Shown: piece by piece, positions 1 to 64,000 of the stretch
Layout: the number at the start of each line of letters is the position of its first letter
Numbering within the stretch: position 1 is the stretch's first letter
Origin: Candidatus Poribacteria bacterium
GTDB taxonomy: Bacteria > Poribacteria > WGA-4E > PCPOR2b
DNA length: 64,000 nucleotides
Direction of reading: 5' to 3'
Assembly (NCBI GenBank): GCA_965215015.1
Contig: OZ244042.1
Location: forward strand, 160,001-224,000
Program-made: the position numbers and the translations under genes
The notes under the pieces: generated by a model
What the model saw: only the letters and a program-made list of their open reading frames with translations
The model's database searches: none
What the model was told of the DNA's origin: nothing

Positions 1-2
1 CC

Positions 3-281
3 CTGTTTGTCGCGGGTGTTGCCGTTACTATTGTTAGAAGGGCTGCGGAAAACGCTAACTTCACCCGTTTCTTCGCTCCAGCGCATTATCCGGTTGTTCG
101 GAATGTCACTGAAAAGCAGATAGCGACCATCCCCGAACCAAACCGGCCCCTCCGCCCATCGCGCTCCTGTCCACAACCGTTCTACTGCCGCGTTACCGAT
201 TTTGTATTTGGAGAAATATGGGGCAATTCCCTCAATGGAGGGGTCTGGATACCTGACGATATTTTGATTCCAATCTCTCAT
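3..281 (-). CDS. SMP-30/gluconolactonase family protein, N-terminal part (runs off the window)
   Basis: Manual translation from ATG at 281: MRDWNQNIVRYPDP...WAEGPVWFGDGRYLLFSDIPNNRIMRW...SNGNTRDKQG; EGPVW, FSDI and NG motifs of the SMP-30 family. Confidence 0.85.
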   Translation of the reverse strand, partial: MRDWNQNIVRYPDPSIEGIAPYFSKYKIGNAAVERLWTGARWAEGPVWFGDGRYLLFSDIPNNRIMRWSEETGEVSVFRSPSNNSNGNTRDKQ

Positions 282-413
282 AGGTCCTGTTTTCCTCTGT
301 TAAACTTAATCTGTGTTAGTTGTCTACGATTTCACTACACCAATAGCTTTCCAAAACACAATTCTAAACCAAACTCCCATATAAAATCAAGGATTTCTAC
401 AGAGTAAACAACC

Positions 414-1499
414 TTATTGCTTGGCGGCGAGAATCAATGACTCGGCAACTTTTATGAGTTCATCTTGATGGAGCTCACCCATCACCGTAAAATTCACATC
501 CGAAATAGACCACTGTAGAATATGTGTTGGGCCGCGCTTTTCGTGCCGAGCTTCTATTCCCTGTATCTGTAAGTGTTCCACACCCTTCGTTTTACTATTC
601 CGGTTATTTCCCTGTTTACTTTTCGACTCGAACACCGTAAACGTCAGCATACCGTCCGTGTATCGCAGATAAACTGTGTCCGAACGATGTTTGAAATATC
701 GAGTCTCTAGGAGCTGAAAACCGGACGGAAAATAAGTCGGTTCGATAAGTTTACCCCCCAGGACCGTCTTTGCCTCGTCAAGCGTGATTGACTGACTTCG
801 GCGACGCCTTTTTTCAATCGGAAATTTTTCGTCACGGCGCCATTCGGCTAATTTCTGCTGTATTGCCTCCGCCTCGAAGCTAATCTGTATGTAGACAGAC
901 ATAAAACGGAGGTTCCCGTCTGAGTCAAAGTCTTCAATTCGCAAGATAACCCCCGTATCGTGTGCCAGGTAAAGGCGTTTTGTCGGCCGTGCCTCAAATC
1001 GTGGAGAAACCGTTACCAAATCGGTTTTCTGCCCAGCGATCGGATCCGCGGGAGTAGAATCAAATGTATAGTTTTGCGAGAGCAGCTCAACTTCTTTTTG
1101 AGAGAGGGTTCCCATCCGTTTTCGATCCAACCAAAACCTTCTTCGATCCCGGCGCCTTTCGTCTCGTTTGCCATCCCGCCAATTTCGATCGTTGTCTTTG
1201 CGGGGTTCTTGACCGTCAAGTTTTAAGGAGCGGCCATCTTCCAAGACTGACAATACTGTGACGGCATGAATCTCTGGAGGTTGATGGAGGACAGCTTCCT
1301 CACGAGCGGTTGTCCCACGGGGCGTATTCATAACAATCATGCGAGTGCCAACGTAGGCAACATTCTCTTCTGCGTTCATTATGCGCTTGAGGACCTGTAG
1401 TGACTCAGGTGATGCCTCTGCAATCGCGTTCGTTGTCAAAATCAGCAGCATAAACACGATTGATAATAACCATCCTACGGCTCTTGGCTTCAAAATCAT
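414..1499 (-). CDS. MucB/RseB-like periplasmic sigma-E regulatory protein
   Basis: Signal peptide, LolA-like N-terminal region (YVGTRM, IAGQKTDLV, DTGVILR), C-terminal P.YFPSGF and YTDGMLTFTVFE; lies directly downstream of an anti-sigma factor. Confidence 0.7.
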   Translation of the reverse strand: MILKPRAVGWLLSIVFMLLILTTNAIAEASPESLQVLKRIMNAEENVAYVGTRMIVMNTPRGTTAREEAVLHQPPEIHAVTVLSVLEDGRSLKLDGQEPRKDNDRNWRDGKRDERRRDRRRFWLDRKRMGTLSQKEVELLSQNYTFDSTPADPIAGQKTDLVTVSPRFEARPTKRLYLAHDTGVILRIEDFDSDGNLRFMSVYIQISFEAEAIQQKLAEWRRDEKFPIEKRRRRSQSITLDEAKTVLGGKLIEPTYFPSGFQLLETRYFKHRSDTVYLRYTDGMLTFTVFESKSKQGNNRNSKTKGVEHLQIQGIEARHEKRGPTHILQWSISDVNFTVMGELHQDELIKVAESLILAAKQ

Positions 1500-1504
1500 A
1501 ACTG

Positions 1505-2044
1505 TTAATCTCCTAAATGAACTTCCAGAAGAAGGTCTGTGTTATCTTCAACCGTGCGATCCGGTATATTGGTGTCTACGCCAAATGAATCCACAACAGC
1601 GTACGAGTACAGTGGATTGTATGCAGTGTCCTCAGTATGAACTGTCAGGTAAAAATCGAGCGGATCGGAGGTATATGTGTCTTCGGAGCCCGGCATCATC
1701 AGATTGAAATAGACAAGTGCCAAAACCAAGCCAATCGTCACCAATGCCCCAAGGCCGCTGACTGCGGGGCGGCCTCCCCAATCCCAGAGTTCGCTAAAGC
1801 TGGGGAAAAGCCTCCGTCGAACGGGCCCTCGGTCTGCCAATTGTGGCAGGACTGTATCCGCAATTGGGGGAGCTTCGTGCGCTAACGCACCAATCCACTG
1901 ACGATTTCGTTGAAAATCAGCAAGTATCTCCGTGCACTCATGACAGTTGCTCAGATGTGTTTCAACGATTGTGCGTTGTCCCGGGCTTAACTCATTGTCA
2001 AAATATGCAGACAGCTGGTTTTGAATGCAATCATGATTCTTCAT
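1505..2044 (-). CDS. Zinc-finger (zf-HC2) transmembrane anti-sigma factor
   Basis: LSAYFDNEL...HLSNCHEC (HxxxCxxC) motif followed by one TM helix; start set at MKNHDC (2044) rather than 2128. Confidence 0.8.
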   Translation of the reverse strand: MKNHDCIQNQLSAYFDNELSPGQRTIVETHLSNCHECTEILADFQRNRQWIGALAHEAPPIADTVLPQLADRGPVRRRLFPSFSELWDWGGRPAVSGLGALVTIGLVLALVYFNLMMPGSEDTYTSDPLDFYLTVHTEDTAYNPLYSYAVVDSFGVDTNIPDRTVEDNTDLLLEVHLGD

Positions 2045-2078
2045 TGTAATACCCTTATCAAGAAACCTTTCTGATGTC

Positions 2079-2978
2079 TCAGTTCCGATGGTCTTCCAGT
2101 TTGATGATTTCTCCATTTTCTTGGGCAATGTACATAAACCCCATTTTGTCGATTACAATCCCTTCCTGGTCATGCCCCGGTATCAGGTATTGACGGCGTA
2201 CGTGCCCATCCAGCGTCACCTCCTGCAACAGGTTGGTGGTATCGCTCATTACAAGCAAACACTGACGCTCTTGATCGTAGGCAAGCCCGGAGATGTCAAT
2301 GATTGAGAGTGCAAAAAAGCGAGAAATCTGTCCTTCTACTGGCTTTGCCCCGATTTTATCAGTACCCGAAGTCGCTTTTGATGAAACAAGTGGCACAACG
2401 ACTTCACAAATAACTGAGGGCTCTTTCCCCGGCTTGAGGCTGAAAGATTGATTTCCGACCCAGAATATCCCGCCTTCGGGATGGAAAGCATTCGGAATAA
2501 ACGTGATTGCTTCCAATCCCATGCCTCCCTTTTTCAGTAGTTCACGTCCCTCAAAATTTCGGTTGACTCCGAACTTCCGAGTGATACGGAAAGTTTGCGG
2601 AGCAATCTCAAGGATTGCCTCATCACCTTCGACTACGGCGTATAGGAACCCTGTCTCCGGATGGACCGTAATTCCTTCGATGTCGGTGTGTTTTAAATAC
2701 CCCGTTCTTACCAATCCCCCATCGGTCCGTATTTCATAGATATCTCCCTCATCGCCGACAACAAACACAGTTTGGCGTTGTGGGTGATAGGCAGCCCCCG
2801 ATAGCTCACGCATCGGAATTGGGGCAATATTACCGATTGACTCGTGTGGCAGCTGAATCGGTGCCAATCCAGTTAATGGGTTCTGTTTATGTGCAAACCG
2901 CTGGGTCTGGCGCAGCAAGAATATCAGCAGCATGCTGACGAAGACAACCAGAATTAGTATAAAGATCTTCTTGCTCAT
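2079..2978 (-). CDS. SdiA-regulated/YjiK-like beta-propeller protein with N-terminal membrane anchor
   Basis: ELSGAAY, DIEGITV, GLEAITF, DISGLAY and QEGIVID repeats; real start MSKKIFIL (2978); the longer ORF to 3149 reads through a repeat insertion. Confidence 0.7.
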   Translation of the reverse strand: MSKKIFILILVVFVSMLLIFLLRQTQRFAHKQNPLTGLAPIQLPHESIGNIAPIPMRELSGAAYHPQRQTVFVVGDEGDIYEIRTDGGLVRTGYLKHTDIEGITVHPETGFLYAVVEGDEAILEIAPQTFRITRKFGVNRNFEGRELLKKGGMGLEAITFIPNAFHPEGGIFWVGNQSFSLKPGKEPSVICEVVVPLVSSKATSGTDKIGAKPVEGQISRFFALSIIDISGLAYDQERQCLLVMSDTTNLLQEVTLDGHVRRQYLIPGHDQEGIVIDKMGFMYIAQENGEIIKLEDHRN

Positions 2979-3004
2979 CTCTGACGCGCCTTTATCAACT
3001 TTTG

Positions 3005-3100
3005 CCAAAAGGTTTACTGTTGTTCCAGCTTCACCGTTCGTAGTAGCGCAATTCATTGCGCGTCTAAAAACCAAACGGTTTACTGTTGTTCCAGCTTCAC
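3005..3100. repeat. GTAG-hairpin (REP-like) 36-bp insert flanked by a 30-bp direct duplication
   Basis: ccaaaaggtttactgttgttccagcttcac (3005-3034) and ccaaacggtttactgttgttccagcttcac (3071-3100) surround GTAGTAGCGCAATTCATTGCGCGT. Confidence 0.9.
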
Positions 3101-3736
3101 ACCGGTAATGTTTTCTAGTGCAGAAAGCTCTTGAACAAAACTGGTCCAACGGTCCGAATCTTTCAGTTTTACATGAAATTTCAGTTCGGCAGTTCCCGAT
3201 TTTGTTGTTCTCTGACCGATGAGTTGACTTGCTGTCAACTGCTCATTAAAAATTGATTCGTGATTCTGCCGATCCTCGGACGCAAGCGGCACCTGGAAGG
3301 TCAGTAGAAATTCTCTATCATTGGATGCAGCCGTATGCCAACGGTGGAGTCCAATAATAACGACGCTTATAAGGAACGTCGCAATTACAGCCACAGGCGG
3401 ATTGCCAGCACCGATTGCCATACCAACAGCCAACGAGAAAAAGACAAAGGCGATGTCTCGCGCATCCTGAACCACGGTGCGAAAGCGGATGATTGACAGG
3501 GCACCCACGAGGCTGAAGGCACGGGCAACACTATCACCAATCACCACCATGACGACAGCAATAAGCATACAAAGAATAATTAGTGCATCGGTCATCGAGT
3601 CTTCCGCTATATTGGCAGTCCACCGATAAACAGTGGCAATGACCAGACCCAGTGCAAATGCGAGTAACAGGTTGAAAACAATTATCCCTAGCGTTGCAAG
3701 GGAGTATGGCGCAAAAATTTCCCGGATTATGTCCAT
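3080..3736 (-). CDS. DUF4956 family membrane protein
   Basis: Signature IGDSVARAFSLVGALSIIRFRT..D.RDIAFVFFSLAVGMAIG. Confidence 0.85.
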   Translation of the reverse strand: MDIIREIFAPYSLATLGIIVFNLLLAFALGLVIATVYRWTANIAEDSMTDALIILCMLIAVVMVVIGDSVARAFSLVGALSIIRFRTVVQDARDIAFVFFSLAVGMAIGAGNPPVAVIATFLISVVIIGLHRWHTAASNDREFLLTFQVPLASEDRQNHESIFNEQLTASQLIGQRTTKSGTAELKFHVKLKDSDRWTSFVQELSALENITGVKLEQQ

Positions 3737-3931
3737 TGGTCGACTGGTTTCCTAACGAATTTCCCTATCTTCTATTCGAGCCGTTTGCGCCCGTTAGATA
3801 GTCCTTTGAGCGTACCGGATTTGATTTATTAGGCAGATAGACTTCACATTAGTTCAAAAAAAATGGGAGAAACCCAAAAAATCTCGGTAAATCTCTATTC
3901 ACACCTATTAGCTGCATTGAATTGCACAAAA

Positions 3932-6900
3932 CTAACGCATTGATAGCTTTGTGTCACCAATCTTCCGGCGCAGTACGACACCCCATTGTCCAACGATCCA
4001 GAGCGTATTCCCTTCTTTCGCACGGACTATCCGGTACAAGTCATTCCCGATATCGGTATGTTCTTGTTCCCATGTGTCTCCACCATCGGCTGAGTAGAGA
4101 ATTGTGCCTTTGCTGCCGACAGCGTAAATTTCGTCCTTAGACAGCGCGGTGACACTGTAGAGGTCCGTCGTGATGCCACTGGATAGCGGTTCCCACTTAA
4201 ATCCGCCGCCGGTGGTTCGGAGAATGATACCGTAACGGCCCACCGCCCAACCTTTACGCTTGGTGATGAATGAGACATCATATAGGTCGTAGCCCGTATC
4301 TGTTTCATGAAATTTCCAGTAACCCCCGCCATTGATGGTGCGTTGAACGATACCGTCATCGCCCACCGCCCAGCCAAGCGGTGCATACTTCATATCGATT
4401 CCGTGAAGATCTGTGCCGGTGGAGGTCCGTTGCGGTGTCCAGATGGGACCGCCATCCTGATTGTGGATAATCTGCCCATCCCCGCCAGCTGCCCAGCCTT
4501 CAGAGAACTGTCTAAAAGCGACATCGTTGATTGTGAAAGGTCTCGGCGGGTCATCTTCGAGGAAGCCAGGACGCATGGGGGTCTGTCCGGCCGACCAATT
4601 TGAACCATCAGTTGTGTAGAGGACTGTGCCGTCACGTTGCATTGCCCAACCCCATTTCGGGTCGAGACTGGGGAAGTGGACACCAATCAATCGCTGACGT
4701 GCTCCACTTTTCAGCGTAGTCCATGTAGCCCCACCATCCTGCGTCTCCAGCAACAAGCCATTATCGCCGGCGATCCAGCCCTGTTGGTCATCGAGAAACA
4801 GCACATCTCGGAAATCATCTAGTTGTTCACCGAGTTGCCGTTCCCATGTCTTTCCACCGTCTGCGGTGTGAAAGATATGCCCTGCGTCCCCAGCCGCCCA
4901 CGCAATCTGGTCGTTGACGAAATAGATGTTGTTAATTAAACGATTCCCCCGTGCTCTGCCACGTCGCAGTCGCTCTTGTTGGGCAGCCCGCTGCTGTCCC
5001 TGTGCCCTGTTAGAAGGTTGAACGTTTTCGCCACCGAGATCGCCTTCTGGTGTGAAACGTCCGGCGCGTTGACGTCTATCGCTCATCCGCGTTTGGAACT
5101 GTTCTGCAAAGTCCTCATCCCATTCTGGGGTGTCGGTGTCCCTGAATTGATCAGCGGCACCATTGTCCGATTCTCCTCCCTCATTGATCCAGAGCGCGAA
5201 CCAATCGATATCCTCTCCGTCTGCGTCTGCAATCCCAGAGTTGACTGAACTTTCATGCTGTGGAACGTTCGTCCCTTCCCACGTTTGACCACCATTGCGT
5301 GTGATGAAGAGGGTGCCATCCCTTCCGAGAGCCCACGCTTCTTTGTGATTTTGGAAGGTTATCCGACCAATTCGTTGAGGGGGCCATCCGCTATCCGAAT
5401 CGGACAGAACGCGTTTCCAAGTTGTGCCTCCATCATCGGTTACGATTGATACACCATTCGTCAACACGACCCATCCTGATTTTGAGTCAGCAAAATGAAC
5501 GGCGATGGCAGGTTGGTTAGTGTTGTCGAGAACTTTCCAGTAGTTCCCCCCATCAGTGGTATGCAGAATGACTCCGCCTTCCCTCATCCCGCCGTTGAGG
5601 CGTTCCCGCAGGACCGCCCAGCCTTCGAGGCTATTGATGAAATGGAGATCGACAATCGGCTGCTCATTCATTCCGGTTTGCTGTCGTTTCCACGTCAACC
5701 CCCCATCGGTGGTGTGGAGCATCTCTGCAGCACCGACCCCTAGCCACCCCTCTTTGGGGTTAATAAACTGCATTGTGTTGACACGCCGGAAATTTTGTAG
5801 AACACCTCTCACTACCTGCCATGTGTTCCCACCATCTTCGGTGCGGAGCAGCATACGACTGCCTGTAATCCAGCCATGCGATTTATCGACGAACATGACC
5901 TGATGCAGATTCGCTTCGACACTGCTATGTTGCGGCAGCCATGTTTCTCCGCCATCGATTGTGTGTGCGATAACACCGCCTCTCCCGACCGTCCAACCGG
6001 TCCGCTTATCAAGGAAGTAGGTATCTGAAAAATCGGTCTGCCATGTGGCGCGCCGGATAATATCCCAATGGTAGGTTACCTCCTCCACTGTTACCTCTTC
6101 TTCAGGGGGTTCCTCTACAATCTTTGCGATAGGGGGCAAGGTTACAGGGAGTTGCTCTGGGTCAATCGAATATCGCATCGCTATCCCGCCGCGCCCCACT
6201 ACCACCATCCCTTCCGGTGAGAGCGAGAATCCCAAGAGATCGTTCTCCGTACCGCTCTCCTGTTTCTCCCATTTTGCGCCACCGTTGGTCGTGGTCAGAA
6301 TCACACCCTTGTCGCCGACGATGATGCCGTGCGAAGTATCCGCGAGGTATACCTTGTTCAGATTCTCCTCAACACCGCTTGGTTGAAACCTCCATGTTTG
6401 ACCCCCATCTTTTGTATGCAGAATCTCACCGAACTGACCGACAATCCAACCGTTGCTACTGTCCGTAAAGTGAACCGCGTACAGTTCGTTGAAGGTTCCA
6501 GAGGTCTGGGACGTCCATGATAACCCACCGTTCGTCGTGTGATAGACAACCCCGGGCCAACCGACCACCCAACCCTCTTTCTCGTTCAGGAAGAAGGCAC
6601 CTTTGAGCGAGTTAAATTCGGTTGGCGTCTGGGGCACCCACGATGCGCCACCATCAGCGGTATGCACGACTGTGCCGAGTTCACCGACTGCCCAACCCTT
6701 CTTCCGCGTCACAAAGTAAACACCGTTAAGCATGTGATCCGCACCGGCGTATTGACGATCCCATGTCCGGCCACCATCGGTGGTGTGGGCAATCATGTTG
6801 CGCTCGCCAATCAACCAACCCTCTTTGTCAGAAATAAAGAAAACGTTGCGGATATTATCCCAGATATCAGTATCAACCTCCTCCCACGTCTCCCCACCGT

Positions 6901-7996
6901 CTTCCGATACCACAATGGCACCGCGTTGTCCGACAGCGATTGCACGGTTCTCCGAGGTGAACTGGATGTTTTCTAGATCGTTTGCTGTGGTGCCGCTCCT
7001 CATCGTCCACGTATTCCCGCCATCTGTCGAGTGCATAATTGTGCCGTGCCAACCGACCGCCCACGCTGCAGTCTGACCCGTGAACTGAACAGCCATCAGG
7101 TTGTTTTCTGTGATACTCTCTAATAGACGCCAGTTATCACCACCATCTTCGGTGAACGTGATAAATCCGATGTCAGCGACTGCCAGACCCCGTTTGTTAT
7201 CGGCGAAGTGGATGCCGTTGAGGGTTTCCTTGACGTGACCGTTGATATTCGGGATACGACTATCTTGCATATCCCACTGTGCACCCCCGTTCTGTGTACG
7301 GAAAATGGAACCGTCCGTGCCCGCCATCCAGCCTTCATTCTCATTCACAAAAACAACGCGCCGGTTGTCGTTCACCAATCGGGTTCGTGCAAATTGGTGT
7401 CGGGTGGTCTGCTCTCGCCATGTCTTCCCGCCATCGTTCGTGCGAAGGATACGCTCATATTCGCCGACGACCCAGCCTCGCTGATCATCGACAAACCAGA
7501 CGCCGTTGAGGGAAAAGTCACTCACATAACTCTGGCGTTCCCACGTCTTTCCGCCGTTCTTTGTGGCAATTACATAGTTATCTTCCCCTACAACCCACCC
7601 CTCGTCAGAGTTAGCGAAGACAACATCTCTGAGCATACCGGACGCGTTGCTGTCCTGGAGATACCAGTATCTGCCCCCATCATCGGTCGCGGCGATGACA
7701 CCGTTGTCACCCACAACCCAACCGTATTTTAGATTCGTAAAATAGACAGCTTTGAGATCCTCTGTCGTGCCGACTTCTTGGCGGTTCCATGTTTTTCCAC
7801 CATTGTTGGTATGGATGATAAACCCTTTTTCCCCAACAATCCAGCCGTATGTGGGGTTGACGAAGTGGAGGTCTGTGAAATGGGTTTCCCAATCGGCTTT
7901 GCGAGTGACCTCCTGTCTACATCCGATCAGTAGCATAGCTAATGCCAAAGTGATTGTTACGCATTGATAGATGCGTTGAAAAATCCGTTTCATCAA
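3932..7996 (-). CDS. Large YCF48/BNR-repeat multi-beta-propeller lipoprotein
   Basis: Lipobox-like LLIGC; many repeats of GW.VG..G.I..T.DGG.TW. Confidence 0.85.
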   Translation of the reverse strand: MMKRIFQRIYQCVTITLALAMLLIGCRQEVTRKADWETHFTDLHFVNPTYGWIVGEKGFIIHTNNGGKTWNRQEVGTTEDLKAVYFTNLKYGWVVGDNGVIAATDDGGRYWYLQDSNASGMLRDVVFANSDEGWVVGEDNYVIATKNGGKTWERQSYVSDFSLNGVWFVDDQRGWVVGEYERILRTNDGGKTWREQTTRHQFARTRLVNDNRRVVFVNENEGWMAGTDGSIFRTQNGGAQWDMQDSRIPNINGHVKETLNGIHFADNKRGLAVADIGFITFTEDGGDNWRLLESITENNLMAVQFTGQTAAWAVGWHGTIMHSTDGGNTWTMRSGTTANDLENIQFTSENRAIAVGQRGAIVVSEDGGETWEEVDTDIWDNIRNVFFISDKEGWLIGERNMIAHTTDGGRTWDRQYAGADHMLNGVYFVTRKKGWAVGELGTVVHTADGGASWVPQTPTEFNSLKGAFFLNEKEGWVVGWPGVVYHTTNGGLSWTSQTSGTFNELYAVHFTDSSNGWIVGQFGEILHTKDGGQTWRFQPSGVEENLNKVYLADTSHGIIVGDKGVILTTTNGGAKWEKQESGTENDLLGFSLSPEGMVVVGRGGIAMRYSIDPEQLPVTLPPIAKIVEEPPEEEVTVEEVTYHWDIIRRATWQTDFSDTYFLDKRTGWTVGRGGVIAHTIDGGETWLPQHSSVEANLHQVMFVDKSHGWITGSRMLLRTEDGGNTWQVVRGVLQNFRRVNTMQFINPKEGWLGVGAAEMLHTTDGGLTWKRQQTGMNEQPIVDLHFINSLEGWAVLRERLNGGMREGGVILHTTDGGNYWKVLDNTNQPAIAVHFADSKSGWVVLTNGVSIVTDDGGTTWKRVLSDSDSGWPPQRIGRITFQNHKEAWALGRDGTLFITRNGGQTWEGTNVPQHESSVNSGIADADGEDIDWFALWINEGGESDNGAADQFRDTDTPEWDEDFAEQFQTRMSDRRQRAGRFTPEGDLGGENVQPSNRAQGQQRAAQQERLRRGRARGNRLINNIYFVNDQIAWAAGDAGHIFHTADGGKTWERQLGEQLDDFRDVLFLDDQQGWIAGDNGLLLETQDGGATWTTLKSGARQRLIGVHFPSLDPKWGWAMQRDGTVLYTTDGSNWSAGQTPMRPGFLEDDPPRPFTINDVAFRQFSEGWAAGGDGQIIHNQDGGPIWTPQRTSTGTDLHGIDMKYAPLGWAVGDDGIVQRTINGGGYWKFHETDTGYDLYDVSFITKRKGWAVGRYGIILRTTGGGFKWEPLSSGITTDLYSVTALSKDEIYAVGSKGTILYSADGGDTWEQEHTDIGNDLYRIVRAKEGNTLWIVGQWGVVLRRKIGDTKLSMR

Positions 7997-8047
7997 TGTT
8001 CTCCTGATGCGTATTTTGAAGAGGTTATACCGCTTTTAAGGTTAGAC

Positions 8048-8500
8048 TCACTCTGCTGACGCTCCCAAGATTTGATACAATTCAAACTGAGGTGCGCCCG
8101 CCTGTGCCTTCATCCCTTCACCATATTCCCTCAAGGCGGCGGGTGTTGCTGTTATGAGTTTGGCAAAGACCTTCTCATCCGTCAGCTCCGCCATCATCAC
8201 GAAGTCAGGTTGACTGGTGTTTGCCGGTGCCCCTTGTCCCGGGAGTTGCATCCGCTTGAGCGCAGTAATCTTCAACCCCTCAATCCCTTTTGCCGCTGAT
8301 AACAACTTCTCCTTCAGAAGTTGTTCAGCGACCTCCGCATCTCCGGTGGGGGTCAGGTGCAATTTGGCGAAAACTAAGATGGTATATTGGCGCGTATCTT
8401 CCTGTTGTGCTTTAGCTATCAATGATATACCTATTCCCAACATACAAATGAGAATAAGCCCAATACATGCGTTTTTGAAATTGATTCGGTTTATCATCAT
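8048..8500 (-). CDS. Secreted hypothetical protein (possible dimeric alpha/beta-barrel fold)
   Basis: Signal peptide ending AKA-QQ; 150-aa ORF with RBS-like GAGG. Confidence 0.6.
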   Translation of the reverse strand: MMINRINFKNACIGLILICMLGIGISLIAKAQQEDTRQYTILVFAKLHLTPTGDAEVAEQLLKEKLLSAAKGIEGLKITALKRMQLPGQGAPANTSQPDFVMMAELTDEKVFAKLITATPAALREYGEGMKAQAGAPQFELYQILGASAE

Positions 8501-8730
8501 TCACCTCATAGCAAGTGGGTTTTGAATCGGGGATTAGTATTCTGCTGATTGTGATTCTGTGGATCAATAACTCCCCTATTTATGTTTAGGAAGGTAAATT
8601 CAGTTTTTGTTCGCAAAAAAATGGACTGAGATGAAAAATCTCAGGCCGCTCACGAGATGTCGCATTTTACCACCATTCTGGAACCTAAGTTGTTTCAATT
8701 TTTCCGACTCAAAGCAGACCAAAATGAGGC

Positions 8731-8767
8731 AAAAAAAAAAGCAGCCAAGCAAATGGCTTGGCTGCTC
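8731..8767 (-). terminator. Rho-independent terminator of the DUF4159 gene
   Basis: GCAGCCAAGC-aaatg-GCTTGGCTGC hairpin with an A10 run on + (U-tract on -). Confidence 0.85.
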
Positions 8768-8807
8768 GATGTGACATAATATGAGGGTCTGTCCAAATCA
8801 GTAGACT

Positions 8808-10286
8808 CTATTCAACGGCACCGATTTTTGTCGCTTCGGGAGCACGGGTCGGCAGTTTCTTCTTCGCCATTGTATCTTCTGGCACATAACCGGAGTAGTC
8901 AGAAATCGAGCCGTGCGTCAGTGCGTAAACCGCAACATTGGTCATGAAACGATAAACGCCCGGTGAATAATGGACACTACGGGTTGGCAAACTCACTGAC
9001 TCCATCGCACACATATAATCACGACGGAATACTAACACCGAAATATGGTCACCAACCAAAACCCCTTCGAGATAGTTCCGCTTCGGCGGGTGCGTTCCCC
9101 ACCACCACAGATCGAACCCGACTGGCGGGCCGCCCATCTCATAGAAGTTGCTATATATCTCATGGTCATTAGGAATTCGTGTTACCTGATATTCAGGCAT
9201 AACAAAACGCATCTGAGCCAGGAACAGACGAATCATCGCCTGCGCCGGCGCGTTCACCCCACAGTCATCAAAAGCAAGGACGCCGCCCTTTTCGACCAAA
9301 TACCGACGCAACGCTGCCGCTTCGGTTTCAGACAAGCGATTGTCCAATTTACCACCGCCATACTGACGACTCATCAGGTTCTTGGAACGGGTAAGGGCAG
9401 GATCATGACCCGTCATGAAAAGCATAGGAGCTTTATGTAGGTTCGCATCGGTGAACTTGAGCGCCCCACCTTCAACGTTCATGTCTGTTTTAATCTTCGT
9501 CCGTTCATTCATCCACTTTGTCCACGCATTCAGCGAGGAAGCATCAGCCCACCAGTCAGAGAGACTGTGACGGACACGAGTAAACCGGAACACACCGCGA
9601 ATATCGGCACCACGACCGATGACACGACCCCCCGGTTCACCGCGGGGCAGCGGTGGCACTTCTACGTTACCCAAAGTTATGTTTTCGACAACATCACCCA
9701 AGGCGTCACGGGTTGCACCAACATGTTCAACCATAGCAAGCCCAGCCGGACGCTCAAAAGCGACCTTCACCTGCACAATACCGCCAATCCCACGACCAAT
9801 GTTGGCGGGCGCAGCACTTGGGGCGGTTGCCACCGGAGCACTAAACGCCAACGCACCCGGTGCGTCAGAGACGGGCAAGTCGGCATGCGTCACAACTTGC
9901 GGCACTGGAGTGTTGGGACTGACCACTTTAGGTACATTGGGATTGATGGGTGCATCTAGCTTGACCACCTTATTGGAAAATTCCAAAACGGTTTGGGGCT
10001 GCACCGAGGTAGGACGCACGACCGCTGCTGTCGTGACCCTCGGTTGAACTTGAACTTGCTCAACAACCACTGTGTTTGTGGTTGGAACGGTTGGCTTGAC
10101 AATCGGCTTAATCACCGGTTTACGAACTTGTGGTTTCGGGGGTTCTTTTGCCTGCAGGATGTCCGTTCCCACTAAATCTTTGAACTGCTGGGTTTGGGTC
10201 ACGAGATAAACACCTGCGATAAAGAAGGCGACTCCGTGAACAATCACCGATGTCATCAAAGCCCCTGAGGTTTTCTTGGCACTCAT
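8808..10286 (-). CDS. DUF4159 domain protein with membrane anchor and Pro/Val-rich linker
   Basis: N-terminal SVIVHG anchor; C-terminal PMLFMTGH, LRRYLVEKGG.LAFDDC, IP.DHEIY, and NVAVYALTH; start MSAKK with GGAGG RBS. Confidence 0.8.
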   Translation of the reverse strand: MSAKKTSGALMTSVIVHGVAFFIAGVYLVTQTQQFKDLVGTDILQAKEPPKPQVRKPVIKPIVKPTVPTTNTVVVEQVQVQPRVTTAAVVRPTSVQPQTVLEFSNKVVKLDAPINPNVPKVVSPNTPVPQVVTHADLPVSDAPGALAFSAPVATAPSAAPANIGRGIGGIVQVKVAFERPAGLAMVEHVGATRDALGDVVENITLGNVEVPPLPRGEPGGRVIGRGADIRGVFRFTRVRHSLSDWWADASSLNAWTKWMNERTKIKTDMNVEGGALKFTDANLHKAPMLFMTGHDPALTRSKNLMSRQYGGGKLDNRLSETEAAALRRYLVEKGGVLAFDDCGVNAPAQAMIRLFLAQMRFVMPEYQVTRIPNDHEIYSNFYEMGGPPVGFDLWWWGTHPPKRNYLEGVLVGDHISVLVFRRDYMCAMESVSLPTRSVHYSPGVYRFMTNVAVYALTHGSISDYSGYVPEDTMAKKKLPTRAPEATKIGAVE

Positions 10287-10387
10287 GTTTTTCCTCCAAA
10301 AATTATTGTTGTTTGTGTATAAAGATTTAAACAAACTCTCACATCATGCGTAATGCAAAAGTTTGTTGTGATACGTCGTGCAATAGC

Positions 10388-10403
10388 AGCAATTACTGTG
10401 CCA
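10388..10403 (-). promoter_or_regulatory. Sigma54 (-24/-12) promoter for the DUF4159 gene
   Basis: Minus strand reads TGGCACAGTAATTGCT, with GG and GC separated by 10 nt, about 100 bp upstream of the start codon. Confidence 0.8.
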
Positions 10404-10467
10404 TTGCCTTGTAAGTAGGGAAATCCGTAGAAAATGGGGGTTCTCTGTTGTTGGTTAATCAGCCTAA

Positions 10468-10516
10468 TGCACCAAATGGTGTAGATTAAATATTTAGAAT
10501 TGCACCATTTGGTGCA
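10468..10516. promoter_or_regulatory. Tandem NtrC-like enhancer-binding-protein sites
   Basis: TGCACC-aaat-GGTGTA (10468-10483) and TGCACC-attt-GGTGCA (10501-10516), 33 bp apart, upstream of the sigma54 promoter. Confidence 0.7.
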
Positions 10517-10532
10517 ATTTCCTTGTTAATCC

Positions 10533-10570
10533 TTTGACGTACTCCCACGCCCTAAAGGGTTGGGGTCTTG
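10533..10570 (-). mobile_element. Isolated IS200/IS605-type right-end remnant
   Basis: Reverse complement aagaccccaaccctttagggcgtgggagtacgtcaa resembles the end of the tnpB remnant at about 43039-43072 (gaatccaaaccctgtaggtgtaggagtacgtcaa). Confidence 0.55.
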
Positions 10571-10770
10571 TCAACAAGATTAGATAAATGAACGGTGCTC
10601 ATAAAGGAGTAGGCAACTCCGCGTGCCGTAACCTCAACAATCGTTATTACGGACGGGGTTGTTTATGTGAGGGGTGCTCATACGAATTATCTGAATTGCG
10701 GATGCAGCAGATGCCTCAGATTACACGGATATAGATATGGGGTTGGGAATATTTTGTTTTTTTCCATTCA

Positions 10771-11512
10771 GGTTGGAGGGTTAGCCAAGCCATACGCTAT
10801 AGCGAAATAACCCTGTTCGTAGTAGCGCAATTCATTGCGCGTCTCTTCCTATCCATTGAACAACGTTAAAAAAATTAGCCCAATAAGTTGAACCGATTAA
10901 AATCGACTGCAACGATATGGGGTTGGAGGGTTAGCCAAGTCATACGTTATAGCGAAATAACCCCGTTCGTAGTAGCGCAATTCATTGCGCGTCTCTTCCT
11001 ATCCCTTCAACAACGTTAAATAAATTAACCCAATAAGTCGAACCGATTAAAATCAACTGCAACGATATGGGGTTGGGGGTGTTAGCCAAGCCATACGCTA
11101 TAGCAAGATAACCCTGTTTGTAGTAGCGCAATTCATTGCGCGTCTCTTCCTATCCCTTCAACAGCGTTAAATAAATTAACCCAATAAGTCGAAACGATTA
11201 AAATCGACTGCAACGATATGGGGTTGGAGGGTTAGCCAAGCCATACGCTATAGCGAAATAACCCTGTTTGTAGTAGCGCAATTCATTGCGCGTCTCTTCC
11301 TATCCCTTCAACAGCGTTAAATAAATTAACCCAATAAATCAAAACGATTAAAATCAACTGCAACGATATGGGGTTGGAGGGTTAGCCAAGCCATACGCTA
11401 TAGCGAGATAACCCCGTTCGTAGTAGCGCAATTCATTGCGCGTCTCTTCCTATCCCTTCAACAGCGTTAAATAAATTAACCCAATAAATCAAAACGATTA
11501 AAATCGACTGCA
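10771..11512. repeat. Tandem array of five ~150-bp units, each with one GTAG hairpin plus a copy of the last 12 codons of the adjacent gene
   Basis: Units start at 10771, 10921, 11071, 11222 and 11372; the final unit ends inside CDS 11476-12492. Confidence 0.95.
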
Positions 11513-12492
11513 CCGACAACGGGCCTATCCGCGAAAAAATCCTCCAACGCCGCGAGTGTCGTCTCACCGATTTTGGCGTAACCGTAAGCACCCGTTCCAG
11601 AAACATGGGGAGTGACAAAAACATTTGGCAACCCTAAAAATGGGCTATCCGGCGGCAGCGGCTCTGGGGTTGTGACATCAAGTGTGATGAAAATACGATC
11701 GGTCCGCGCTTCAGTCAGCAAGGCCTCATGGTCGATAATACTGCCCCGCGAGGTGTTGACCAGCGTGGCTCCGTCCCGAAGCAGTTTTAGCTGCTCCTCA
11801 CCAATTATCTTATTCGTTTGTGGGATACTTGGCGTGTGAACCGTTACAATATCAGCTGTGGCAAACAAATCGTTGAGCGAAACTCTCTCCACACCAAGAC
11901 TACCCGCCTCCCAATCTGAAAGGTACGGATCGTAGATCAGTTTCCTGACCTCGAAAGACTTCAGGAGCTGAATCACCTGTCGCCCAACTTTGCTCGCTGA
12001 GACTATACCAACAACACTTCCGCGTAAAGAGGGAGCTCTAGAAGCCACCTCACTACGGTTCCACCTCCCCGATCGGGTATGCAAGATAAAGTCAACCCAT
12101 CGGCGGGCGGTCATAATCATTGCGCCAATTGTGTATTCGGCAACATTGTAGGCGATTGCTTCGTTGGCACTAAATACGCAGATCTGGCGCGGCAGAATGT
12201 ATGTATCGAGGACTTCACCGATAAGGCGTTTCACAGAACCCCCTGAATGGGCGATGATTCGGAGGGCGTCCGCGTTAGCCATCACCTTTTCAGTTATTGG
12301 TGACACACCCCAACCGGTGACTACCCCCTCGAACCCAGCAACACGCTCGGCGATTTGGTCGCTTGTATAGCTTGAGCCGGTTTCATTCAGCGTTACATCA
12401 AATTGCTCCTGAAACCGCCTGAAAACTTCTGGAGGGAAAACCTCTTCAGTATGCCCTGATGTGGGCAGGTATAAGATTTTAGGTTTGTTCAT
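11476..12492 (-). CDS. D-isomer-specific 2-hydroxyacid dehydrogenase
   Basis: VGIVSASKVGR dinucleotide-binding motif, LVNTSRGSIID, LDVTTPEPLP, TPHVSG; start at MNKPK after AAGGAG. Confidence 0.9.
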   Translation of the reverse strand: MNKPKILYLPTSGHTEEVFPPEVFRRFQEQFDVTLNETGSSYTSDQIAERVAGFEGVVTGWGVSPITEKVMANADALRIIAHSGGSVKRLIGEVLDTYILPRQICVFSANEAIAYNVAEYTIGAMIMTARRWVDFILHTRSGRWNRSEVASRAPSLRGSVVGIVSASKVGRQVIQLLKSFEVRKLIYDPYLSDWEAGSLGVERVSLNDLFATADIVTVHTPSIPQTNKIIGEEQLKLLRDGATLVNTSRGSIIDHEALLTEARTDRIFITLDVTTPEPLPPDSPFLGLPNVFVTPHVSGTGAYGYAKIGETTLAALEDFFADRPVVGAVDFNRFDLLG

Positions 12493-12527
12493 CGGTGCTC
12501 CTTTCATTGATGTCAGTCATTCTGATG

Positions 12528-14606
12528 CTAAAACAGCGGTCTATTCACAACAGCATCTCGTGTACTGGCCGGGGCAACGTCGTAATGAGAGAACTCCATT
12601 GTAAATATCCCCCGTCCTTGAGTCAACGAGCGCAACTCCGTTGTATATTGGAACATCTGCGCTAACGGAACATGAGCTTCAATAGATTCCGCTGTTCCCA
12701 CGGTACTAGTTTCGTGGATTTGGGCGCGGCGTGAATTGAGGTCGCCAATGACCTTTCCAATATGCTCGGTCGGCGCAATCACTTGAATCTTCATAATCGG
12801 CTCTAATAGGACAGGTGAGGCCTCTTCGGCGGCGTTCTCAAAAGCAATAATAGTAGCGGCTTCAAAGGCGGTTTCCGATGAATCTGTCTCATGGTATGAA
12901 CCACCGATAAGAACTACCTTGATGTCTTGCATGGGGAAACCACTTAATACCCCATTTGACATGCCACTTCGCGCCCCTCGTTCAACAACGGGGACATATT
13001 GGCGAGGGATATCTACTGCATCGCTCTCATCTGCAAATTCAAACCCCATCCCTCTTGGTAGTGGTTCCAACCTGAGTATAATATCTCCGTAGATGCCTTC
13101 GTCATCAATCTTGTGAATATATTTGCCTTGGGCTTCAGCAATTTGGTTGATTGTCTCACGATAGGCAACCTGCAATTTGCTCACGCGCGCATTGACTTGA
13201 AACTCGCGCAGCATCCGATCTGTCAAGATTTCCAGATGGAGCTCTCCCATGCCTGAAATCACTCGCTGCCCGGTTTCATCGTCAATCTGCACAGTAAAAG
13301 TTGGGTCCTCTTCCATCATGAAATCAAGCGTTTCTTCAAGTGTATCTTTATCTTTTTCAGACCTCGGCTCAATCGCGACAGAGATGACCGGCTCCGGAAA
13401 TACCATTGATTCTAGTAGAATTGGATGCGAGGAAGTCGTTAATGTGTCCCCGGTAGTAGTGCCTTTTAGTCCAACAAGGGCGACAATGTCTCCTGCGTGG
13501 GTGCCCTCACAGGCTTCTCGTTTGTTGGCATGCATCTGCAAAATCCGCGTCACCCGTTCTTTTATACCTTTTGTCACATTGTAAACAACGTCTCCACGCC
13601 GGAGCGTCCCAGAGTAGATACGGCAGTAAACAATTTTTGCGACATTCGGATCCCTGGCAATCTTGAACGCTAACGCGGCAAATGGCGCGTCATCTTTCGA
13701 CTCACGATCTTCCTTACGGTCTTTGCCCGGGACGATGCCCTCAATCGGGGGCACGTCGGCCGGGGACGGAAGGAAATCGATAACAGCGTCAAGCAACGGT
13801 TGGACACCTTGATTTCTTAGAGCTGTTCCGCATAGCACCGGGACAAGCCTGTTGTTTAATGCTGCTGTACGAATCCCTCGCAGAAGTTCTGCTTCCGTGA
13901 TTTCTTCGCCTTCCAGATACTTTTCCAACAGGTCATCATCTTCGCTCGCAACGGCTTCAACCAACTCTTCGCGCGCTTCCTCCGCTGCTGCTTGCAATTC
14001 CACGGGAATCTGCGTCAAATCAAAGGTTTGCCCTTGGTCCTCTTTATGCCAGCGGAGGGCTTGCATTCGGATTAGATCCACAACGCCTGAAAACTGGCTT
14101 TCGGCACCGATCGGCAGTTGGAGGAGTAAAGGATTGGCTCCCAATCGTATTTTCATCATTTTGATAACGCGCGGAAAATCTGCACCCAGTCGATCCATCT
14201 TATTCACGAAAGCGATTCGTGGAATATGATAACGCTCTGCTTGACGCCATACCGTTTCGGATTGGGGTTCAACGCCGCCGACAGCACAAAATAGAGCAAC
14301 TGCCCCATCCAGTACACGCAGGGAACGTTCAACTTCGACGGTAAAGTCAACATGTCCCGGTGTATCGATCAGATGAATCGCGTGGTCCCGCCAAAAACAG
14401 GTCGTTGCCGCCGCTGTGATGGTCACACCGCGCTCCCGCTCCTGAACCATCCAATCCATGTCCGTGGTCCCATCGTCAATATCGCCGATCTTATGCTTCT
14501 TACCGGTATAGAATAAGATGCGTTCAGTAGTCGTTGTTTTGCCCGCATCAATGTGCGCCATGATACCGATATTTCGTACCCGTTCAATCCCATATTCCCG
14601 TGGCAT
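12528..14606 (-). CDS. fusA: Elongation factor G (stand-alone, divergent paralog)
   Basis: [55 protein letters not shown]. Confidence 0.9.
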
Positions 14607-14652
14607 ATATTTCTCCGTCTTTTGGAATAAGCCTTTGATTGCTTATTTGTTA

Positions 14653-15380
14653 AGAGTTACGCACTTGAGTGTGTCGTAACGCCATTCAACCCACATTACC
14701 ATAGACCATAAATCGCCCAATAGCAATAGACATACGCTGTATGCCGTACCCCCCTCCCTTCCTCCCGCTTGTGTTCTTACTGCTCATAGTAGCGCAATTC
14801 ATCGCGCGTAAGCTCACCCATCCCTTCCCCCTGCTTGCGGGGGGACAGAGGGGGGTTCTTACTTCTCCTCCGCTTGCGGGGGGGTGTAGATGATTGGCAA
14901 TGTAATAGTATTGCCATGGACTTACTTCCCCCTGCTTGCGGGGGGATAGAGGGGGGTTCTTACTTCTCCTCCGCTTGCGGGATTGTAGATGATTGGCAAT
15001 GTAATAGTATTACCATGGACTTACTTCCCCCTGCTTGCGGGGGGATAGAGGGGGGTTCTTACTTCCCTCCACCTGCTTGCGGGGGGTGTAGATGATTGGT
15101 AATGTAATAGCATTGCCATGGACTTACTTCCCCCTGCTTGCAGGGGGATAGAGGGGGTTCTTACTTCCCCTCCGCTTGCGGGGGGTTGTAGATGATTGGC
15201 AATGTAATAGTATTACCATGGACTTACTTCCCCCTGCTTGCGGGGGGATAGAGGGGGGTTCTTACTTCCCTCTCCCTGCTTGCCGGGGGTTAGGGAGGTG
15301 GCGATTCATCCCCGAAATCCACCATGAACATGGCACCCCCTTTTCTGGTGTTGGCTTTGAACCCTCAACTGCATAAGTCT
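14653..15380. mobile_element. MITE-like segment bounded by short inverted repeats, enclosing repeat arrays
   Basis: AGAGTTACGCA (14653-14663) and TGCATAAGTCT (15370-15380) are imperfect inverted repeats, flanked by ttatttgtta and taatttgtta (10 bp, one mismatch). Confidence 0.5.
14825..15300. repeat. Tandem array of ~100-bp units (4 full plus 1 partial) with CCCCCTGCTTGCGGGGG hairpins and a TGGCAAT-N8-ATTGCCA palindrome
   Basis: Unit starts at 14825, 14926, 15025, 15128 and 15228. Confidence 0.9.
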
Positions 15381-15676
15381 TAATTTGTTATGAAATATGT
15401 TTAGTATATCATGTTAAGCCTAAAAACTCAATGACGAGTGCCTCAACCTGACTACATTGAGGTCATCGTGGATATGTTCGGTAGGTTTCGATCCGTATCA
15501 TACTGTTTTTTCTCGTAATTCCTCCGATTTTCGTGTAAAATTCGCGTGCGATTTGAGGGTTCACAAGTGAGGTATAGGCAACAAGCGACTAGGAAGACAG
15601 CCTCTCCAAGATAAGCAACGATCGGACACCTATTTGGAACCACCTCATCAGACCAAGAGACGGTAAGGAGAGAAAA

Positions 15677-17080
15677 ATGAGTAAAATACCGCTTCACTTC
15701 AAAACAATTACCGAAGTGGCCGAACTAATAAGAGCAAAACATATATCGCCTGTGGAGGTTACCACCACAATACTAAATCGTATAGGGCAACTCGATAGCC
15801 ACCTCAAAAGCTACGCCACCGTCACAGCAGACCGCGCAATAACAGCGGCTCAGAAAGCTGAAGCAGAGATCACATCCGGCACATATCGCGGGCCACTTCA
15901 TGGGGTTCCGGTAGCCGTAAAAGATCTATGTTTCACCAAGGGCATCCGCACGATGGGAGGGACACACGCACTCGCCGAGCATATTCCTGACTTTGATTCT
16001 ACCGTCGTTGCAAAACTGGAATCGGCCGGAGCGGTGCCGCTGGGCAAGCTCAATCTTACGGAAGGCGCGATGGGGGGCTACAATCCCAAATTTAAGATTC
16101 CCATCAACCCGTGGAATGCCGAACGATTTGCGGGAGCTTCGTCCAGTGGATCCGGGGTCGCAACAGCAGCCGGTCTGTGTTTTGGCTCCCTTGGCAGTGA
16201 TACCGGTGGTTCGATTCGCTTCCCCGCCGCAGCGTGCGGCACGGTAGGTCTCAAACCCACATGGGGGCGGGTCAGTCGCTATGGCGTGTTGGCTTTGGCG
16301 GAATCGCTTGACCACGTCGGTCCGTTGACACGAAGCAGTACCGACGCAGGCATCGTGCTTGAAGCCATCTCCGGCTTCGATCCCAAGGATCCCACGTCCC
16401 TGCCTAACCCTGTGCCGAACATGCTCAAAGGCATAGACAAGGGGGTGGAGGGGACTCGTATCGGGTTTGACTTGCAATATGCTACCAAAGACATTGATCC
16501 TGAACTCGTTGAGGCGGTACTAGCTGGCCTAAAGGTACTGGAAGGTCTAGGGGCTGAGATTATCGAGGTGCAACTGCCTGATATGGACCCATACGTCGCC
16601 GCGTGGCCGGTTCTGTGTTCCGCTGAAGCGGTCGCCGCTCACGAAGCGACCTACCCCTCCCAAAGAGACGACTACGGCCCTTGGTTCCGTGGCTGGCTTG
16701 ATAAGGGGGCGAAGGTCACAGGGGCGGAATATGCCAAAGCCAACAACTTACGCGCCGCCTGTACAGGGCATCTCCGTTGCGTGTTTAAACAGATTGATGT
16801 ACTTGTTTGTCCCTCAACGTCTGCACCCCCACACCCAGTCAAGCCAAAAGAGTTATATGGCACCATGCCAGAAAGCCGCGAACCGAAATTTCAGCGGTTC
16901 ACTGTGCCGTTTGATTACAACGGGGCACCAACATTATCGGTGCCGTGTGGATTTAACAGCGAAGGGCTTCCGCTAAGCATTCAGTGGGTGGGCAAGCACC
17001 TGTCAGAACCGTTGTTGTGCCGAATCGGTCACGCCTACGAAGGGGCAACCGAGTGGCACAATCGGCATCCGAACGTTTGA
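15677..17080 (+). CDS. Amidase signature family protein
   Basis: GPLHGVPVAVKDL, GASSSGSG, GSDTGGSIRFPAA, GLKPTWGRVSR. Confidence 0.92.
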   Translation: MSKIPLHFKTITEVAELIRAKHISPVEVTTTILNRIGQLDSHLKSYATVTADRAITAAQKAEAEITSGTYRGPLHGVPVAVKDLCFTKGIRTMGGTHALAEHIPDFDSTVVAKLESAGAVPLGKLNLTEGAMGGYNPKFKIPINPWNAERFAGASSSGSGVATAAGLCFGSLGSDTGGSIRFPAAACGTVGLKPTWGRVSRYGVLALAESLDHVGPLTRSSTDAGIVLEAISGFDPKDPTSLPNPVPNMLKGIDKGVEGTRIGFDLQYATKDIDPELVEAVLAGLKVLEGLGAEIIEVQLPDMDPYVAAWPVLCSAEAVAAHEATYPSQRDDYGPWFRGWLDKGAKVTGAEYAKANNLRAACTGHLRCVFKQIDVLVCPSTSAPPHPVKPKELYGTMPESREPKFQRFTVPFDYNGAPTLSVPCGFNSEGLPLSIQWVGKHLSEPLLCRIGHAYEGATEWHNRHPNV

Positions 17081-17554
17081 AGGCTGGCCTTATACCGACG
17101 AGCGCGAGAACCGCGGCCGGCCCACACACCGATGACAGCAATTTCGATGATGCTTCACGGTTTCCCACCAATGGTAGATTTAACGCTTGACGAAGTTTAT
17201 GGCTCGTGATATATTTTTATCGATTGCCGCCATTGCCGCGCACGCAGAAAGCGAGAAAACCGAATCTCATGGGCTGGGATGCCGGCGTCTCTTTTAAAAG
17301 CACATGCCCTTCAAAGGACTCGATCATAACAGTAGTTTCTAATACGTCAACGGGTGCTTGGGCGATAGATAGTGAAATTATGAAACAGTTGAGGATAGTT
17401 AGCTGGGGGCACTCATAATTATTGTCTGAACCCGGATTTAAGGATTAGTAGGATAACCTTCAACACCTGAACTAATCCACCCATCTACCAAAGACCGATC
17501 AGATTGGGACAACAACATCGGGACTTGGGTCTCCACAGCCAAAGGGATTTTTTG

Positions 17555-20359
17555 ATGACCCACCGCAAGAAACTTATTGAAGTAGACCTGCCGCTAGACG
17601 ACATCAACCGCGAATCCGCCCGTGAGAAGTCCATCCGGCACGGCCATCCCTCCACATTGCATCTATGGTGGGCACGCCGTCCGTTGGCTGCTTGCCGCGC
17701 GGTCATCTTTGCCAGCATGGTGGACGACCCCTCCCACTGCCCCGATGAGTTCCCCACCGACCACGAGCAACGTGCCGAGCGGGAACGACTCCACCATATC
17801 ATCCGTGATCTCGTCAAATGGGAGAGCACCGACGAGAGCCAACTGGATGTAAAAACACTCCTAGCAAACGCACGCTACGAAATTGCCCGCTCGGTGGCGC
17901 GTTCCCGGGGGGAAACCGCACCCACTGACCCTGTTGAAGTGTTGAAATACCTGCACGACCATACGCTGCCGATATATGACCCCTTCGCCGGTGGGGGTTC
18001 TATCCCCCTCGAAGCACAACGGCTTGGACTGAAGTCCGTTGCTTCAGACCTCAATCCGGTGGCAGTCCTCATCAACAAGGCGTTGATTGAGATACCGCCC
18101 AAGTTTCAGCATCTGCCTCCGGTCAATCCCGAAGCGGACACCCTCGGCATATCTACGGGCAGAGGCAGAAACGCGCGGCGCATCCCCTGGCGCGGTGCGT
18201 CCGGCCTTGCAGACGACATCCGCTACTACGGGGCATGGATGCGTGAGGAGGCGTTTAAGCGGATTGGGCATCTTTACCCGAAGGTGAAACTGGCTGATGG
18301 CAGCGATGCGACTGTGATTGCATGGCTCTGGGCGCGGACGGTCCCCTGTCCCAATCCCGCCTGCGGTGTCGAGCTGCCCCTTCTGAAAACCTTCCAACTC
18401 TCGAAAAAGAGCAACAACGAACACTGGATTAGGCCTGTTGTTGACTATGAGTCGAAGCGGGTATCCTTTGTCGTGCAGGGCCACAGTGGTGGCGTCCCCG
18501 AAGGTGGGACGGTGAACCGCCACGGTGCCGTCTGTATCGCCTGCAACAGCGCGGCTCCGTTGTCTTATGTCCGTGAGCAGGCGAGGGTTGGCAACATGAG
18601 CGAGCAGATGACTGCCATCGTCGCTGAGGGGGATCGCAGGCGGCTCTATGTGTCACCGTCCGACGAACATATCAAGGCCGCAATATCTGCCGAACCTATT
18701 TGGAGGCCAACGCAACCAATAACAAGAACACCAAAAGTCAGTGCGTTGACTTATGGTGCTACCCATTGGCATCAACTTTTCACTGAGCGTCAACTCACTG
18801 CGCTGACCACGTTCAGCGACCTGCTAGAGGAGGTTGACGAATTAGTAACAAAACACGGGGCTGATGAGAAGTACACCAACGCTCTCCGAACCTATCTTAC
18901 TCTCGCAATTGGTAGAGAAGCAGACATGTGCTCTAGTTTTGACAGATGGCACAACTCCGTAGAAGCAGTCACCGGAGTTTTTGGGCGTCAGGCAATTCCG
19001 ATGATTTGGGATTACGTCGAATCCAATCCCTTCTCCAATTCAACGGGAAATTGGATGGCACATATTAAGTGGATTGCAAAGGTTGTCGAGCGATTGCCCG
19101 CAGCTGCGAACAGCGGTGCCGTGCATCAGGCGGATGCCTCCACCACTATCCACGCCCAAGATGGGCCGGTCATCGTCACCGACCCGCCCTACTACAACAA
19201 CATCGACTATGCCGATCTGTCCGATTTCTTCTACGTGTGGCTGCGTCCCCTACTCCGCGATGTTTACCCGGACCTGTTCGCCGGTATTCTGACCCCCAAA
19301 GCTGAGGAGATAACTGCAATCCCCGCCCGATTTGATGATCCCCGGCAGCGATTTGAGGACTTGCTGAACAAAACACTTCAGTTAATACGAGAGCGATGCA
19401 GCCCGGAGTTCCCGTCCTCCATCTTCTACGCCTACAAACAGCAGGAGGAGGAGCGGGATGGTAGAACGTCCACCGGCTGGGAAACGATGCTGAGTGCTAT
19501 CATATCGGCGGGTTTCGAGATAGTCGGCACCTGGCCCATGCGTACTGAATACGCTTTACGATCCAATGTCCAAAGTGGCACCAATGCACTAGCATCGTCT
19601 GTAGTACTGGTCTGTCGCCCCCGTCCCCGTGATGCCTCCGCCGCAACGCGCCGTCAATTTTTCAACGCACTTGACAAAGAACTGCCTGCAGCACTCGACC
19701 AACTGACGCGAGAAGGGCACATCGCACCGACGGATCTGGCGCAAGCCGCTATCGGTCCGGGGATGCAGATTTACTCCCGTTACAGCGGTGTGGAGACTAT
19801 CAGCGGCAAGGCGGTGTCGGTGCGGGAGGCGTTGGCAGCAATCAACCGCGCTATCGCGGATTACGACGAGCGTCAGGAGGGGGATCTGGATTTGGAGAGC
19901 CGGTTCTGTCTCGCCTGGCTCAAGCAGCATGGGTATGCGGAGGGCCCCTACGGTGACGCGGAGACGCTGGCACGCGCCAAGAATGTCACCATCAGGGGGT
20001 TGCAGGACTCTAACGGTCTGCTCACCGCCAAAGGGGGGTGGGTCAAGCTACTGCCGCTCGATGCGTTTTCTGAAAGCGAGGAGTTGCCCCTCGACGCCAC
20101 GACAGCGTGGGCGGGTTGTTTCCGGATGGCATACCACCTGAACCGTGAGGATGGCAGGGGTGTTGAAGGCGCAGCGCATGTCGGCAGGGAGATGAGGGGT
20201 GCTGTTGAATCTATCGAGCGGTTGGCACGCGTTCTCTACAACTACTATGACCGCGCGGGGGATTCCCAGAACGCTGTTATTTTCAATAACCTTGTCACGG
20301 AGTGGGAACAGATTCAGAAGCAGATGACAGCGGACAGACAGATCGACATGCCGATTTAA
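17555..20359 (+). CDS. DUF1156 adenine-specific DNA methyltransferase with Zn ribbon
   Basis: KLIEVDLPL, LHLWWARRPLAACRA, DPFAGGGSIPLEA (motif I), CPNPAC..CIAC, TDPPYY (motif IV). Confidence 0.92.
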   Translation: MTHRKKLIEVDLPLDDINRESAREKSIRHGHPSTLHLWWARRPLAACRAVIFASMVDDPSHCPDEFPTDHEQRAERERLHHIIRDLVKWESTDESQLDVKTLLANARYEIARSVARSRGETAPTDPVEVLKYLHDHTLPIYDPFAGGGSIPLEAQRLGLKSVASDLNPVAVLINKALIEIPPKFQHLPPVNPEADTLGISTGRGRNARRIPWRGASGLADDIRYYGAWMREEAFKRIGHLYPKVKLADGSDATVIAWLWARTVPCPNPACGVELPLLKTFQLSKKSNNEHWIRPVVDYESKRVSFVVQGHSGGVPEGGTVNRHGAVCIACNSAAPLSYVREQARVGNMSEQMTAIVAEGDRRRLYVSPSDEHIKAAISAEPIWRPTQPITRTPKVSALTYGATHWHQLFTERQLTALTTFSDLLEEVDELVTKHGADEKYTNALRTYLTLAIGREADMCSSFDRWHNSVEAVTGVFGRQAIPMIWDYVESNPFSNSTGNWMAHIKWIAKVVERLPAAANSGAVHQADASTTIHAQDGPVIVTDPPYYNNIDYADLSDFFYVWLRPLLRDVYPDLFAGILTPKAEEITAIPARFDDPRQRFEDLLNKTLQLIRERCSPEFPSSIFYAYKQQEEERDGRTSTGWETMLSAIISAGFEIVGTWPMRTEYALRSNVQSGTNALASSVVLVCRPRPRDASAATRRQFFNALDKELPAALDQLTREGHIAPTDLAQAAIGPGMQIYSRYSGVETISGKAVSVREALAAINRAIADYDERQEGDLDLESRFCLAWLKQHGYAEGPYGDAETLARAKNVTIRGLQDSNGLLTAKGGWVKLLPLDAFSESEELPLDATTAWAGCFRMAYHLNREDGRGVEGAAHVGREMRGAVESIERLARVLYNYYDRAGDSQNAVIFNNLVTEWEQIQKQMTADRQIDMPI

Positions 20360-20678
20360 CCCCCCCTGACCCCCCCGCAAGCAGGGGGAATAACCCCCCT
20401 GACCCCCCGCAAGCAGGGGGAATAGGAGGAAGGGGGCAAGTGGCGGGTAAAGCACCTCCCTAACCCTCCCGCAAACAGGGGGAAACCCGATTCCATACGT
20501 GAGCATGTCCGTCTATCGGCTTGTGCAATTGACGATTACCGTGATGGCTGTCCATTTTGAATGGGAACGGATTCAGCAGCAGATGACAGCGGACAGACAG
20601 ATCGACATGCCGATTTACCCCCCCCTGCCCCCCCCGCAAGCAGGGGGGAATAGAAGGAAGGGTGCAAGTGGCGGGTAT
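20300..20678. repeat. Duplicated 3' end of the DUF1156 gene plus CCCCGCAAGCAGGGGG hairpin repeats
   Basis: 20300-20359 is recopied at 20559-20618; four hairpin copies lie between 20360 and 20650. Confidence 0.85.
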
Positions 20679-20909
20679 GCAAGTTGCTCCCTGATGCTTG
20701 TTTGGATCAGGATTTATAGGGAAGCCGGGCACGTATCGTCCTTATGGGGCTTTGGAGGCCGGGCTAGGAAGCCCGACCTACGAATCGTGGAGCGGGTTGG
20801 GTTTCACGCGAAGATTGAGAGAGGTTCTCATTCTTTAGGCAGTCTCGTTCAACCCAACTTACACGCTAAAGTGCGTAAATCTAATTGTACAGAAAATTGA
20901 TTAACGAAC

Positions 20910-21518
20910 ATGAGAATTGCAGTTTTAGCCTCCGGCAGCGGAACCAATTTGCAGGCACTAATCGATCAGCTCCACCAAGACGAAAAGAGTGGGATTGAAA
21001 TCGCTGTGGTGATTAGTGATCGAAGAAAGGCTTACGCGCTCACCCGTGCCAAGGAAGCGGGTATCCCCACCCACGTGGTGAGGGTTCGAGATTTTCCAGA
21101 TCGAGATGCGTTTGATGCAGAGATTTCAAAAATCCTTGACGAGTGCGAAGTCGAGCTAATTGTTCTAGCAGGTTTTATGAAATTGTTCCAGCCGGCGTTT
21201 GTGCGGAAGTATCGCAACCGTATCATCAATATTCATCCGTCGCTGCTACCCGCATTCCCGGGAGCACACCCTGTCAGAGATACGCTGGCGTATGGCGTTA
21301 AGGTCAGCGGCGTAACCGTTTTTTTTGTCGATGAGGGGGTTGATGCCGGACCTATCATCGCGCAAGTTTCGGTGCCCGTATTTGATGATGATAACGAAGA
21401 AACCCTGCTCAAACGGATTCATATTGAAGAGCATACACTCTATTCGCAGGTTGTTCGGTGGTATGCAGAGGGGGAGATCGAGATTATTGGTAGAAGGGTC
21501 TTGGTAAAGGAGTCGTGA
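20910..21518 (+). CDS. purN: Phosphoribosylglycinamide formyltransferase
   Basis: IAVLASGSGTNLQALID, LAGFM, NIHPSLLPAFPG, VDEGVDAGPII. Confidence 0.95.
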   Translation: MRIAVLASGSGTNLQALIDQLHQDEKSGIEIAVVISDRRKAYALTRAKEAGIPTHVVRVRDFPDRDAFDAEISKILDECEVELIVLAGFMKLFQPAFVRKYRNRIINIHPSLLPAFPGAHPVRDTLAYGVKVSGVTVFFVDEGVDAGPIIAQVSVPVFDDDNEETLLKRIHIEEHTLYSQVVRWYAEGEIEIIGRRVLVKES

Positions 21519-21519
21519 A

Positions 21520-22455
21520 ATGTTAGCGATTTCGACGATGTGGAACGCTTTGAGACAACCCGATGGGACAGCACTACTTGACGAACTCAAGGAACTCGGT
21601 TTTGATGCCATTGAGCTCAGTCGACACCTAACGCGGGAACAGATTGAACAGATTAAGCCCCACCTAGCGACGACGCGAATCTGCTCGATCCACAACTTTT
21701 GCCCCGTCCTACACGGGCTCCCGCAATCGGAGGCGGAGAATGATCCCATTCACTTAGCAAGTCTCGATGAGGAGGCGCGGGACGAAGCTGTTAAACAAAC
21801 GATTCGGACGATGGAGTTGGGAGTCGAGATTGAGGTTCCAATCGTTGTGCTTCACCTGGGTGAGGTGGATACATACGACCGATCCTATCTGATGTATGAT
21901 TTCTACAAATACGGTGAACGAGAATTTGAGGCATTTAGGCCAAAGGTGGAGGAAGCGACCGAGTGGCGTAAACGCAAGGAGGCAAAGCATCAAGACGCCG
22001 TGCTGTTCAGTCTTGATACGTTGAATGAAACGGCTTTGCGGATGGAGATCTACTTGGCGATTGAGAATCGCCCGCGTTACTATCAGATTCCCAATTTTGA
22101 CGAGGTTGGACTGTTTTTGGAGAAGTTCAAGGGAAGCAACATGCGGTATTGGCACGATGTCGGACACGCCATGCTTCAGGAGCGGGTGGGGCTCTGTTGG
22201 TCGCAGCGCTGGCTAGAGGTATACGCAGAGGACCTGATCGGCGTGAACCTACATGATCTCAAAGACCTCGAGGCGTATCACCCGCCGGGGTCTGGGGACC
22301 TTGACTTCGAGCAGATTTTGGCGCAGGTTCCACAGGATATGCTAACCGTTTTGGAGGTCCGAGATTCGCCAGCAGAACAACTTGTTGAGGTGACGGAAGA
22401 GTGGCAACTATGGCGGAAACCCAAAACACAGGTTGAAGAAGGCAGGCGCACCTAG
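21520..22455 (+). CDS. Sugar phosphate isomerase/epimerase (AP endonuclease 2 TIM barrel)
   Basis: GFDAIEL, SIHN, VLHLG, AIENR, WHDVGHA, LHD...HPPG.GD.DF. Confidence 0.8.
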   Translation: MLAISTMWNALRQPDGTALLDELKELGFDAIELSRHLTREQIEQIKPHLATTRICSIHNFCPVLHGLPQSEAENDPIHLASLDEEARDEAVKQTIRTMELGVEIEVPIVVLHLGEVDTYDRSYLMYDFYKYGEREFEAFRPKVEEATEWRKRKEAKHQDAVLFSLDTLNETALRMEIYLAIENRPRYYQIPNFDEVGLFLEKFKGSNMRYWHDVGHAMLQERVGLCWSQRWLEVYAEDLIGVNLHDLKDLEAYHPPGSGDLDFEQILAQVPQDMLTVLEVRDSPAEQLVEVTEEWQLWRKPKTQVEEGRRT

Positions 22456-23032
22456 GGATATACAATAACCCGTTTGTAGTAGGGCAATTCATTGCCCGTA
22501 GGGGTTCTTGTAATAGGGACATACAATTAAGATGAGCGAGGGTAACTCAGCGACAGGCAGTTAGACCAACACCCGTTTGTAGTAGCGCAATTTATTGCCC
22601 GTAGGGGGTCTTGTAATTCGGCAACATGTGGTTATCCCAAAACACCAATATAGTGGAAACCCAAAACACACACCCGTTTGTAGTAGGGCAATTCATTGCC
22701 CGTAGGGGGTCTTGTAATAGGGATATACAATTAAGATGAGCGAGGGTAACTCAGCGACATGCAGTTATACCAACACCCGTTTGTAGTAGCGCAATTCATT
22801 GCGCGTCGAGGTTCTTGTAATTCGGCAACATGTGGTTATCCCAAAACACCAATATGGCGGAAACCCAAAACACAGGTTGAACAAGGCAGGCACACCTAAG
22901 GGATATACAATTAAGATGAGCGAGGGTAACTCAGCGACAGGCAGTTAGACCAACACCCGTTTGTAGTAGCGCAATTCATTGCCCGTAGGGGTTATTGTAA
23001 TTTGGCAACATGTGGTTATCCCAACACACCAA
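22409..23032. repeat. BIME-like mosaic array with five GTAG hairpins and copies of the upstream gene's 3' end
   Basis: GTAG hairpins at about 22476, 22579, 22680, 22783 and 22963; tatggcggaaacccaaaacacaggttgaa repeated at 22409 and 22853. Confidence 0.9.
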
Positions 23033-23306
23033 CTTGGGGGCAAATCACGCCACAACGCCTGTAACGAAACGGTTTATGGATTGGCATCGTTGATGCATAT
23101 AGACATCATCAATCTATTCTGAGTGGTTCATTACAAGTTCGGTATACGGTTAGACGGGAGAGCGAGATTCTCCGACGACCGGAGCAATACCTTGCTGGGT
23201 GACCTAAAAAAACTGATCCCTGATGCAATCTTACAGTTATATAAACCCAAACCTCCCACCCCAAGCCGAATTGAAAAACAGATTTCTACGCTAAGGAGAA
23301 TTCATC

Positions 23307-24572
23307 ATGGATAGACTCATCATCAACGGTGGTAAGCAGCTCGAAGGTACAATTTCAGTCAGTGGCTCTAAAAACGCAACGCTTCCCATCGCTGTTGCAG
23401 CCGCAATTCTGGGGGATGGCTCCAGTGTTATTCACAATGTTCCTAATTTGAGAGATATTGATAGCCTATGTGCAGTACTTGAGGAGCTCGGGGCAACGAC
23501 GAAGTTAGAGAATTCAACGCTCTATATTGAACCGGGGAACCGAATCGCTTACGAAGCCCCCTACGACCTCGTCCGAAAAATGCGAGCATCAATTTATGTG
23601 CTGGGGCCCCTCGTTGCACGTTTAGGTATGGCAAAAGTTTCTTTTCCCGGCGGCTGTGCCATTGGGCCGCGGCCGGTAGACCTACACTTGAAAGGGTTGC
23701 AACAACTTGGGGCTGAGGTTGAAATTGATAGTGGCTATATCATAGCACGGACGAATGGGTTGGTTGGCGCAGAGATCTATCTGAGAGGACCGCACGGCTC
23801 AAGCGTCGGTGCAACCGCAAACGTCATGATGGCTGCAACCCTAGCAGAAGGTACAACCACTATTCGTGGGGCAGCCTCTGAGCCGGAGGTCGCTGACCTA
23901 GCGAATTTCCTTAACGCAATGGGGGCGGATATCGAGGGGATTGGCACCGCCACCTTGACGATACACGGCGTTAAACAGCTGCGCGGCACGGAATATACTG
24001 TTATTCCAGATCGTATCGAAGCAGGGACATTTATGGTTGCTGGGGCGATTACGAAGGGGGACGTTTTTGTGAAAGATGCCCCCGCTCAACACCTTGGGGC
24101 TACCTCCGAAAAATTGACAGAGGCGGGTGTTCAATTGGATTGGACCGATGACGGGGTCCGCGTGAGAACATCACGAGAACTCCAAGCGGTTGATATCGCC
24201 ACTGATACATATCCGGGGTTCCCCACGGATATGCAGGCGCAGATGATGGGACTCCTCACTATCACGCCCGGCATTAGCACTATTACGGAAGGCATTTACT
24301 TAGATCGCTTCATGCACGCGAGCGAACTCAATCGAATGGGGGCAGATATTCGTGTCGAGGGAAACCGAGCGGTGGTGCGGGGTAAGTATAGACTCAGTGG
24401 TGCACCTGTCATGGCATCAGACCTCCGCGCGGGGGCAGTACTTGTTCTTGCAGGCATGGCGGCAGTAGGCGAAACAGTCGTCTCCCGTATCTATCATATC
24501 GATCGGGGGTACGAAGGCATTGAAGAGAAACTGGCGGGTATTGGCGCGGATATTACCCGAGTGAGAGCCTAA
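23307..24572 (+). CDS. murA: UDP-N-acetylglucosamine 1-carboxyvinyltransferase
   Basis: SGSKNA, KMRAS, PGGCAIGPRPVDLH, PDRIEAGT, YPGFPTDMQAQ, DLRAGA. Confidence 0.97.
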   Translation: MDRLIINGGKQLEGTISVSGSKNATLPIAVAAAILGDGSSVIHNVPNLRDIDSLCAVLEELGATTKLENSTLYIEPGNRIAYEAPYDLVRKMRASIYVLGPLVARLGMAKVSFPGGCAIGPRPVDLHLKGLQQLGAEVEIDSGYIIARTNGLVGAEIYLRGPHGSSVGATANVMMAATLAEGTTTIRGAASEPEVADLANFLNAMGADIEGIGTATLTIHGVKQLRGTEYTVIPDRIEAGTFMVAGAITKGDVFVKDAPAQHLGATSEKLTEAGVQLDWTDDGVRVRTSRELQAVDIATDTYPGFPTDMQAQMMGLLTITPGISTITEGIYLDRFMHASELNRMGADIRVEGNRAVVRGKYRLSGAPVMASDLRAGAVLVLAGMAAVGETVVSRIYHIDRGYEGIEEKLAGIGADITRVRA

Positions 24573-24588
24573 AAAGTTCATACAAACT

Positions 24589-25911
24589 TTGGCAAGAAAC
24601 GAGGAAGTCTTTGTGATCACCATTCTTGATGCCCATTCGGACGAAGCGGCAGCTTTCATCGAAAAACTGAATCTGCGTGGAGGGTTAGAAGATCCAAATA
24701 TTCTGAGGACCGTCCGTAAGACTTTGCAAGATGTCCAAAGAGATGGTGACAGAGCTGTCATTAAATATACGCGCAAGCTTGACGCTCCGCAAATCTCTGT
24801 CAAAGAGATGCGAGTCACAGACACAGAGATTAATGACGCCTCCACCCAGGTCGATTCAGAATTTCACGAGGCGATCCAGCTGGCGCGGACGAACATTGAA
24901 CGGTTTCATCAGAAGCAGCTAAGGAATTCATGGCTGTCCACCGAAGCAGATGGCGTTGTTTTAGGACATCTCATCCGTCCGCTGAGGCGTGTCGGTGTAT
25001 GTGTTCCAGCCGTGAGTCAGTTACTGGTCTCTTCCCTAATGATGAATGTCATTCCTGCGAAGGTTGCGGGCGTTGAGGAGATTGCGGTCTTCATGGGACC
25101 GATGCCAAATCGGAAGATTGACCCCCATATGCTTGCCGCTGCGACAGCGTGTGGCATCCGTGAGATTTACAAGTGTGGCGGTGCACAAGCGGTCGGGGCG
25201 ATGGCTTATGGAACGGATACCATCCCGAAAGTGGATAAAATCGTCGGTCCGGGCAATCTCTATGTCCAGCTGGCAAAGCGAGAGGTTTACGGGCCCGTCG
25301 ATATCGACAAACTAGCGGGACCAAGCGAAGTCCTTATTATCGCTGATCACACAGCAAATCCCGCCTACATTGCAGCAGACCTTATCTCGCAGGCAGAACA
25401 CAGCGCGGAATGTTCCGCCATTCTTACCACAACGTCTAGAGAAATTGCAGAACAAGTTTGTGCAGAGATTGAGCGACAGGCGCAAAGATTGCCTCGCCAG
25501 TCCGAGCTGACCGGTGCTTTTGAAAACTATGGTGTAGCGTTCGTCGTCGCGGATTTAGCCGAAGCGGTAGAGATTGCCAATGCAATCGCACCCGAACATG
25601 TCGAGTTGGAGATAGAAAACCCAATCGAATGGGTCGGTGCAATCCGTAATGCAGGAGCGATTATGCTGGGACCCTACACCCCCGAATCTGTCGGCGACTA
25701 CATCGCCGGTCCCAATCACATCCTACCTACGGGTGGAGCCGCAAGATACGCATCGCCGTTGAGTGTCGATGATTTCTTAAAAAAAACAAGTATTATCTCC
25801 TACACCAAAACCGCGTTAGAAAAGGTCACGCCGGCTGTCGTCAAACTCGCTCAAGTGGAGGGGCTTCAAGGACATGCGGAAGCGATGAAGATTCGCTCCG
25901 ATAAGTATTAG
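24589..25911 (+). CDS. hisD: Histidinol dehydrogenase
   Basis: GGAQAVGAMAYGT, KIVGPGN, AGPSE, SQAEH, APEH, GDYIAGPNHILPTGG; exact start uncertain. Confidence 0.9.
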   Translation: MARNEEVFVITILDAHSDEAAAFIEKLNLRGGLEDPNILRTVRKTLQDVQRDGDRAVIKYTRKLDAPQISVKEMRVTDTEINDASTQVDSEFHEAIQLARTNIERFHQKQLRNSWLSTEADGVVLGHLIRPLRRVGVCVPAVSQLLVSSLMMNVIPAKVAGVEEIAVFMGPMPNRKIDPHMLAAATACGIREIYKCGGAQAVGAMAYGTDTIPKVDKIVGPGNLYVQLAKREVYGPVDIDKLAGPSEVLIIADHTANPAYIAADLISQAEHSAECSAILTTTSREIAEQVCAEIERQAQRLPRQSELTGAFENYGVAFVVADLAEAVEIANAIAPEHVELEIENPIEWVGAIRNAGAIMLGPYTPESVGDYIAGPNHILPTGGAARYASPLSVDDFLKKTSIISYTKTALEKVTPAVVKLAQVEGLQGHAEAMKIRSDKY

Positions 25912-25923
25912 AACAGCCCCGAG

Positions 25924-26020
25924 ATCAAACACCTATGATTGGAAAGAGGGGAGGCAGTTCGTAGTAGCGCAATTCATTGCGCGTAACACCATCAAACACC
26001 AACGATTGGAAAGAGGGGAG
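25924..26020. repeat. GTAG-hairpin 37-bp insert flanked by a 30-bp direct duplication
   Basis: atcaaacacctatgattggaaagaggggag (25924-25953) and atcaaacaccaacgattggaaagaggggag (25991-26020). Confidence 0.9.
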
Positions 26021-26087
26021 AGAAACTTCCAACCTTCTGTCCCTTCAATTCCATGTTTACCATTTTACGCAAAGGAGATTCGCCCCT

Positions 26088-26813
26088 ATGGCACCCCTCT
26101 GGTTTGTCTGTGCAACAATCTACACCGGTGCCCTTGCTTTCGCTGGCACGGAATCGCACCGACCTAATTCTAAAGTGCATGACCTACCCGTCACAACCTT
26201 TTCAATCGTTGCGCGGGACCCGGAGAATGGCGACCTTGGAGTTGCCGTTCAGTCCAAGTTTTTCGCCGTTGGAGCGGTTGTCCCTTGGGCAAAGGCAGGT
26301 GTCGGTGCTGTTGCGACCCAATCGTGGACAAATACAACCTATGGGTCAAAAGGCTTGGAACTGCTGGAAAATGGACACTCCGCCCAACAAGCGTTGGAGC
26401 AGCTAATTGCCGGCGATGATGGAAAAGCGCAACGTCAGGTCGGCATTGTTGATGCGAGAGGCAACGTCGCTAACTATACCGGCGATGAATGTATGGAATG
26501 GGCAGGGGCACGGCACGGAGAAAATTACACGGCGCAAGGCAACCTTCTGACAAGTGAAGCAGTCGTCGAGGCGATGGGAGAGGCGTTTGAGAAAACAGAG
26601 GAAGAACTGGCGAAGAAACTAATGGCGGCACTCATTGCAGGGCAGGAAAAGGGCGGTGATCGACGCGGACAGCAGGCAGCAGCGTTGCTTGTCGTGCGTG
26701 AAAATGGTGGAGAGGGCGGTTTTAATGATCGGTATATCGATTTACGGGTTGATGACCATAAGCAGCCAATTAAAGAACTGCGTCGGCTGCTGAAGATACG
26801 GTTGCGGATATAG
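26088..26813 (+). CDS. DUF1028 (Ntn-hydrolase-like) protein with signal peptide
   Basis: TFSIVARDP..GDLGVAVQSKF.AVG, GAVATQ, QGN, GGDRRGQQAAAL, DLRVDDH; AAGGAG RBS before 26088. Confidence 0.9.
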   Translation: MAPLWFVCATIYTGALAFAGTESHRPNSKVHDLPVTTFSIVARDPENGDLGVAVQSKFFAVGAVVPWAKAGVGAVATQSWTNTTYGSKGLELLENGHSAQQALEQLIAGDDGKAQRQVGIVDARGNVANYTGDECMEWAGARHGENYTAQGNLLTSEAVVEAMGEAFEKTEEELAKKLMAALIAGQEKGGDRRGQQAAALLVVRENGGEGGFNDRYIDLRVDDHKQPIKELRRLLKIRLRI

Positions 26814-26829
26814 TCAAGCCATTGTCAAT

Positions 26830-27495
26830 ATGCGCCAATTTTTTCAGATGATTCTCCAAATGAAAACAGTACTACCTCCTGCAGCTTTCGCACGAATTGA
26901 CGAAACCGATGATCGCCTGTTTTACTCAGAACCCCGTATCGTCGCACATATTGATGACAACGCAATTGCCGCAATCAAGGAATTTTTCGATCAAACCTTG
27001 CCGAGAAATGCCGCCATATTAGACCTGATGAGCAGTGCCTTCTCCCACCTTCCCGAAGAATTTCCCGCTCAACGTATCGTCGGACTAGGCTTGAACGCGG
27101 TAGAGCTCCAAGCCAACCCTGTCCTTGACGAATACGTAGTTCATGACCTCAATGCCAATCCAAGCCTCCCTTTTCACGATGGGGAATTTGCAGCGGTAAT
27201 CATGACTGTTTCGATGCAGTACCTGACAAAGCCGGTCAAGATTTTTCGTGAGGTCCATCGTATTCTTCGGTCAGATGGTCCGTTCATCGTCATTTTCTCC
27301 AATCGTTTGTTCCCAACGAAAGCGGTGTGCATCTGGCGTGTAACCTCTGACGCTGAGCACGCCGAATTGGTGCACCACTACTTCTGTGTGGCGGGCGGCT
27401 ATGCGGAAATCACCTTTTTGGATTCTACTCCCCGGACCGATGGATACACGGATCCGGTGTATGTCGTTATGGCGAAAAAATGTGAGGCACCTTAG
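26830..27495 (+). CDS. SAM-dependent methyltransferase (type 11)
   Basis: R.DETDD.LFY..PR.V.HIDD, LDLMSS, GLGLN..EL..NP.L, FSNRLFPTKA. Confidence 0.85.
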   Translation: MRQFFQMILQMKTVLPPAAFARIDETDDRLFYSEPRIVAHIDDNAIAAIKEFFDQTLPRNAAILDLMSSAFSHLPEEFPAQRIVGLGLNAVELQANPVLDEYVVHDLNANPSLPFHDGEFAAVIMTVSMQYLTKPVKIFREVHRILRSDGPFIVIFSNRLFPTKAVCIWRVTSDAEHAELVHHYFCVAGGYAEITFLDSTPRTDGYTDPVYVVMAKKCEAP

Positions 27496-27567
27496 ATGTG
27501 CCAAACAACTGAAATCTTGCACATTTGATAATCTGACAAAACTACAACGAAAGGAAAATTTTGAACC

Positions 27568-29427
27568 ATGGCTGATAGCAATGCCACCGAAGATATCCAA
27601 GAATTTGAGTATAAGGCAGAGATGAAACAACTTCTACATCTCATTATTCACTCACTTTATACCCACCCTGAAGTCGCCATCCGCGAACTCATCTCCAATG
27701 CTTCCGATGCGTTGCACAAAATCCGATTCAGGCAGTTGACAGACAAAAATATCCTGAACCCCGACGCCCCTTTAAGGATTGCCATCGCTGTCAATGCTAA
27801 TGCACAGATGTTTTCGATTACGGATACAGGTATCGGCATGACAAAGGACAATTTGACCGAAAGGATTGGCACCGTTGCCAGTTCGGGAACACTAGAGTTT
27901 TTGGAGCAGGTGAAGGAAGGGGACAAACCTTTCGACGCTAACCTGATCGGTCAGTTCGGCATCGGTTTTTATTCGGTGTTTATGCTCACGAATCAAATCA
28001 CAATTGAAACGCGCCACGCAAATACCGACTCAAAGGGATTCCGATGGCAGTCAACGGGTGAGGGCAAATTCACCATCAAGGAGATTGATCGCCCACAGAG
28101 AGGCACCCAAATCTCTTTCAAGCTGAAGGACGAGTTCAAGGAATTTAGCGAATCATATCGCGTTGAGCAGGTCATCACGAAATACTCTAATTTTGTCGAT
28201 TTTCCCGTTTCCGTCAATGGAAAGCAGGTGAACACCGTCAGTGCTTTGTGGCATAAGAACAGGAATGAAGTGACGGAGGAGGAGCGGAATGAATTCTATA
28301 AATTTATATCTAACGACCTCAATCCGCCGCTCGGGCACCTGCACCTCTCTCTTGAAGGGCGCGTGAATTTCAAAGCACTGATGTTTATACCTGAAACACC
28401 ACCGCTCAGATTACTCAGGGAGGAAGACCTGAGTTCGCTGCACCTCTATTCAAGCAAGGTGTTTATCCAAGACGATTGCAAGGAGCTGCTGCCTGAATAC
28501 CTTCGATTTATATCAGGGATAGTGGATACCGAGGATCTGCCCTTGAATGTGTCCCGCGAGGTGACACAATCGAGTCCCATCATGGCGCGTATCCGGGAAA
28601 CCTTAACGGGGCGGGTGCTCTCGCTCTTGGAAGACTGGGCGAAAAATGACGTAGAGAAGTATGGGAAATTTTTCAGGAATCTCGGGTTGCTCTTCAAGAC
28701 TGGACTCAGTTCAGATTTCGCCAACAGAGATCGACTGCGGGACCTCTTGCGATTTGAATCAACCAAAACCGAAAGCGGCAAGTTTACCTCGCTAAAGGAT
28801 TATGTTGCTGGGATGCCGGAAGATCAGAAGGAGATTTATTACCTGTCAGGTGATAATAGAGATGCGGTAGAGCGGAATCCAAATTTGGAATATTTCAAGA
28901 AGGGGGGAGTTGAGGTGTTGTTCTTCATCGATCCTGTCGATCTGTTCAATAGTCCCCACCTGCTTGAATATGAGGATAAACCGCTGAAAAGTATTGAAAA
29001 GGCGGATATAGATCTCAAGACGGACGAAGAAAGCCAAGATGAAACCTTAACCGAGGATGTCGGTCTGATTTCTGTTTTCAAGGAGACTCTCGGTGATAAA
29101 GTAGAGGACGTGGTCGCCTCCAAAAGATTGGTTGATTCAGCGGCAACCTTGGTTGTCGGAGCAGAGGGTATGGACACACACATGGAGCGGATGATGAAAA
29201 TGATGAACCAGGATTTCACCGGTTCCAAACGCATCTTGGAGCTCAATTTTTCCCATCCCTTAATAAAGAATCTCGCACAACTCAACCAGAACCAGGGCGA
29301 TGAAACTCTCATCAAGAGTTGTATTTTTCAGCTTTACGAAGGCGCATTGCTAGTTGACGGGAATACTGTAGACCCCCCCACATTTGTCGCTCGGATGACG
29401 GAGATTATGGAACGAGCAACAAGTTGA
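27568..29427 (+). CDS. htpG: Chaperone HtpG (Hsp90)
   Basis: RELISNASDA, DTGIGMT, IGQFGIGFYS, DLPLNVSRE. Confidence 0.97.
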   Translation: MADSNATEDIQEFEYKAEMKQLLHLIIHSLYTHPEVAIRELISNASDALHKIRFRQLTDKNILNPDAPLRIAIAVNANAQMFSITDTGIGMTKDNLTERIGTVASSGTLEFLEQVKEGDKPFDANLIGQFGIGFYSVFMLTNQITIETRHANTDSKGFRWQSTGEGKFTIKEIDRPQRGTQISFKLKDEFKEFSESYRVEQVITKYSNFVDFPVSVNGKQVNTVSALWHKNRNEVTEEERNEFYKFISNDLNPPLGHLHLSLEGRVNFKALMFIPETPPLRLLREEDLSSLHLYSSKVFIQDDCKELLPEYLRFISGIVDTEDLPLNVSREVTQSSPIMARIRETLTGRVLSLLEDWAKNDVEKYGKFFRNLGLLFKTGLSSDFANRDRLRDLLRFESTKTESGKFTSLKDYVAGMPEDQKEIYYLSGDNRDAVERNPNLEYFKKGGVEVLFFIDPVDLFNSPHLLEYEDKPLKSIEKADIDLKTDEESQDETLTEDVGLISVFKETLGDKVEDVVASKRLVDSAATLVVGAEGMDTHMERMMKMMNQDFTGSKRILELNFSHPLIKNLAQLNQNQGDETLIKSCIFQLYEGALLVDGNTVDPPTFVARMTEIMERATS

Positions 29428-29506
29428 TGTGGATTCTAATATGACAAGCAGCACCCCTATCCATCGGGGCTATACTTATGTGTGGGAGGTTTTGAAGGAG
29501 AAGTTA

Positions 29507-30580
29507 ATGAACGCAAAAATTACCGTGATACCCGGAGATGGGATCGGTCAAGAAGTCACAGCCGAGGCTATTCGGGTATTAAATACTATCCAAGATAAAT
29601 ATGGGCATCGCTTTGAGTACGAATATGGACTTCTCGGCGGATGCGCGATCGATGAAACCGGCACAGCACTGCCTGAAGAGACATTAGATCTCTGCCGAAC
29701 ATCCGATGCAATCTTATTTGGTGCAGCGGGAGGCCCGCAGTGGGAAGATGTCCCAAGCGCAGAACGCCCCGAACGCGCTGTCGGCACAGTTCGCAAAGAA
29801 CTTGACCTTTTTGTAAACCTCCGCCCGATTCGTGGCAGAAAAGCGTTAGCACCCGTCATGCCGGTGAAGGATGAGATTATCGGTGAGGGACTGGATTTTA
29901 TCGTGATTCGTGAGTTGGCCGGTGGTTTATACTACGGCGAGCCTCGCGGCATTGAGACACATCCAGATGGAGAGCGCGGATGCAATACACTTGCTTACAC
30001 GACGCGAGAGATCGATCGGGTCGTGCGCGCCGGTTTTGAACTTGCACGGAAACGCTCTAAAAAACTAACATCCGTGGCGAAGGAAAACATGCTGGAAAGT
30101 TCAAAACTCTGGCGAGAAGTTGCAACAAAGGTGGGGCAGGATTATCCCGATGTCGAATTGAATCATATCCTAGTTGATGCATGTGCCTATCATCTCATCC
30201 GAAATCCGAGCCAATTTGATGTCATGGTGACGGGAAATATTTTCGGAGACATCCTCACCGACGAAGCGGGCGTGTTGGTCGGTTCACTCGGTATGTGCCC
30301 GTCGGCAAGCTACGGGTACACCAAGCAAGGCTTCTACGAGCCAATTCACGGCACCGCGCCGGACATCACCGGGCAAGGGGTTGCCAATCCGATTGGGGAG
30401 ATTTTGTCCGCAGCCCTTTTGCTTCGACACTCCTTCAATCTTGATAGGGAGGCTTCGGATATTGAAAACGCCGTTGACCGTGCAATCGACAAAGGATTCC
30501 GCACAATTGATATTCAGCAGCCGGGGCTGAAAACGGTTGGCACTGTCGAAATGACAAACGCCATTATTGCTGAAATTTGA
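29507..30580 (+). CDS. leuB: 3-isopropylmalate dehydrogenase
   Basis: IPGDGIGQEV, NLRP, RELAGGLYYG, NIFGDILTDEA, YEPIHGTAPDI; AAGGAG RBS before 29507. Confidence 0.9.
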   Translation: MNAKITVIPGDGIGQEVTAEAIRVLNTIQDKYGHRFEYEYGLLGGCAIDETGTALPEETLDLCRTSDAILFGAAGGPQWEDVPSAERPERAVGTVRKELDLFVNLRPIRGRKALAPVMPVKDEIIGEGLDFIVIRELAGGLYYGEPRGIETHPDGERGCNTLAYTTREIDRVVRAGFELARKRSKKLTSVAKENMLESSKLWREVATKVGQDYPDVELNHILVDACAYHLIRNPSQFDVMVTGNIFGDILTDEAGVLVGSLGMCPSASYGYTKQGFYEPIHGTAPDITGQGVANPIGEILSAALLLRHSFNLDREASDIENAVDRAIDKGFRTIDIQQPGLKTVGTVEMTNAIIAEI

Positions 30581-30838
30581 TCCAATTCGTGAAGTGCAAG
30601 AGCCTGCATACCTCTTTTATGAGATAGGCTGCTCATGTAATTATACAGTTCGCGTTTTATCCAGATGTACGATTGTCATACTCAGGAAGTTCTGGAGGAA
30701 AGGAATGGCATCGTTTATGAGTTCAATGAGATTGTCTTTCGTGCGAACCACTAACCTCGCTTCGATTTGGGCACCTGCTCAAAATCTGGTAGTCTTTGAA
30801 ACGAAAATTGGATATAATCCGATTCGTCAGAATAGAAG

Positions 30839-30868
30839 GGTTACAGCACACGGAGTATGCCTACTACT
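30839..30868 (-). repeat. Second GTAG-tagged repeat family (consensus about GTAGTAGGCATACTCCGTATGCCGTAACC)
   Basis: Related copies at about 10609, 14727, 31786, 42367, 48457, 52085 and 52957. Confidence 0.7.
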
Positions 30869-31092
30869 AGCAATTGGGGTCATAATAACGCAGGTTGCTA
30901 GTAGCGAAAATCCATCGGTTTGCCGTTAAAACTGAGAGACTCTACCTTTTGCTCCAGAGGAGCGATATGTTTATAGAACGGCGATAAGTTCAATCCCCGC
31001 ACTCCAGTAGAGCAACGGAATCGGGCCTGGTGCCTCCCCCTGCTTGCCGGGGGACTGAGGGGGGTAGTAGCTGCAAGGAGATCTTTTTCGGT

Positions 31093-31725
31093 ATGACAAA
31101 ACTTCGCAGAGAATATACCGACGCCGGCCTGGATGAGCAGGACCTAGATGCGAATCCCTTTAAGCAGTTTGAGAAGTGGTTTCAACAGGCAATTGATGCA
31201 AAACTTGATCTGCCGGACGCGATGACGCTGGCAACGGCGACGAAGGATAGTATACCTTCGGCAAGGATTGTACTGCTCAGGGGGCTTGACGAGCGAGGCT
31301 TCGTTTTTTATACGGACTACGAAAGCCAAAAGGGGAAAGAGCTTGCGGAAAATCCGAATGCAGCACTGGTTTTTTACTGGCGTGAACTAGATCGGCAGGT
31401 GCGTGTCACCGGGCAGGTGAGCAAGGTTTCGCGTGAAAACTCCAACAACTATTTTCAGAGCAGACCCGTTGAAAGCCGTTTGGCTGCGTTGGCGTCAAGA
31501 CAGACCGAAGTTATTGCTGACCGACAGGTGCTGGAAAATCAATTCAATCAGTTAGCAGAACAATATCAGGACAAAGAGATTCCACTGCCATCAGATTGGG
31601 GGGGGTACCGTTTATCCCCCAACATGATCGAGTTTTGGAGTGGGCGCCCAAGTCGCCTGCATGACCGTCTTCGCTACACCCGCCAACCCGATAATGATTG
31701 GCGGATTGAGAGAATTTCGCCGTGA
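31093..31725 (+). CDS. pdxH: Pyridoxamine 5'-phosphate oxidase
   Basis: LRREY, AMTLAT, PSARIVLL, RQVRV.G, YFQSRP, WGGY, EFWSGRPSRLHDR. Confidence 0.95.
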   Translation: MTKLRREYTDAGLDEQDLDANPFKQFEKWFQQAIDAKLDLPDAMTLATATKDSIPSARIVLLRGLDERGFVFYTDYESQKGKELAENPNAALVFYWRELDRQVRVTGQVSKVSRENSNNYFQSRPVESRLAALASRQTEVIADRQVLENQFNQLAEQYQDKEIPLPSDWGGYRLSPNMIEFWSGRPSRLHDRLRYTRQPDNDWRIERISP

Positions 31726-31857
31726 CACCTTTCCTCGAATCAGTCCTCCTAGTTAAATGCTAGTTAAATGAGGCTACTTACAAAGTAGTAGGCACACTGC
31801 GCGCCCTAAACCACACAACCGTTATGATATATGGCTAGGCTAACACCCAACTCTTGC

Positions 31858-31943
31858 GCCTCCCCCTGCTTGCGGGGGGACCGAGGGGGGTTGAGTTGAC
31901 CAATGGCTCTCGCCCACTCGTAGTAGCGCAATTTATTGCGCGT
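31858..31943. repeat. CCCCCTGCTTGCGGGGG hairpin plus a GTAG hairpin between convergent genes
   Basis: cctccccctgcttgcggggggaccgagggggg and gtagtagcgcaatttattgcgcgt. Confidence 0.8.
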
Positions 31944-32045
31944 CGAATGCCACCAGCCTCTAATTTTTTGTAGATCTATACCAGCCTTTTACGTCTCCGT
32001 ATTGGTATTCTTGAATATCATTTGTTAAGTTGATAGCGTGTGTAA

Positions 32046-32690
32046 TCATTCAGATTTACGATTTGTGTTAAGCCGCTGTTGTAGCTGCTCCCGAATCATG
32101 AAGTCGTCGGGGGCAACAATCCCCCCTGAAATCAGCATTTTCATAGCAGTTTCAACTTTCATGTTTGTTTCATAAATAATCTCTGGATCACAGAAGAGCA
32201 AAACGCCTGTTGTCGGATTTGGACTGGTTGGGACAAAAACAGAAACCACAGGAACAGGATTCCCTTCCTCCTGGAATTCCCCCGTAACAAAGCCGATGAC
32301 ACGTATCGTCGATCCGGGAGTCTTAACCGCAACTGCTCGTGTGAATTTGCTCGCATTTGAGGGCATCAAAGCCATTTGCACTACCTGTTTGACGGGGGCA
32401 TAGACCTCGCGCACGAGTGGAATCTTTGTTAAAATTTTCTCGCCTGCCCCAAGTAGCTTTTGTCCCAAAAAATTAGAGACAATCAGACCCACTAGGTAAA
32501 CGATCAGGATTGTCGCCAGCACTCCCATACCAATGTGATACCTGCCCCCCAAGACCTCTGACATTATCGGCGCAAGCCAGCTATCAATCGTAGTGAAAAG
32601 GAAGCGCAGCACAAAAAAAGTGACACCCAACGGTATCAGCGTCAGAATTCCTGTGATTAGTGTACTCTTGAAATGTCTTTTGATTCTCAT
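32046..32690 (-). CDS. DUF502 family membrane protein
   Basis: TGILTLIPLGVT, KIPLVREVY..VKQ, VFVPTSPNPTTG, AMKMLISGG. Confidence 0.9.
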   Translation of the reverse strand: MRIKRHFKSTLITGILTLIPLGVTFFVLRFLFTTIDSWLAPIMSEVLGGRYHIGMGVLATILIVYLVGLIVSNFLGQKLLGAGEKILTKIPLVREVYAPVKQVVQMALMPSNASKFTRAVAVKTPGSTIRVIGFVTGEFQEEGNPVPVVSVFVPTSPNPTTGVLLFCDPEIIYETNMKVETAMKMLISGGIVAPDDFMIREQLQQRLNTNRKSE

Positions 32691-33184
32691 TTTTGCTTGT
32701 ATTAAAAAATATAACTAATCTGATGTCAGTCAAATACCTTTCGTCCGTCGTTAATTGCGCTATGAAATCAAAAATTTAATGCCGCAAGTTACTACTTATA
32801 GGGTAAATTGCAGCTGGGGTGAATGAGAACCAAAGTGTGAAAATCAGTGCTCGACGAGGTTCGCTGAGTAAACACCTTTATAACTGTTCACCCCAAATGG
32901 CTTAGATGTGTTTATCCGAGCTGAGCGGAGCTAGCAAATACAACGCAAAACGGAAAAAAAGGTTCAAAATATTCCAATTTCCGATAGGTAGCAGCTTAGA
33001 TTTTAATATGCTAAATATGATAGCATACAATCTAAGCGTCGTCAATCAGGTTGCTCATTTCTACGGTCAAATAATTGTCGTAGAAGTTTCTCTGAAATGC
33101 GTAAAACTTGTTGTTATTCAGGTCCAATCGCGTTAAAATACAGTCGGCTTAACATAAAAATAGACTCAGGGAAGGGGTAAGATT

Positions 33185-34354
33185 GTGAAAATCACTAAAA
33201 TTGAGACGCTTCGGGCGAGCCGATTCATGTACGTCAAAGTGGAGACGGATGAAGATATCACAGGGATCGGCGAGCTCCATCCAGCTAGCGGTACCGGCGG
33301 CACGCCATTTGTGCCAATCGCAGGGGTCAAATATTGCGCCGAATACCTTGTCGGCAAAAACCCTCTGCATATCGAACGCCACTGGCAGCATACATTTCGT
33401 CGCTGTTTATTCCGCGGCGGCGCAGACGTGATGGCCGCCATCGGTACAATCGATATCGCCTTGTGGGACATCAAAGGCAAAGTGCTTGGCGCACCGGTTT
33501 ATGAACTGATCGGCGGGCCCACACGGGAGAAGGTTCGTCTTTATACACATCTAGGCGGCACCACGTCCGAAGAATTGGCAGAGCAGGCATCCGCCCGTGT
33601 GGAAGAAGGGTTCACCGCGGTTCGGTTGTATCCGTTCGGTGATTTCGGTGTCTCCGATTTCGAGGAAGGACACGGTCTGGAAAACATGAGTTATACCGCT
33701 ATGGTTCGCAATGCAGAACAGCGGGTCGCAGCAGTCAGGGACGCCGTGGGGCCCGACGTAGACGTGATGATTGATGTCGTCAACCGACTCACCCCAGCGG
33801 AAGCCATCGCTGTGGGACGGGCACTTGAGCCGTACGACCTATACTTTTTCGAGGATCCGATTGAGCCTGAAAATATGGAGGCATGGGAGCACGTCGCAGC
33901 TAGCGTTCCAATGCCACTGGCGATGGGGGAACGACTCTATACAATTTACCAGTTCCGAGATCTGCTGAACCATAACGGCGCTGCATTCGTCCGTCCTGAC
34001 TTGTCGCTCGCCGGGGGCATCACCAATGTCAAGAAAATCGCAACGCTTGCAGAAGCAAGCTACATCGGTGTCGTACCGCACAATCCGTTAAGTTGTGTCC
34101 TTACTGCCGCGTGTGTGCAAATTGATGCAGCCATTCACAATCTTGCGGTGCAAGAGTATCCGTTGGGTGAAGATAAAGCCCCGAAACGCGATCTTGTCAA
34201 AGAACCGATTAAGCGGGAAGGCGGCTATTTAATCCTTCCAGACACGCCGGGAATCGGGATTGAGCTCAACGAAGAAGCATTTAAGCATTATCCTCCTGAG
34301 CCGTATGTGCGCCCACCCCTCATAACCCCGGATGGGGGACTGAAGGAGTATTAA
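33185..34354 (+). CDS. Mandelate racemase/galactonate dehydratase-like enolase superfamily protein
   Basis: IDIALWDIKGK, FFEDP, GERLYT, RPDLSLAGGIT, PHNP. Confidence 0.9.
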   Translation: MKITKIETLRASRFMYVKVETDEDITGIGELHPASGTGGTPFVPIAGVKYCAEYLVGKNPLHIERHWQHTFRRCLFRGGADVMAAIGTIDIALWDIKGKVLGAPVYELIGGPTREKVRLYTHLGGTTSEELAEQASARVEEGFTAVRLYPFGDFGVSDFEEGHGLENMSYTAMVRNAEQRVAAVRDAVGPDVDVMIDVVNRLTPAEAIAVGRALEPYDLYFFEDPIEPENMEAWEHVAASVPMPLAMGERLYTIYQFRDLLNHNGAAFVRPDLSLAGGITNVKKIATLAEASYIGVVPHNPLSCVLTAACVQIDAAIHNLAVQEYPLGEDKAPKRDLVKEPIKREGGYLILPDTPGIGIELNEEAFKHYPPEPYVRPPLITPDGGLKEY

Positions 34355-34442
34355 TGCTCTGGTATTAGAAACCAGGGTTTGTAGTAGCGCAATTTATTGC
34401 GCGTGGTTTACCAGTATTAATGCCCTGGTATTGGAAACCAGG
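34347..34442. repeat. GTAG-hairpin 36-bp insert flanked by a 30-bp direct duplication containing both convergent stop codons
   Basis: agtattaatgctctggtattagaaaccagg (34347-34376) and agtattaatgccctggtattggaaaccagg (34413-34442). Confidence 0.9.
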
Positions 34443-35646
34443 CCCCACCGGTTTTTCTCGCTAGTGCCTTTTGCTCACGCTCGGCTTTGAGTGGATCATC
34501 GGATTCAGTTTCATCAACGCCCCCAATTATATCCATCGTTATCTCTGCTTCCCAACACTGTCGTAGCACTTCGCTAAGTGTATAAGGACCTGTGCACGGT
34601 GCATCGGTAATGAGGATAAAACGACGTCGTGCCTCCGGACGGAATTTTATCCTCGATATCGATTTGGCAATCGCCTCATAAGCCCGTTCAGTCCCACCAC
34701 ACTTGACGTTTTCTAGGAGGCGTTCATACCTCTGGTAATCCTTTGTTGGTTGGTGAAAGTGCTGTGCCAAATACTTAAACGGCACCATTGCCATCGTAAA
34801 ATCCAACCCTTCTGCTCGGAAGATTTCTACCATATCAATGAGATGCCTGCCCACCGCGCGGATATTATCTTCCATACTGCCACTGGTATCCAACAAAAAG
34901 ACAATATCTACAGTCGGTGAATCTTTCCCGCTCGCAATGCCGCTGGCGATTGTCTGAAGCAGCGATCCAATCTGTGCATCACGATCAAGCACCGGTGCTT
35001 CAATACCATCAGTTTGTGATTCTTGTCTTTGCGAAAGATTGTGTTTGGCTTCGCTGGACGTTGATCGAGGGATTGCGGCCGCGGTTTCTAGCAATTCGCC
35101 AACTGATTCGTACAAACGCTGACTATCTTCGGAGGTTTCTGCAAACAGGGTATCTGATGTGCGTAGTAAGTGTGCAGTTGTACTTAGCGGTTTAGCCTCC
35201 AACCGAACCTGTGGATTCACTACCTCTAAACCCTTTGAAGACAGTAATGGAGTGGAAGACGCATTATTTGCGTCAAGTTGGGGGGGGAGGTTAGCATGAA
35301 AGATTGGCTTTTTCATATCTACAGGATGAAGGCGTTGGGAATGGAGCTCGACCTCGATCAGTTCCGCAACAATCGGCTCCGGGGGCGGTGGTTGGTACCA
35401 TCGCGGCAAACTGACGCTAACCACAAGAACTACTGTTAAGTGCACTAGCAAGGAGATAACAAACGAGAAGCGTGTGCGCCGCCTGGCTCGGGTTCGATTA
35501 TACATCGGAGACCATCGATAGTTGTCAGGCGCGGGAGAGGAACCGTGAGTCTTAGAACGTTGAAAGTCAGGTAGGGCACTTTTTCTGTAAAATCTGTAAA
35601 ACTTGAATCCTGATGTGCGATGCTTAAACGTGGTTAGCCAATTCAT
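34417..35646 (-). CDS. Membrane-anchored vWA domain protein
   Basis: SLLVHL anchor; DIVFLLDTSGSM (MIDAS), ILITDA, LARKTGG; true start may be near MYNRT. Confidence 0.85.
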   Translation of the reverse strand: MNWLTTFKHRTSGFKFYRFYRKSALPDFQRSKTHGSSPAPDNYRWSPMYNRTRARRRTRFSFVISLLVHLTVVLVVSVSLPRWYQPPPPEPIVAELIEVELHSQRLHPVDMKKPIFHANLPPQLDANNASSTPLLSSKGLEVVNPQVRLEAKPLSTTAHLLRTSDTLFAETSEDSQRLYESVGELLETAAAIPRSTSSEAKHNLSQRQESQTDGIEAPVLDRDAQIGSLLQTIASGIASGKDSPTVDIVFLLDTSGSMEDNIRAVGRHLIDMVEIFRAEGLDFTMAMVPFKYLAQHFHQPTKDYQRYERLLENVKCGGTERAYEAIAKSISRIKFRPEARRRFILITDAPCTGPYTLSEVLRQCWEAEITMDIIGGVDETESDDPLKAEREQKALARKTGGAWFPIPGH

Positions 35647-35845
35647 TAGATTTCCCCATTCGCCGATTTGCTCACTGCGATTTTATCACCAAACGTTCTC
35701 TATGTCAAAAAAATCCTGCTTGAGATCAAGCCAATCAAAGGATGGAGAATAGATATTTTGCTTGCAGGTTCAAAGACAGGTGTGTTACAATAAATTTGAT
35801 TTTCACGTATTCGGGGATTTAGGCTTCATGATTGGAATGGGAACC

Positions 35846-36358
35846 ATGGAAGCAAATGTACTGGTATTAAATGCAAGCTATGAAGCAATCAACGTTTGCA
35901 GCCTAGGGCGTGCAATCAAGATGCTTGTCAAGGGTGTAGCGTGCATGGAGGAAGTTTCTGATCTCGAAATTCGTTCGCCGACTGTTTCGATGAAGATACC
36001 GTTGGTAATCCGTTTAATCAATTATGTCCATATCCCGCACTGCGTTGTGAAGTTTTCACGAAAAAATGTTTTGGTTCGAGATCAATACACATGCCAATAT
36101 TGCAATCAACATTTCCCACCATCAACCCTAACGATTGATCACATCATCCCCCGTTCAAAGGGAGGGACAACCGTGTGGGAAAATGTGGCGACAGCGTGTA
36201 AAACCTGTAACTCCAAGAAGGGAGATCGCACCCCTCATGAAGCTCGTATGTTCCCCAAACGTTCGCCCAAGGCACCCTCGATTATCTCCTATCTACACTT
36301 GAGCCGCAATGGTCGATCCTATGACGAATCTTGGAAAAAGTACCTGTACATCAACTGA
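35846..36358 (+). CDS. HNH endonuclease (McrA-like/HNH_5)
   Basis: VLVLNASYE, FSRKNVLVRDQYTCQYC, TIDHIIPRSKGG, WENVATACKTCNSKKG. Confidence 0.9.
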   Translation: MEANVLVLNASYEAINVCSLGRAIKMLVKGVACMEEVSDLEIRSPTVSMKIPLVIRLINYVHIPHCVVKFSRKNVLVRDQYTCQYCNQHFPPSTLTIDHIIPRSKGGTTVWENVATACKTCNSKKGDRTPHEARMFPKRSPKAPSIISYLHLSRNGRSYDESWKKYLYIN

Positions 36359-36385
36359 CTTGATGAACCCTCCGATCAACCGAAT

Positions 36386-37165
36386 TTGTGTCTTACCTTA
36401 CTAGAAAGACTCATGTTAAGAAATCGTGTAACAGAAACCGAAGATGGCAAAATTGTATCTATTGAGGAAATTCGCAAAAAATCGCGGAGGCTTCTCTGTT
36501 CCTATCATGTGTATATGGCTAATGTCTTGATGGTGAGCCTTCCATTCCTACTGTTGGCTTGTACCTTACAAGCCCCAGAAGATTATTACTATGAGTTCGC
36601 TCTGATGGAGGGGTGGGGGAAAATGAACCGACAGAAAACTGGCAGACAGCTTCATGAAGTCATACACCACCCGGAGAATAGCGAACCACTTGTGATCGCA
36701 TTTGAAGTTGGCAAACCGCCCGCGGCATTGCTCGGTTTTGTCCCGTATAATATTCCAGATTTACCGCAGGTAGATCAACTACCTAATAGGGCGAACCCGC
36801 AGGTGCCAATTTCACTACGGGGTGAAGTATTGCGCCAACTTTTTGATGAAAAACAAATTCGGGTTGTGCATTGGCGATTAAGTAATGGTCGCCTGAAGGG
36901 CAATCAAAACATTGTGCTGCTCAACTTTATTCCCCGTGCATTCTCTGAACGCGCAATCAAGGAGGAGTTCCTGATAATCTTTGCGATTGTGCATGCAGCG
37001 CAAACACAAGCGGATACAATTGATGCGATACGAAGCATGGCAGAGGACGAAAACGGTACGCCGCAGATGAGCGTGGAGGCTCAAGTCGCAAATTATACAG
37101 CCTATCTTCAAGGAAAAATTGACGGACAGCAGTGGGAGCAGCGACTTCGACTCCAGAGATTTTAA
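36386..37165 (+). CDS. Hypothetical protein, possible lipoprotein
   Basis: 259-aa ORF ending 2 bp before rnpA; internal LLLAC lipobox suggests a later start (MANVL). Confidence 0.55.
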   Translation: MCLTLLERLMLRNRVTETEDGKIVSIEEIRKKSRRLLCSYHVYMANVLMVSLPFLLLACTLQAPEDYYYEFALMEGWGKMNRQKTGRQLHEVIHHPENSEPLVIAFEVGKPPAALLGFVPYNIPDLPQVDQLPNRANPQVPISLRGEVLRQLFDEKQIRVVHWRLSNGRLKGNQNIVLLNFIPRAFSERAIKEEFLIIFAIVHAAQTQADTIDAIRSMAEDENGTPQMSVEAQVANYTAYLQGKIDGQQWEQRLRLQRF

Positions 37166-37166
37166 T

Positions 37167-37517
37167 ATGGCGCATAAGGTTCATCCGAATAGACTGACAC
37201 AACGTTGGGAATTTCAACGAGGCTATAAAAAAGGGGAAAAGTACTGGAATCGCCACCTTGTTATATATGTTGTCAAACAGTCTTTAGGTTCCACCCGTTT
37301 GGGTATCACTGTCAGTAAAAAGGTTGGCAACAGTGTTAAACGGAATCGCCTCAAACGCCTAATCCGGGAATCGTTTAGATTATCAAAGCAGCACACACGT
37401 CTGGGATATGATATCGTCGCTGTTGGCAGATCTGCGGCGGTCGGTGTGAAATGCCAACAAGTTCAAGCGTCATTCTTACAACTTCTACAACGAGCCAAGG
37501 TATACAAGTCTGAGTGA
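37167..37517 (+). CDS. rnpA: Ribonuclease P protein component
   Basis: RLGITVSKKVGNSVKRNRLKRLIRESFR. Confidence 0.95.
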   Translation: MAHKVHPNRLTQRWEFQRGYKKGEKYWNRHLVIYVVKQSLGSTRLGITVSKKVGNSVKRNRLKRLIRESFRLSKQHTRLGYDIVAVGRSAAVGVKCQQVQASFLQLLQRAKVYKSE

Positions 37518-37592
37518 TTCGGCACGCATGTAAACCTGTTAAATTATATAAGCCCAGCAGGGCTGGGACTTTTGAGCCGTTTTGTGGATGCC

Positions 37593-37802
37593 ATGAAAAT
37601 CGTCCTCATTTATGCCATACACTGCTATCGCAAACTGATTTCACCGCTCTTTCCACCAACCTGCCGGTTTTATCCAACGTGCTCTCAATATGCCCTTGAA
37701 GCAATCACAAAGTATGGAGTTTTGAAAGGTGGGTGGCTTGCGCTCAAACGACTATCCAAGTGCCACCCCTATCACCCCGGCGGTTATCATCCCCTTAAAT
37801 AA
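37593..37802 (+). CDS. yidD: Membrane protein insertion efficiency factor
   Basis: [21 protein letters not shown]...R..KCHP...GG. Confidence 0.95.
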
Positions 37803-37852
37803 AAGGGAATAAGCCGTTACTGGCTTCTAATAAAACGCAAAGAAAAGAACTT

Positions 37853-37995
37853 ATGCCTCCCCCCGCTTGCGGGGGACTGAGGGGTGGGCCGTAAGTATTC
37901 CCTTGGGACCGCAACTCGTAGTAGCGCAATTCATGGCGCGTATCTTTACGCCGGGCCTTGCCCCCCTCCCTCTGCTTGCGGGGGATAGAGGGGTT
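37853..37995. repeat. Composite repeat: two CCCCGCTTGCGGGGG hairpins around one GTAG hairpin, between yidD and yidC
   Basis: Copies at about 37856, 37918 and 37961. Confidence 0.8.
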
Positions 37996-38097
37996 AAAGG
38001 GGAGCGACTTTGCGTTCAGTTCAGAGAAAAGCCAATAACTACTCATTGCGAAATAAAATTCTAGCGTTGGGGAAATTGTCATGAGGAGATTCTTTAA

Positions 38098-39999
38098 ATG
38101 GAGAAACGTTATATCTTAGCCCTTGTGCTCATGGTTGCTGTGATGTTTGGTTGGAGTTGGTTTTATGGTCGAAAACTGCCCAAACCTACGCAAACAACCG
38201 AACAAGCGACTGAGCAAACAAGGGAGGCTTCACCCATCTCACCAGATCCATCATCATCTGATAGTTCTTTATCCGGTAGAACAACAGTTGATACAGGTCA
38301 ATCAGTGCAAGTAGAGGCACTGCCCCGCCCCCGGCAGCCGGTAAAGGAGGGTAAAACGGTTCATGTCGAGACCGGAAAATACGATATTATGTTTTCAGTT
38401 GGACGATTCGCTTACGCCCACAAATGGGCACTTAAAGAATACCCAGATAGATCCGGTATGAGCGAACCGTTGTTTAACCTAATCCCAGAAACAGCCCAAA
38501 ACTGTCTGTCAATCCACTTTCTTAATCAAGACTTGACAACCGATGCTATGGACACGTTTTGGGAGACGGACAAAATGGAGCTCGTTCTCACAGATCAAAA
38601 CCCGTACGATACCCTTACATTCAGCAAGCAGGTTGGAGAAAACCTCAAGGTTCTCAAGAAATTTACGTTTTACTACCATAGCTACTACGCTGATCTTGAA
38701 TTGACGTTCCAAAATTTGTCGAATCAACCGTTAATTTCTCTTGATATGATGAGTGATAACCGTAACGGGTATAAACTCCGTTGGGGCCCTGGGATAAATG
38801 CAGATCTGCTTACACATGAACGCAAAAATGATAAACGAGGACGCCATAATCCGAAAAGCGAAGGTGCCAGAGCCTTGAGCAGTGGTGCTAGCAAACCGGT
38901 TAAAAAATTTGATGACTCTCAAAGTACGAATATAGCATTATGGGCGGGTGTGAATAATAAATATTTTGCTGCACTCATGATTCCAGATGGAGTGCTCAAC
39001 GCCACATACGAACTCGAAACTCTCTTAGACAACGGAACAACAGCACCAGCGGCTATTACTGCCCCAGCGGAAGCCGCAAGCCTCATTATTCCCGGATTTT
39101 CATTGGATTCCCACAAAAGCCGGACAGACCAATTCCGTATCTATGTCGGTCCAAAGGAGTACAAAGTTCTAAAAACAATCGTGCCACCGGGAACTCAGGA
39201 GGAAGACCTCCAACTTGCTGATATTATCGACTTCGGTTTCTTTTGGTATATTGCTTGGGTCATGCTTTGGCTACTGAATTTCTTTTATGGCATTATCAAC
39301 AATTATGGGGTTGCCATCATTCTGCTGACTTTATTAGTAAAGGTGGTTTCATACCCCCTTACCCGTAAAGGTTATAAGTCGATGCAAGCGATGCAGAAAC
39401 TGCAACCCCTGCTTACGGAGATCCGTGAAAAGCATCGAGATGATCCTCAGAAACTCAATAAAGCAACGATGCAATTATACAAAGAACATGGTGTTAATCC
39501 ATTCGGTGGTTGCATTCCTTGGATTCCACAGATCCCGGTCTTTATCGCGCTATTTGCACTCCTTGGTAATGCCGTTGAACTACGAGGTGAGCCCTTCTTT
39601 TTATGGATAGATGATCTGGCCTCGCCCGATGTACTATTCACCCTCCCTTTTACAATTCCGTTCCTTGGAGATGCCGTTCGATTTCTACCAATTGTCAACG
39701 GGTTAACGACTTGGTTACAACAGAAGACATCAGGCGGTATGACCCCTGTGACCGACAATATGCAAGCGAAGATTATGCAATTTATGCCCTTGCTTTTTGT
39801 CTTTATCCTTTATAACTTTGCATCGGGATTGGCACTTTATTGGCTCTGCAACAATATTTTTACCATCGGACAACAGTATTTACCCAAATTGTGGCAATCT
39901 GATGAAGCGGAAGAAGAGACCCCTGTTAATACCCCATCCACAAAAAAACAACCTCAATCCAAGAGACGACAGTCCCCAACCGCGAGCCGTAAGACATGA
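38098..39999 (+). CDS. yidC: Membrane protein insertase YidC
   Basis: IDFG, NYGVAIILLT, MQKLQP, LYKEHGVNPFGGC, WIDDLASPD, GLALYW. Confidence 0.95.
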   Translation: MEKRYILALVLMVAVMFGWSWFYGRKLPKPTQTTEQATEQTREASPISPDPSSSDSSLSGRTTVDTGQSVQVEALPRPRQPVKEGKTVHVETGKYDIMFSVGRFAYAHKWALKEYPDRSGMSEPLFNLIPETAQNCLSIHFLNQDLTTDAMDTFWETDKMELVLTDQNPYDTLTFSKQVGENLKVLKKFTFYYHSYYADLELTFQNLSNQPLISLDMMSDNRNGYKLRWGPGINADLLTHERKNDKRGRHNPKSEGARALSSGASKPVKKFDDSQSTNIALWAGVNNKYFAALMIPDGVLNATYELETLLDNGTTAPAAITAPAEAASLIIPGFSLDSHKSRTDQFRIYVGPKEYKVLKTIVPPGTQEEDLQLADIIDFGFFWYIAWVMLWLLNFFYGIINNYGVAIILLTLLVKVVSYPLTRKGYKSMQAMQKLQPLLTEIREKHRDDPQKLNKATMQLYKEHGVNPFGGCIPWIPQIPVFIALFALLGNAVELRGEPFFLWIDDLASPDVLFTLPFTIPFLGDAVRFLPIVNGLTTWLQQKTSGGMTPVTDNMQAKIMQFMPLLFVFILYNFASGLALYWLCNNIFTIGQQYLPKLWQSDEAEEETPVNTPSTKKQPQSKRRQSPTASRKT

Positions 40000-40082
40000 G
40001 ATGCGGAACGCGAACCATAGATTCCAATAATACTATTCAATAATTATAGATATTATACGGTTATTCAGGAGGATACTGAATC

Positions 40083-40733
40083 GTGCACCAATATGTTGAA
40101 GTTGAAGAAGATACAACAGAGGAAGCCTTGGAGGCAGCCCTTAAAAAACTTAGTGCGAGTCGTGAACAAGTGAGTGTAAGGGTTATACATGAACCCACGA
40201 AAGGTATCCTTGGCTTAGGGGCAAAACTGGCTAAAATCCGTGTGACCCTAAAAGAGGATATTTCTCCGACGCCAGAGACGGTACTTCATGAAATTCTAAG
40301 TCGTATGGGGCTTGAGGTGCAGATTGAATCTCAAATCATCAATGGGAGTATACATCTTACAGTGAATTCCGATAATCCCGGTATACTAATCGGTAAACAT
40401 GGGCAGACACTGAATGCCGTCGAATATTTGCTGAATTGTATATTAAATAGGTCCTCTCTCGTAAAAAAGAAAGTGTTTGTTGACGCGGAAGGATACCGGG
40501 AACGGCGCAAGCAGATGCTAATTGATCTGGCTTATCGTGCTGCTGCAAAGGTTAAACAGACTCATCAAGAGATTGTCCTCGACCCGATGCCCCCTCGAGA
40601 CCGCCGGATTATTCATGTTACCTTACAATCAGATGAGCATATTCGCACGTATAGCCGGGGTGAGGGAATGATGCGGCGTGTTGCTGTCACCACACGCGAA
40701 AGATATGAAACAAGCTCAAAGCAGTATGATTGA
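40083..40733 (+). CDS. jag: Jag/EloR RNA-binding protein (KH and R3H domains)
   Basis: KGILGLG, GILIGKHGQTLNA, PMPPRDRRIIH, TYSRGEG. Confidence 0.92.
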   Translation: MHQYVEVEEDTTEEALEAALKKLSASREQVSVRVIHEPTKGILGLGAKLAKIRVTLKEDISPTPETVLHEILSRMGLEVQIESQIINGSIHLTVNSDNPGILIGKHGQTLNAVEYLLNCILNRSSLVKKKVFVDAEGYRERRKQMLIDLAYRAAAKVKQTHQEIVLDPMPPRDRRIIHVTLQSDEHIRTYSRGEGMMRRVAVTTRERYETSSKQYD

Positions 40734-42111
40734 ATCGGATACAATTGCAGCGATTGCAACACCACGGGGAGAAGGGGGGGTCGGTATTGTCCGTGTGAGC
40801 GGCAGCCTCGCTATTCCCATTGCCTCCCAGATTTTTCGTTCGCCATGCCACATTTCCCCAGCAGAGCTGCCGAGCCACACGCTGAATTATGGACATGTTG
40901 TCCAATCATCATCGGGAAAGGTTATTGATGAAGTAATGCTCGGTATCATGCGGGCCCCAAAATCGTATACAGCGGAGGATGTCGTTGAATTTAACTGTCA
41001 CGGTGGTATTGTACCCCTCAGAGGTGTGCTTGAGCTCACATTGAAAGCCGGAGCGCGTCTCGCAACGCCGGGCGAATTTACCAAACGCGCTTTTCTCAAC
41101 GGGCGGATAGACTTAGCGCAAGCAGAAGCAGTCGTAGATCTCATTCGTTCAAAAACTGACCTCACCCGTCAGATTGCAATAGACCAGTTGTCTGGAAACC
41201 TATCCCAAACGATTAACACACTCAACAATCGGCTTGCGAATCTGCTAGCGGAAGTCGAGGCGTCTATCGATTTTCCTGAAGAAGAACTCGATTTCATGGA
41301 TTTAGCGGTGATGAGGCAAACCGCCCAAGACATCCTTGATGACTTGGACCGGTTGACTGCAACTGCATCGGACGGTAAACTCCTGCGCGAAGGTCTCAAC
41401 ATTGCAATACTCGGACGACCAAACGTCGGGAAATCAAGTTTGCTAAACACGTTGTTGCAGGAAGATCGAGCGATAGTCACGGAAATACCGGGGACGACAC
41501 GGGATACAATCGAAGCACCACTAGACCTCGGTGGGATTCCGATCAAGTTGATAGACACCGCCGGGATACATCAAACAACAGATATTGTTGAACAGCAAGG
41601 AGTCGCGCGGAGTAAAGCCTATCTTGACCGCGCTGATTTGCTTTTAATCATGTTTGATTCATCTCGCTCATTAACTAGAGAAGATCGAGAACTGCTCCAC
41701 GCGGCGAAAGTCCGCAAATCAATTCTCATTCTGAACAAAGTTGACCTCCCTATTGTAACAACTCCCGCAGACCTATACACCCATTCACCTCAGAAGCCGG
41801 TGGTTCAGACCTCTCTCCTCAATAGCAAAGGAGTCGAAGAGTTGAAATCCGCGGTTCATCAAGAGATTCTTGAAGGAGATGCAATATGGGGTGATTCTCC
41901 AATTGTTACAAACGTCCGTCACCACGATGCGTTGCGTCGAGGAACGCTCGCGCTGGGTCATGCAATAGAGAGCTTTACCCAACAGATGCCTCCAGATCTT
42001 GTGGCAGTAGATCTGCGCAGCAGTTTGGATTGTCTCGGCGAAATTGTTGGCAAAACAACGACAGAAGATATTTTGGGCAGAATTTTCTCCCAATTCTGTG
42101 TAGGTAAGTGA
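40726..42111 (+). CDS. mnmE: tRNA modification GTPase MnmE
   Basis: DTIAAIATP, GRPNVGKSSL, PGTTRD, DTAG, NKVD, FSQFCVGK. Confidence 0.97.
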   Translation: MIESDTIAAIATPRGEGGVGIVRVSGSLAIPIASQIFRSPCHISPAELPSHTLNYGHVVQSSSGKVIDEVMLGIMRAPKSYTAEDVVEFNCHGGIVPLRGVLELTLKAGARLATPGEFTKRAFLNGRIDLAQAEAVVDLIRSKTDLTRQIAIDQLSGNLSQTINTLNNRLANLLAEVEASIDFPEEELDFMDLAVMRQTAQDILDDLDRLTATASDGKLLREGLNIAILGRPNVGKSSLLNTLLQEDRAIVTEIPGTTRDTIEAPLDLGGIPIKLIDTAGIHQTTDIVEQQGVARSKAYLDRADLLLIMFDSSRSLTREDRELLHAAKVRKSILILNKVDLPIVTTPADLYTHSPQKPVVQTSLLNSKGVEELKSAVHQEILEGDAIWGDSPIVTNVRHHDALRRGTLALGHAIESFTQQMPPDLVAVDLRSSLDCLGEIVGKTTTEDILGRIFSQFCVGK

Positions 42112-42408
42112 AATAAAGCGATGGTACTAACCATACTGCAAGTCCTCATGATAGGCATCGAACTACACTCTCTGAAAATAACCTAAGTGTTACCTACCCT
42201 ATAACAGCGTTGTTACTTGTTGTTCTCCTGCCAGCCTGAAACGTAATGCGTAAGCCGTTCATTATGGGCACGGGTTCATTGGTGGATTGATTCATTCGGT
42301 CAATTGTAGTAGGTACGCTTCCCCCCGATAAATCGGGATTGAGAAACGTGCCATCAGTTGCATAGGAGTTACGGCATACGGAGTATGCCGTAACCTGTAC
42401 ACATACCC

Positions 42409-42506
42409 GTAGGTCGAGCATCTTGCCCAGTCTGTAATCTTTAGTTCATAGTAGCGCAATTCATTGCGCGTGAAAGTAGATCGGGTCTCTTGCCCAGCCT
42501 ATAACC
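42409..42506. repeat. GTAG-hairpin 36-bp insert flanked by a diverged 31-bp duplication
   Basis: gtaggtcgagcatcttgcccagtctgtaatc (42409-42439) and gtagatcgggtctcttgcccagcctataacc (42476-42506), 7 mismatches. Confidence 0.7.
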
Positions 42507-42777
42507 CCGTATAGAAACTCGACCTACAGGCTCTCTAGCAACTTGCGTTAGTATAATGGAATTAAAGTGCCGAGATGGAAGCCGAAGCGGGTGGGAGACC
42601 CAACCCCTACCCGTTGAGGGAGATTGAGGGATACACCCACCAGGGCCTATTTATGAGCACCCTTTAAATAATTAGCAACTAATTTGCAATACAAATTACA
42701 CTTTTTTTGAGATCTATTCGTTTAAAATATTGATGGATTTGTTTGAGGCTTTAATTTTTATCAGAATCTTCCGATCT

Positions 42778-43072
42778 AAAACCCCCTCTCTTCAGACGGG
42801 GATAGAGATTGGCGACGAGTAAGACCTGCTCGGCTTGCGGGACCGTCAATGAAACCTTGAATCTGCGAGATAGGACGGGGCAATGTCCAAGCTGCCATAC
42901 ACAGTTAGATAGAGACCGCAACGCCACGGTTAATATCTATCGGGTTGGAGCGTCACCCCTTGCTGGAGAAAGGGCAAACCCATCTGCCGATGGCTCACTT
43001 CGTTGAGTGCACAATTCCAATCCTAAAGGGATAGTGAAGAATCCAAACCCTGTAGGTGTAGGAGTACGTCAA
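42778..43072 (+). mobile_element. tnpB: IS200/IS605 remnant: TnpB C-terminal Zn-ribbon fragment plus right end
   Basis: TSKTCSACG...CPSCHTQLDRDRNATVNI (42809-43006), followed by a terminal ...GGAGTACGTCAA. Confidence 0.8.
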
Positions 43073-43102
43073 CCCTAAATTCCTTACAAAGGAGAAAAAC
43101 CA

Positions 43103-43999
43103 ATGTTAAATTCTGTTTGGAGACAAAGACAATATATCGCACTTGCTACCTTGCTACTGGTTGTTGTTGCGAGTCCGATAGTGCTGGCAGCGGAGAAGAT
43201 TCAGTGGGAGGAGTCAATCGAGAAAGGATTGGCAGAAGCTAAAAAAACAGGCAAACCAGTCATGATGGATTTCTACACCGAATGGTGAGGTTGGTGTAAG
43301 CGGCTGGATGCCGATACATTTACAGATCCAAAAATCGTTGCGCTCTCGAAAAAATTTGTTAACCTCAAGGTCAATCCCGAAGATACAGACCACCCTGAAA
43401 ATGAGGAGGCCCGCATCAAGTACGGCGTGAGTGGGTATCCTGTGGTTGTGTTTCTCAGTGCTGAAGGGGATTTGATCCGTCTCAACCCCGGTTATAGTCC
43501 GCCGGAGGAATTTTTTGGGGTGATGGAAAGTATCTCCAAAGAGGAAGAGGCGTTTAATAAATTAAAAGTAGCGATTCAGAAGAATCCAGATGATTCAAAG
43601 GCTAATGCCGAACTTGCACTGATTTACATCAACCGCGGCAAACTGGAACAGGGGAAACCCCTATTCGATAAGGTTGTAAAAAAGGACCCAAATAACGAGA
43701 CGGGGCTTTTACCGGAATTGTATGTGAATCTTGCGCTCCATTATGGACTGAACGCTACTGGTGATAATGAGAAGGACTATTTCCAGAAGGCGGAAGAGCT
43801 TTTCCAAAAGGTCATCGACACCTATCCGGACAGCAAATTTTATGAAGACGCACAGTATTATTTGGGGGTTACCTACGCGGTTCAAGAGAAATTTGAGTCG
43901 GCAATTGCAATACTTGAGAAGTTAAGGGACGCCAAAAATGAAGAGATTCGACGGGAGGCAGCAACTTGGCTGGAGCGTCTCGAAAGCTCGATGAGGTAA
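43103..43999 (+). CDS. Exported thioredoxin-like/TPR protein with in-frame UGA (probable selenocysteine, UxxC)
   Basis: ORFs 43103-43288 and 43427-43999 share a frame; reading through TGA 43286-43288 gives KPVMMDFYTEW-U-GWCKRLD...YGVSGYPVVVFL plus TPR helices, 298 aa. Confidence 0.85.
43295..43318 (+). promoter_or_regulatory. Candidate bacterial SECIS hairpin
   Basis: TGTA-ag-CGGC[TGGAT]GCCG-a-TACA; the loop begins 17 nt after UGA and has G at its second position. Confidence 0.65.
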
Positions 44000-44109
44000 T
44001 GAGTTATCAATTGTGCCGTGACAAATTCTGTCGTTGGTGGATTGGATAAATTCGAGAACCTGTCAATTTGCGTGTGACGGTGCAGTTATAATCTTGAGCA
44101 CATTTACCA

Positions 44110-44149
44110 GAAAAGCCCATATCCAATGAGAATTGGTGTGGGCTTTTTT
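44110..44149 (+). terminator. Rho-independent terminator
   Basis: AAAAGCCCATATCCAAT-gaga-ATTGGTGTGGGCTTTTTT. Confidence 0.75.
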
Positions 44150-44321
44150 ATTATTACTGGGAATAGAATCCTGCTAGCTAGAGGCACACGCGTATGTTGC
44201 AGAAGTTGCTATAATCACCGCTTGTCAACCCAGATCGCTTCATGCTATAATACCGCTCAATCCAATGCTCTAAAAAGAGATTTTACCGGCTCCCACAACT
44301 TCCCACTTTCAGGGATGGTCA

Positions 44322-45836
44322 GTGATGAACACTTCTACCAAACTATGGGGCGGGCGATTTCGCTCCGAGTTGTCAACTGAAACCGAGGACTTTACACAAT
44401 CCATTGAGATCGATTCACGCCTAGTTGCACATGACATCTGGGGCAGTCAGGCACACGCAATTATGTTGGCTCGGCAGGGTATCATTTCTGATGACGATCT
44501 TCAGCAAATCCTGTATTGGTTGAGCAAGGTGGAATCGGATTTTCGCGAGGGGAAGTTTGTTCTCAAACCTGAAAAGGAAGATGTCCACATGAATGTGGAG
44601 TCCTACCTCATTGAAGGTGCAGGAAGTGAGTATGGCGGAAAACTTCACACCGCCCGCTCTCGGAATGATCAGGTCCTTGTTGATGCACATCTCTATGTTC
44701 GTGAACAACTCCTCGACACACAGCAGGGCGTATCACGTTTGTGCCGGGCGTTTCTCTCTATCGCACGGGAACATACGGAAACAGTGATGCCGGGCTATAC
44801 ACACACACAGCACGCACAGCCAATCAGCCTCGGGTTTTGGGCAACAGCCTATGTCAGCATGTTCCTCCGCGATCAGAAGCGGTTGGTCGCTGCTTACGAA
44901 CTGGTAAATCTCAATCCGCTCGGGGCTTGCGCGCTTGCAGGAACCTCCTTTTCAATCAATCGGGGTTTGACAACCCAGTTGCTCGGCTTCGATGGGCCCC
45001 ATGAACATGCGTTGGACGTAATTAGCTCCCGCGATTTTATCGCTGAACCCCTTTTCGCGCTGACGCTGCTGATGGCTACCCTTTCAAGGCTCGGTGAAGA
45101 GATTGTTTACTGGACAGCTTATGAGTTTAATATTGCAACGCTCGCTGATGCGTATGCGACGGGCAGCTCGATCATGCCCCAAAAAAAGAACGCCGATATC
45201 GCAGAATTGACACGCGGACGGACAGGACGGGTTTATGCAGCCCTTATGGACCTATTGACGAATCTCAAAGGACTGCCTACGGGATATAATCGCGATCTCC
45301 AAGAGGATAAACCCCCCCTGTGGGGCGCGTTTGATGTTACTCAATCTTGTTTGGAAATTTTGCCCGGCCTGCTTGAGACACTCGACTTCAACACAGATCG
45401 GTTGGAACTGCTCGCCAACGCTAACTTTGCAACAGCAACGGAGCTCGCCAATTTCCTTGTTAGTGAACAGGGACTGCCTTTCCGAAAATGTCATGAGATA
45501 GTTGGGAGTGTTGTGGGAGGTCTAGCGAAACAGGGGAAAACCTTTGGAGATTGGGAGGAAACGCAAGAACTGTTACACGCTGAGGGTATTAATCTATCTA
45601 TCCCTCAACTCCAATCCATTCTCGATCCGAAACTTTCTCTCCACAGGAACCGAAGCCTTGGAGGGACATCGCCCACAGAGGTGAAGCGGATGGTGGAAGA
45701 ATTTGAGGAAAAGCTGAACGAAATTGACACCCAGATTGGCTCGCGGCAGGAACAGATTAATGCCGCTTACCAGAAAACGCTTCGAGTTATTGAACAGGTG
45801 CTAGACGGTAAAACGATTGCAGAGGTCAGTTTCTAA
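44322..45836 (+). CDS. argH: Argininosuccinate lyase
   Basis: KLWGGRF, EDVHMNVE, LHTARSRNDQ, MPGYTHTQHAQP, GSSIMPQKKN, YNRDLQEDK. Confidence 0.96.
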   Translation: MMNTSTKLWGGRFRSELSTETEDFTQSIEIDSRLVAHDIWGSQAHAIMLARQGIISDDDLQQILYWLSKVESDFREGKFVLKPEKEDVHMNVESYLIEGAGSEYGGKLHTARSRNDQVLVDAHLYVREQLLDTQQGVSRLCRAFLSIAREHTETVMPGYTHTQHAQPISLGFWATAYVSMFLRDQKRLVAAYELVNLNPLGACALAGTSFSINRGLTTQLLGFDGPHEHALDVISSRDFIAEPLFALTLLMATLSRLGEEIVYWTAYEFNIATLADAYATGSSIMPQKKNADIAELTRGRTGRVYAALMDLLTNLKGLPTGYNRDLQEDKPPLWGAFDVTQSCLEILPGLLETLDFNTDRLELLANANFATATELANFLVSEQGLPFRKCHEIVGSVVGGLAKQGKTFGDWEETQELLHAEGINLSIPQLQSILDPKLSLHRNRSLGGTSPTEVKRMVEEFEEKLNEIDTQIGSRQEQINAAYQKTLRVIEQVLDGKTIAEVSF

Positions 45837-45852
45837 TTAAGGAAGGGAAAAA

Positions 45853-47382
45853 ATGAGGATTGGGATTGCCGGTCTCCATCATGAGACCAACACCTTTGCT
45901 TTGGAACAAAACGATACCATGGATACTGTCCATATCCAGCGTGAGGAGGCTTTGCTTGCTGCACACCCTAAGAATTTTATCGGCGGCTTTGTGGAGGGTG
46001 TCAAGCGATCCGATGTAGAACTGGTTCCCACTGTCGGAATTGGCTTCGCCCACGGGGGCATCATCCATGCCGAAGTTTACCAGCACTGTCGTGATATGAT
46101 TGTGACAGGTTTGCAGGAGGCGGAACCACTGGATGGCGTCTATTTTGCCCTTCATGGAGCGATGGTCGCAGAAACGCCCTATACCGATGCCGAGGGCGAA
46201 TTGGTGAAGGAAGCGCGGCGGGCCTTGGGGGATATCCCTATGGTTGGCACTTACGACTTTCACGCTATCATGAGCGACAAGGAGGTCGAGACGCTGGTCC
46301 CGTTCCCTAATAACACCAATCCCCATATTGATGGCTACGAGCGCGGATTGGAGGCGGCGGAGTGTCTGCTTCAGATGTTAGATGGAAAAATCAATCCAGT
46401 CACTCAGCGGGTGTTTGTGCCAATCATTGGTCCCAATATCGGTCAGAGCACTTGGTCACATCTGCCGGAGGAGGAGCAGGGACTGCTCCTCTATCAGTTG
46501 AACGAAAAACGGGCGGAGATGGAAAAGACTCCCAAGGTTATCAATATCACCATTCTCGGCGGATACGGGTACGGTGATTCCCCGGATGCGGGTATGTCAG
46601 TCATAGCGACAACTGATGGCGATCCGGAACTCGCCAAGCGACTGGCGCAAGAGTTGGCTGAGGACCTATGGGATCAACGGGAACGACTGAAGACGGTGCG
46701 ACCGATACAGCCCATTGATGAAGGTGTGAAAATGGCGATGGCTGATCCGCGAAAGCCAACTCTCTTGGTAGATTTAGGGGATGATCCCGGCAGTGCCTGC
46801 CCTGCTGATAGTCCGGCAGTGTTGGAAAGCCTCCTCCGTTGTGGGGCACAGGATTGCGCGCTCACTATCCGAGACGCAGAAGTGGTGCGCGCCGGCATAG
46901 CAGCCGGAGTAGGCGCAAATCTCAACATCACAGTGGGAGGCGAGATTGATCAACGCTTCTACCAACCACTAAAAATAACAGGTCAGGTCAAGTCCATTGA
47001 CGATGGCAGGTACATGATCTGCGGGCCCACCCATGGCGGTTGGGGTCGTGAAGTCAATAAGGAATCATTTCGTGAGGCGAATGTGGGTAAGCGAGTGGTG
47101 CTGCGCATCGGAAATAAAATTGACGTCATCTTCTCCCAACGGCGGACCGGCAAAGACCGAGATTTTTTTAAGAGTGCCGGTATCCTCTTGGAGGAGAAAC
47201 AGATTCTCGTTGTCAAATCTAATCAGGCACATCGTGCCTCCTTTGATCCGGTCGTTGCTGGCACCATCGAATTAGACACCCCTGGCGTCAGCACTGTGAA
47301 CTACGCTGCTCTTCCCTATCGCTATCTATGCCGCCCGATTTGGCCTATTGATGAGGAGATAGATTGGATAGCTTCTGCGTAA
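45853..47382 (+). CDS. M81 family metallopeptidase (MlrC-like)
   Basis: HETNTF, LHGAMV, DFHA, PHID, D.GDDPGS, VVKS..HRA. Confidence 0.88.
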   Translation: MRIGIAGLHHETNTFALEQNDTMDTVHIQREEALLAAHPKNFIGGFVEGVKRSDVELVPTVGIGFAHGGIIHAEVYQHCRDMIVTGLQEAEPLDGVYFALHGAMVAETPYTDAEGELVKEARRALGDIPMVGTYDFHAIMSDKEVETLVPFPNNTNPHIDGYERGLEAAECLLQMLDGKINPVTQRVFVPIIGPNIGQSTWSHLPEEEQGLLLYQLNEKRAEMEKTPKVINITILGGYGYGDSPDAGMSVIATTDGDPELAKRLAQELAEDLWDQRERLKTVRPIQPIDEGVKMAMADPRKPTLLVDLGDDPGSACPADSPAVLESLLRCGAQDCALTIRDAEVVRAGIAAGVGANLNITVGGEIDQRFYQPLKITGQVKSIDDGRYMICGPTHGGWGREVNKESFREANVGKRVVLRIGNKIDVIFSQRRTGKDRDFFKSAGILLEEKQILVVKSNQAHRASFDPVVAGTIELDTPGVSTVNYAALPYRYLCRPIWPIDEEIDWIASA

Positions 47383-47557
47383 CGTCTAGGGAGAATTTGC
47401 TATTATTCAATCCATTCAATCAGCTCTGTTTGCTGTGTCAAGAACACAACTCGGAATTTGTACTTTTGCGATGTCAATTTTCAGTTCCGGTACTGATGCT
47501 AACAGGTTAGTTGTCGTACGGAACGTAAACCTTTCCAATCAGAACAGGAGATTGTTG

Positions 47558-48385
47558 ATGGAACAGCAACCACGACAGAAATATCAACTCACCCTTGATC
47601 AGCGGCACTTCTTTGGAACACAAGGTTATCTGAAAGTTGAAGGGCTGCTGAGTAAAGAAGATCTTCGTGAACTCGATCGCCACTCGATGGATATGGCGAT
47701 GGGGAAGGTTGACTTCAGCCAACTGGAAGGGATTATGCCCAGAAATGAGGGAGATACCCCCACGGATATGGAGGATAAGTATTTCCGATTCATCCAATTT
47801 CACCGTCATCTGGAAATCCATGAACGGTTTATACTACACCTCCGCATCCTTGATGTGCTTGAGACCTTGATCGGCCCCGATGTCATGGCAATGCAGTCAA
47901 TGCTTTTCCTTAAGCCGCCGCAGAAATCCGGTCAAGCTTATCATCAGGATTCTTTTTATATAAAAACTGCTCCGGATACGCTGTGCGGAGCTTGGATAGC
48001 CATTGATGATTGTGATCAGGAGAACGGCTGCATGTATGTTGTTCCCGGCTCCCACTTACACCCAATTTATGAGGAGGTGGCACTGCCGGACAATACCGAC
48101 GATTTTCAGGAAAGGTTGACCGAAATTGTAGGGGTGGAGGAACGCAGCGAGGTAGCGGCAACTGCCAAGGCCGGAGATGTCATATTCTTCCATGGTCATC
48201 TTATCCATAGATCTAAGCAGAATCGATCAAAAGACCGATTTCGGCGGGCCTACGTCTGCCACTATGCTAACGCCCGATCCTATACCGAATGGGGCGACGG
48301 CAATCAGAATCATATTCTTGCTCGCGGGGCGACGCATTTGCCGTTTGCGACACCTCGTTTTGTTACGCATGATCCGCTTGGATAA
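47558..48385 (+). CDS. Phytanoyl-CoA dioxygenase (PhyH) family protein
   Basis: HQD, AWIAIDD...NGC..VVPGSH, GDVIFFHGHLIHRS..N. Confidence 0.9.
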   Translation: MEQQPRQKYQLTLDQRHFFGTQGYLKVEGLLSKEDLRELDRHSMDMAMGKVDFSQLEGIMPRNEGDTPTDMEDKYFRFIQFHRHLEIHERFILHLRILDVLETLIGPDVMAMQSMLFLKPPQKSGQAYHQDSFYIKTAPDTLCGAWIAIDDCDQENGCMYVVPGSHLHPIYEEVALPDNTDDFQERLTEIVGVEERSEVAATAKAGDVIFFHGHLIHRSKQNRSKDRFRRAYVCHYANARSYTEWGDGNQNHILARGATHLPFATPRFVTHDPLG

Positions 48386-48536
48386 CGTTCCAATTCGGTT
48401 TTTGGTGGATCTTCCAAAATAGTGGGCACGCTCCGTCCTACCAGCCTATGCATAATGGTTACGGTATACAGATACCTACTACTAGCAACTTAAGCTATAT
48501 CAATTGGTTGCGTTGAAATTCGGAAAGGAGATTTCG

Positions 48537-49388
48537 ATGAAAAATCAAGATTTCAAACTGACGGATCAACAGATCAATTTCTTTCAGACCTTTGGCTATC
48601 TGAGTTTTCCTGGACTTCTAGCAGACCGTAGTGAGGAAACCATCAAGGCCTTTGAAGCGGTTTGGACGGAACGTGGGGGAGGCCATAACGGAAAACCCCA
48701 CGAGGGGACAGCGCGCTCCTGTATCGTTCCATTCATCGATCAGAGCGAATATTTATCGTCTCTGTTGGACGACCCCCATATATTGGGGATAGCGACCACG
48801 ATTCTCGGCGACAACTTCAACTATATGGGTAGTGATGGGAACTACTACGTTGGAGATACGCGTTGGCACTCCGATGGAGGACACAAGCCGGAGGACCCTA
48901 CCCACATCAAAATCGCGTTTTACCTCGATCATTTAACCCGTGATACCGGTGCCCTGCGGGTCATCCCCGGCAGCCATCTATTTGGGGATGGTTATGCGGA
49001 TCGGCTTCAGGAGGAAATTCGGGCAAGCGAAGCAGAATGGGGTGTCCAGGGCAAGGATGTACCGGCAATCGCATTTGAGACACAGCCGGGGGATGTGGTG
49101 TGCTTCAATCACAATACCAAGCATGCTGCGTTTGGCGGGGGCACACGCCGGCGGATGTTTACGATGAACCTTTGTGAACGCTATCCTGAGGACCGTTTGG
49201 AAGATTTACGCGCCTACATCGGCAACTCGGCGCGTTTCTGGATTGATCGTAAATATGGTCCAAAGATGATCGCTACTGCGGGAGCGGAGCGGATGGGGCA
49301 CCTAGAACAGGTAATGGCTAACGATGGCCATCTCGCTGAGCTGTCCCGTAAAGCGCGGGAGACAATGATCGAACCTTCGCGGGGTTAA
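48537..49388 (+). CDS. Phytanoyl-CoA dioxygenase (PhyH) family protein
   Basis: FQTFGYL, WHSD, GALRVIPGSH, PGDVVCFNHNTKHA. Confidence 0.88.
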   Translation: MKNQDFKLTDQQINFFQTFGYLSFPGLLADRSEETIKAFEAVWTERGGGHNGKPHEGTARSCIVPFIDQSEYLSSLLDDPHILGIATTILGDNFNYMGSDGNYYVGDTRWHSDGGHKPEDPTHIKIAFYLDHLTRDTGALRVIPGSHLFGDGYADRLQEEIRASEAEWGVQGKDVPAIAFETQPGDVVCFNHNTKHAAFGGGTRRRMFTMNLCERYPEDRLEDLRAYIGNSARFWIDRKYGPKMIATAGAERMGHLEQVMANDGHLAELSRKARETMIEPSRG

Positions 49389-49516
49389 GTGCTGCCCTAG
49401 CGGGACTGGCTCGTGTCGTTATCCCTCATTTCACACAACTACAATTTGCGTTCAGGGGTTCAATGGACCTAATACATCCTTGAACTTCTGAACCTTTTAT
49501 CATCTGCACAGGTTAG

Positions 49517-50557
49517 CTAAAAGGTTGACTGCACCCTTTCTACCTTCCCACTCCTTGCGGACCGCTCACACGCATCCAGCACAGCGATAACCTTCGTACC
49601 CACCTCTGCGTTGATTAGCGGTTGTTTATCATGCTTGAGGCAACCTTCAAAGTGCAGCATATAACGCACAACTTCGCCGATATGTCCGACATCGGCGACT
49701 TCATCCCCCTCCATCGAAACAACCTCTTCGACAGGAATAACACTGCGATGATTATCATCGAAAATTGCATTCCCATTGACGACGCTGCCGGCTGTTCCGT
49801 AGACCGATAGTCCTAGCATTGGCATCGGCGGATGACAGAGTCCGTAAAGCCCAAGCACACGTCCGAGCCGTCCATCCTCATAGATTAGATTGACCATCCA
49901 GTTATCATTGAAATGCCCTGCGCCTGCCGGATACCGCTTATCAATTCCGCTTTCGTGGGCGATTGTATGTACAGCACTGGGGAAACCGAGGAACCAGATA
50001 ATGAGATCCATCGGATGGCACAACCCACCGTAGAGCGTTTTCTGGGGCATCTGGTGTCTCCAGGGTGTCGCTGTGAGTACGCCACGCATATCGTGCACGT
50101 AATGGGCTTCGACTGCGACGATGCTGCCAAGCCTCCCAGAATCCATTAATCGGTGCGTGTGCATGAAGTCCGCTCGAAAGCGACAGGTCTGCCCAACCAT
50201 GAGCTTCAAACCGGTTTCCCGCGTTTTCTGTAACACATGAATCGCATCAGTCAGACTGTCAACGAAGCCTTTTGTGCAAATCACATGTTTACCACAATCA
50301 AGGGCATCGAGGCAGTGCTGTGCATGAAGCGGATCTGGTGTGTAGATGCCAACCATGTCGATTTCATCTCGCTGAAGCAGCTCTCGGTAATCCATCGTCG
50401 CAAACGGGACATTATATTCCGCACGGATACCTTCAAGCCGGTTCGCATCTGTATCGCAAACTCCACGAATTTCCAGAGCGGTATCGGGAATCTGTCGAAT
50501 CCCGAACATCGACTTTCCCATTCCCAATCCAATAATACCGACGCCAATTTTTTCCAT
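49517..50557 (-). CDS. Gfo/Idh/MocA family oxidoreductase
   Basis: GVGIIGLGMG, YTPDPLH, GKHVICTK, LCHPMD. Confidence 0.9.
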   Translation of the reverse strand: MEKIGVGIIGLGMGKSMFGIRQIPDTALEIRGVCDTDANRLEGIRAEYNVPFATMDYRELLQRDEIDMVGIYTPDPLHAQHCLDALDCGKHVICTKGFVDSLTDAIHVLQKTRETGLKLMVGQTCRFRADFMHTHRLMDSGRLGSIVAVEAHYVHDMRGVLTATPWRHQMPQKTLYGGLCHPMDLIIWFLGFPSAVHTIAHESGIDKRYPAGAGHFNDNWMVNLIYEDGRLGRVLGLYGLCHPPMPMLGLSVYGTAGSVVNGNAIFDDNHRSVIPVEEVVSMEGDEVADVGHIGEVVRYMLHFEGCLKHDKQPLINAEVGTKVIAVLDACERSARSGKVERVQSTF

Positions 50558-51015
50558 GTTGCTATCTCCTCCTGTTTACGCGTAAAACTTGCACGTTTTC
50601 CACGCGAAAATGTGAAAATCGTTCCCATCTTAGAATTGAGAGTTTCGGCATAGACTCTCAATCGCATTACAAACTATTTCAAAGCATTACAAATAATTAC
50701 ATTTTACCCTTATCTCATGATTCAGATTCTTATTATTGATTATAGATTTGGATTATCGAAAAACTCCTTTAGGGCTAAAATCCTAATTTTTAGCAACGAC
50801 CCCGCGTGTTACGCGATGATTCGGGAGATGTTAAACCACGCTTTAGCACTGTTTTTCAAGACGACTGAAACAATTGCGTTGAACAATCTGCTTTTGACTA
50901 GGGCATGTCGACATTCTGCTGTTGCCAATTCAGCAAATGTCAACAGAACCTAGCAACAAATTATGAGATAGAATCCAAAAGCAAACCCGTCCCCAAGTAT
51001 ATCACAGAATTTTGC

Positions 51016-51044
51016 TTGTATAAAAATTCGGTTTGTGCTACAAT
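51016..51044 (+). promoter_or_regulatory. Sigma70-type promoter of the OmpA-family gene
   Basis: TTGTAT-17 nt-TACAAT with an extended -10 TG. Confidence 0.55.
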
Positions 51045-51121
51045 ATGGTAAATTTTTGGAAATTGTCATACCATAAACCATATTCGTTCACTTTAGAATG
51101 AATTTTTCCGAGGAGGTAACG

Positions 51122-51991
51122 ATGAAAAGTATAGCAGGAATAGCGATTGTTAGCATTGTTGTTTTTAGCATCATCCTCAGTGGCTGCGGCAAATTGAGCA
51201 AAGAAGAATTTGCCATGGAAATGGATAAATATAACCAACAAAATACAGCGGCACACACTGATTTAAGCAACCAAGTCTCAGAGGTTAGCGGCAAGGTTGA
51301 GGCTCAGGGGGAGGCTTTAAGGTCGGAAGTCTCTACGGCAAAAGAAGCTGCCATTACCGTCTCTCAACAAGGTGATGCAGATACAATTGCAGCTGCCAAA
51401 GAATTGGCTGAAAGTGGAGACGCTAAACTGCGTGAGGAGTTGATGCAGACCACAGATATGGTTGGCGAAAAGGCACAAGAGGCCGCCATGTCCGGAGATA
51501 AGAAACTCCAGGATCAGATTGCTGCGCTTGAAAAGAAGACCGAAATGCAAGCACAGAATATATCCGATTTGGAAGCTGCAATTATGGCAACCAAAAAGGA
51601 TCTCGCTGAAACGAAAGAGATGTCTGCCAAGCCGATGGTAGCGGCTACGGTTCAGTTCCCCAGCGGGAAAATTAGCTTGACTTCGGCTGCCATGGCGGCA
51701 CTTGATAAAGCGGCTGCAATGATTCAATCACATTCTAAGGCGTTGGTACTCGTTAAAGGCCACGCGGATGGCAGCCCTGTACTCCGGGGCAAATTCCGCA
51801 GCAATTGGGATCTTTCTCAAGCCCGCGCAGATTCAGTTGTGAAATATCTCCAGAGTAAAGGCGTGACGAACAAAATTGAGGCTCGTGGGCTTGGACACAC
51901 ACAACCAATTGCCCCAGTTAATACAAAAACGGGCCGCGCCCAGAACCGGCGAGCAGAAGTGATTGTGTATCCGACCGGCTCCATGATGTAG
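51122..51991 (+). CDS. OmpA/MotB-domain lipoprotein with coiled-coil stalk
   Basis: LSGC lipobox; GHAD, NWDLSQARADSV, G...PIAP.NT..GRAQNRR. Confidence 0.9.
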   Translation: MKSIAGIAIVSIVVFSIILSGCGKLSKEEFAMEMDKYNQQNTAAHTDLSNQVSEVSGKVEAQGEALRSEVSTAKEAAITVSQQGDADTIAAAKELAESGDAKLREELMQTTDMVGEKAQEAAMSGDKKLQDQIAALEKKTEMQAQNISDLEAAIMATKKDLAETKEMSAKPMVAATVQFPSGKISLTSAAMAALDKAAAMIQSHSKALVLVKGHADGSPVLRGKFRSNWDLSQARADSVVKYLQSKGVTNKIEARGLGHTQPIAPVNTKTGRAQNRRAEVIVYPTGSMM

Positions 51992-52015
51992 CACTTCACA
52001 TTAGTATATAGCTTA

Positions 52016-52060
52016 AGGGAAATTGGGTGGAATCGGCTTCAACCCAATTTCCCTTTTTTT
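52016..52060 (+). terminator. Rho-independent terminator
   Basis: AAGGGAAATTGGGT...ACCCAATTTCCCTTTTTTT. Confidence 0.85.
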
Positions 52061-52291
52061 ATGAGGATAGCCTGAGCTGCTAGAGTAGTAGGCATACTTC
52101 GTATGCCGTAACCTCCCTTCCCCCTGCTGAATACCCGGTGGGTTGTCCGTCAAGTCTAGGTTCATTGAGCCTAGAACGGTCTGATACCGTGTGGGTATTC
52201 GGGATTAGAGGGGGCGGCACCACGGACCGGGCTTACTACTTTGGATAGCTGTCAAAACTGAGTTGTCCGAAATCACCCGCTTGGGGAGCGC

Positions 52292-52759
52292 ATGGCAAGC
52301 AAAAACCAACTATTTGAGTCAAATACGGAATTTATCGGTACCCGCGGCGTTAAGGAGTACCGCGAGACCATCCCTGTTTGGGTGAATACCGGTGATGTTG
52401 TGCTAGAAATCGGCTGTGAATGGGGAACGACAACTGCATTGATTGCACCGCATTGTAAGAAGGTGATTGGTACTGACATCAGTCCTAAGTGTATCGAGCG
52501 TGCACGGGAGATGCATCCTGACCTGCACTTTGAAATCCTAGATGGATTCGATGTCAAGGCAGCACTTGAGCTCGGTGAACAGTTCAACAAGGTCTATATT
52601 GATATATCCGGTTTGTCTGGCTACCGGTCCCTGCTTGATACGATTTCGTTGCTTATGATGTACGCAACCGTCCTGCGGCCGGAAGCAATTATCGTTAAGA
52701 GTAGTGCACTCAAACGTTTTGCTGCACACTGTATTCCTTGGCGGTCGGTGTCATCCTAA
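52292..52759 (+). CDS. Small class I SAM-dependent methyltransferase
   Basis: VLEIGCEWG, IGTDIS. Confidence 0.75.
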   Translation: MASKNQLFESNTEFIGTRGVKEYRETIPVWVNTGDVVLEIGCEWGTTTALIAPHCKKVIGTDISPKCIERAREMHPDLHFEILDGFDVKAALELGEQFNKVYIDISGLSGYRSLLDTISLLMMYATVLRPEAIIVKSSALKRFAAHCIPWRSVSS

Positions 52760-53014
52760 CTATCATAACGTAAGTTGTTAAGTAGATATTTGGGTGTCGA
52801 GATATGAATCTCGACCTACAGGCTTCCCGTCGGTATTGAACCGGGCAGGAGGGTCAGGCAAGATGCCCGATCTGTGGGTTTGTGTCGGTTACGGTATACT
52901 CCGTCCCGATGGATTGGGATTCAAAGCAATATGCCTACCCCTTTTACGGCATGAGGAGGTTACGGCATACGACGTATGCCTACTACCATATTTATTAATT
53001 GCTGTTTAGGTCCC

Positions 53015-53749
53015 ATGCATCTCCCGCAAGGTCCCGTCACTTACAAATATGTAGAGGTCGGCAAAACACTCTATCAAGCGGTGTCAACGCGGACGCCGCG
53101 ATTTCCGCCTCGGGTCGCCTATGTGATGCTGAACTCACTATTTGAGGCGAGGCAAGAAGCGATTACGGTATATGACCCGTTTTGCGGTAACGGCGTCATC
53201 CTCTGTACGGCGTACCTTCTTTTTTCACAGAAAATAAAAAAACTAATCGGGGCAGATCTGAATCCAGTTGTGTTAGAAACGGTACGGCGAAATTTTCGGT
53301 GGATGAAGGAACAAAACGCACTTGAGGAACGCTTACGCGCAATTCAAGCCTACAAAACCAAAGATGATGAACTCAAAAAATCTTATCAAGCGCGATGTCG
53401 GTTGATGTTCAACCACGCACAACAGATTCACCTTGATGTGGAACTTTCCCAGCACGACGCAACTCGGATTCAGGAGCACCTCGCTTCAATTGAGGGCGAA
53501 GTCGCGCTTATCACAGATCCGCCCTATGCTCATAATGACCATTGGAATCCGAACGATGGGCCTAAATCAGCAGATTTTGGGCCCCTTGAGCCATTCCTTC
53601 AACAGGTTGTAGAGGCACCGAATGTGACTGCACTCCTGATCTGCTACCGAGTTGATCAGCCGATTCGTGCACTGTTGGAGACATATTTTGTGGTGACTCC
53701 ACTCGGTGGAACAAAAGGTAGAGCTATCTACCGATGCCAACCGAAATGA
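53015..53749 (+). CDS. AviRa-like rRNA methyltransferase
   Basis: P.FP.RVA, YDPFCGNG.IL, IGADLNP, LITDPPY...HW, in the same order as recalled AviRa motifs. Confidence 0.6.
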   Translation: MHLPQGPVTYKYVEVGKTLYQAVSTRTPRFPPRVAYVMLNSLFEARQEAITVYDPFCGNGVILCTAYLLFSQKIKKLIGADLNPVVLETVRRNFRWMKEQNALEERLRAIQAYKTKDDELKKSYQARCRLMFNHAQQIHLDVELSQHDATRIQEHLASIEGEVALITDPPYAHNDHWNPNDGPKSADFGPLEPFLQQVVEAPNVTALLICYRVDQPIRALLETYFVVTPLGGTKGRAIYRCQPK

Positions 53750-53929
53750 CGCTAATATATGAGATGTAGTGATAATCAAAAACGCACCGTTCAGGTTAAA
53801 AGAAAGTGCAAAACGCGAAAGGTGAAAACCAGTCGCTCATTGGTGCAGCTGGGCTAGGAAGGCCCGATCCTGTTGCACGATTTCTTAACATGAACCAAAC
53901 ACAAAAGGACAGCTGACAACTAACAAGAA

Positions 53930-54643
53930 ATGGACAGATCTTATACAATTTTACCAATGCTGCTCATAGTGTTTATTGGCTGTTTGATAGGAAATATCTC
54001 GCTTGGATCAGGCGTTGTTTCAGACGCACAGACTGAAGGCGAGCGTTCAAATCTATTACATGATTTTATGAGAGGTAGCGTCGAATCCACATCCTTCCAC
54101 CTCTCTTTTTTTTCCTATAAGCCAAGCTTAGAACAGTTCACAACGTTGTTGAGCAGTCTCGGTGTACCAGCACTCAACGCCGGGTTGATGCCTGTTGTTT
54201 CCGTGAAGCTGAAACACGCGCCGGAGTTATCTTCCCAAATAGCATTTGGGTATTGGACGAATGATGCAACATTACCGCCGCCAAATGCCGCAAATCTTTC
54301 CGCTACCTTTATCCCCATTTCATTCACCTTGCTCTACCATCCGGTGTTGCTTCACGACTTCCTTCCACTTTACTTTGGCGGGGGCATCGGGTATTCACAC
54401 CTGAGCGTAGGGGGCAGTGCCCTTGGTTTATTAACAGCCCAGGGGATAGCTTTTGATGACGGGAATTCCGGCTTGACAGGGTATGCCCAGATTGGATTAG
54501 TTTATCCGCTTCTCGATGATCGGCTTACCCTTACCTTTGAGGCAAAGCATATTCTCAAAACTTTCAAGGGGAGCGGTGCAGTGCCCTTCAATCTTGATTT
54601 TGATGGTACAGCGATTGGCTTGGGGGTTGGATTGCGATTTTGA
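53930..54643 (+). CDS. OmpW/OmpA-like small outer-membrane beta-barrel
   Basis: Signal peptide, PLYFGGGIGY, C-terminal GLGVGLRF. Confidence 0.75.
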   Translation: MDRSYTILPMLLIVFIGCLIGNISLGSGVVSDAQTEGERSNLLHDFMRGSVESTSFHLSFFSYKPSLEQFTTLLSSLGVPALNAGLMPVVSVKLKHAPELSSQIAFGYWTNDATLPPPNAANLSATFIPISFTLLYHPVLLHDFLPLYFGGGIGYSHLSVGGSALGLLTAQGIAFDDGNSGLTGYAQIGLVYPLLDDRLTLTFEAKHILKTFKGSGAVPFNLDFDGTAIGLGVGLRF

Positions 54644-54667
54644 GAAGAATGAATCAGAAGATGGAGA

Positions 54668-55192
54668 TTGGAGTTGAACGTGGCTGTCTTGAAAGGTAAA
54701 ACAGTAGGACAAATTTTGCTTTGGGGCGTTTGGGGTTGTCTAATCGCAATTCTAGGTTGTGATACTGGCATAATAGACAATTTCGAGGGTATCAAAATTG
54801 AAACCACTTTTCGATTCGATCGGATTGATTTCGACATCTTTCTGCTTAATAAGAGTGGTCGGCCGTTAATCCAGACTGGAAGTATCTTGACACCGGAAAT
54901 TGGCGTCAGCACCCTTTCTCCCTCCAAATTCACAACCCACGTTGAAATCTACTCGATGCGAGATGGTGCTAAAAGCAAAAAAGTCTACGATGGGCGTCTC
55001 ATACGTTTGGAGTGGGGAGCGGTCGGAGGGAACCGCAGAGTCCTTTTTGCGGAGATACCCCATGGACTGATTGAAGAGGATGAACAACGCGATACGGAGA
55101 TAGGCGTGATTATTGTCACGGTGCAGACAGAAAAGCAAGGACCATTTAAGGACACACTGGAAAATACGAGAATTTATAGCCGGGCACCCTAA
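54668..55192 (+). CDS. Hypothetical lipoprotein
   Basis: ILGC lipobox; 174-aa ORF. Confidence 0.6.
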   Translation: MELNVAVLKGKTVGQILLWGVWGCLIAILGCDTGIIDNFEGIKIETTFRFDRIDFDIFLLNKSGRPLIQTGSILTPEIGVSTLSPSKFTTHVEIYSMRDGAKSKKVYDGRLIRLEWGAVGGNRRVLFAEIPHGLIEEDEQRDTEIGVIIVTVQTEKQGPFKDTLENTRIYSRAP

Positions 55193-55368
55193 TCGGATTG
55201 GTTATCTCCCACATCCTGTCTTCTTATAATCACTCAATTAACCTACCCGAATTCTTATCTCACAATTTTGGTTAATCCCTTCCTCTACTTTTTCGTCATT
55301 CTAATGTCCGAATATACAACACCTCCCGACACCCAAGCATCAGAACACCCAAACATCAGAAGAAAGGC

Positions 55369-57597
55369 ATGAGTTTGGATTTGCATCAATCACCTGAAAT
55401 CAGAAGATACCTGTTTCTTTTAGGCCTTGTGCTATTGTTCCTGATCCGTCTGAGTGCCGCCGCTGGCCCGGTAGAATACCGAGCCGAAGCGTATCGAACT
55501 TTTCAGAGCATTGAGATTGACGGGGATTTCAGTGAAGCGGATTGGCAGCATGCCAAACCGATAAATCAGTTTATCCAAACTGAACCCGATGAAGGCGTGC
55601 TGATAACTGAATCTACGGAAGTCCGCATCCTATACGACGAAAAAAATATCTACTTCGGTTTTACCTGTTCAAGCGCACACCGTGATAATATTGTCGCCAA
55701 CGAAATGCGTCGAGATGCAGAAAATTTGCGTGAGAACGATAATGTTTTCATCCTGTTGGACACTTACAACGATAAACGGAGTGGGGTTTTCTTCCGTATC
55801 AATCCATTGGGGGCGATGCAGGATATAGCGTTGACAAACAGCGGGGATAGCTTGAATATGAGTTGGGACGCTGTATGGACCTGCCAATCCAAAATTAATG
55901 ATACCTACTGGACAACGGAAATCGCCATACCTTTCAGCCAACTCCGCTTTAACAGAAGGGATCCGATGGTCTGGGGGGTGAATTTTGGACGAACCATCCG
56001 ACGAAAAAAAGAGGAGGCAACGTGGGTTCCGGTATCAAGGCAGTACGGCAGTCTATCGAAATATCGAACTGCTAACCTCGGTAATCTCGTTGGTTTGGCA
56101 GGCGTTACTCCGTCAAGACGGCTTGAATTTCTGCCTTATATCTTACCGGGAGTGAGTCGAATCGAGGAGAATGAGGACACCGATGGAACATTCGGTTATG
56201 GCTTAGATTTAAAGTACGGTCTAACCTCAAACCTCACCGCTGATCTGACCTATAAGACCGACTTTGCCCAGGTCGAGGCGGATCAGGAGCAAGTGAACTT
56301 GACGCGTTTCAGTCTGTTTTTCCCAGAAAAGCGTCCGTTCTTCTTAGAGGGTGCAGGACAGTTTGATTTTGGCATTCCGCGCCCCAGTTTCTTTCGCCCG
56401 CCCCCGTTGCTCCTTTTTTATAGCCGTCGCATCGGTCTTGAGGAAGGGCACGCCATCCCGATTATAACTGGAGGTAAGATTACAGGCAAAATGGGCCCTT
56501 ACGGTATTGGTCTGCTGAATGTGTTGACGGATAATTTCCACACCGGTCCATTGGTTACAGATCCAGATGATATTGTTGATGTGTCTAGAACAAACTACTC
56601 CGTGCTGCGTGTGACACGAGATCTCTTAAGCGGCTCCAGTATTGGGGCGATTGCGATTAATAAGCAGGACACAGATACATACAACCGTGCGGGTGGATTG
56701 GATTTCGCATATCGTCCAAACGACAGTATTGATGTGCGTGGACTGTGGGCACGGACTTATGAAGCGGAGGTCTCTGGCAAGAACGATGCAATGTACTTTG
56801 GCGGCACTTGGCGCAACAGTCTGCTTCGATTCAATGGAACATATACGTTCATTGGTGAGGCTTTCAACCCTGAGGCCGGATTCGTCCGCCGCCAGGGCAG
56901 CCGACGCTTCCGTGGACAGATGCGTTTTACCCCGTGGCCCAAAAAATTCGGAATTCGACGCATCTTCATGGGACCGGAGGTTGACTATATCCTCAACCAA
57001 GACGATGAGTTAGAAACCCGGGAGTTTTCATTGACCAATTGGTTTCAGCTTGAGCAAGGGAGTTGGATCAACGTTGAGATTCGGCGAACCTCTGAATTTC
57101 TTGATGAGGATTTTGAAATCCGAGATGACGTTATCATACCGATTGGTGATTACGACTTGACCACGTTCAGAACCATGATTGATACGGATGAGGGGCGGAA
57201 AATTTCAGGTAGATTCGGAGCCAATTACGGCACCTTCTTCAATGGGACAAGGCGAGGGTTTGATATTCAAGCAAATTTCAAACCGAGTGGTCGCCTCGCC
57301 TTTGAGACACAATATCAATTTAACCGGGTCGAACTCCCGGACGAAGTACCTTTCAATGTAAATATTTTCGGCAGCCGCATTGTCTATTCTTTGACTACAA
57401 CTCTGTTTGTGAAGTTGTTCGCCCAATGGAACAGCGACGAGGACGTAATTTCAGCCAATTTCCTGCTCAACTACATCTACCGCCCCGGCAGCGATTTCTA
57501 TCTTGTGTTCAATCGGATTTATGATAGTGGCGGTACGGAAACGACACCTGGGGAATTGACAGCTGTTGCAAAGATGACTTACTGGTGGAATCCGTGA
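55369..57597 (+). CDS. CBM9-like plus DUF5916 outer-membrane protein, paralog 1
   Basis: IDGDFSEADW, EIAIPFSQLRF, DFAQVEAD..VNLTRFSLFFPEKRPFFLEG, LFYSRRIG. Confidence 0.88.
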   Translation: MSLDLHQSPEIRRYLFLLGLVLLFLIRLSAAAGPVEYRAEAYRTFQSIEIDGDFSEADWQHAKPINQFIQTEPDEGVLITESTEVRILYDEKNIYFGFTCSSAHRDNIVANEMRRDAENLRENDNVFILLDTYNDKRSGVFFRINPLGAMQDIALTNSGDSLNMSWDAVWTCQSKINDTYWTTEIAIPFSQLRFNRRDPMVWGVNFGRTIRRKKEEATWVPVSRQYGSLSKYRTANLGNLVGLAGVTPSRRLEFLPYILPGVSRIEENEDTDGTFGYGLDLKYGLTSNLTADLTYKTDFAQVEADQEQVNLTRFSLFFPEKRPFFLEGAGQFDFGIPRPSFFRPPPLLLFYSRRIGLEEGHAIPIITGGKITGKMGPYGIGLLNVLTDNFHTGPLVTDPDDIVDVSRTNYSVLRVTRDLLSGSSIGAIAINKQDTDTYNRAGGLDFAYRPNDSIDVRGLWARTYEAEVSGKNDAMYFGGTWRNSLLRFNGTYTFIGEAFNPEAGFVRRQGSRRFRGQMRFTPWPKKFGIRRIFMGPEVDYILNQDDELETREFSLTNWFQLEQGSWINVEIRRTSEFLDEDFEIRDDVIIPIGDYDLTTFRTMIDTDEGRKISGRFGANYGTFFNGTRRGFDIQANFKPSGRLAFETQYQFNRVELPDEVPFNVNIFGSRIVYSLTTTLFVKLFAQWNSDEDVISANFLLNYIYRPGSDFYLVFNRIYDSGGTETTPGELTAVAKMTYWWNP

Positions 57598-57645
57598 AAT
57601 ATGGTATGTCTTGTGAAATGTTGATTTTCTTAAGGGAGGGCGTCT

Positions 57646-59880
57646 ATGATTTGTCACTTTAGCAGAATGCCCACAATGTCGCGGTGTAGTAAAGCTTTTT
57701 TTATTATATGTATAGGCCATCTGCTGTTTCCGCTCATTGTGAATGCAGATACGGAACCTATGGAGTACCAAGCCGAGGCATACCGAACTTATCAGAGTAT
57801 CGAGATTGACGGAGAGTTCAACGAGGAAGACTGGCAGAACGCAAAATCCATCACTCGACTCATCCAATATGAACCTGCCGAGGGGGAACTAATCTCGCAG
57901 CCTACAGAGGTGCGCATTCTTTATGATGCTAAGGAGATTTACTTCGGGTTTACCTGTTTTGACGACGATATTTCCAAAATGGTTGCCAATGAAATGCGCC
58001 GCGATGGGAGCGGTCGGGATGGGTTGCGTGAAAACGACCATGTTTCTATCCTTCTAGATACTTATAACGATCGGCGCAACGGATTTTTCTTCCGTGTCAA
58101 TCCGTTGGGAGCAATGGAAGACATCGCTTTGATAAACAGCGGAGAGAGTCGAAATCAGGCTTGGGATGCAGTCTGGACATGTCGTACCAAAATCAATGAG
58201 AACCACTGGACAGCAGAGGTAGGAATTCCGTTCAGCCAACTTCGTTTCAGTAAGAGGGACGAGATGACTTGGGGGTTGAATTTGGGACGGAGCCTCATGC
58301 GAAGCCAAGAGGAGGCGACGTGGGCACCGCTTTCCAAAGCACATGGGTTCTTTGCTAGATACCGCACCGATGTTATCGGCAATTTGGTCGGTCTGGAAGG
58401 AATTACTCCCCCGCGGAATCTGGAACTGCTACCCTATTTCCTACCGGGGTTGAATCGTATCGAAGAAGAAAAGAAAACCGAAGGAGTATTGGACTATGGG
58501 CTGGACCTCAAATACGGCATCACCTCGAATCTGACCGCTGATCTCACCTATAATACCGACTTTGCCCAAGTAGAGGCGGATCAGGAGCAGGTCAACCTTA
58601 CCCGGTTCAGCCTGTTTTTCCCGGAGAAGCGTCCTTTCTTCCTGGAAGGTGCCGGGTTGTTTGATTTTGGCATTCCGCGCACCAGTTTTCGACGACCTCC
58701 ACCTTTACTGCTGTTTTATAGCCGTCGTATCGGTTTAGCTGAAGGACGAGCCGTCCCGATTTTCGGTGGGAGCAAGATTACGGGCAAAGTCGGACCTTAC
58801 GGCATCGGCTTGCTGCATGTCTTGACGAATGAATTTCACGATGAGACCGATCCAGAGGATCCGATTGATGAGCCACGCACCAATTACTCTGTGTTAAGGT
58901 TGACGCGGGATATTTTTAGTGGGTCACGCATTGGGTTAATCGGCATCAACAAGCAGGATGCTGACGCATACAATCGGGCAGGAGGATTTGACTTCACCTA
59001 TCGCCCAACCGATAGCCTTGATATACGTGGACTCTGGTCTCGCACGTTTGAAGCAGATGTCTCCAGCCAAAACAACGCCTTGCATCTCGGCAGCACTTGG
59101 CGAAACAGGGATGTTCGCTTGCAGGGTTCATATACCGACATTGATGAGAACTTTAACCCGGAGGTCGGATTTATCCAGCGAGAGGGAATCCGCCGAATCA
59201 ATGGTCAAATGCTTTATAGCCCCCGGCTTGGCAAATTTCGGATTCGCCAAATTTATACCGGACCGGAGTTTGATTTTATTCTCAATCAAAACAACCAATT
59301 AGAAACTCAAGAGATTGCATTGACCAACTATTTTCGGTTTGAAAGCGGAAGCTACATTGGGTTTCTACCGAAACGAACCAAAGAACACCTTGATGAGGAT
59401 TTTGAAATCCGATCGGGGATTATTATTCCTCTGGGCGAATACAATTTCACTGAAATGATGATCAGAGGCTCCACCGATGATACGAAAGCACTTGCAGGGC
59501 AATATAGTGTGAATTTTGGCAACTTCTACAACGGACGCAGGTGGGGATTTACCCTCAATGCGGGCTTCAAACCGAACGGGCGTTTGAACGTCGAGCCCAT
59601 ATTTCAGTTTAACCGTGTAACGCTTCCCCAAGACGCGTTTAATGCGAGCATTTTTGGTGCCCGTGTGAGCTACTCCTTCTCGACAACGCTTTTTGCAAAA
59701 ATATTCGCCCAATGGAACAGTGATGAGGACGTAATTTCAGCCAATTTCCTGCTCAACTACATCTACCGCCCCGGCAGCGATTTCTACCTTGTTTTCAATC
59801 GGATTTATGATAGTGGAGCGAAAACAGCACATGGGGAATCGACGGCCGTTGCAAAAATGACTTACTGGTGGAATCTGTAG
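57646..59880 (+). CDS. CBM9-like plus DUF5916 outer-membrane protein, paralog 2
   Basis: Same motif set; ends AKMTYWWNL. Confidence 0.88.
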   Translation: MICHFSRMPTMSRCSKAFFIICIGHLLFPLIVNADTEPMEYQAEAYRTYQSIEIDGEFNEEDWQNAKSITRLIQYEPAEGELISQPTEVRILYDAKEIYFGFTCFDDDISKMVANEMRRDGSGRDGLRENDHVSILLDTYNDRRNGFFFRVNPLGAMEDIALINSGESRNQAWDAVWTCRTKINENHWTAEVGIPFSQLRFSKRDEMTWGLNLGRSLMRSQEEATWAPLSKAHGFFARYRTDVIGNLVGLEGITPPRNLELLPYFLPGLNRIEEEKKTEGVLDYGLDLKYGITSNLTADLTYNTDFAQVEADQEQVNLTRFSLFFPEKRPFFLEGAGLFDFGIPRTSFRRPPPLLLFYSRRIGLAEGRAVPIFGGSKITGKVGPYGIGLLHVLTNEFHDETDPEDPIDEPRTNYSVLRLTRDIFSGSRIGLIGINKQDADAYNRAGGFDFTYRPTDSLDIRGLWSRTFEADVSSQNNALHLGSTWRNRDVRLQGSYTDIDENFNPEVGFIQREGIRRINGQMLYSPRLGKFRIRQIYTGPEFDFILNQNNQLETQEIALTNYFRFESGSYIGFLPKRTKEHLDEDFEIRSGIIIPLGEYNFTEMMIRGSTDDTKALAGQYSVNFGNFYNGRRWGFTLNAGFKPNGRLNVEPIFQFNRVTLPQDAFNASIFGARVSYSFSTTLFAKIFAQWNSDEDVISANFLLNYIYRPGSDFYLVFNRIYDSGAKTAHGESTAVAKMTYWWNL

Positions 59881-59961
59881 CTCCTGAAACGTATAAAGCA
59901 AACAACATCAGAACTTGCTTAGTAGAACCAATTCTGGAGCCATTTTGAAAGGAGACCGTTT

Positions 59962-62211
59962 GTGATTTATCACCTCAGTTTTTGGTATCAGTTTTCAAGT
60001 GGCAGTATTTTGCGACACGGAAGATGTTTTTTTCTGTTGGCTATCTGCTGTTTGTTATTGCCGCTTACTGTGTGCGCCGATCCCAGCCCAATCGAGTACA
60101 AGATTGAGGCATACCGAACGTTTCAGAGCATTGAGGTTGATGGCGATTTCAATGAATCTGACTGGCAGCACGCAAGTCCGATTAATCAGTTTTTCCAAAT
60201 TGAGCCAGATGAAGGTCAATCTATAAGCGAACCGACAGAAGTCCGCATCCTATACGATGATAAGAACATCTACTTCGGGTTTACCTGTTTCGACTCGCAG
60301 ATGTCCAAGCTGGTTGCCAACGACATGCGTCATGACGCGCAAGACCTGCATGAAAACGACAATGTCTTTCTGATATTGGACACTTATAACGATAAACGTA
60401 ACGGGGTTGCCTTCCGCATCAACCCGTTGGGGGCATACCAAGACAGAGCCGTAACGAACAGTGGGGACAGCTTAAATCGGAGCTGGGATGCAGTGGTTGC
60501 ATGTCAAGCTAAGGTAAATTCAGATCATTGGACGGCCGAACTCGGTATTCCGTTCAGCCAACTCCGTTTCGACAAAAGCAACAAGATGACTTGGGGGATG
60601 AATGTGGGACGCGGAGTCCGTAGGAACAATGAGGAAGCGATATGGGTGCCAGTGCCTAGACAGTATGGGGGGATGGCGAAATATCGTCTCGGTAATCTGG
60701 GGAGCCTCGGTGGTTTAGAGGGGATTGCTCCGTCTCGGCGTCTAGAACTGCTGCCTTATGTTTTGCCGGGGATGAGTCTGACCGAAGGTGATGCTGGCAC
60801 CAATGGAGTATTCGACATCGGCTTGGACCTCAAATACGGTATCAACTCCAACCTCACCGCGGATTTGACCTTTAATACCGACTTTGCCCAAGTTGAAGCC
60901 GATGAGGAACAGGTCAACCTCACCCGCTTTAGCCTATTCTTTCCTGAGAAGCGTCCGTTCTTTTTAGAAGGAGCGGGGTTGTTTGATTTCGGCATTGCTC
61001 GCAGCAGTTTTCGCCGTCCCCCGCCGCTACTTCTGTTCTATAGCCGCCGCATTGGCCTAGTCGAAGGACGCGCTATCCCGATTTTTGGTGGGGGCAAAAT
61101 TACAGGCAAAATGGGACCTTACGGCATCGGTTTGCTGAATGTGTTGACGAATGAGTTTCGTGATGATACCGATACGGAGGACCTGATTGACGAGCCGCGT
61201 ACCAATTACTCTGTATTACGGTTGACACGGGACCTTTTCAGCGGTTCACGTATCGGGTTAATTGGAATTAATAAGCAGGATGCTGATGCATACAATCGCG
61301 CCGGTGGATTCGATTTTTCATACCGCCCGGTGGACAATTTTGATATCCGTGGACTGTGGGCGCGTACCACTGATTCAGAGGAGGCTGATGGGAGTGGTAA
61401 TGCGTGGTATATCGGCAGCAATTGGCGGAATGATCTGTTTCGGCTGGGGGGGGCATATACGGACATCGGTGAGGACTTCAACCCTGAAGTTGGATACATC
61501 CGGCGGCAGGGGGTGCGCCAAATCCGGAGCGACATACGTTTTACCCCTTGGCCCAGAAGGTTTGGGATTCGCCGCATCTGGACGGGACCCGAATTCGACC
61601 TTGTCCTCAATCGAGATGGTGACTTAGAGACCCGCTCCATCCGGTACAGTAACTGGTTTGAACTAGAAAGGGGAGGGTACCTACAACTTGAGATTCGGCA
61701 GACAGCAGAACACCTTGACGAGGATTTTGAGGTCAGTGATGGTGTCATCATACCCATTGATGAATATAATTTTACATCTGCCAGGGCAGGGGTTCAAACC
61801 GATGAAAGTAAAATGCTTGCCGGGGAATTTGATGTGAATTTTGGTGAGTTCTACGACGGCAACAGGCGGGGGTTTGACATCGGCGCAACCTTCAAACCGA
61901 GCGGACGTTTCGCCCTCGAATCTCAATATCAGTTTAACCGGGTGTCTCTTCCCGGAGAACAACCCTTCAATGTAAATGTGTTTGGAGGACGGTTTGCCTA
62001 TTCCTTCTCGACGCAACTCTTTGCGAAACTGTTTGCTCAATGGAACAGCGATGATAAGGTGATTTCCACCAACTTTCTGCTCAACTACATCTATCGCCCC
62101 GGCAGCGATTTCTTCCTTGTTTTCAACCAGACTTATGACAGTAACGGTGGAGGCATCAATCTTGAGGAATCCACACTTGTTGGGAAACTAACGTATTGGT
62201 GGAATCTGTAA
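59962..62211 (+). CDS. CBM9-like plus DUF5916 outer-membrane protein, paralog 3
   Basis: Same motif set; ends GKLTYWWNL. Confidence 0.88.
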   Translation: MIYHLSFWYQFSSGSILRHGRCFFLLAICCLLLPLTVCADPSPIEYKIEAYRTFQSIEVDGDFNESDWQHASPINQFFQIEPDEGQSISEPTEVRILYDDKNIYFGFTCFDSQMSKLVANDMRHDAQDLHENDNVFLILDTYNDKRNGVAFRINPLGAYQDRAVTNSGDSLNRSWDAVVACQAKVNSDHWTAELGIPFSQLRFDKSNKMTWGMNVGRGVRRNNEEAIWVPVPRQYGGMAKYRLGNLGSLGGLEGIAPSRRLELLPYVLPGMSLTEGDAGTNGVFDIGLDLKYGINSNLTADLTFNTDFAQVEADEEQVNLTRFSLFFPEKRPFFLEGAGLFDFGIARSSFRRPPPLLLFYSRRIGLVEGRAIPIFGGGKITGKMGPYGIGLLNVLTNEFRDDTDTEDLIDEPRTNYSVLRLTRDLFSGSRIGLIGINKQDADAYNRAGGFDFSYRPVDNFDIRGLWARTTDSEEADGSGNAWYIGSNWRNDLFRLGGAYTDIGEDFNPEVGYIRRQGVRQIRSDIRFTPWPRRFGIRRIWTGPEFDLVLNRDGDLETRSIRYSNWFELERGGYLQLEIRQTAEHLDEDFEVSDGVIIPIDEYNFTSARAGVQTDESKMLAGEFDVNFGEFYDGNRRGFDIGATFKPSGRFALESQYQFNRVSLPGEQPFNVNVFGGRFAYSFSTQLFAKLFAQWNSDDKVISTNFLLNYIYRPGSDFFLVFNQTYDSNGGGINLEESTLVGKLTYWWNL

Positions 62212-62467
62212 ATTGGTACATTAGTCCATTATGGGTTTCCGAATTAATGAACGCTTAAACTCAAAAGAGGTACAGTGGCCACAGAGATTTTCGGGGGCAT
62301 TGGTACATTTAGGACTTACACAGTTGAACGTTCAAACTCAGCATCAGGCCCTAAAGGGGTTAACTCGCTGAATATTCGTCAGTCCCTTGATAATGCGACA
62401 TGAATTGGATACAAATTGTCCAAACTTTAGTAATGAACTAACATATTCCGAGAAAGGAGCATTTCCC

Positions 62468-63403
62468 ATGAGCCAAGAGACAGTTTGGTTACTCTCAGAA
62501 GAGGGTATCTTAGACTTCAGCGGCGAACTGATCTACGATGTTCCATTTCAACCTGCATCGGTCATTGCAGGAGATGTGGGGCAAGATCGGCTGTCCGTTA
62601 TCGCTAACGACCATGAGGTGTGGACGTATGTTTCGGGAGCGTGGGATCAGCAGGTATCAACCGACATCATCCTGAACTGCGTTTGCTGGACACCTGATAA
62701 TCAACTACTTGTGGGCACAGAGCGTGCTCAACTCGCCTGGGTTGTCAATGGTGAGTTGAATTTTATCGACAGTTTTGACGCGGTGCCAGAACGCAAGCTT
62801 TGGAAAACGCCGTGGGGGGGACCTCCGGATGTACGCTCTTTGGCGGTCTCTACGGATGGAACCATCTACGCGAACATTCATGTCGGCTGGGTTGTCCGCT
62901 CGCGCGATGGTGGGGAGACCTGGGAAAATCTTCAGGAAGGATTAGAGATGGATGTGCATCAGGTCGCTACGCATCCCTCCGATCCAGCGATTGTCTTCGC
63001 CGCAACCGCTAGAGGATTCTATCTTAGCCGAGATCATGGTAATACGTTTATACATCAGCGGAGTGGAATGCCCTATTATTATCAACGGGCGTGTGCCTGC
63101 TTTCCTGAAAGCGATGTCTATTTGGTTTCCACATCACGGGGCCCGCACAGCAGGGTAGATGCCCAACTATACCGAAGTGACGACGCAGGTGAAAACTGGA
63201 CCTTGGCGACTGGTCTACCGGAACAGATTGGTGAGAATATTGACACCTTTCAGATTATTACCGTTGGCAGGTCGAATGCGTTGGTAGTTGTGGACGACAC
63301 TGCTCTATACCAGACCGACGACTGGGGCCTAAATTGGCAAAAGGTAGCCGATTATCCGAGGTTGTTTGGTGGGCTTGTCGTACACATGCCGCAAGCGGCC
63401 TAA
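62468..63403 (+). CDS. BNR/sialidase-like beta-propeller protein
   Basis: RSRDGGETW, SRDHGNTF, RSDDAGENW and TDDWGLNW repeats; W.TPWGGPPDVRSL; AAGGAG RBS. Confidence 0.8.
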   Translation: MSQETVWLLSEEGILDFSGELIYDVPFQPASVIAGDVGQDRLSVIANDHEVWTYVSGAWDQQVSTDIILNCVCWTPDNQLLVGTERAQLAWVVNGELNFIDSFDAVPERKLWKTPWGGPPDVRSLAVSTDGTIYANIHVGWVVRSRDGGETWENLQEGLEMDVHQVATHPSDPAIVFAATARGFYLSRDHGNTFIHQRSGMPYYYQRACACFPESDVYLVSTSRGPHSRVDAQLYRSDDAGENWTLATGLPEQIGENIDTFQIITVGRSNALVVVDDTALYQTDDWGLNWQKVADYPRLFGGLVVHMPQAA

Positions 63404-63477
63404 GATCTCGGTTTTCTTTTTCGTAGCAGCCACAAATTCACCCGCACGAAGAATTAATACCATTGGCACAGCCAAAG

Positions 63478-64000
63478 ATGTTAGATACATTACCTACCTC
63501 AATAGAAACGGCTTTAAAGGCGGCGAATGTTCCTTTAGACAAGGTAAGGTTCGCCGCGCAGAGCGATCTCAATCCGGATGGTCTGTTTGGTGAAAGCTGG
63601 TTCGTCCTGACCCATACGGAAATCTTGGCATTCAACGCAGAAGGTGCTGTTCTCCATCGTGTGCCATATCGCGAAGTGATAGAGGTGCGTTCAGAGGCGG
63701 TCGTCGATGGGGGGATTCTTGTTCTAGAGATGGTGGGAGATGTCCTTGATCTCATCCGTTACTCAAACGGACTGATGTCAAAGTTCGGGTATATAGCGAA
63801 ATTTCTCAGTGAGGAAATTGAGCACCGTCAAGGGAAACGCGACGAAGCACCAATATGGGACTACGAAGAAGAACAGAAGTTCTGCAACACATGTAACTTG
63901 CCGCTGCCCGATGTATTTTTGCCGTGTCCAGCGTGCACTAAAAAGCATCGTATCATGTTGCGCGTTATCTCTTATCTCAAGCCGCATAAGAAGCAGGCGG
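63478..64000 (+). CDS. Probable ABC transporter (fused permease/ATPase) N-terminus with Zn ribbon; truncated by the window end
   Basis: Manual translation, open to the end: MLDTLP...SDLNPDGLFGESW...RYSN...CNTC...PCPAC.KK.RIMLRVISYLKP. Confidence 0.6.
   Translation, partial: MLDTLPTSIETALKAANVPLDKVRFAAQSDLNPDGLFGESWFVLTHTEILAFNAEGAVLHRVPYREVIEVRSEAVVDGGILVLEMVGDVLDLIRYSNGLMSKFGYIAKFLSEEIEHRQGKRDEAPIWDYEEEQKFCNTCNLPLPDVFLPCPACTKKHRIMLRVISYLKPHKKQA

Follow-up and report, generated by a model that had tools for sequence, protein, structure and literature searches.

The window analysed here, a 64,000-nucleotide stretch of a Candidatus Poribacteria genome, contains 17 copies of the 23-nt core of a short hairpin repeat, and all 17 lie on the + strand. 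The genome itself looks like that of a sponge symbiont. Genome-wide the core occurs 224 times, and it matched nowhere in 100 shuffled versions of the window. The sequence-only reading of this DNA had given a 24-bp core with 4-8 variable nt on each side; the conserved unit is in fact 28 nt long (GTTYG followed by the 23-nt core), with 8-9 variable nt in each insert. The unit forms a GTAG-tagged hairpin with a 7-bp stem that covaries, positions 6 and 19 being C-G in 150 and T-A in 53 of the 224 copies, and its tag, stem and high copy number together place it among the REP and REPIN elements. Some copies pair with a related REP as inverted doublets, strand sharing and clustering are also seen in blocks throughout the genome, and the 28-mer is identical between species that share only ~85% identity in their genes.

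Several of the copies in the window occupy what we term duplication-insert-duplication (D-I-D) units, each consisting of a target copy, an insert and a second target copy (Table 1). All five direct-repeat pairs that had been picked out by eye of a model from the letters alone were recovered where they had been placed. In the 3005 unit the insert (3035-3070, 36 nt) carries the REP at 3036-3063, and the duplicated 30-mer contains the 3' end of a DUF4956 gene (3080-3736, - strand). The 25924 unit, with a 37-nt REP-bearing insert (25954-25990), lies between genes for histidinol dehydrogenase and a DUF1028 protein. At 34347, where the insert is again 36 nt with a REP (34377-34412), the single 30-mer found in relatives carries both stop codons of a convergent gene pair, and once it has been duplicated either gene retains an end of its own (33185-34354 on the + strand, 34417-35646 on the - strand). 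The more diverged 42409 unit has a 36-nt insert with a REP (42440-42475) and a best 30-mer match of 23/30 at lag 67. The candidate at 14751 lies in C-rich sequence around a REP core at 14787-14809, with a best 30-mer match of 21/30; its repeat resembles an abundant small element of the form CCCC..GCTTGC..GGGG, and it may be due to chance or to that second element.

Table 1. REP-associated features of the window (positions counted from its first letter).
Feature	Position	Strand	Repeat copies	Period or match
D-I-D unit	3005..3100	+	3005-3034/3071-3100	period 66, 1/30 mismatch
5-REP tandem array with flanking DNA	10815..11443	+		period 150-151 nt, not the 66-nt geometry
Weak D-I-D candidate	14751..14839	+	14751-14773/14817-14839	period 66, 4/23 mismatches
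5-REP tandem array	22472..22986	+	two unit types alternating	periods 101-103 and 180 nt, not the 66-nt geometry
D-I-D unit	25924..26020	+	25924-25953/25991-26020	period 67, 2/30 mismatches
REP without target duplication	31916..31943	+		best 30-mer match 11/30 at lag 66/67
D-I-D unit	34347..34442	+	34347-34376/34413-34442	period 66, 2/30 mismatches
REP without 66-nt duplication	37914..37941	+		best 30-mer match 13/30
Older, diverged D-I-D unit	42409..42506	+	42409-42439/42476-42506 (31 nt)	period 67, 7/31 mismatches

The lag-66/67 match scores at these REP sites are 29, 28, 28, 23 and 21 of 30, and a best match of at least 20/30 was reached at only 0.28% of 5000 random window positions. The observed direct-repeat pairs are real. 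Orthologous empty sites, holding one 30-mer and no insert, had been named as the evidence to look for, and relatives provide them for the three clean units. At 3005 the single 30-mer is present in 10 of 11 relatives' loci, the eleventh carrying an unrelated ~1.4-kb insertion there, and the target overlap is exactly 30 nt in G001, G002, G003, G009, G012 and G016. Both flanks were found in 5/5 relatives at 3005, 3/5 at 34347 and 4/5 at 25924, and in every case the relative is shorter, by 66 nt at 3005 and 34347 and by ~58-63 nt at 25924. G001 and G004 lack exactly 66 nt at 34347 (110 vs 176 nt) and G008 measures 123 nt there, while at 25924 one copy and no insert is seen in G003, G004, G008 and G018. 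The intergenic region around the 42409 unit (42171-43073) does not align to the relatives, so that no empty site is demonstrable for it, and the region around the 14751 candidate (14655-15666) likewise gave no alignment to them. The units are true insertions with a target duplication of ~30 bp.

That the units are an assembly artefact or a chance similarity is scarcely credible. The genome does look metagenome-assembled, as a single contig, its relatives are MAGs, and short-read contigs break at REPs; contigs from independent runs of two studies nevertheless enter the units from both sides, among them contigs of a strain diverged by 1-2%. In that strain they start or stop inside the 25924 unit (runs X1 and X2), which indicates that the insert is present there as well. 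The absence of core matches from the shuffles and the single sharp peak of the lag spectrum described below also speak against an artefact.

Many REP copies have a different arrangement. The earlier statement that the copies near 31920 and 37918 show no duplication was right, since those at 31921 and 37919 score only 11 and 13 of 30. The first takes the place of ~38 nt at the margin of a ~640-nt deletion of a gene that G001, G004 and G008 retain. The second sits inside a ~255-nt stretch of small hairpin repeats (37805-38050) that the relatives lack, and its top flank repeat, at lag 109, is a CCCC..GCTTGCGGGG element. The surroundings of the tandem arrays at 10815 and 22472 did not align to relatives in the first case (10526-11475) and to most relatives in the second (22466-22999). 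Across the genome ~70 of 89 isolated REP copies have no 66/67 duplication, and many REP arrays have periods of 54, 79, 98-130 and 150; true tandem arrays of REP plus flank with periods of 63-68 occur at C1:4818378, 4951347 and 4956265, with many others at other periods. As most copies are without the 66/67 geometry, a second route must also spread or amplify REPs.

Genome-wide, the sequence-only reading had set a sharp peak at lag 66-67 against a broad distribution of periods, and the lag test gave the sharp peak. In a strict scan, restricted to two copies with no third permitted and with CRISPR arrays left out, lag 66 was shown by 24 isolated two-copy direct repeats and lag 67 by 5 (29 in total), compared with at most 7 at any other lag from 50 to 94. 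Two of the 24 lag-66 repeats were rejected as insertions, being coding leucine-rich repeats (LRR). Counted by hand, the scan yields 24 independent events, 17 at lag 66, 5 at lag 67 and one each at lags 64 and 65; the insertion geometry is fixed, as had been proposed.

What does not survive is the idea of a system specific to REPs, for 11 of the 24 independent events show the same geometry without a REP and 13 carry one. Among the REP-free events, C1:276938 has an empty site with a target overlap of 30 nt in G004 and 35 nt in G001, and C1:1630523 has a 36-nt insert between identical 30-mers. A third REP-free insert, 37 nt long (C1:2448304-2448340), matches C1:5447487-5447523 at 36/37 positions with unrelated flanks; this donor lies 3 Mb away on the other strand, and its 38-mer is conserved, with 97% identity in five relatives among the matches listed. 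A search for donors of the remaining 10 REP-free events found none. The REP-free events and the one donor show the arbitrary cargo expected of Cas1-Cas2 integration. By our own reading of the 24-event set, the REP in a REP-bearing insert is either complete or 2-4 nt short, with no half-REP inserts, and the orientation of the REP relative to the target's GGG side is mixed (5 vs 6).

These observations bear on an origin by replication, in which nick-primed re-replication, template switching at the hairpin or slippage would have produced the units and single-REP units would be decayed or partial 66-nt tandems. True arrays of REP plus flank do exist, some at periods of 63-68, clustering and strand coherence suggest events in cis, and GTAG REP clusters reiterated with their flanking DNA are described in the consulted extracts of PMC3733652. 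We nonetheless regard such an origin as very unlikely. The empty sites hold neither the insert nor a second copy, so the 36-37 nt are new to the site and not a duplicated neighbour; an insert next to a single 30-mer, the expected precursor, was seen at 0/4 sites with clean empty alleles; slippage would not account for a constant split into 30 and 36/37 at unrelated sequences; and the one insert with a donor took its sequence from 3 Mb off and the opposite strand. Two routes had been suggested beforehand, and it is the Cas1-type off-target capture that fits, while nick-primed local re-replication is disfavoured by the empty sites and the distant donor.

A comparison with the genome's own CRISPR repeat and spacer lengths, also proposed at the outset, produced an exact match. 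Array A, of type I-B (C1:1171658-1187330), has 236 repeats, every one of them 30 nt long, and its spacers measure 36 nt in 121/234 and 37 nt in 83/234 cases, giving a period of 66 or 67. The duplications at 3005, 25924 and 34347 have the 30 bp of the array repeat, the window inserts of 36, 37, 36 and 36 nt have the length of its spacers, and the ranking of 66 over 67 is common to the array and the events. Two other CRISPR arrays have repeats of ~37 nt and periods of 72-78, and no comparable lag peak was seen at those periods. The window contains no candidate enzyme, in agreement with the earlier remark; a candidate sits at 1.17 Mb in the genome, ~1 Mb from the window, where cas8b1, cas7, cas5, cas3 and cas4 together with Cas1b and cas2 lie directly upstream of array A. 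In profile searches Cas1b belongs to TIGR03641 (cas1_HMARI; 458 bits vs a cut-off of 304), cas2 scores 50.5 (cut-off 24.5) and cas4 91.4 (cut-off 65). The three genes are full-length open frames, that of cas1 running over 336 aa with no stops. Given the equality of repeat with duplication and of spacer with insert in length, the enzyme that inserts spacers is the probable agent. No array A spacer (0/234) shares a 12-mer with the REP, which would fit if REP spacers can persist only at places that yield no crRNA, and just 1/234 matches the genome outside array A, that match lying inside another CRISPR array.

The target sites may bear a weak resemblance to the array. The array A repeat has AACCA at positions 11-15 and GTGGA at 18-22, and similarity to these two mid-repeat motifs averages 4.18 at the targets vs 3.12 in random 30-mers (n=17, resampling p=0.0009), while for the leader's final 10 nt together with the repeat the mean similarity is 13.3 vs 11.6 (z=2.7, n=15). 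The leader of array A ends in TCGGG, and GGG abuts the duplication at ~15 of 29 sites (LRR false positives removed), with a random rate of 7% per orientation. These signals are modest: the excess is slight though nominally significant, orientation was chosen post hoc, and G-rich small repeats near many sites confound the comparison. One striking leader-like target match was discarded as a coding LRR repeat.

We consider it probable, from the agreement of these sequence features, that the genome's own type I-B module, Cas1b-Cas2 with Cas4, produced the units through full-site spacer integration at off-target (ectopic) positions. The two 3' ends of a 36-37-bp prespacer would be joined to the chromosome on opposite strands with a spacing of 30 bp, and gap repair would then produce the 30-bp duplication as it does for a CRISPR array's first repeat. 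The cargo could be any captured 36-37-mer, and about half the time would be one whole 28-nt REP hairpin; a REP fragment captured from another REP locus with a few flanking bases would account for the shift of register inside the inserts. Two features sit uneasily with this explanation, since capture at random around REPs would be expected to yield chiefly partial REPs and not whole ones, and since clustered, one-strand REPs are not predicted by a freely diffusing integrase. The preference for REPs may arise if they supply free DNA ends or nuclease-resistant hairpin fragments, or alternatively from selective retention of REP-bearing insertions. An undescribed integrase, which had been thought necessary, is not needed: in the extracts consulted of PMC6698737, Cas1-Cas2 of Pyrococcus furiosus, with 30-bp repeats and 37-bp spacers, produces pairs of integrations with a spacing of 30-31 bp at non-CRISPR sites in vitro, so that off-target integration at repeat-length spacing is already published.

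Although we infer Cas1b-Cas2 to be the responsible enzyme, a dedicated and as yet undiscovered REP-mobilising enzyme, a divergent HUH/RAYT-type or other integrase with a 30-bp staggered cut, would make the CRISPR match a coincidence. Whole REPs are strongly over-represented (13/24 events), the copies are clustered and strand-coherent, the identity of the 28-mer across species suggests active spread or homogenisation, and relatives with the same Cas1b have no D-I-D events in the samples examined. G015, whose Cas1 is 95% identical and which has 108 array-A repeats, yet has 0 lag-66/67 events in 1.2 Mb, compared with 5-7 per 1.2 Mb in this genome, and in G008 (Cas1 96% identity, 42 repeats) 0/19 sampled REP copies have a lag-66/67 flank repeat. 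The CRISPR-less control G017 is likewise empty except for one lag-67 pair of REP-like hairpins, and thus the comparison of relatives neither supports nor refutes a CRISPR link. Against a dedicated enzyme stand the 11/24 events with no REP, one of them a 37-mer from an ordinary locus and another with empty sites, and the agreement of both lengths and of the 66-over-67 ranking with array A. We know, moreover, of no enzyme besides Cas1-Cas2 that makes ~30-bp duplications. The proposed RAYT connection is also not borne out here: the two Y1 transposase (PF01797) matches in this genome are both broken and this REP was found within 1.5 kb of 0/8 examined Y1 loci (2 here and 6 in G001, G004, G008, G015 and G017). 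On balance we think a dedicated enzyme unlikely.

A broader version of off-target spacer integration, which we put forward tentatively and with more doubt than conviction, is that Cas1b-Cas2 (with Cas4) prefers whole hairpins and so disperses a REP family for which no REP-flanked RAYT was found, REPs being in effect selfish spacers and each event a repeat-spacer-repeat seed for a new array. If REP dispersal by CRISPR adaptation is true, it would be a mechanistic link between two classes of prokaryotic repeats, and if the REP bias is a capture preference, it would offer a testable route for REP spread with no REP-flanked RAYT and would connect REPs to the emergence of CRISPR-like units. What is known of off-target spacer integration comes mainly from overexpression, from experiments in vitro and from a few putative cases in nature, and this genome would be a natural record of a type I-B integrase acting on its own chromosome, with some two dozen fixed events, several empty sites and one donor. 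Such an integrase could remodel gene ends and the stretches between genes, as where an insertion here has parted convergent genes with a shared stop region, and its signature, a peak outside arrays at a lag equal to the sum of repeat and spacer lengths, can be screened for across genomes.

Among known systems, the self-synthesising casposons are kilobases long, carry terminal inverted repeats (TIRs) and make duplications of ~14-15 bp. Their Cas1-type integrase chemistry with target duplication would apply here as well, but the inserts in this genome are only 36-37 nt long with an internal hairpin, have no TIRs at their ends and are flanked by 30-bp duplications, which also sets them apart from IS elements and MITEs, whose duplications are usually under 15 bp. 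The small dispersed repeats (SDR) of heterocyst-forming cyanobacteria, briefly mentioned in PMC5861425 and PMC3116915, 21-27 nt and capable of forming hairpins, were reportedly recognised as insertions by Elhai et al. in 2008 when related genomes were compared. They share with the present elements their very small size, hairpin potential and appearance as insertions between relatives, but belong to another phylum (the relatives here are Candidatus Poribacteria), and HIP1 is not enriched in this genome (85 vs 91 expected).

HUH transposition is not known to make a target duplication. The GTAG REPs, REPINs and RAYTs of PMC3733652 and PMC3116915 resemble the present family in their unpaired GTAG-type tag, 7-bp stem with compensatory changes, hundreds of copies, some inverted doublets and some clusters reiterated with flanking DNA; PMC3733652 contains none of the words duplicat, empty, target site or direct repeat. 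They differ in that no REP-flanked Y1/RAYT gene was found here and in that the units here have 30-bp duplications, a departure from the insertion without target duplication of REP/RAYT systems.

Haloarcula hispanica has a type I-B system in which, according to the consulted extracts of PMC4872114, the 30-bp duplication is set by AACCC (11-15) and GTGGG (18-22). It shares with the present system its Cas1 subfamily TIGR03641, its 30-bp repeat and its mid-repeat motifs at the same positions. In that system the leader-proximal repeat serves as target and the motifs are essential (PMC4872114), whereas the targets in this genome are unrelated 30-mers in the chromosome with only a weak statistical resemblance.

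A CRISPR array proper needs at least three identical repeats, unique spacers and an adjoining leader, and a D-I-D unit consists of one insert between two copies of a 30-mer specific to its locus. Off-target spacer integration by Cas1-Cas2 has reportedly been observed in vivo in E. coli, along with a few putative cases in nature, by Nivala, Shipman and Church in 2018. Such integration places a spacer-length insert at a non-CRISPR site with a duplication of repeat length (30 bp), as is seen here, at targets that weakly resemble leader and repeat, as those here may do. The events in this genome differ from those reports in being some two dozen fixed natural events and not a few, in being confined to one lineage among the samples examined even though relatives have the system, and in that about half of them carry one hairpin repeat family, always whole.

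The five direct-repeat pairs that the sequence-only reading had described in the window were recovered with the positions and periods it gave and nearly its mismatch counts (1, 2, 2, and 7, with 4/23 in the weak pair), and the REP copies at 31921 and 37919 are without a 66/67 duplication, as it had said. REP here is a 28-nt GTAG-tagged hairpin repeat, an event is a 36–37-nt insert between two direct copies of a ~30-nt target, and the lag is the distance between those copies. The empty orthologous sites by which that reading proposed to check for insertion, with one 30-mer and no insert, are found in relatives. When window 2700–3400 was searched against 31 genomes (the studied genome and 30 relatives), the relatives G001, G002, G003, G009, G012, and G016 each returned two matches whose target coordinates overlap by exactly 30 nt, and the alignment of site 3005 shows a single 30-mer without insert in 10 of the 11 relatives' loci. 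The eleventh, in G015, carries an unrelated insertion at this site (see table), which may be a recurrent insertion target given the separate insertions in G015 and the studied genome.

For the three clean sites, 80 kb of syntenic sequence was compared in each of five relatives. At site 3005, 66 nt are missing in four of the five and 67 nt in G008; at site 34347, exactly 66 nt are missing in G001 and G004, G008 has 123 nt versus 176, and the flanks are absent in two of the five; site 25924 is empty in four of the five, within a less well aligned intergenic stretch. The ancestral single 30-mer at 34347 spans the stop regions of a convergent gene pair, and each gene has its own copy after the event. 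By these alignments, the clean window sites are insertions rather than ancient repeats. REP cores number 0, 0, 0, 0, and 1 in the same regions of the five relatives versus 17 in the window.

The sharp peak of flank autocorrelation at lag 66–67 that the sequence-only reading had looked for genome-wide is present. Of the 89 isolated REPs (more than 500 bp from the next copy), most lack a direct repeat in their flanks; around 15 show one at lag 66 or 67, and a few at other lags (73, 79, 89, 102–112, 169). When direct repeats present as isolated pairs outside the three CRISPR arrays were scanned for without regard to the REP, lag 66 yielded 24 and lag 67 yielded 5, with at most 7 at each other lag from 50 to 94. 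Two of the 24 lag-66 matches were discarded as non-events, being leucine-rich repeats of 22 residues within coding sequence; lag-66 matches of this kind at C1:54k, 1926k, and 5069k on the genome's single contig were dropped, one of them beside a leader-like TTTTCGGG. Because such repeats mimic the lag-66 signal, any survey requires that they be masked. With them removed, and paralogous copies and REP pairs collapsed, 24 independent events remain at lags 64–68, namely 66 in 17, 67 in 5, and another lag in 2. Their cargo is a REP in 13 and no REP in 11, so that the system is not confined to REPs as had been proposed; five weaker REP cases come in addition from the survey of isolated copies. REP-bearing inserts hold the REP whole or 2–4 nt short, in any register, and no half REPs occur among the REP-free inserts. 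At G000:C1:3528746 the flanks of a REP are duplicated over 30 nt at lag 79 around an insert of 49 nt, the usual duplication length with longer cargo.

The studied genome has three Cas1 genes and three CRISPR arrays. In array A, which belongs to a type I-B system, spacers measure 34–39 nt (36 nt in 121/234, 37 nt in 83/234), and the 30-nt repeat with a 36- or 37-nt spacer therefore gives a period of 66 or 67. A comparison with CRISPR dimensions, also suggested from the sequence alone, thus finds the repeat length equal to the duplication length and the period equal to the event lags, and the lags of the 24 events do not differ significantly from array A (chi-square ~3.5, 2 degrees of freedom). 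The other two arrays have ~37-nt repeats and periods of 72–78, and the genome-wide scan contains nothing comparable to an event class at lags 72–78. The region upstream of array A contains csm genes of type III-A as well as a complete set for type I-B, comprising cas8b1, cas7, cas5, cas3, cas4, a Cas1b of Haloarcula type, and cas2. Among the 20 genomes of the genus searched, array A of the studied genome is the largest (236 repeats versus at most 108), which may reflect an unusually active adaptation module. No 12-mer of the REP recurs in any of its 234 spacers. One spacer, at G000:C1:1173751, matches inside another of the three arrays, array C (3454872–3454903), at 30/32, and both systems may have taken up DNA of one invader. 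The type III-A/I-B cas locus itself contains three intergenic REPs, one of them a REP doublet in the 139-nt cas4–cas1 gap; the 150-nt cas4–cas1 gap holds a core-like REP in none of 13 relatives' loci, with other hairpin elements or a terminator-like hairpin instead, and one relative's locus (L196) has a REP ~200 nt upstream of cas1.

Locations of features of the studied genome (G000) and its relatives discussed in the text
Feature	Location	Remark
Insertion of ~1.4 kb in G015	L012 = G015:C1:3728555-3731870	orthologue of window 3005-3034
Array A	C1:1171658-1187330	236 repeats of 30 nt
Three paralogous leucine-rich-repeat genes	G000:C1:54100-54900, 1926250-1927060, 5069150-5069960	22-residue repeat = 66-nt period
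REPs in gaps of the cas locus	G000:C1:1161156, 1163105, 1169873	L038 ~7157, 9106, 15874
Composite element, dozens of copies	G017:C2 1.1-2.3 Mb; G015:C1 0.2-1.4 Mb	L040-L159

In CRISPR adaptation, Cas1-Cas2 joins a prespacer to both borders of the first repeat in two strand transfers, and the repeat is doubled during repair. We regard it as most likely, with moderate confidence and on the strength of these genomic comparisons, that the genome's own type I-B Cas1b-Cas2 produced the events by off-target full-site integration: a prespacer would be joined at a chromosomal non-CRISPR site, and repair would duplicate the target at repeat length. Off-target spacer integration has reportedly been seen in vivo by Nivala and colleagues in 2018. 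The duplicated 30-mers score a mean of 4.18/10 against the mid-repeat motifs of the array, with 3.12 for random 30-mers (n=17, p=0.0009; orientation chosen afterwards), and 13.3/40 against leader end plus repeat, with 11.6 for random sequence (orientation again chosen afterwards), and GGG adjoins one side in about half of the targets, as in the leader. This resemblance is suggestive only, since the orientation was picked post hoc and G-rich small repeats lie beside many sites.

The REP-free events have the same form. That at C1:276938 has a 29/30-bp duplication and a 36/37-nt insert, and its site is empty in G004 (30-nt target overlap) and in G001 (35-nt overlap); that at C1:1630523 is a unique 36-mer between two identical 30-mers, for which a clean empty allele is missing because the locus lies within a larger lineage-specific insertion. 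Nor was a clean empty allele found at C1:2448274, 4530849, 5308331, or 5863146, which like it lie in larger lineage-specific insertions or repeats. At C1:2448274 a donor can be named: the 37-nt insert (2448304–2448340) matches C1:5447487–5447523 on the other strand at 36/37, with similarity ending at the insert borders, and the 38-nt donor stretch is 97% identical in the five relatives listed (G009, G010, G011, G012, G017), in which the acceptor context was not found. The 37-mer is therefore a copy of sequence from a conserved locus, and its insertion produced a 30-bp duplication. It reads like a sigma-70 promoter (TTGACT, 17 nt, TATAAT). The other REP-free inserts gave no donor, and the variable flanks of REP inserts, which the sequence-only reading had proposed to test against possible donor loci, often match the flanks of other members of the REP subfamily over 7–11 nt but allow no unique donor to be named.

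Several observations fit this off-target integration poorly. G015 has the system, with a Cas1b 95% identical and 108 array-A repeats, and G017 serves as a comparison genome with neither an array-A repeat nor a Cas1 match to the query; 1.2 Mb of each contains no unique-target event at lag 66/67, compared with 5–7 per 1.2 Mb in the studied genome, so that the outcome is the same with and without the system and the comparison speaks neither for nor against a dependence on Cas1. None of 19 REP copies sampled in G008 has the event geometry. Whole-REP cargo does not fit because partial REPs would predominate if capture near REPs were random, and REPs are clustered and locally on one strand, which we also count as a poor fit to a Cas1b-Cas2 mechanism; with respect to the target's GGG side, REPs lie in both orientations. 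Since most REP copies and arrays are without the 66-nt geometry, another process must also spread or amplify REPs. A peak at lag 50–51 in G015 and G017 was ruled out as target duplication, being due to a composite repeated element of ~72 nt in which two direct copies of a 21–25-nt hairpin (AGCCCCAGCGGGGCGACATGT type) lie 50–51 nt apart; at these lags isolated direct repeats are nearly absent from the studied genome. The link of these REPs to RAYT enzymes drawn in the sequence-only reading finds no support for this family: the PF01797 matches in the studied genome are two broken frames with no REP nearby, and although relatives have full-length Y1 genes, none of six loci examined has a REP within 1.5 kb.

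The REP core has 17 copies in the window, all on the + strand (at most 3 mismatches), versus none in 100 dinucleotide-preserving shuffles, and 224 copies (142 on +, 82 on -) in the 5.94-Mb, one-contig genome of 49% G+C. A per-position tally of all copies extends the conserved unit from the 24-bp core first proposed to 28 nt, GTTYG followed by a 23-nt core, with a GTAG-type tag and a 7-bp stem. One stem pair is C-G in 150 copies, T-A in 53, and another combination in 21, a pattern of compensatory change, and the tag and stem therefore make this a GTAG-tagged REP in the sense of PMC3733652. Copies are concentrated in few regions and strand-coherent in blocks (17/17 + in the window, 31/31 - at 3.75–4.0 Mb), and GC skew over the whole genome is too noisy and weak to define replichores for comparison with REP strand. 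Two sets of copies in the window are repeated in tandem together with their flanking DNA, the units recurring every 150 and ~103 nt. The REP was ruled out as a CRISPR repeat, the repeats of the three true arrays being unrelated to it. A second small-repeat family, CCCC..GCTTGCGGGG, is abundant beside REPs genome-wide; two of its elements flank a REP within ~255 nt of small hairpin repeats at window 37805–38050 that is absent from G001, G004, and G008. At window 31760–32020 a ~640-nt gene of the same three relatives is deleted in the studied genome, and the REP at 31916–31943 stands in place of ~38 nt at the edge of the gene remnant, without duplication.

Contigs from 4 public runs of 2 studies break at REPs but reach into units 25924 and 34347 from either side, and the insertions are present in a strain 1–2% diverged; the 66-nt-deleted form is not reported among them, contigs being unable to reveal rare alleles. 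The events therefore predate the split from that strain, and they are younger than the species-level split from relatives whose genes are ~85% identical, a bracket that agrees with the 0–7 mismatches between duplicated copies.

A literature search of limited coverage found no link of REPs to Cas1-mediated integration. Small dispersed repeats of the cyanobacterial type of Elhai were rejected, as HIP1 is not enriched and the relatives are Poribacteria, and are kept as a distant analogy. According to PMC4872114, the motifs AACCC (11–15) and GTGGG (18–22) determine the 30-bp duplication made by the Haloarcula hispanica type I-B system, and the array A repeat has motifs at the same positions, although they read AACCA and GTGGA here. 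The sequence-only reading had supposed an undescribed integrase, but off-target Cas1-Cas2 integration is already known chemistry: PMC6698737 describes paired integrations 30–31 bp apart at repeat-like non-CRISPR sites by P. furiosus Cas1-Cas2 (30-bp repeats, 37-bp spacers) and credits Nivala et al. 2018 with off-target events in vivo. Off-target full-site integration is a known reaction, which the studied genome would show on an unusual scale and with REP hairpins as frequent cargo.

Follow-up and report, generated by a model that had tools for sequence, protein, structure and literature searches.

A tandem array of REP-like hairpins and spare dehydrogenase gene ends in a Candidatus Poribacteria genome

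Results

Layout of the locus

The locus was analysed within a window of 64,000 nucleotides, the whole stretch of DNA under study, taken from the metagenome-assembled genome (MAG) of a Candidatus Poribacteria member, an uncultured sponge bacterium. The genome forms one 5.94-Mb contig and its close relatives are MAGs labelled Candidatus Poribacteria. All positions given here are those of the window. A tandem array sits between two co-directional, minus-strand genes, encoding a dehydrogenase and a DUF4159 protein, and the features of the locus are as follows.

11476..12507, minus strand: D-isomer-specific 2-hydroxyacid dehydrogenase gene, 343 aa (ORF list; Pfam PF02826, 2-Hacid_dh_C, 1.2e-45; PF00389, 6e-6)
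11367..11516, minus strand: unit u1, the live unit, holding the gene end, some 22 nt of the ancestral 3' flank, the REP hairpin and a fragment of a dispersed repeat (alignments, codon table)
11217..11366, minus strand: unit u2, dead copy, differing from u1 at 5 of 146 compared columns, in its coding part only by GTT, plus the junction GTT (alignment, codon table)
11066..11216, minus strand: unit u3, dead copy, 151 nt with a 1-nt insertion, coding part TTC GAC (alignment, codon table)
10916..11065, minus strand: unit u4, dead copy, coding part GTT, CGG, TTC, GAC (alignment, codon table)
10766..10915, minus strand: unit u5, distal dead copy, coding part CGG, TTC, AAC (Asn), GGC, its far end entering undeleted flank (alignment, codon table)
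11416..11443, minus strand: REP core in u1, palindromic and GTAG-tagged, 6-bp stem and 4-nt loop (BLAST against own genome, fold)
11266-11293, 11116-11143, 10965-10992 and 10815-10842, minus strand: REP core in the other units, same core as in u1
10741..10776, no strand: two GGTTGG hexamers, 30 nt apart, at 10741 and 10771 (sequence read directly, unit alignment)
10668..10742, no strand: dispersed repeat X, dozens of partial copies listed, 73-91% identity (BLAST against own genome)
10594..10647, no strand: dispersed repeat Y, about 18 copies listed, 78-89% identity (BLAST against own genome)
10454..10530, no strand: ancestral downstream hairpin pair, TTGCACCAAATGGTGCAA type (sequence past the gene at orthologous loci; relatives match at query 1468-1696)
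8808..10334, minus strand: next downstream gene, DUF4159 protein, 508 aa (ORF list; Pfam)

Five units of 150 or 151 bp lie head-to-tail at 10766-11516. TRF reported the array at 10771-11516 with a period of 150, 5.0 copies, 94% matches, 0% indels and a score of 1301, and gave an alternative period of 301, equal to two units, a slightly higher score of 1322; an array of this kind is far beyond chance. An initial annotation, made from the letters alone, had described units of about 150 bp that each hold the end of the dehydrogenase gene, and this was borne out by TRF and the alignments. The homology proved about 5 nt longer than described, extending over 41 nt, or 13 codons and the stop. In the live gene the last 13 codons and stop fall within u1 and read GTC GGT GCA GTC GAT TTT AAT CGT TTT GAT TTA TTG GGT TAA. 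From the gene side, each unit thus comprises the final 13 codons with the stop, some 22 nt of ancestral flank, a GTAG-tagged palindrome, which on the plus strand is GTAGTAGCGCAATTCATTGCGC and is present in every unit, and a piece of another dispersed repeat. The sequence after the stop, TAATTTATTTAACGCTGTT, matches the 3' flank of the closest orthologue (locus L001), TAATTCTTCCCAACGCTGTT.

All four junctions between units are identical. At the founder junction the flank ...CCCATATC meets the gene sequence G(G/T)TGCAG, with only TC common to both, and the joint lies 53 nt away from the REP and not at it. The GTC GGT of the live gene is replaced by ATC GTT in each of the four dead copies; the G to T change (GGT to GTT) is common to u2-u5 and was found neither in the live copy nor in any of 25 tabulated orthologues, all of which have GGN. 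The dead units therefore go back to one dead founder, or were homogenised with it or among themselves.

The 30 nt between the GGTTGG hexamers are kept after u5 and absent at the u1-u4 junctions, and the founder unit would therefore have measured about 180 nt, the 30 nt having probably been lost before amplification. Repeats X and Y fall in the interval that separates the array from the ancestral hairpins downstream of it (10454-10530), X being part of a genome-specific insertion that separates the gene from its ancestral 3' flank. The hairpin pair, which stands about 35-125 nt past the stop in the relatives' loci shown, is here about 950 nt away and includes a terminator-like site at 10497-10520. 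No terminator-like sites were found in the units and no Rfam matches in the array, the only Rfam matches being to miRNA models at 10454-10530 (E 0.14-0.5), far below thresholds.

Compared over the last 33-36 nt, the copies at 11326, 11176, 11025 and 10875 (minus strand) differ from the live end at 1, 2, 4 and 5 positions, and the codon table confirmed, for the coding part, the increase with distance reported earlier. The variable coding sites, exactly as claimed, are six in number (GTC/GTT, CGT/CGG, TTT/TTC, GAT/GAC, GGT/GGC and GAC/AAC), of which five are synonymous third positions and the sixth changes Asp to Asn, an allele present in 3 of the 25 orthologues. When whole units were aligned, 23 of 151 columns were variable, including 12 non-coding columns and 4 boundary columns of u5.

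Ancestry and distribution of the gene-end copies

Orthologues of the dehydrogenase in Poribacteria genomes are 90-94% identical, and the C-terminus AVDFNRFDL[LI]G, followed by the stop, is kept among them and recognisable beyond them; the copies therefore derive from the gene and not the gene end from a repeat. Orthologue ends and the flank of locus L001 show that the gene end and about 22 nt past the stop are ancestral. Across same-genus genomes the gene-end match ends just past the stop, at query 509-541, in 18 of 18, and in the 17 genomes with a listed second match some 6-600 bp at most separate this end from the ancestral flank (query about 1468-1696). Since the gene match ends at the stop and the ancestral flank comes soon after it in these relatives, the approximately 940 bp at 10534-11474 are lineage-specific relative to the 18 genomes, in which the gene-end/junction part of the units was unmatched among the matches listed.

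A second copy of the gene's own tail (at most 8 mismatches of 36) was found in none of 33 related loci, in the DNA available for them, and the closest species, at 92% nucleotide identity, is without the array. The junction word had no matches in other genome contigs, and a degenerate junction word had none in metagenome contigs. A search of metagenome contigs for close strains gave 34 loci, the best at 75% protein identity and none useful. The array was thus found only in the source genome and in one related strain present in public sequencing runs. Full-text literature searches that combined Poribacteria with REP, or with tandem repeats and restriction-modification, found no such array described for the phylum.

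Comparison with the orthologues also bears on the relative age of the copies. TTC is the state of 22 of the 25 orthologues and is kept in u3-u5, and TTT, the derived state, is found in the live end and in u2; judged by this codon, the distal copies are fossils that retain the older TTC state. It had been proposed that the copies are earlier gene ends and that distal ones would match ancestral alleles in related strains. The ancestral C-terminus and the older TTC agree with this, but the GTT junction matched none of the 25 orthologues, and, being common to the dead copies, leaves the further idea that each copy in turn had been the functional end unsupported.

Order of the units

The initial annotation had gone on to read the array as a chronological record of alleles, in which every unit served in its time as the functional end until a new gene-proximal copy displaced it distally, such that u5 to u1 would form a time series filtered by selection. 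In the 37 nt of coding sequence the difference between units does rise with distance, as such a record predicts (Mantel r 0.79; 4 of 120 permutations do as well, the minimum possible being 2), but no distance gradient was found in the 105 nt of non-coding sequence with its 12 variable columns (Mantel r -0.05; 64 of 120 permutations reach it).

Whole-unit distances (5; 7-8; 8-11; 9-12) fit a ladder-shaped tree in physical order, which is also what proximal growth would give. Half of the parsimony-informative sites (4/8) are homoplasious, conflicting with the best tree, which takes 12 steps against a minimum of 8, and the units are therefore mosaic. Two sites alternate with a two-unit period, a periodicity that TRF also finds. 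The units are best read as mosaics in which proximal copies hold some changes of the live lineage, without chronology.

The array shows several attributes of a VNTR-like locus, namely high-identity head-to-tail units, one common junction, and mosaicism with concerted evolution. Two attributes expected of an archive were lacking, in that whole units are not age-ordered outwards and the live end was not the independent source of each copy. Some older states do survive in the spare copies, and in this weak sense alone can one speak of an archive.

Codon positions of the variable sites

The preference for third positions had been offered as evidence that the copies were once coding, with a binomial probability of about 0.02. 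Recalculation for 5/6 against a null of 1/3 gave 13/729 = 0.018, and inclusion of the junction site (5/7) gave P 0.045. Against the unit's own background, with 5 of 18 variable sites falling on the 12 third-position columns among 146, the hypergeometric P was 0.0075, and pure neutral decay does not predict such an enrichment. A null of about 45%, a rough estimate in which the live lineage adds synonymous changes and the dead lineage unbiased ones, gave P 0.069. Divergence of the live lineage fits the third-position pattern only when conversion from the live end is added. With six sites the excess is nominal (P 0.007-0.07 by null model) and too weak to carry the archive inference.

Repetition of the third-position test on other gene-end arrays of the genome had been set beforehand as a check. 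ORFs of at least 150 aa were scanned for a copy of their last 33 nt (at most 6 mismatches) within 1.5 kb downstream, which returned 66 ORFs, including tandem paralogues and CRISPR artefacts, and inspection by eye left 17 other loci at which a genuine gene has non-genic copies. Closest in kind to the present array are four other multi-copy gene-end arrays, which lie behind Eco57I-type (type IIG) restriction-modification genes. They had 18, 19 and 22 variable columns at first, second and third codon positions, and thus no bias (22/59 third, P 0.30), which speaks against codon bias as evidence for an archive. The 13 single- or double-copy loci had 44 of 77 at third positions, and several of them probably represent the ends of paralogues that are live or were so recently. 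Pooling of the 17 loci, with these probable live paralogues included, gave 66/136, which fits the 45% null (P 0.23).

All six variable sites of the coding part also vary among the dead copies u2-u5. The excess probably reflects in part a synonymous change of the live lineage (TTC to TTT) spread proximally by recombination, and the remainder may be chance. Three of the six sites fall in two TCGA words; CpG/TCGA hypermutation was considered as a cause of the third-position changes and rejected, the genome having observed/expected ratios of 1.05 for CpG and 1.04 for TCGA. A crude and noisy count over 34 indel-free arrays, some of them likely misregistered, gave a variability of 0.257 at CpG and 0.249 at other sites.

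A second strain in public sequencing runs

Contigs of four public runs (X1, X2, X4 and X5) were placed on window positions 10300-12000. Those from X4 and X5, two runs of one study that may represent the source sample, showed no difference from the window at both flanks or at several junctions and stretches specific to single units. Runs X1 and X2, from another study, contain a strain differing at 9 of about 520 gene positions. A 689-nt contig of X1 leads from the same distal flank through a u4-like full unit and a junction into part of the next unit. The array, being present in both strains, is therefore older than their split.

In the second strain the live end (X1, X2) carries GGG, where the source genome has GGT in its live end and in u2-u4. 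The distal dead copy of the second strain (X1) likewise has GGG, together with CGT where u4 has CGG, and keeps TTC, and an X2 contig placed on u3 reads CGG TTT. The presence of GGG in both live and dead copies of this strain indicates that the copies have been overwritten, that is, concerted evolution; a glycine codon that is strain-specific in live and dead copies alike tells against alleles frozen in an archive. All changes in the coding copies of the second strain fall at sites already variable in the source genome, the copies being recombinants with no new sites. At one junction it reads ATT GGT in place of the ATC GTT of the source genome, and the original junction would therefore have been ...ATATC joined to GGTGCAG. 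Joints at the REP with short sides of 27-29 nt were also seen among the run contigs and probably come from other REP loci.

The REP hairpin across the genome

The arms of the palindrome, GCGCAAT/ATTGCGC, fold at -6.3 kcal/mol (z -2.0), in keeping with a short (20-40 bp) stem-loop palindrome. BLAST of the REP core against its own genome gave dozens of 28-32-nt matches at 93-100% identity, and GTAG stood at most 10 nt away in 202 of 250 core matches genome-wide, so that both the GTAG tag and the high copy number of such elements are present. Tandem arrays (period 40 or more) contain 98 of the 202 tagged REPs and cover 86 kb of the 5.94 Mb; at least two of these hairpins occur at 24 of 154 array loci, with periods of 54 to 303 bp. 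The boundaries of 16 of the 24 REP arrays were delimited, the 8 without an indel-free TRF row being left out, and in these 16 the copy numbers are mostly non-integer and the boundaries have no common motif. When the region itself was compared with the rest of the genome by BLAST, the REP and repeat parts recurred and the gene-end part never did.

A RAYT gene was sought through Y1_Tnp (PF01797), for which the genome has two matches, at 65 and 55 bits, one of them interrupted by an internal stop; all tagged REPs are more than 3 kb away from both. The initial annotation had linked the duplication to hairpins. A REP in every unit, together with the frequency of REPs inside tandem arrays, accords with that link.

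Discussion

The locus is a REP cluster whose reiterated flank happens to extend into a gene, and it arose, in our judgement probably, by lineage-specific tandem reiteration of a REP-like hairpin and flanking DNA that was later reshuffled. The anatomy of the array, the ancestry of its gene ends, its lineage specificity, mosaic structure and concerted change were observed directly; we infer the order of events, a molecular mechanism of hairpin-promoted slippage or unequal recombination, and the source of the codon pattern. In the proposed course, a GTAG-tagged REP and elements X, Y and Z would have been inserted directly behind the dehydrogenase gene. One illegitimate duplication at a 2-nt microhomology (TC), with one end 13 codons ahead of the stop and the other inside the inserted repeats, would then have created a second, dead gene end. 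A 30-nt slip deletion would have reduced the unit to 150 nt, and unequal crossing-over or replication slippage between units would have raised their number to five. Later divergence of the units would be due to point mutation, and their reshuffling to unequal crossover and short tracts of gene conversion, in which the live unit would also have taken part. An unequal crossover of u1 with u2 would leave a chimeric unit whose 5' part comes from an old dead copy, and the live allele would be copied only by crossovers or conversion tracts within the first few tens of bases. The hairpin is a putative starter or driver of the duplication, the junction lying well away from the REP. The dead gene ends are thus decaying, recombining and partly overwritten fossils and form no ordered allele record.

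An alternative would be that REP hairpins behind stops drive gene-proximal growth of arrays, each event depositing the current live allele of the last codons, which we consider unlikely. If true, such arrays would be partial readable records of the gene's recent synonymous history and a reservoir for swapping gene ends back.

The full archive, with every unit once functional and the units in order of age, seems quite unlikely. The graded coding differences, the concentration at third positions, the ancestral TTC of the distal copies and a sole amino-acid change that is an allele of some orthologues are all consistent with it, and an unequal crossover of u1 and u2 in the first 20-30 nt would give the observed pattern. 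It is, however, at odds with the dead-copy junction that neither live copy nor orthologue has, with the ungraded non-coding sequence, with homoplasy at half of the informative sites, with overwriting in the second strain and with the unbiased restriction-modification arrays; and 3-4 synonymous substitutions in 12 live codons would exceed what is expected for so young an array. Chronological ordering by gene-proximal displacement was thus not upheld.

A mobile hairpin cassette, made of a REP and a spare gene end and inserting repeatedly at one site in the last codons, could be envisaged from the T-R-T-C that both breakpoints follow (after TGTC and before G in the gene, after TATC and before T in the flank) and from the Y1_Tnp matches. 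It is very unlikely: the junction word has 0 matches elsewhere in genome and metagenome contigs, the gene-end part is unique in its own genome, the unit includes ancestral 3' flank common to orthologues, the 16 other REP arrays lack a common boundary motif and integer copy numbers, and the Y1_Tnp matches stand apart from REPs and include a broken one. The junction with TC only, remote from the hairpin, and the motif-free boundaries fit illegitimate duplication followed by slippage or unequal recombination, and not a site-specific cassette.

An assembly artefact, in which strain variants of one unit were concatenated, is highly improbable, although the genome is a MAG. In none of the runs examined does a single contig cross the array from end to end, X5, X1 and X2 leave parts of it uncovered, and the copy number and unit order given here are those of the assembly; in X4, moreover, unit-specific contigs have a depth of 113-202 against 243-409 for the flanks. 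On the other side, X4 and X5 each provide contigs with 0 differences across unit-specific variants and junctions, the 689-nt contig of X1 from an independent study joins distal flank, full unit, junction and part of the next unit, and the single 5.94-Mb contig suggests reads longer than 750 bp.

That the spare ends are functional and under selection, as 22-codon mini-ORFs (ATG ... IVAVDFNRFDLLG and stop), terminators or an RNA element, is scarcely credible, since the 150-nt period that keeps frame, the in-frame ATG seen by eye 22 codons before each stop and the third-position excess are countered by the 1-nt insertion within the mini-ORF of u3, by a GCT to ACT change, at the first codon position, in the second codon of the u4 mini-ORF and by a whole-unit fold that does not stand out from shuffled sequences (z -0.9). 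The frameshift in u3 was the ground for rejecting translated mini-ORFs in the dead units.

Comparison with known systems places the array among repeat clusters. Integrative elements at tRNA/tmRNA genes leave duplicated gene 3' ends (attL/attR), which can preserve an older or foreign allele. The present locus resembles these in having a spare gene 3' end downstream of an intact gene, but has no integrase and no element body, five tandem copies, and a junction that is illegitimate and not site-specific. As in the template and variable repeats of diversity-generating retroelements (DGRs), a near-identical copy of a gene 3' end lies directly downstream; here, however, only 41 nt are common and the copy has A against the live base at 1 of 6 sites. 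A DGR was rejected, the differences (C/T, T/G, T/C, G/A, T/C, T/C) not being adenine-specific, as was a CRISPR, the units being alike over their full length without spacers.

Tandem reiteration of REPs with flanking DNA, in GTAG-tagged REP clusters or BIME-like arrays, is already described in the account of Di Nocera et al. 2013 (PMC3733652). The elements treated there share with ours the short GTAG-tagged palindrome, high copy number and a position downstream of coding regions and between co-directional genes. Unlike the clusters described in that account, the reiterated flank here extends 41 nt into a coding region and each unit carries a spare gene end; the host is moreover a Poribacteria MAG, in which no RAYT gene flanked by these REPs was found. 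Head-to-tail REP/SMAG clusters of Stenotrophomonas are presented as VNTR markers whose unit number differs between strains (PMC2613905), and the present units are likewise head-to-tail at a specific locus. Compared with the copy-number variation reported in that source, differences between strains are known here from sequence only, in the second strain.

On its own the locus is ordinary and represents the usual kind of repeat amplification. It is nevertheless a clean, well-delimited example, from a phylum of sponge symbionts that has received little study, of hairpin repeats that amplify along with adjacent DNA, in which the founder junction, the later 30-nt deletion and exchange with the live gene can be read from the DNA. 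A coding-like pattern in spare gene ends needs no archive mechanism, as synonymous change in the live gene and recombination between copies can give it. Similar arrays behind the four type IIG restriction-modification genes of the same genome suggest that the process is a general one.

Gene-end copies and other repeats in the genome

Copies of gene ends were found to cluster at defence and mobile genes in this genome (G000), where the following cases were recorded.

G000 3795900-3801000, 3803400-3808300, 5413000-5418200 and 3333200-3338300: Eco57I-type (type IIG) restriction-modification genes with arrays (loci L080-L083)
Window 17504-20359, + strand: DUF1156 gene, one gene-end copy downstream at +259
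G000 5175041-5178166, 2412209-2413327 and 5296521-5297807: type ISP restriction enzyme gene with one downstream gene-end copy at +188, and two YhgA/Rpn-like Transposase_31 genes with single gene-end copies at +345 and +1003

Each of the four Eco57I-type genes (1168-1205 aa) was followed by arrays of ~154-bp units, in which the final 18-23 codons of the gene (..LYGLTPEEIAIVE..ENV*) were joined to a dispersed repeat, TGTCTGAATCAGGAT.., which was not the same repeat as that in the dehydrogenase-gene array. This repeat was present in 270 copies genome-wide, 22 of them with the tail peptide. Many of the spare gene ends had amino-acid changes, and stops were present in some.

Further repeats were located in the window and, from the genome-wide TRF list, elsewhere in the genome.

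Window 14824-15290: tandem array upstream of the EF-G gene, period 99/203, based on a CCCCCTGCTTGCGGGGGG hairpin
Window 22468-22874: tandem array, period 103/204, including the GTAG-tagged palindromic hairpin (REP) of the dehydrogenase-gene array
Window 10454-10530: pair of TTGCACCAAATGGTGCAA-type inverted repeats behind the dehydrogenase gene
G000 1173188-1186869, 1347739-1351040 and 3452595-3455158: three long CRISPR-like arrays, periods 66-74 bp

The TTGCACCAAATGGTGCAA-type pair was kept behind the dehydrogenase gene in most orthologous Poribacteria loci, and may be an ancestral terminator or regulatory hairpin.

An internal fragment of the dehydrogenase gene was also found elsewhere in the genome.

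G000 2165696-2166047: 182-bp fragment matching window 11570-11750, 95% identical

Lying in another intergenic region, this fragment adjoined a copy of the GTAG-tagged REP and a copy of repeat X, the dispersed repeat at window 10668-10742, and it was also present as a separate contig in the public sequencing runs examined at the locus. Gene fragments appear to move together with these small repeats, REP and repeat X.
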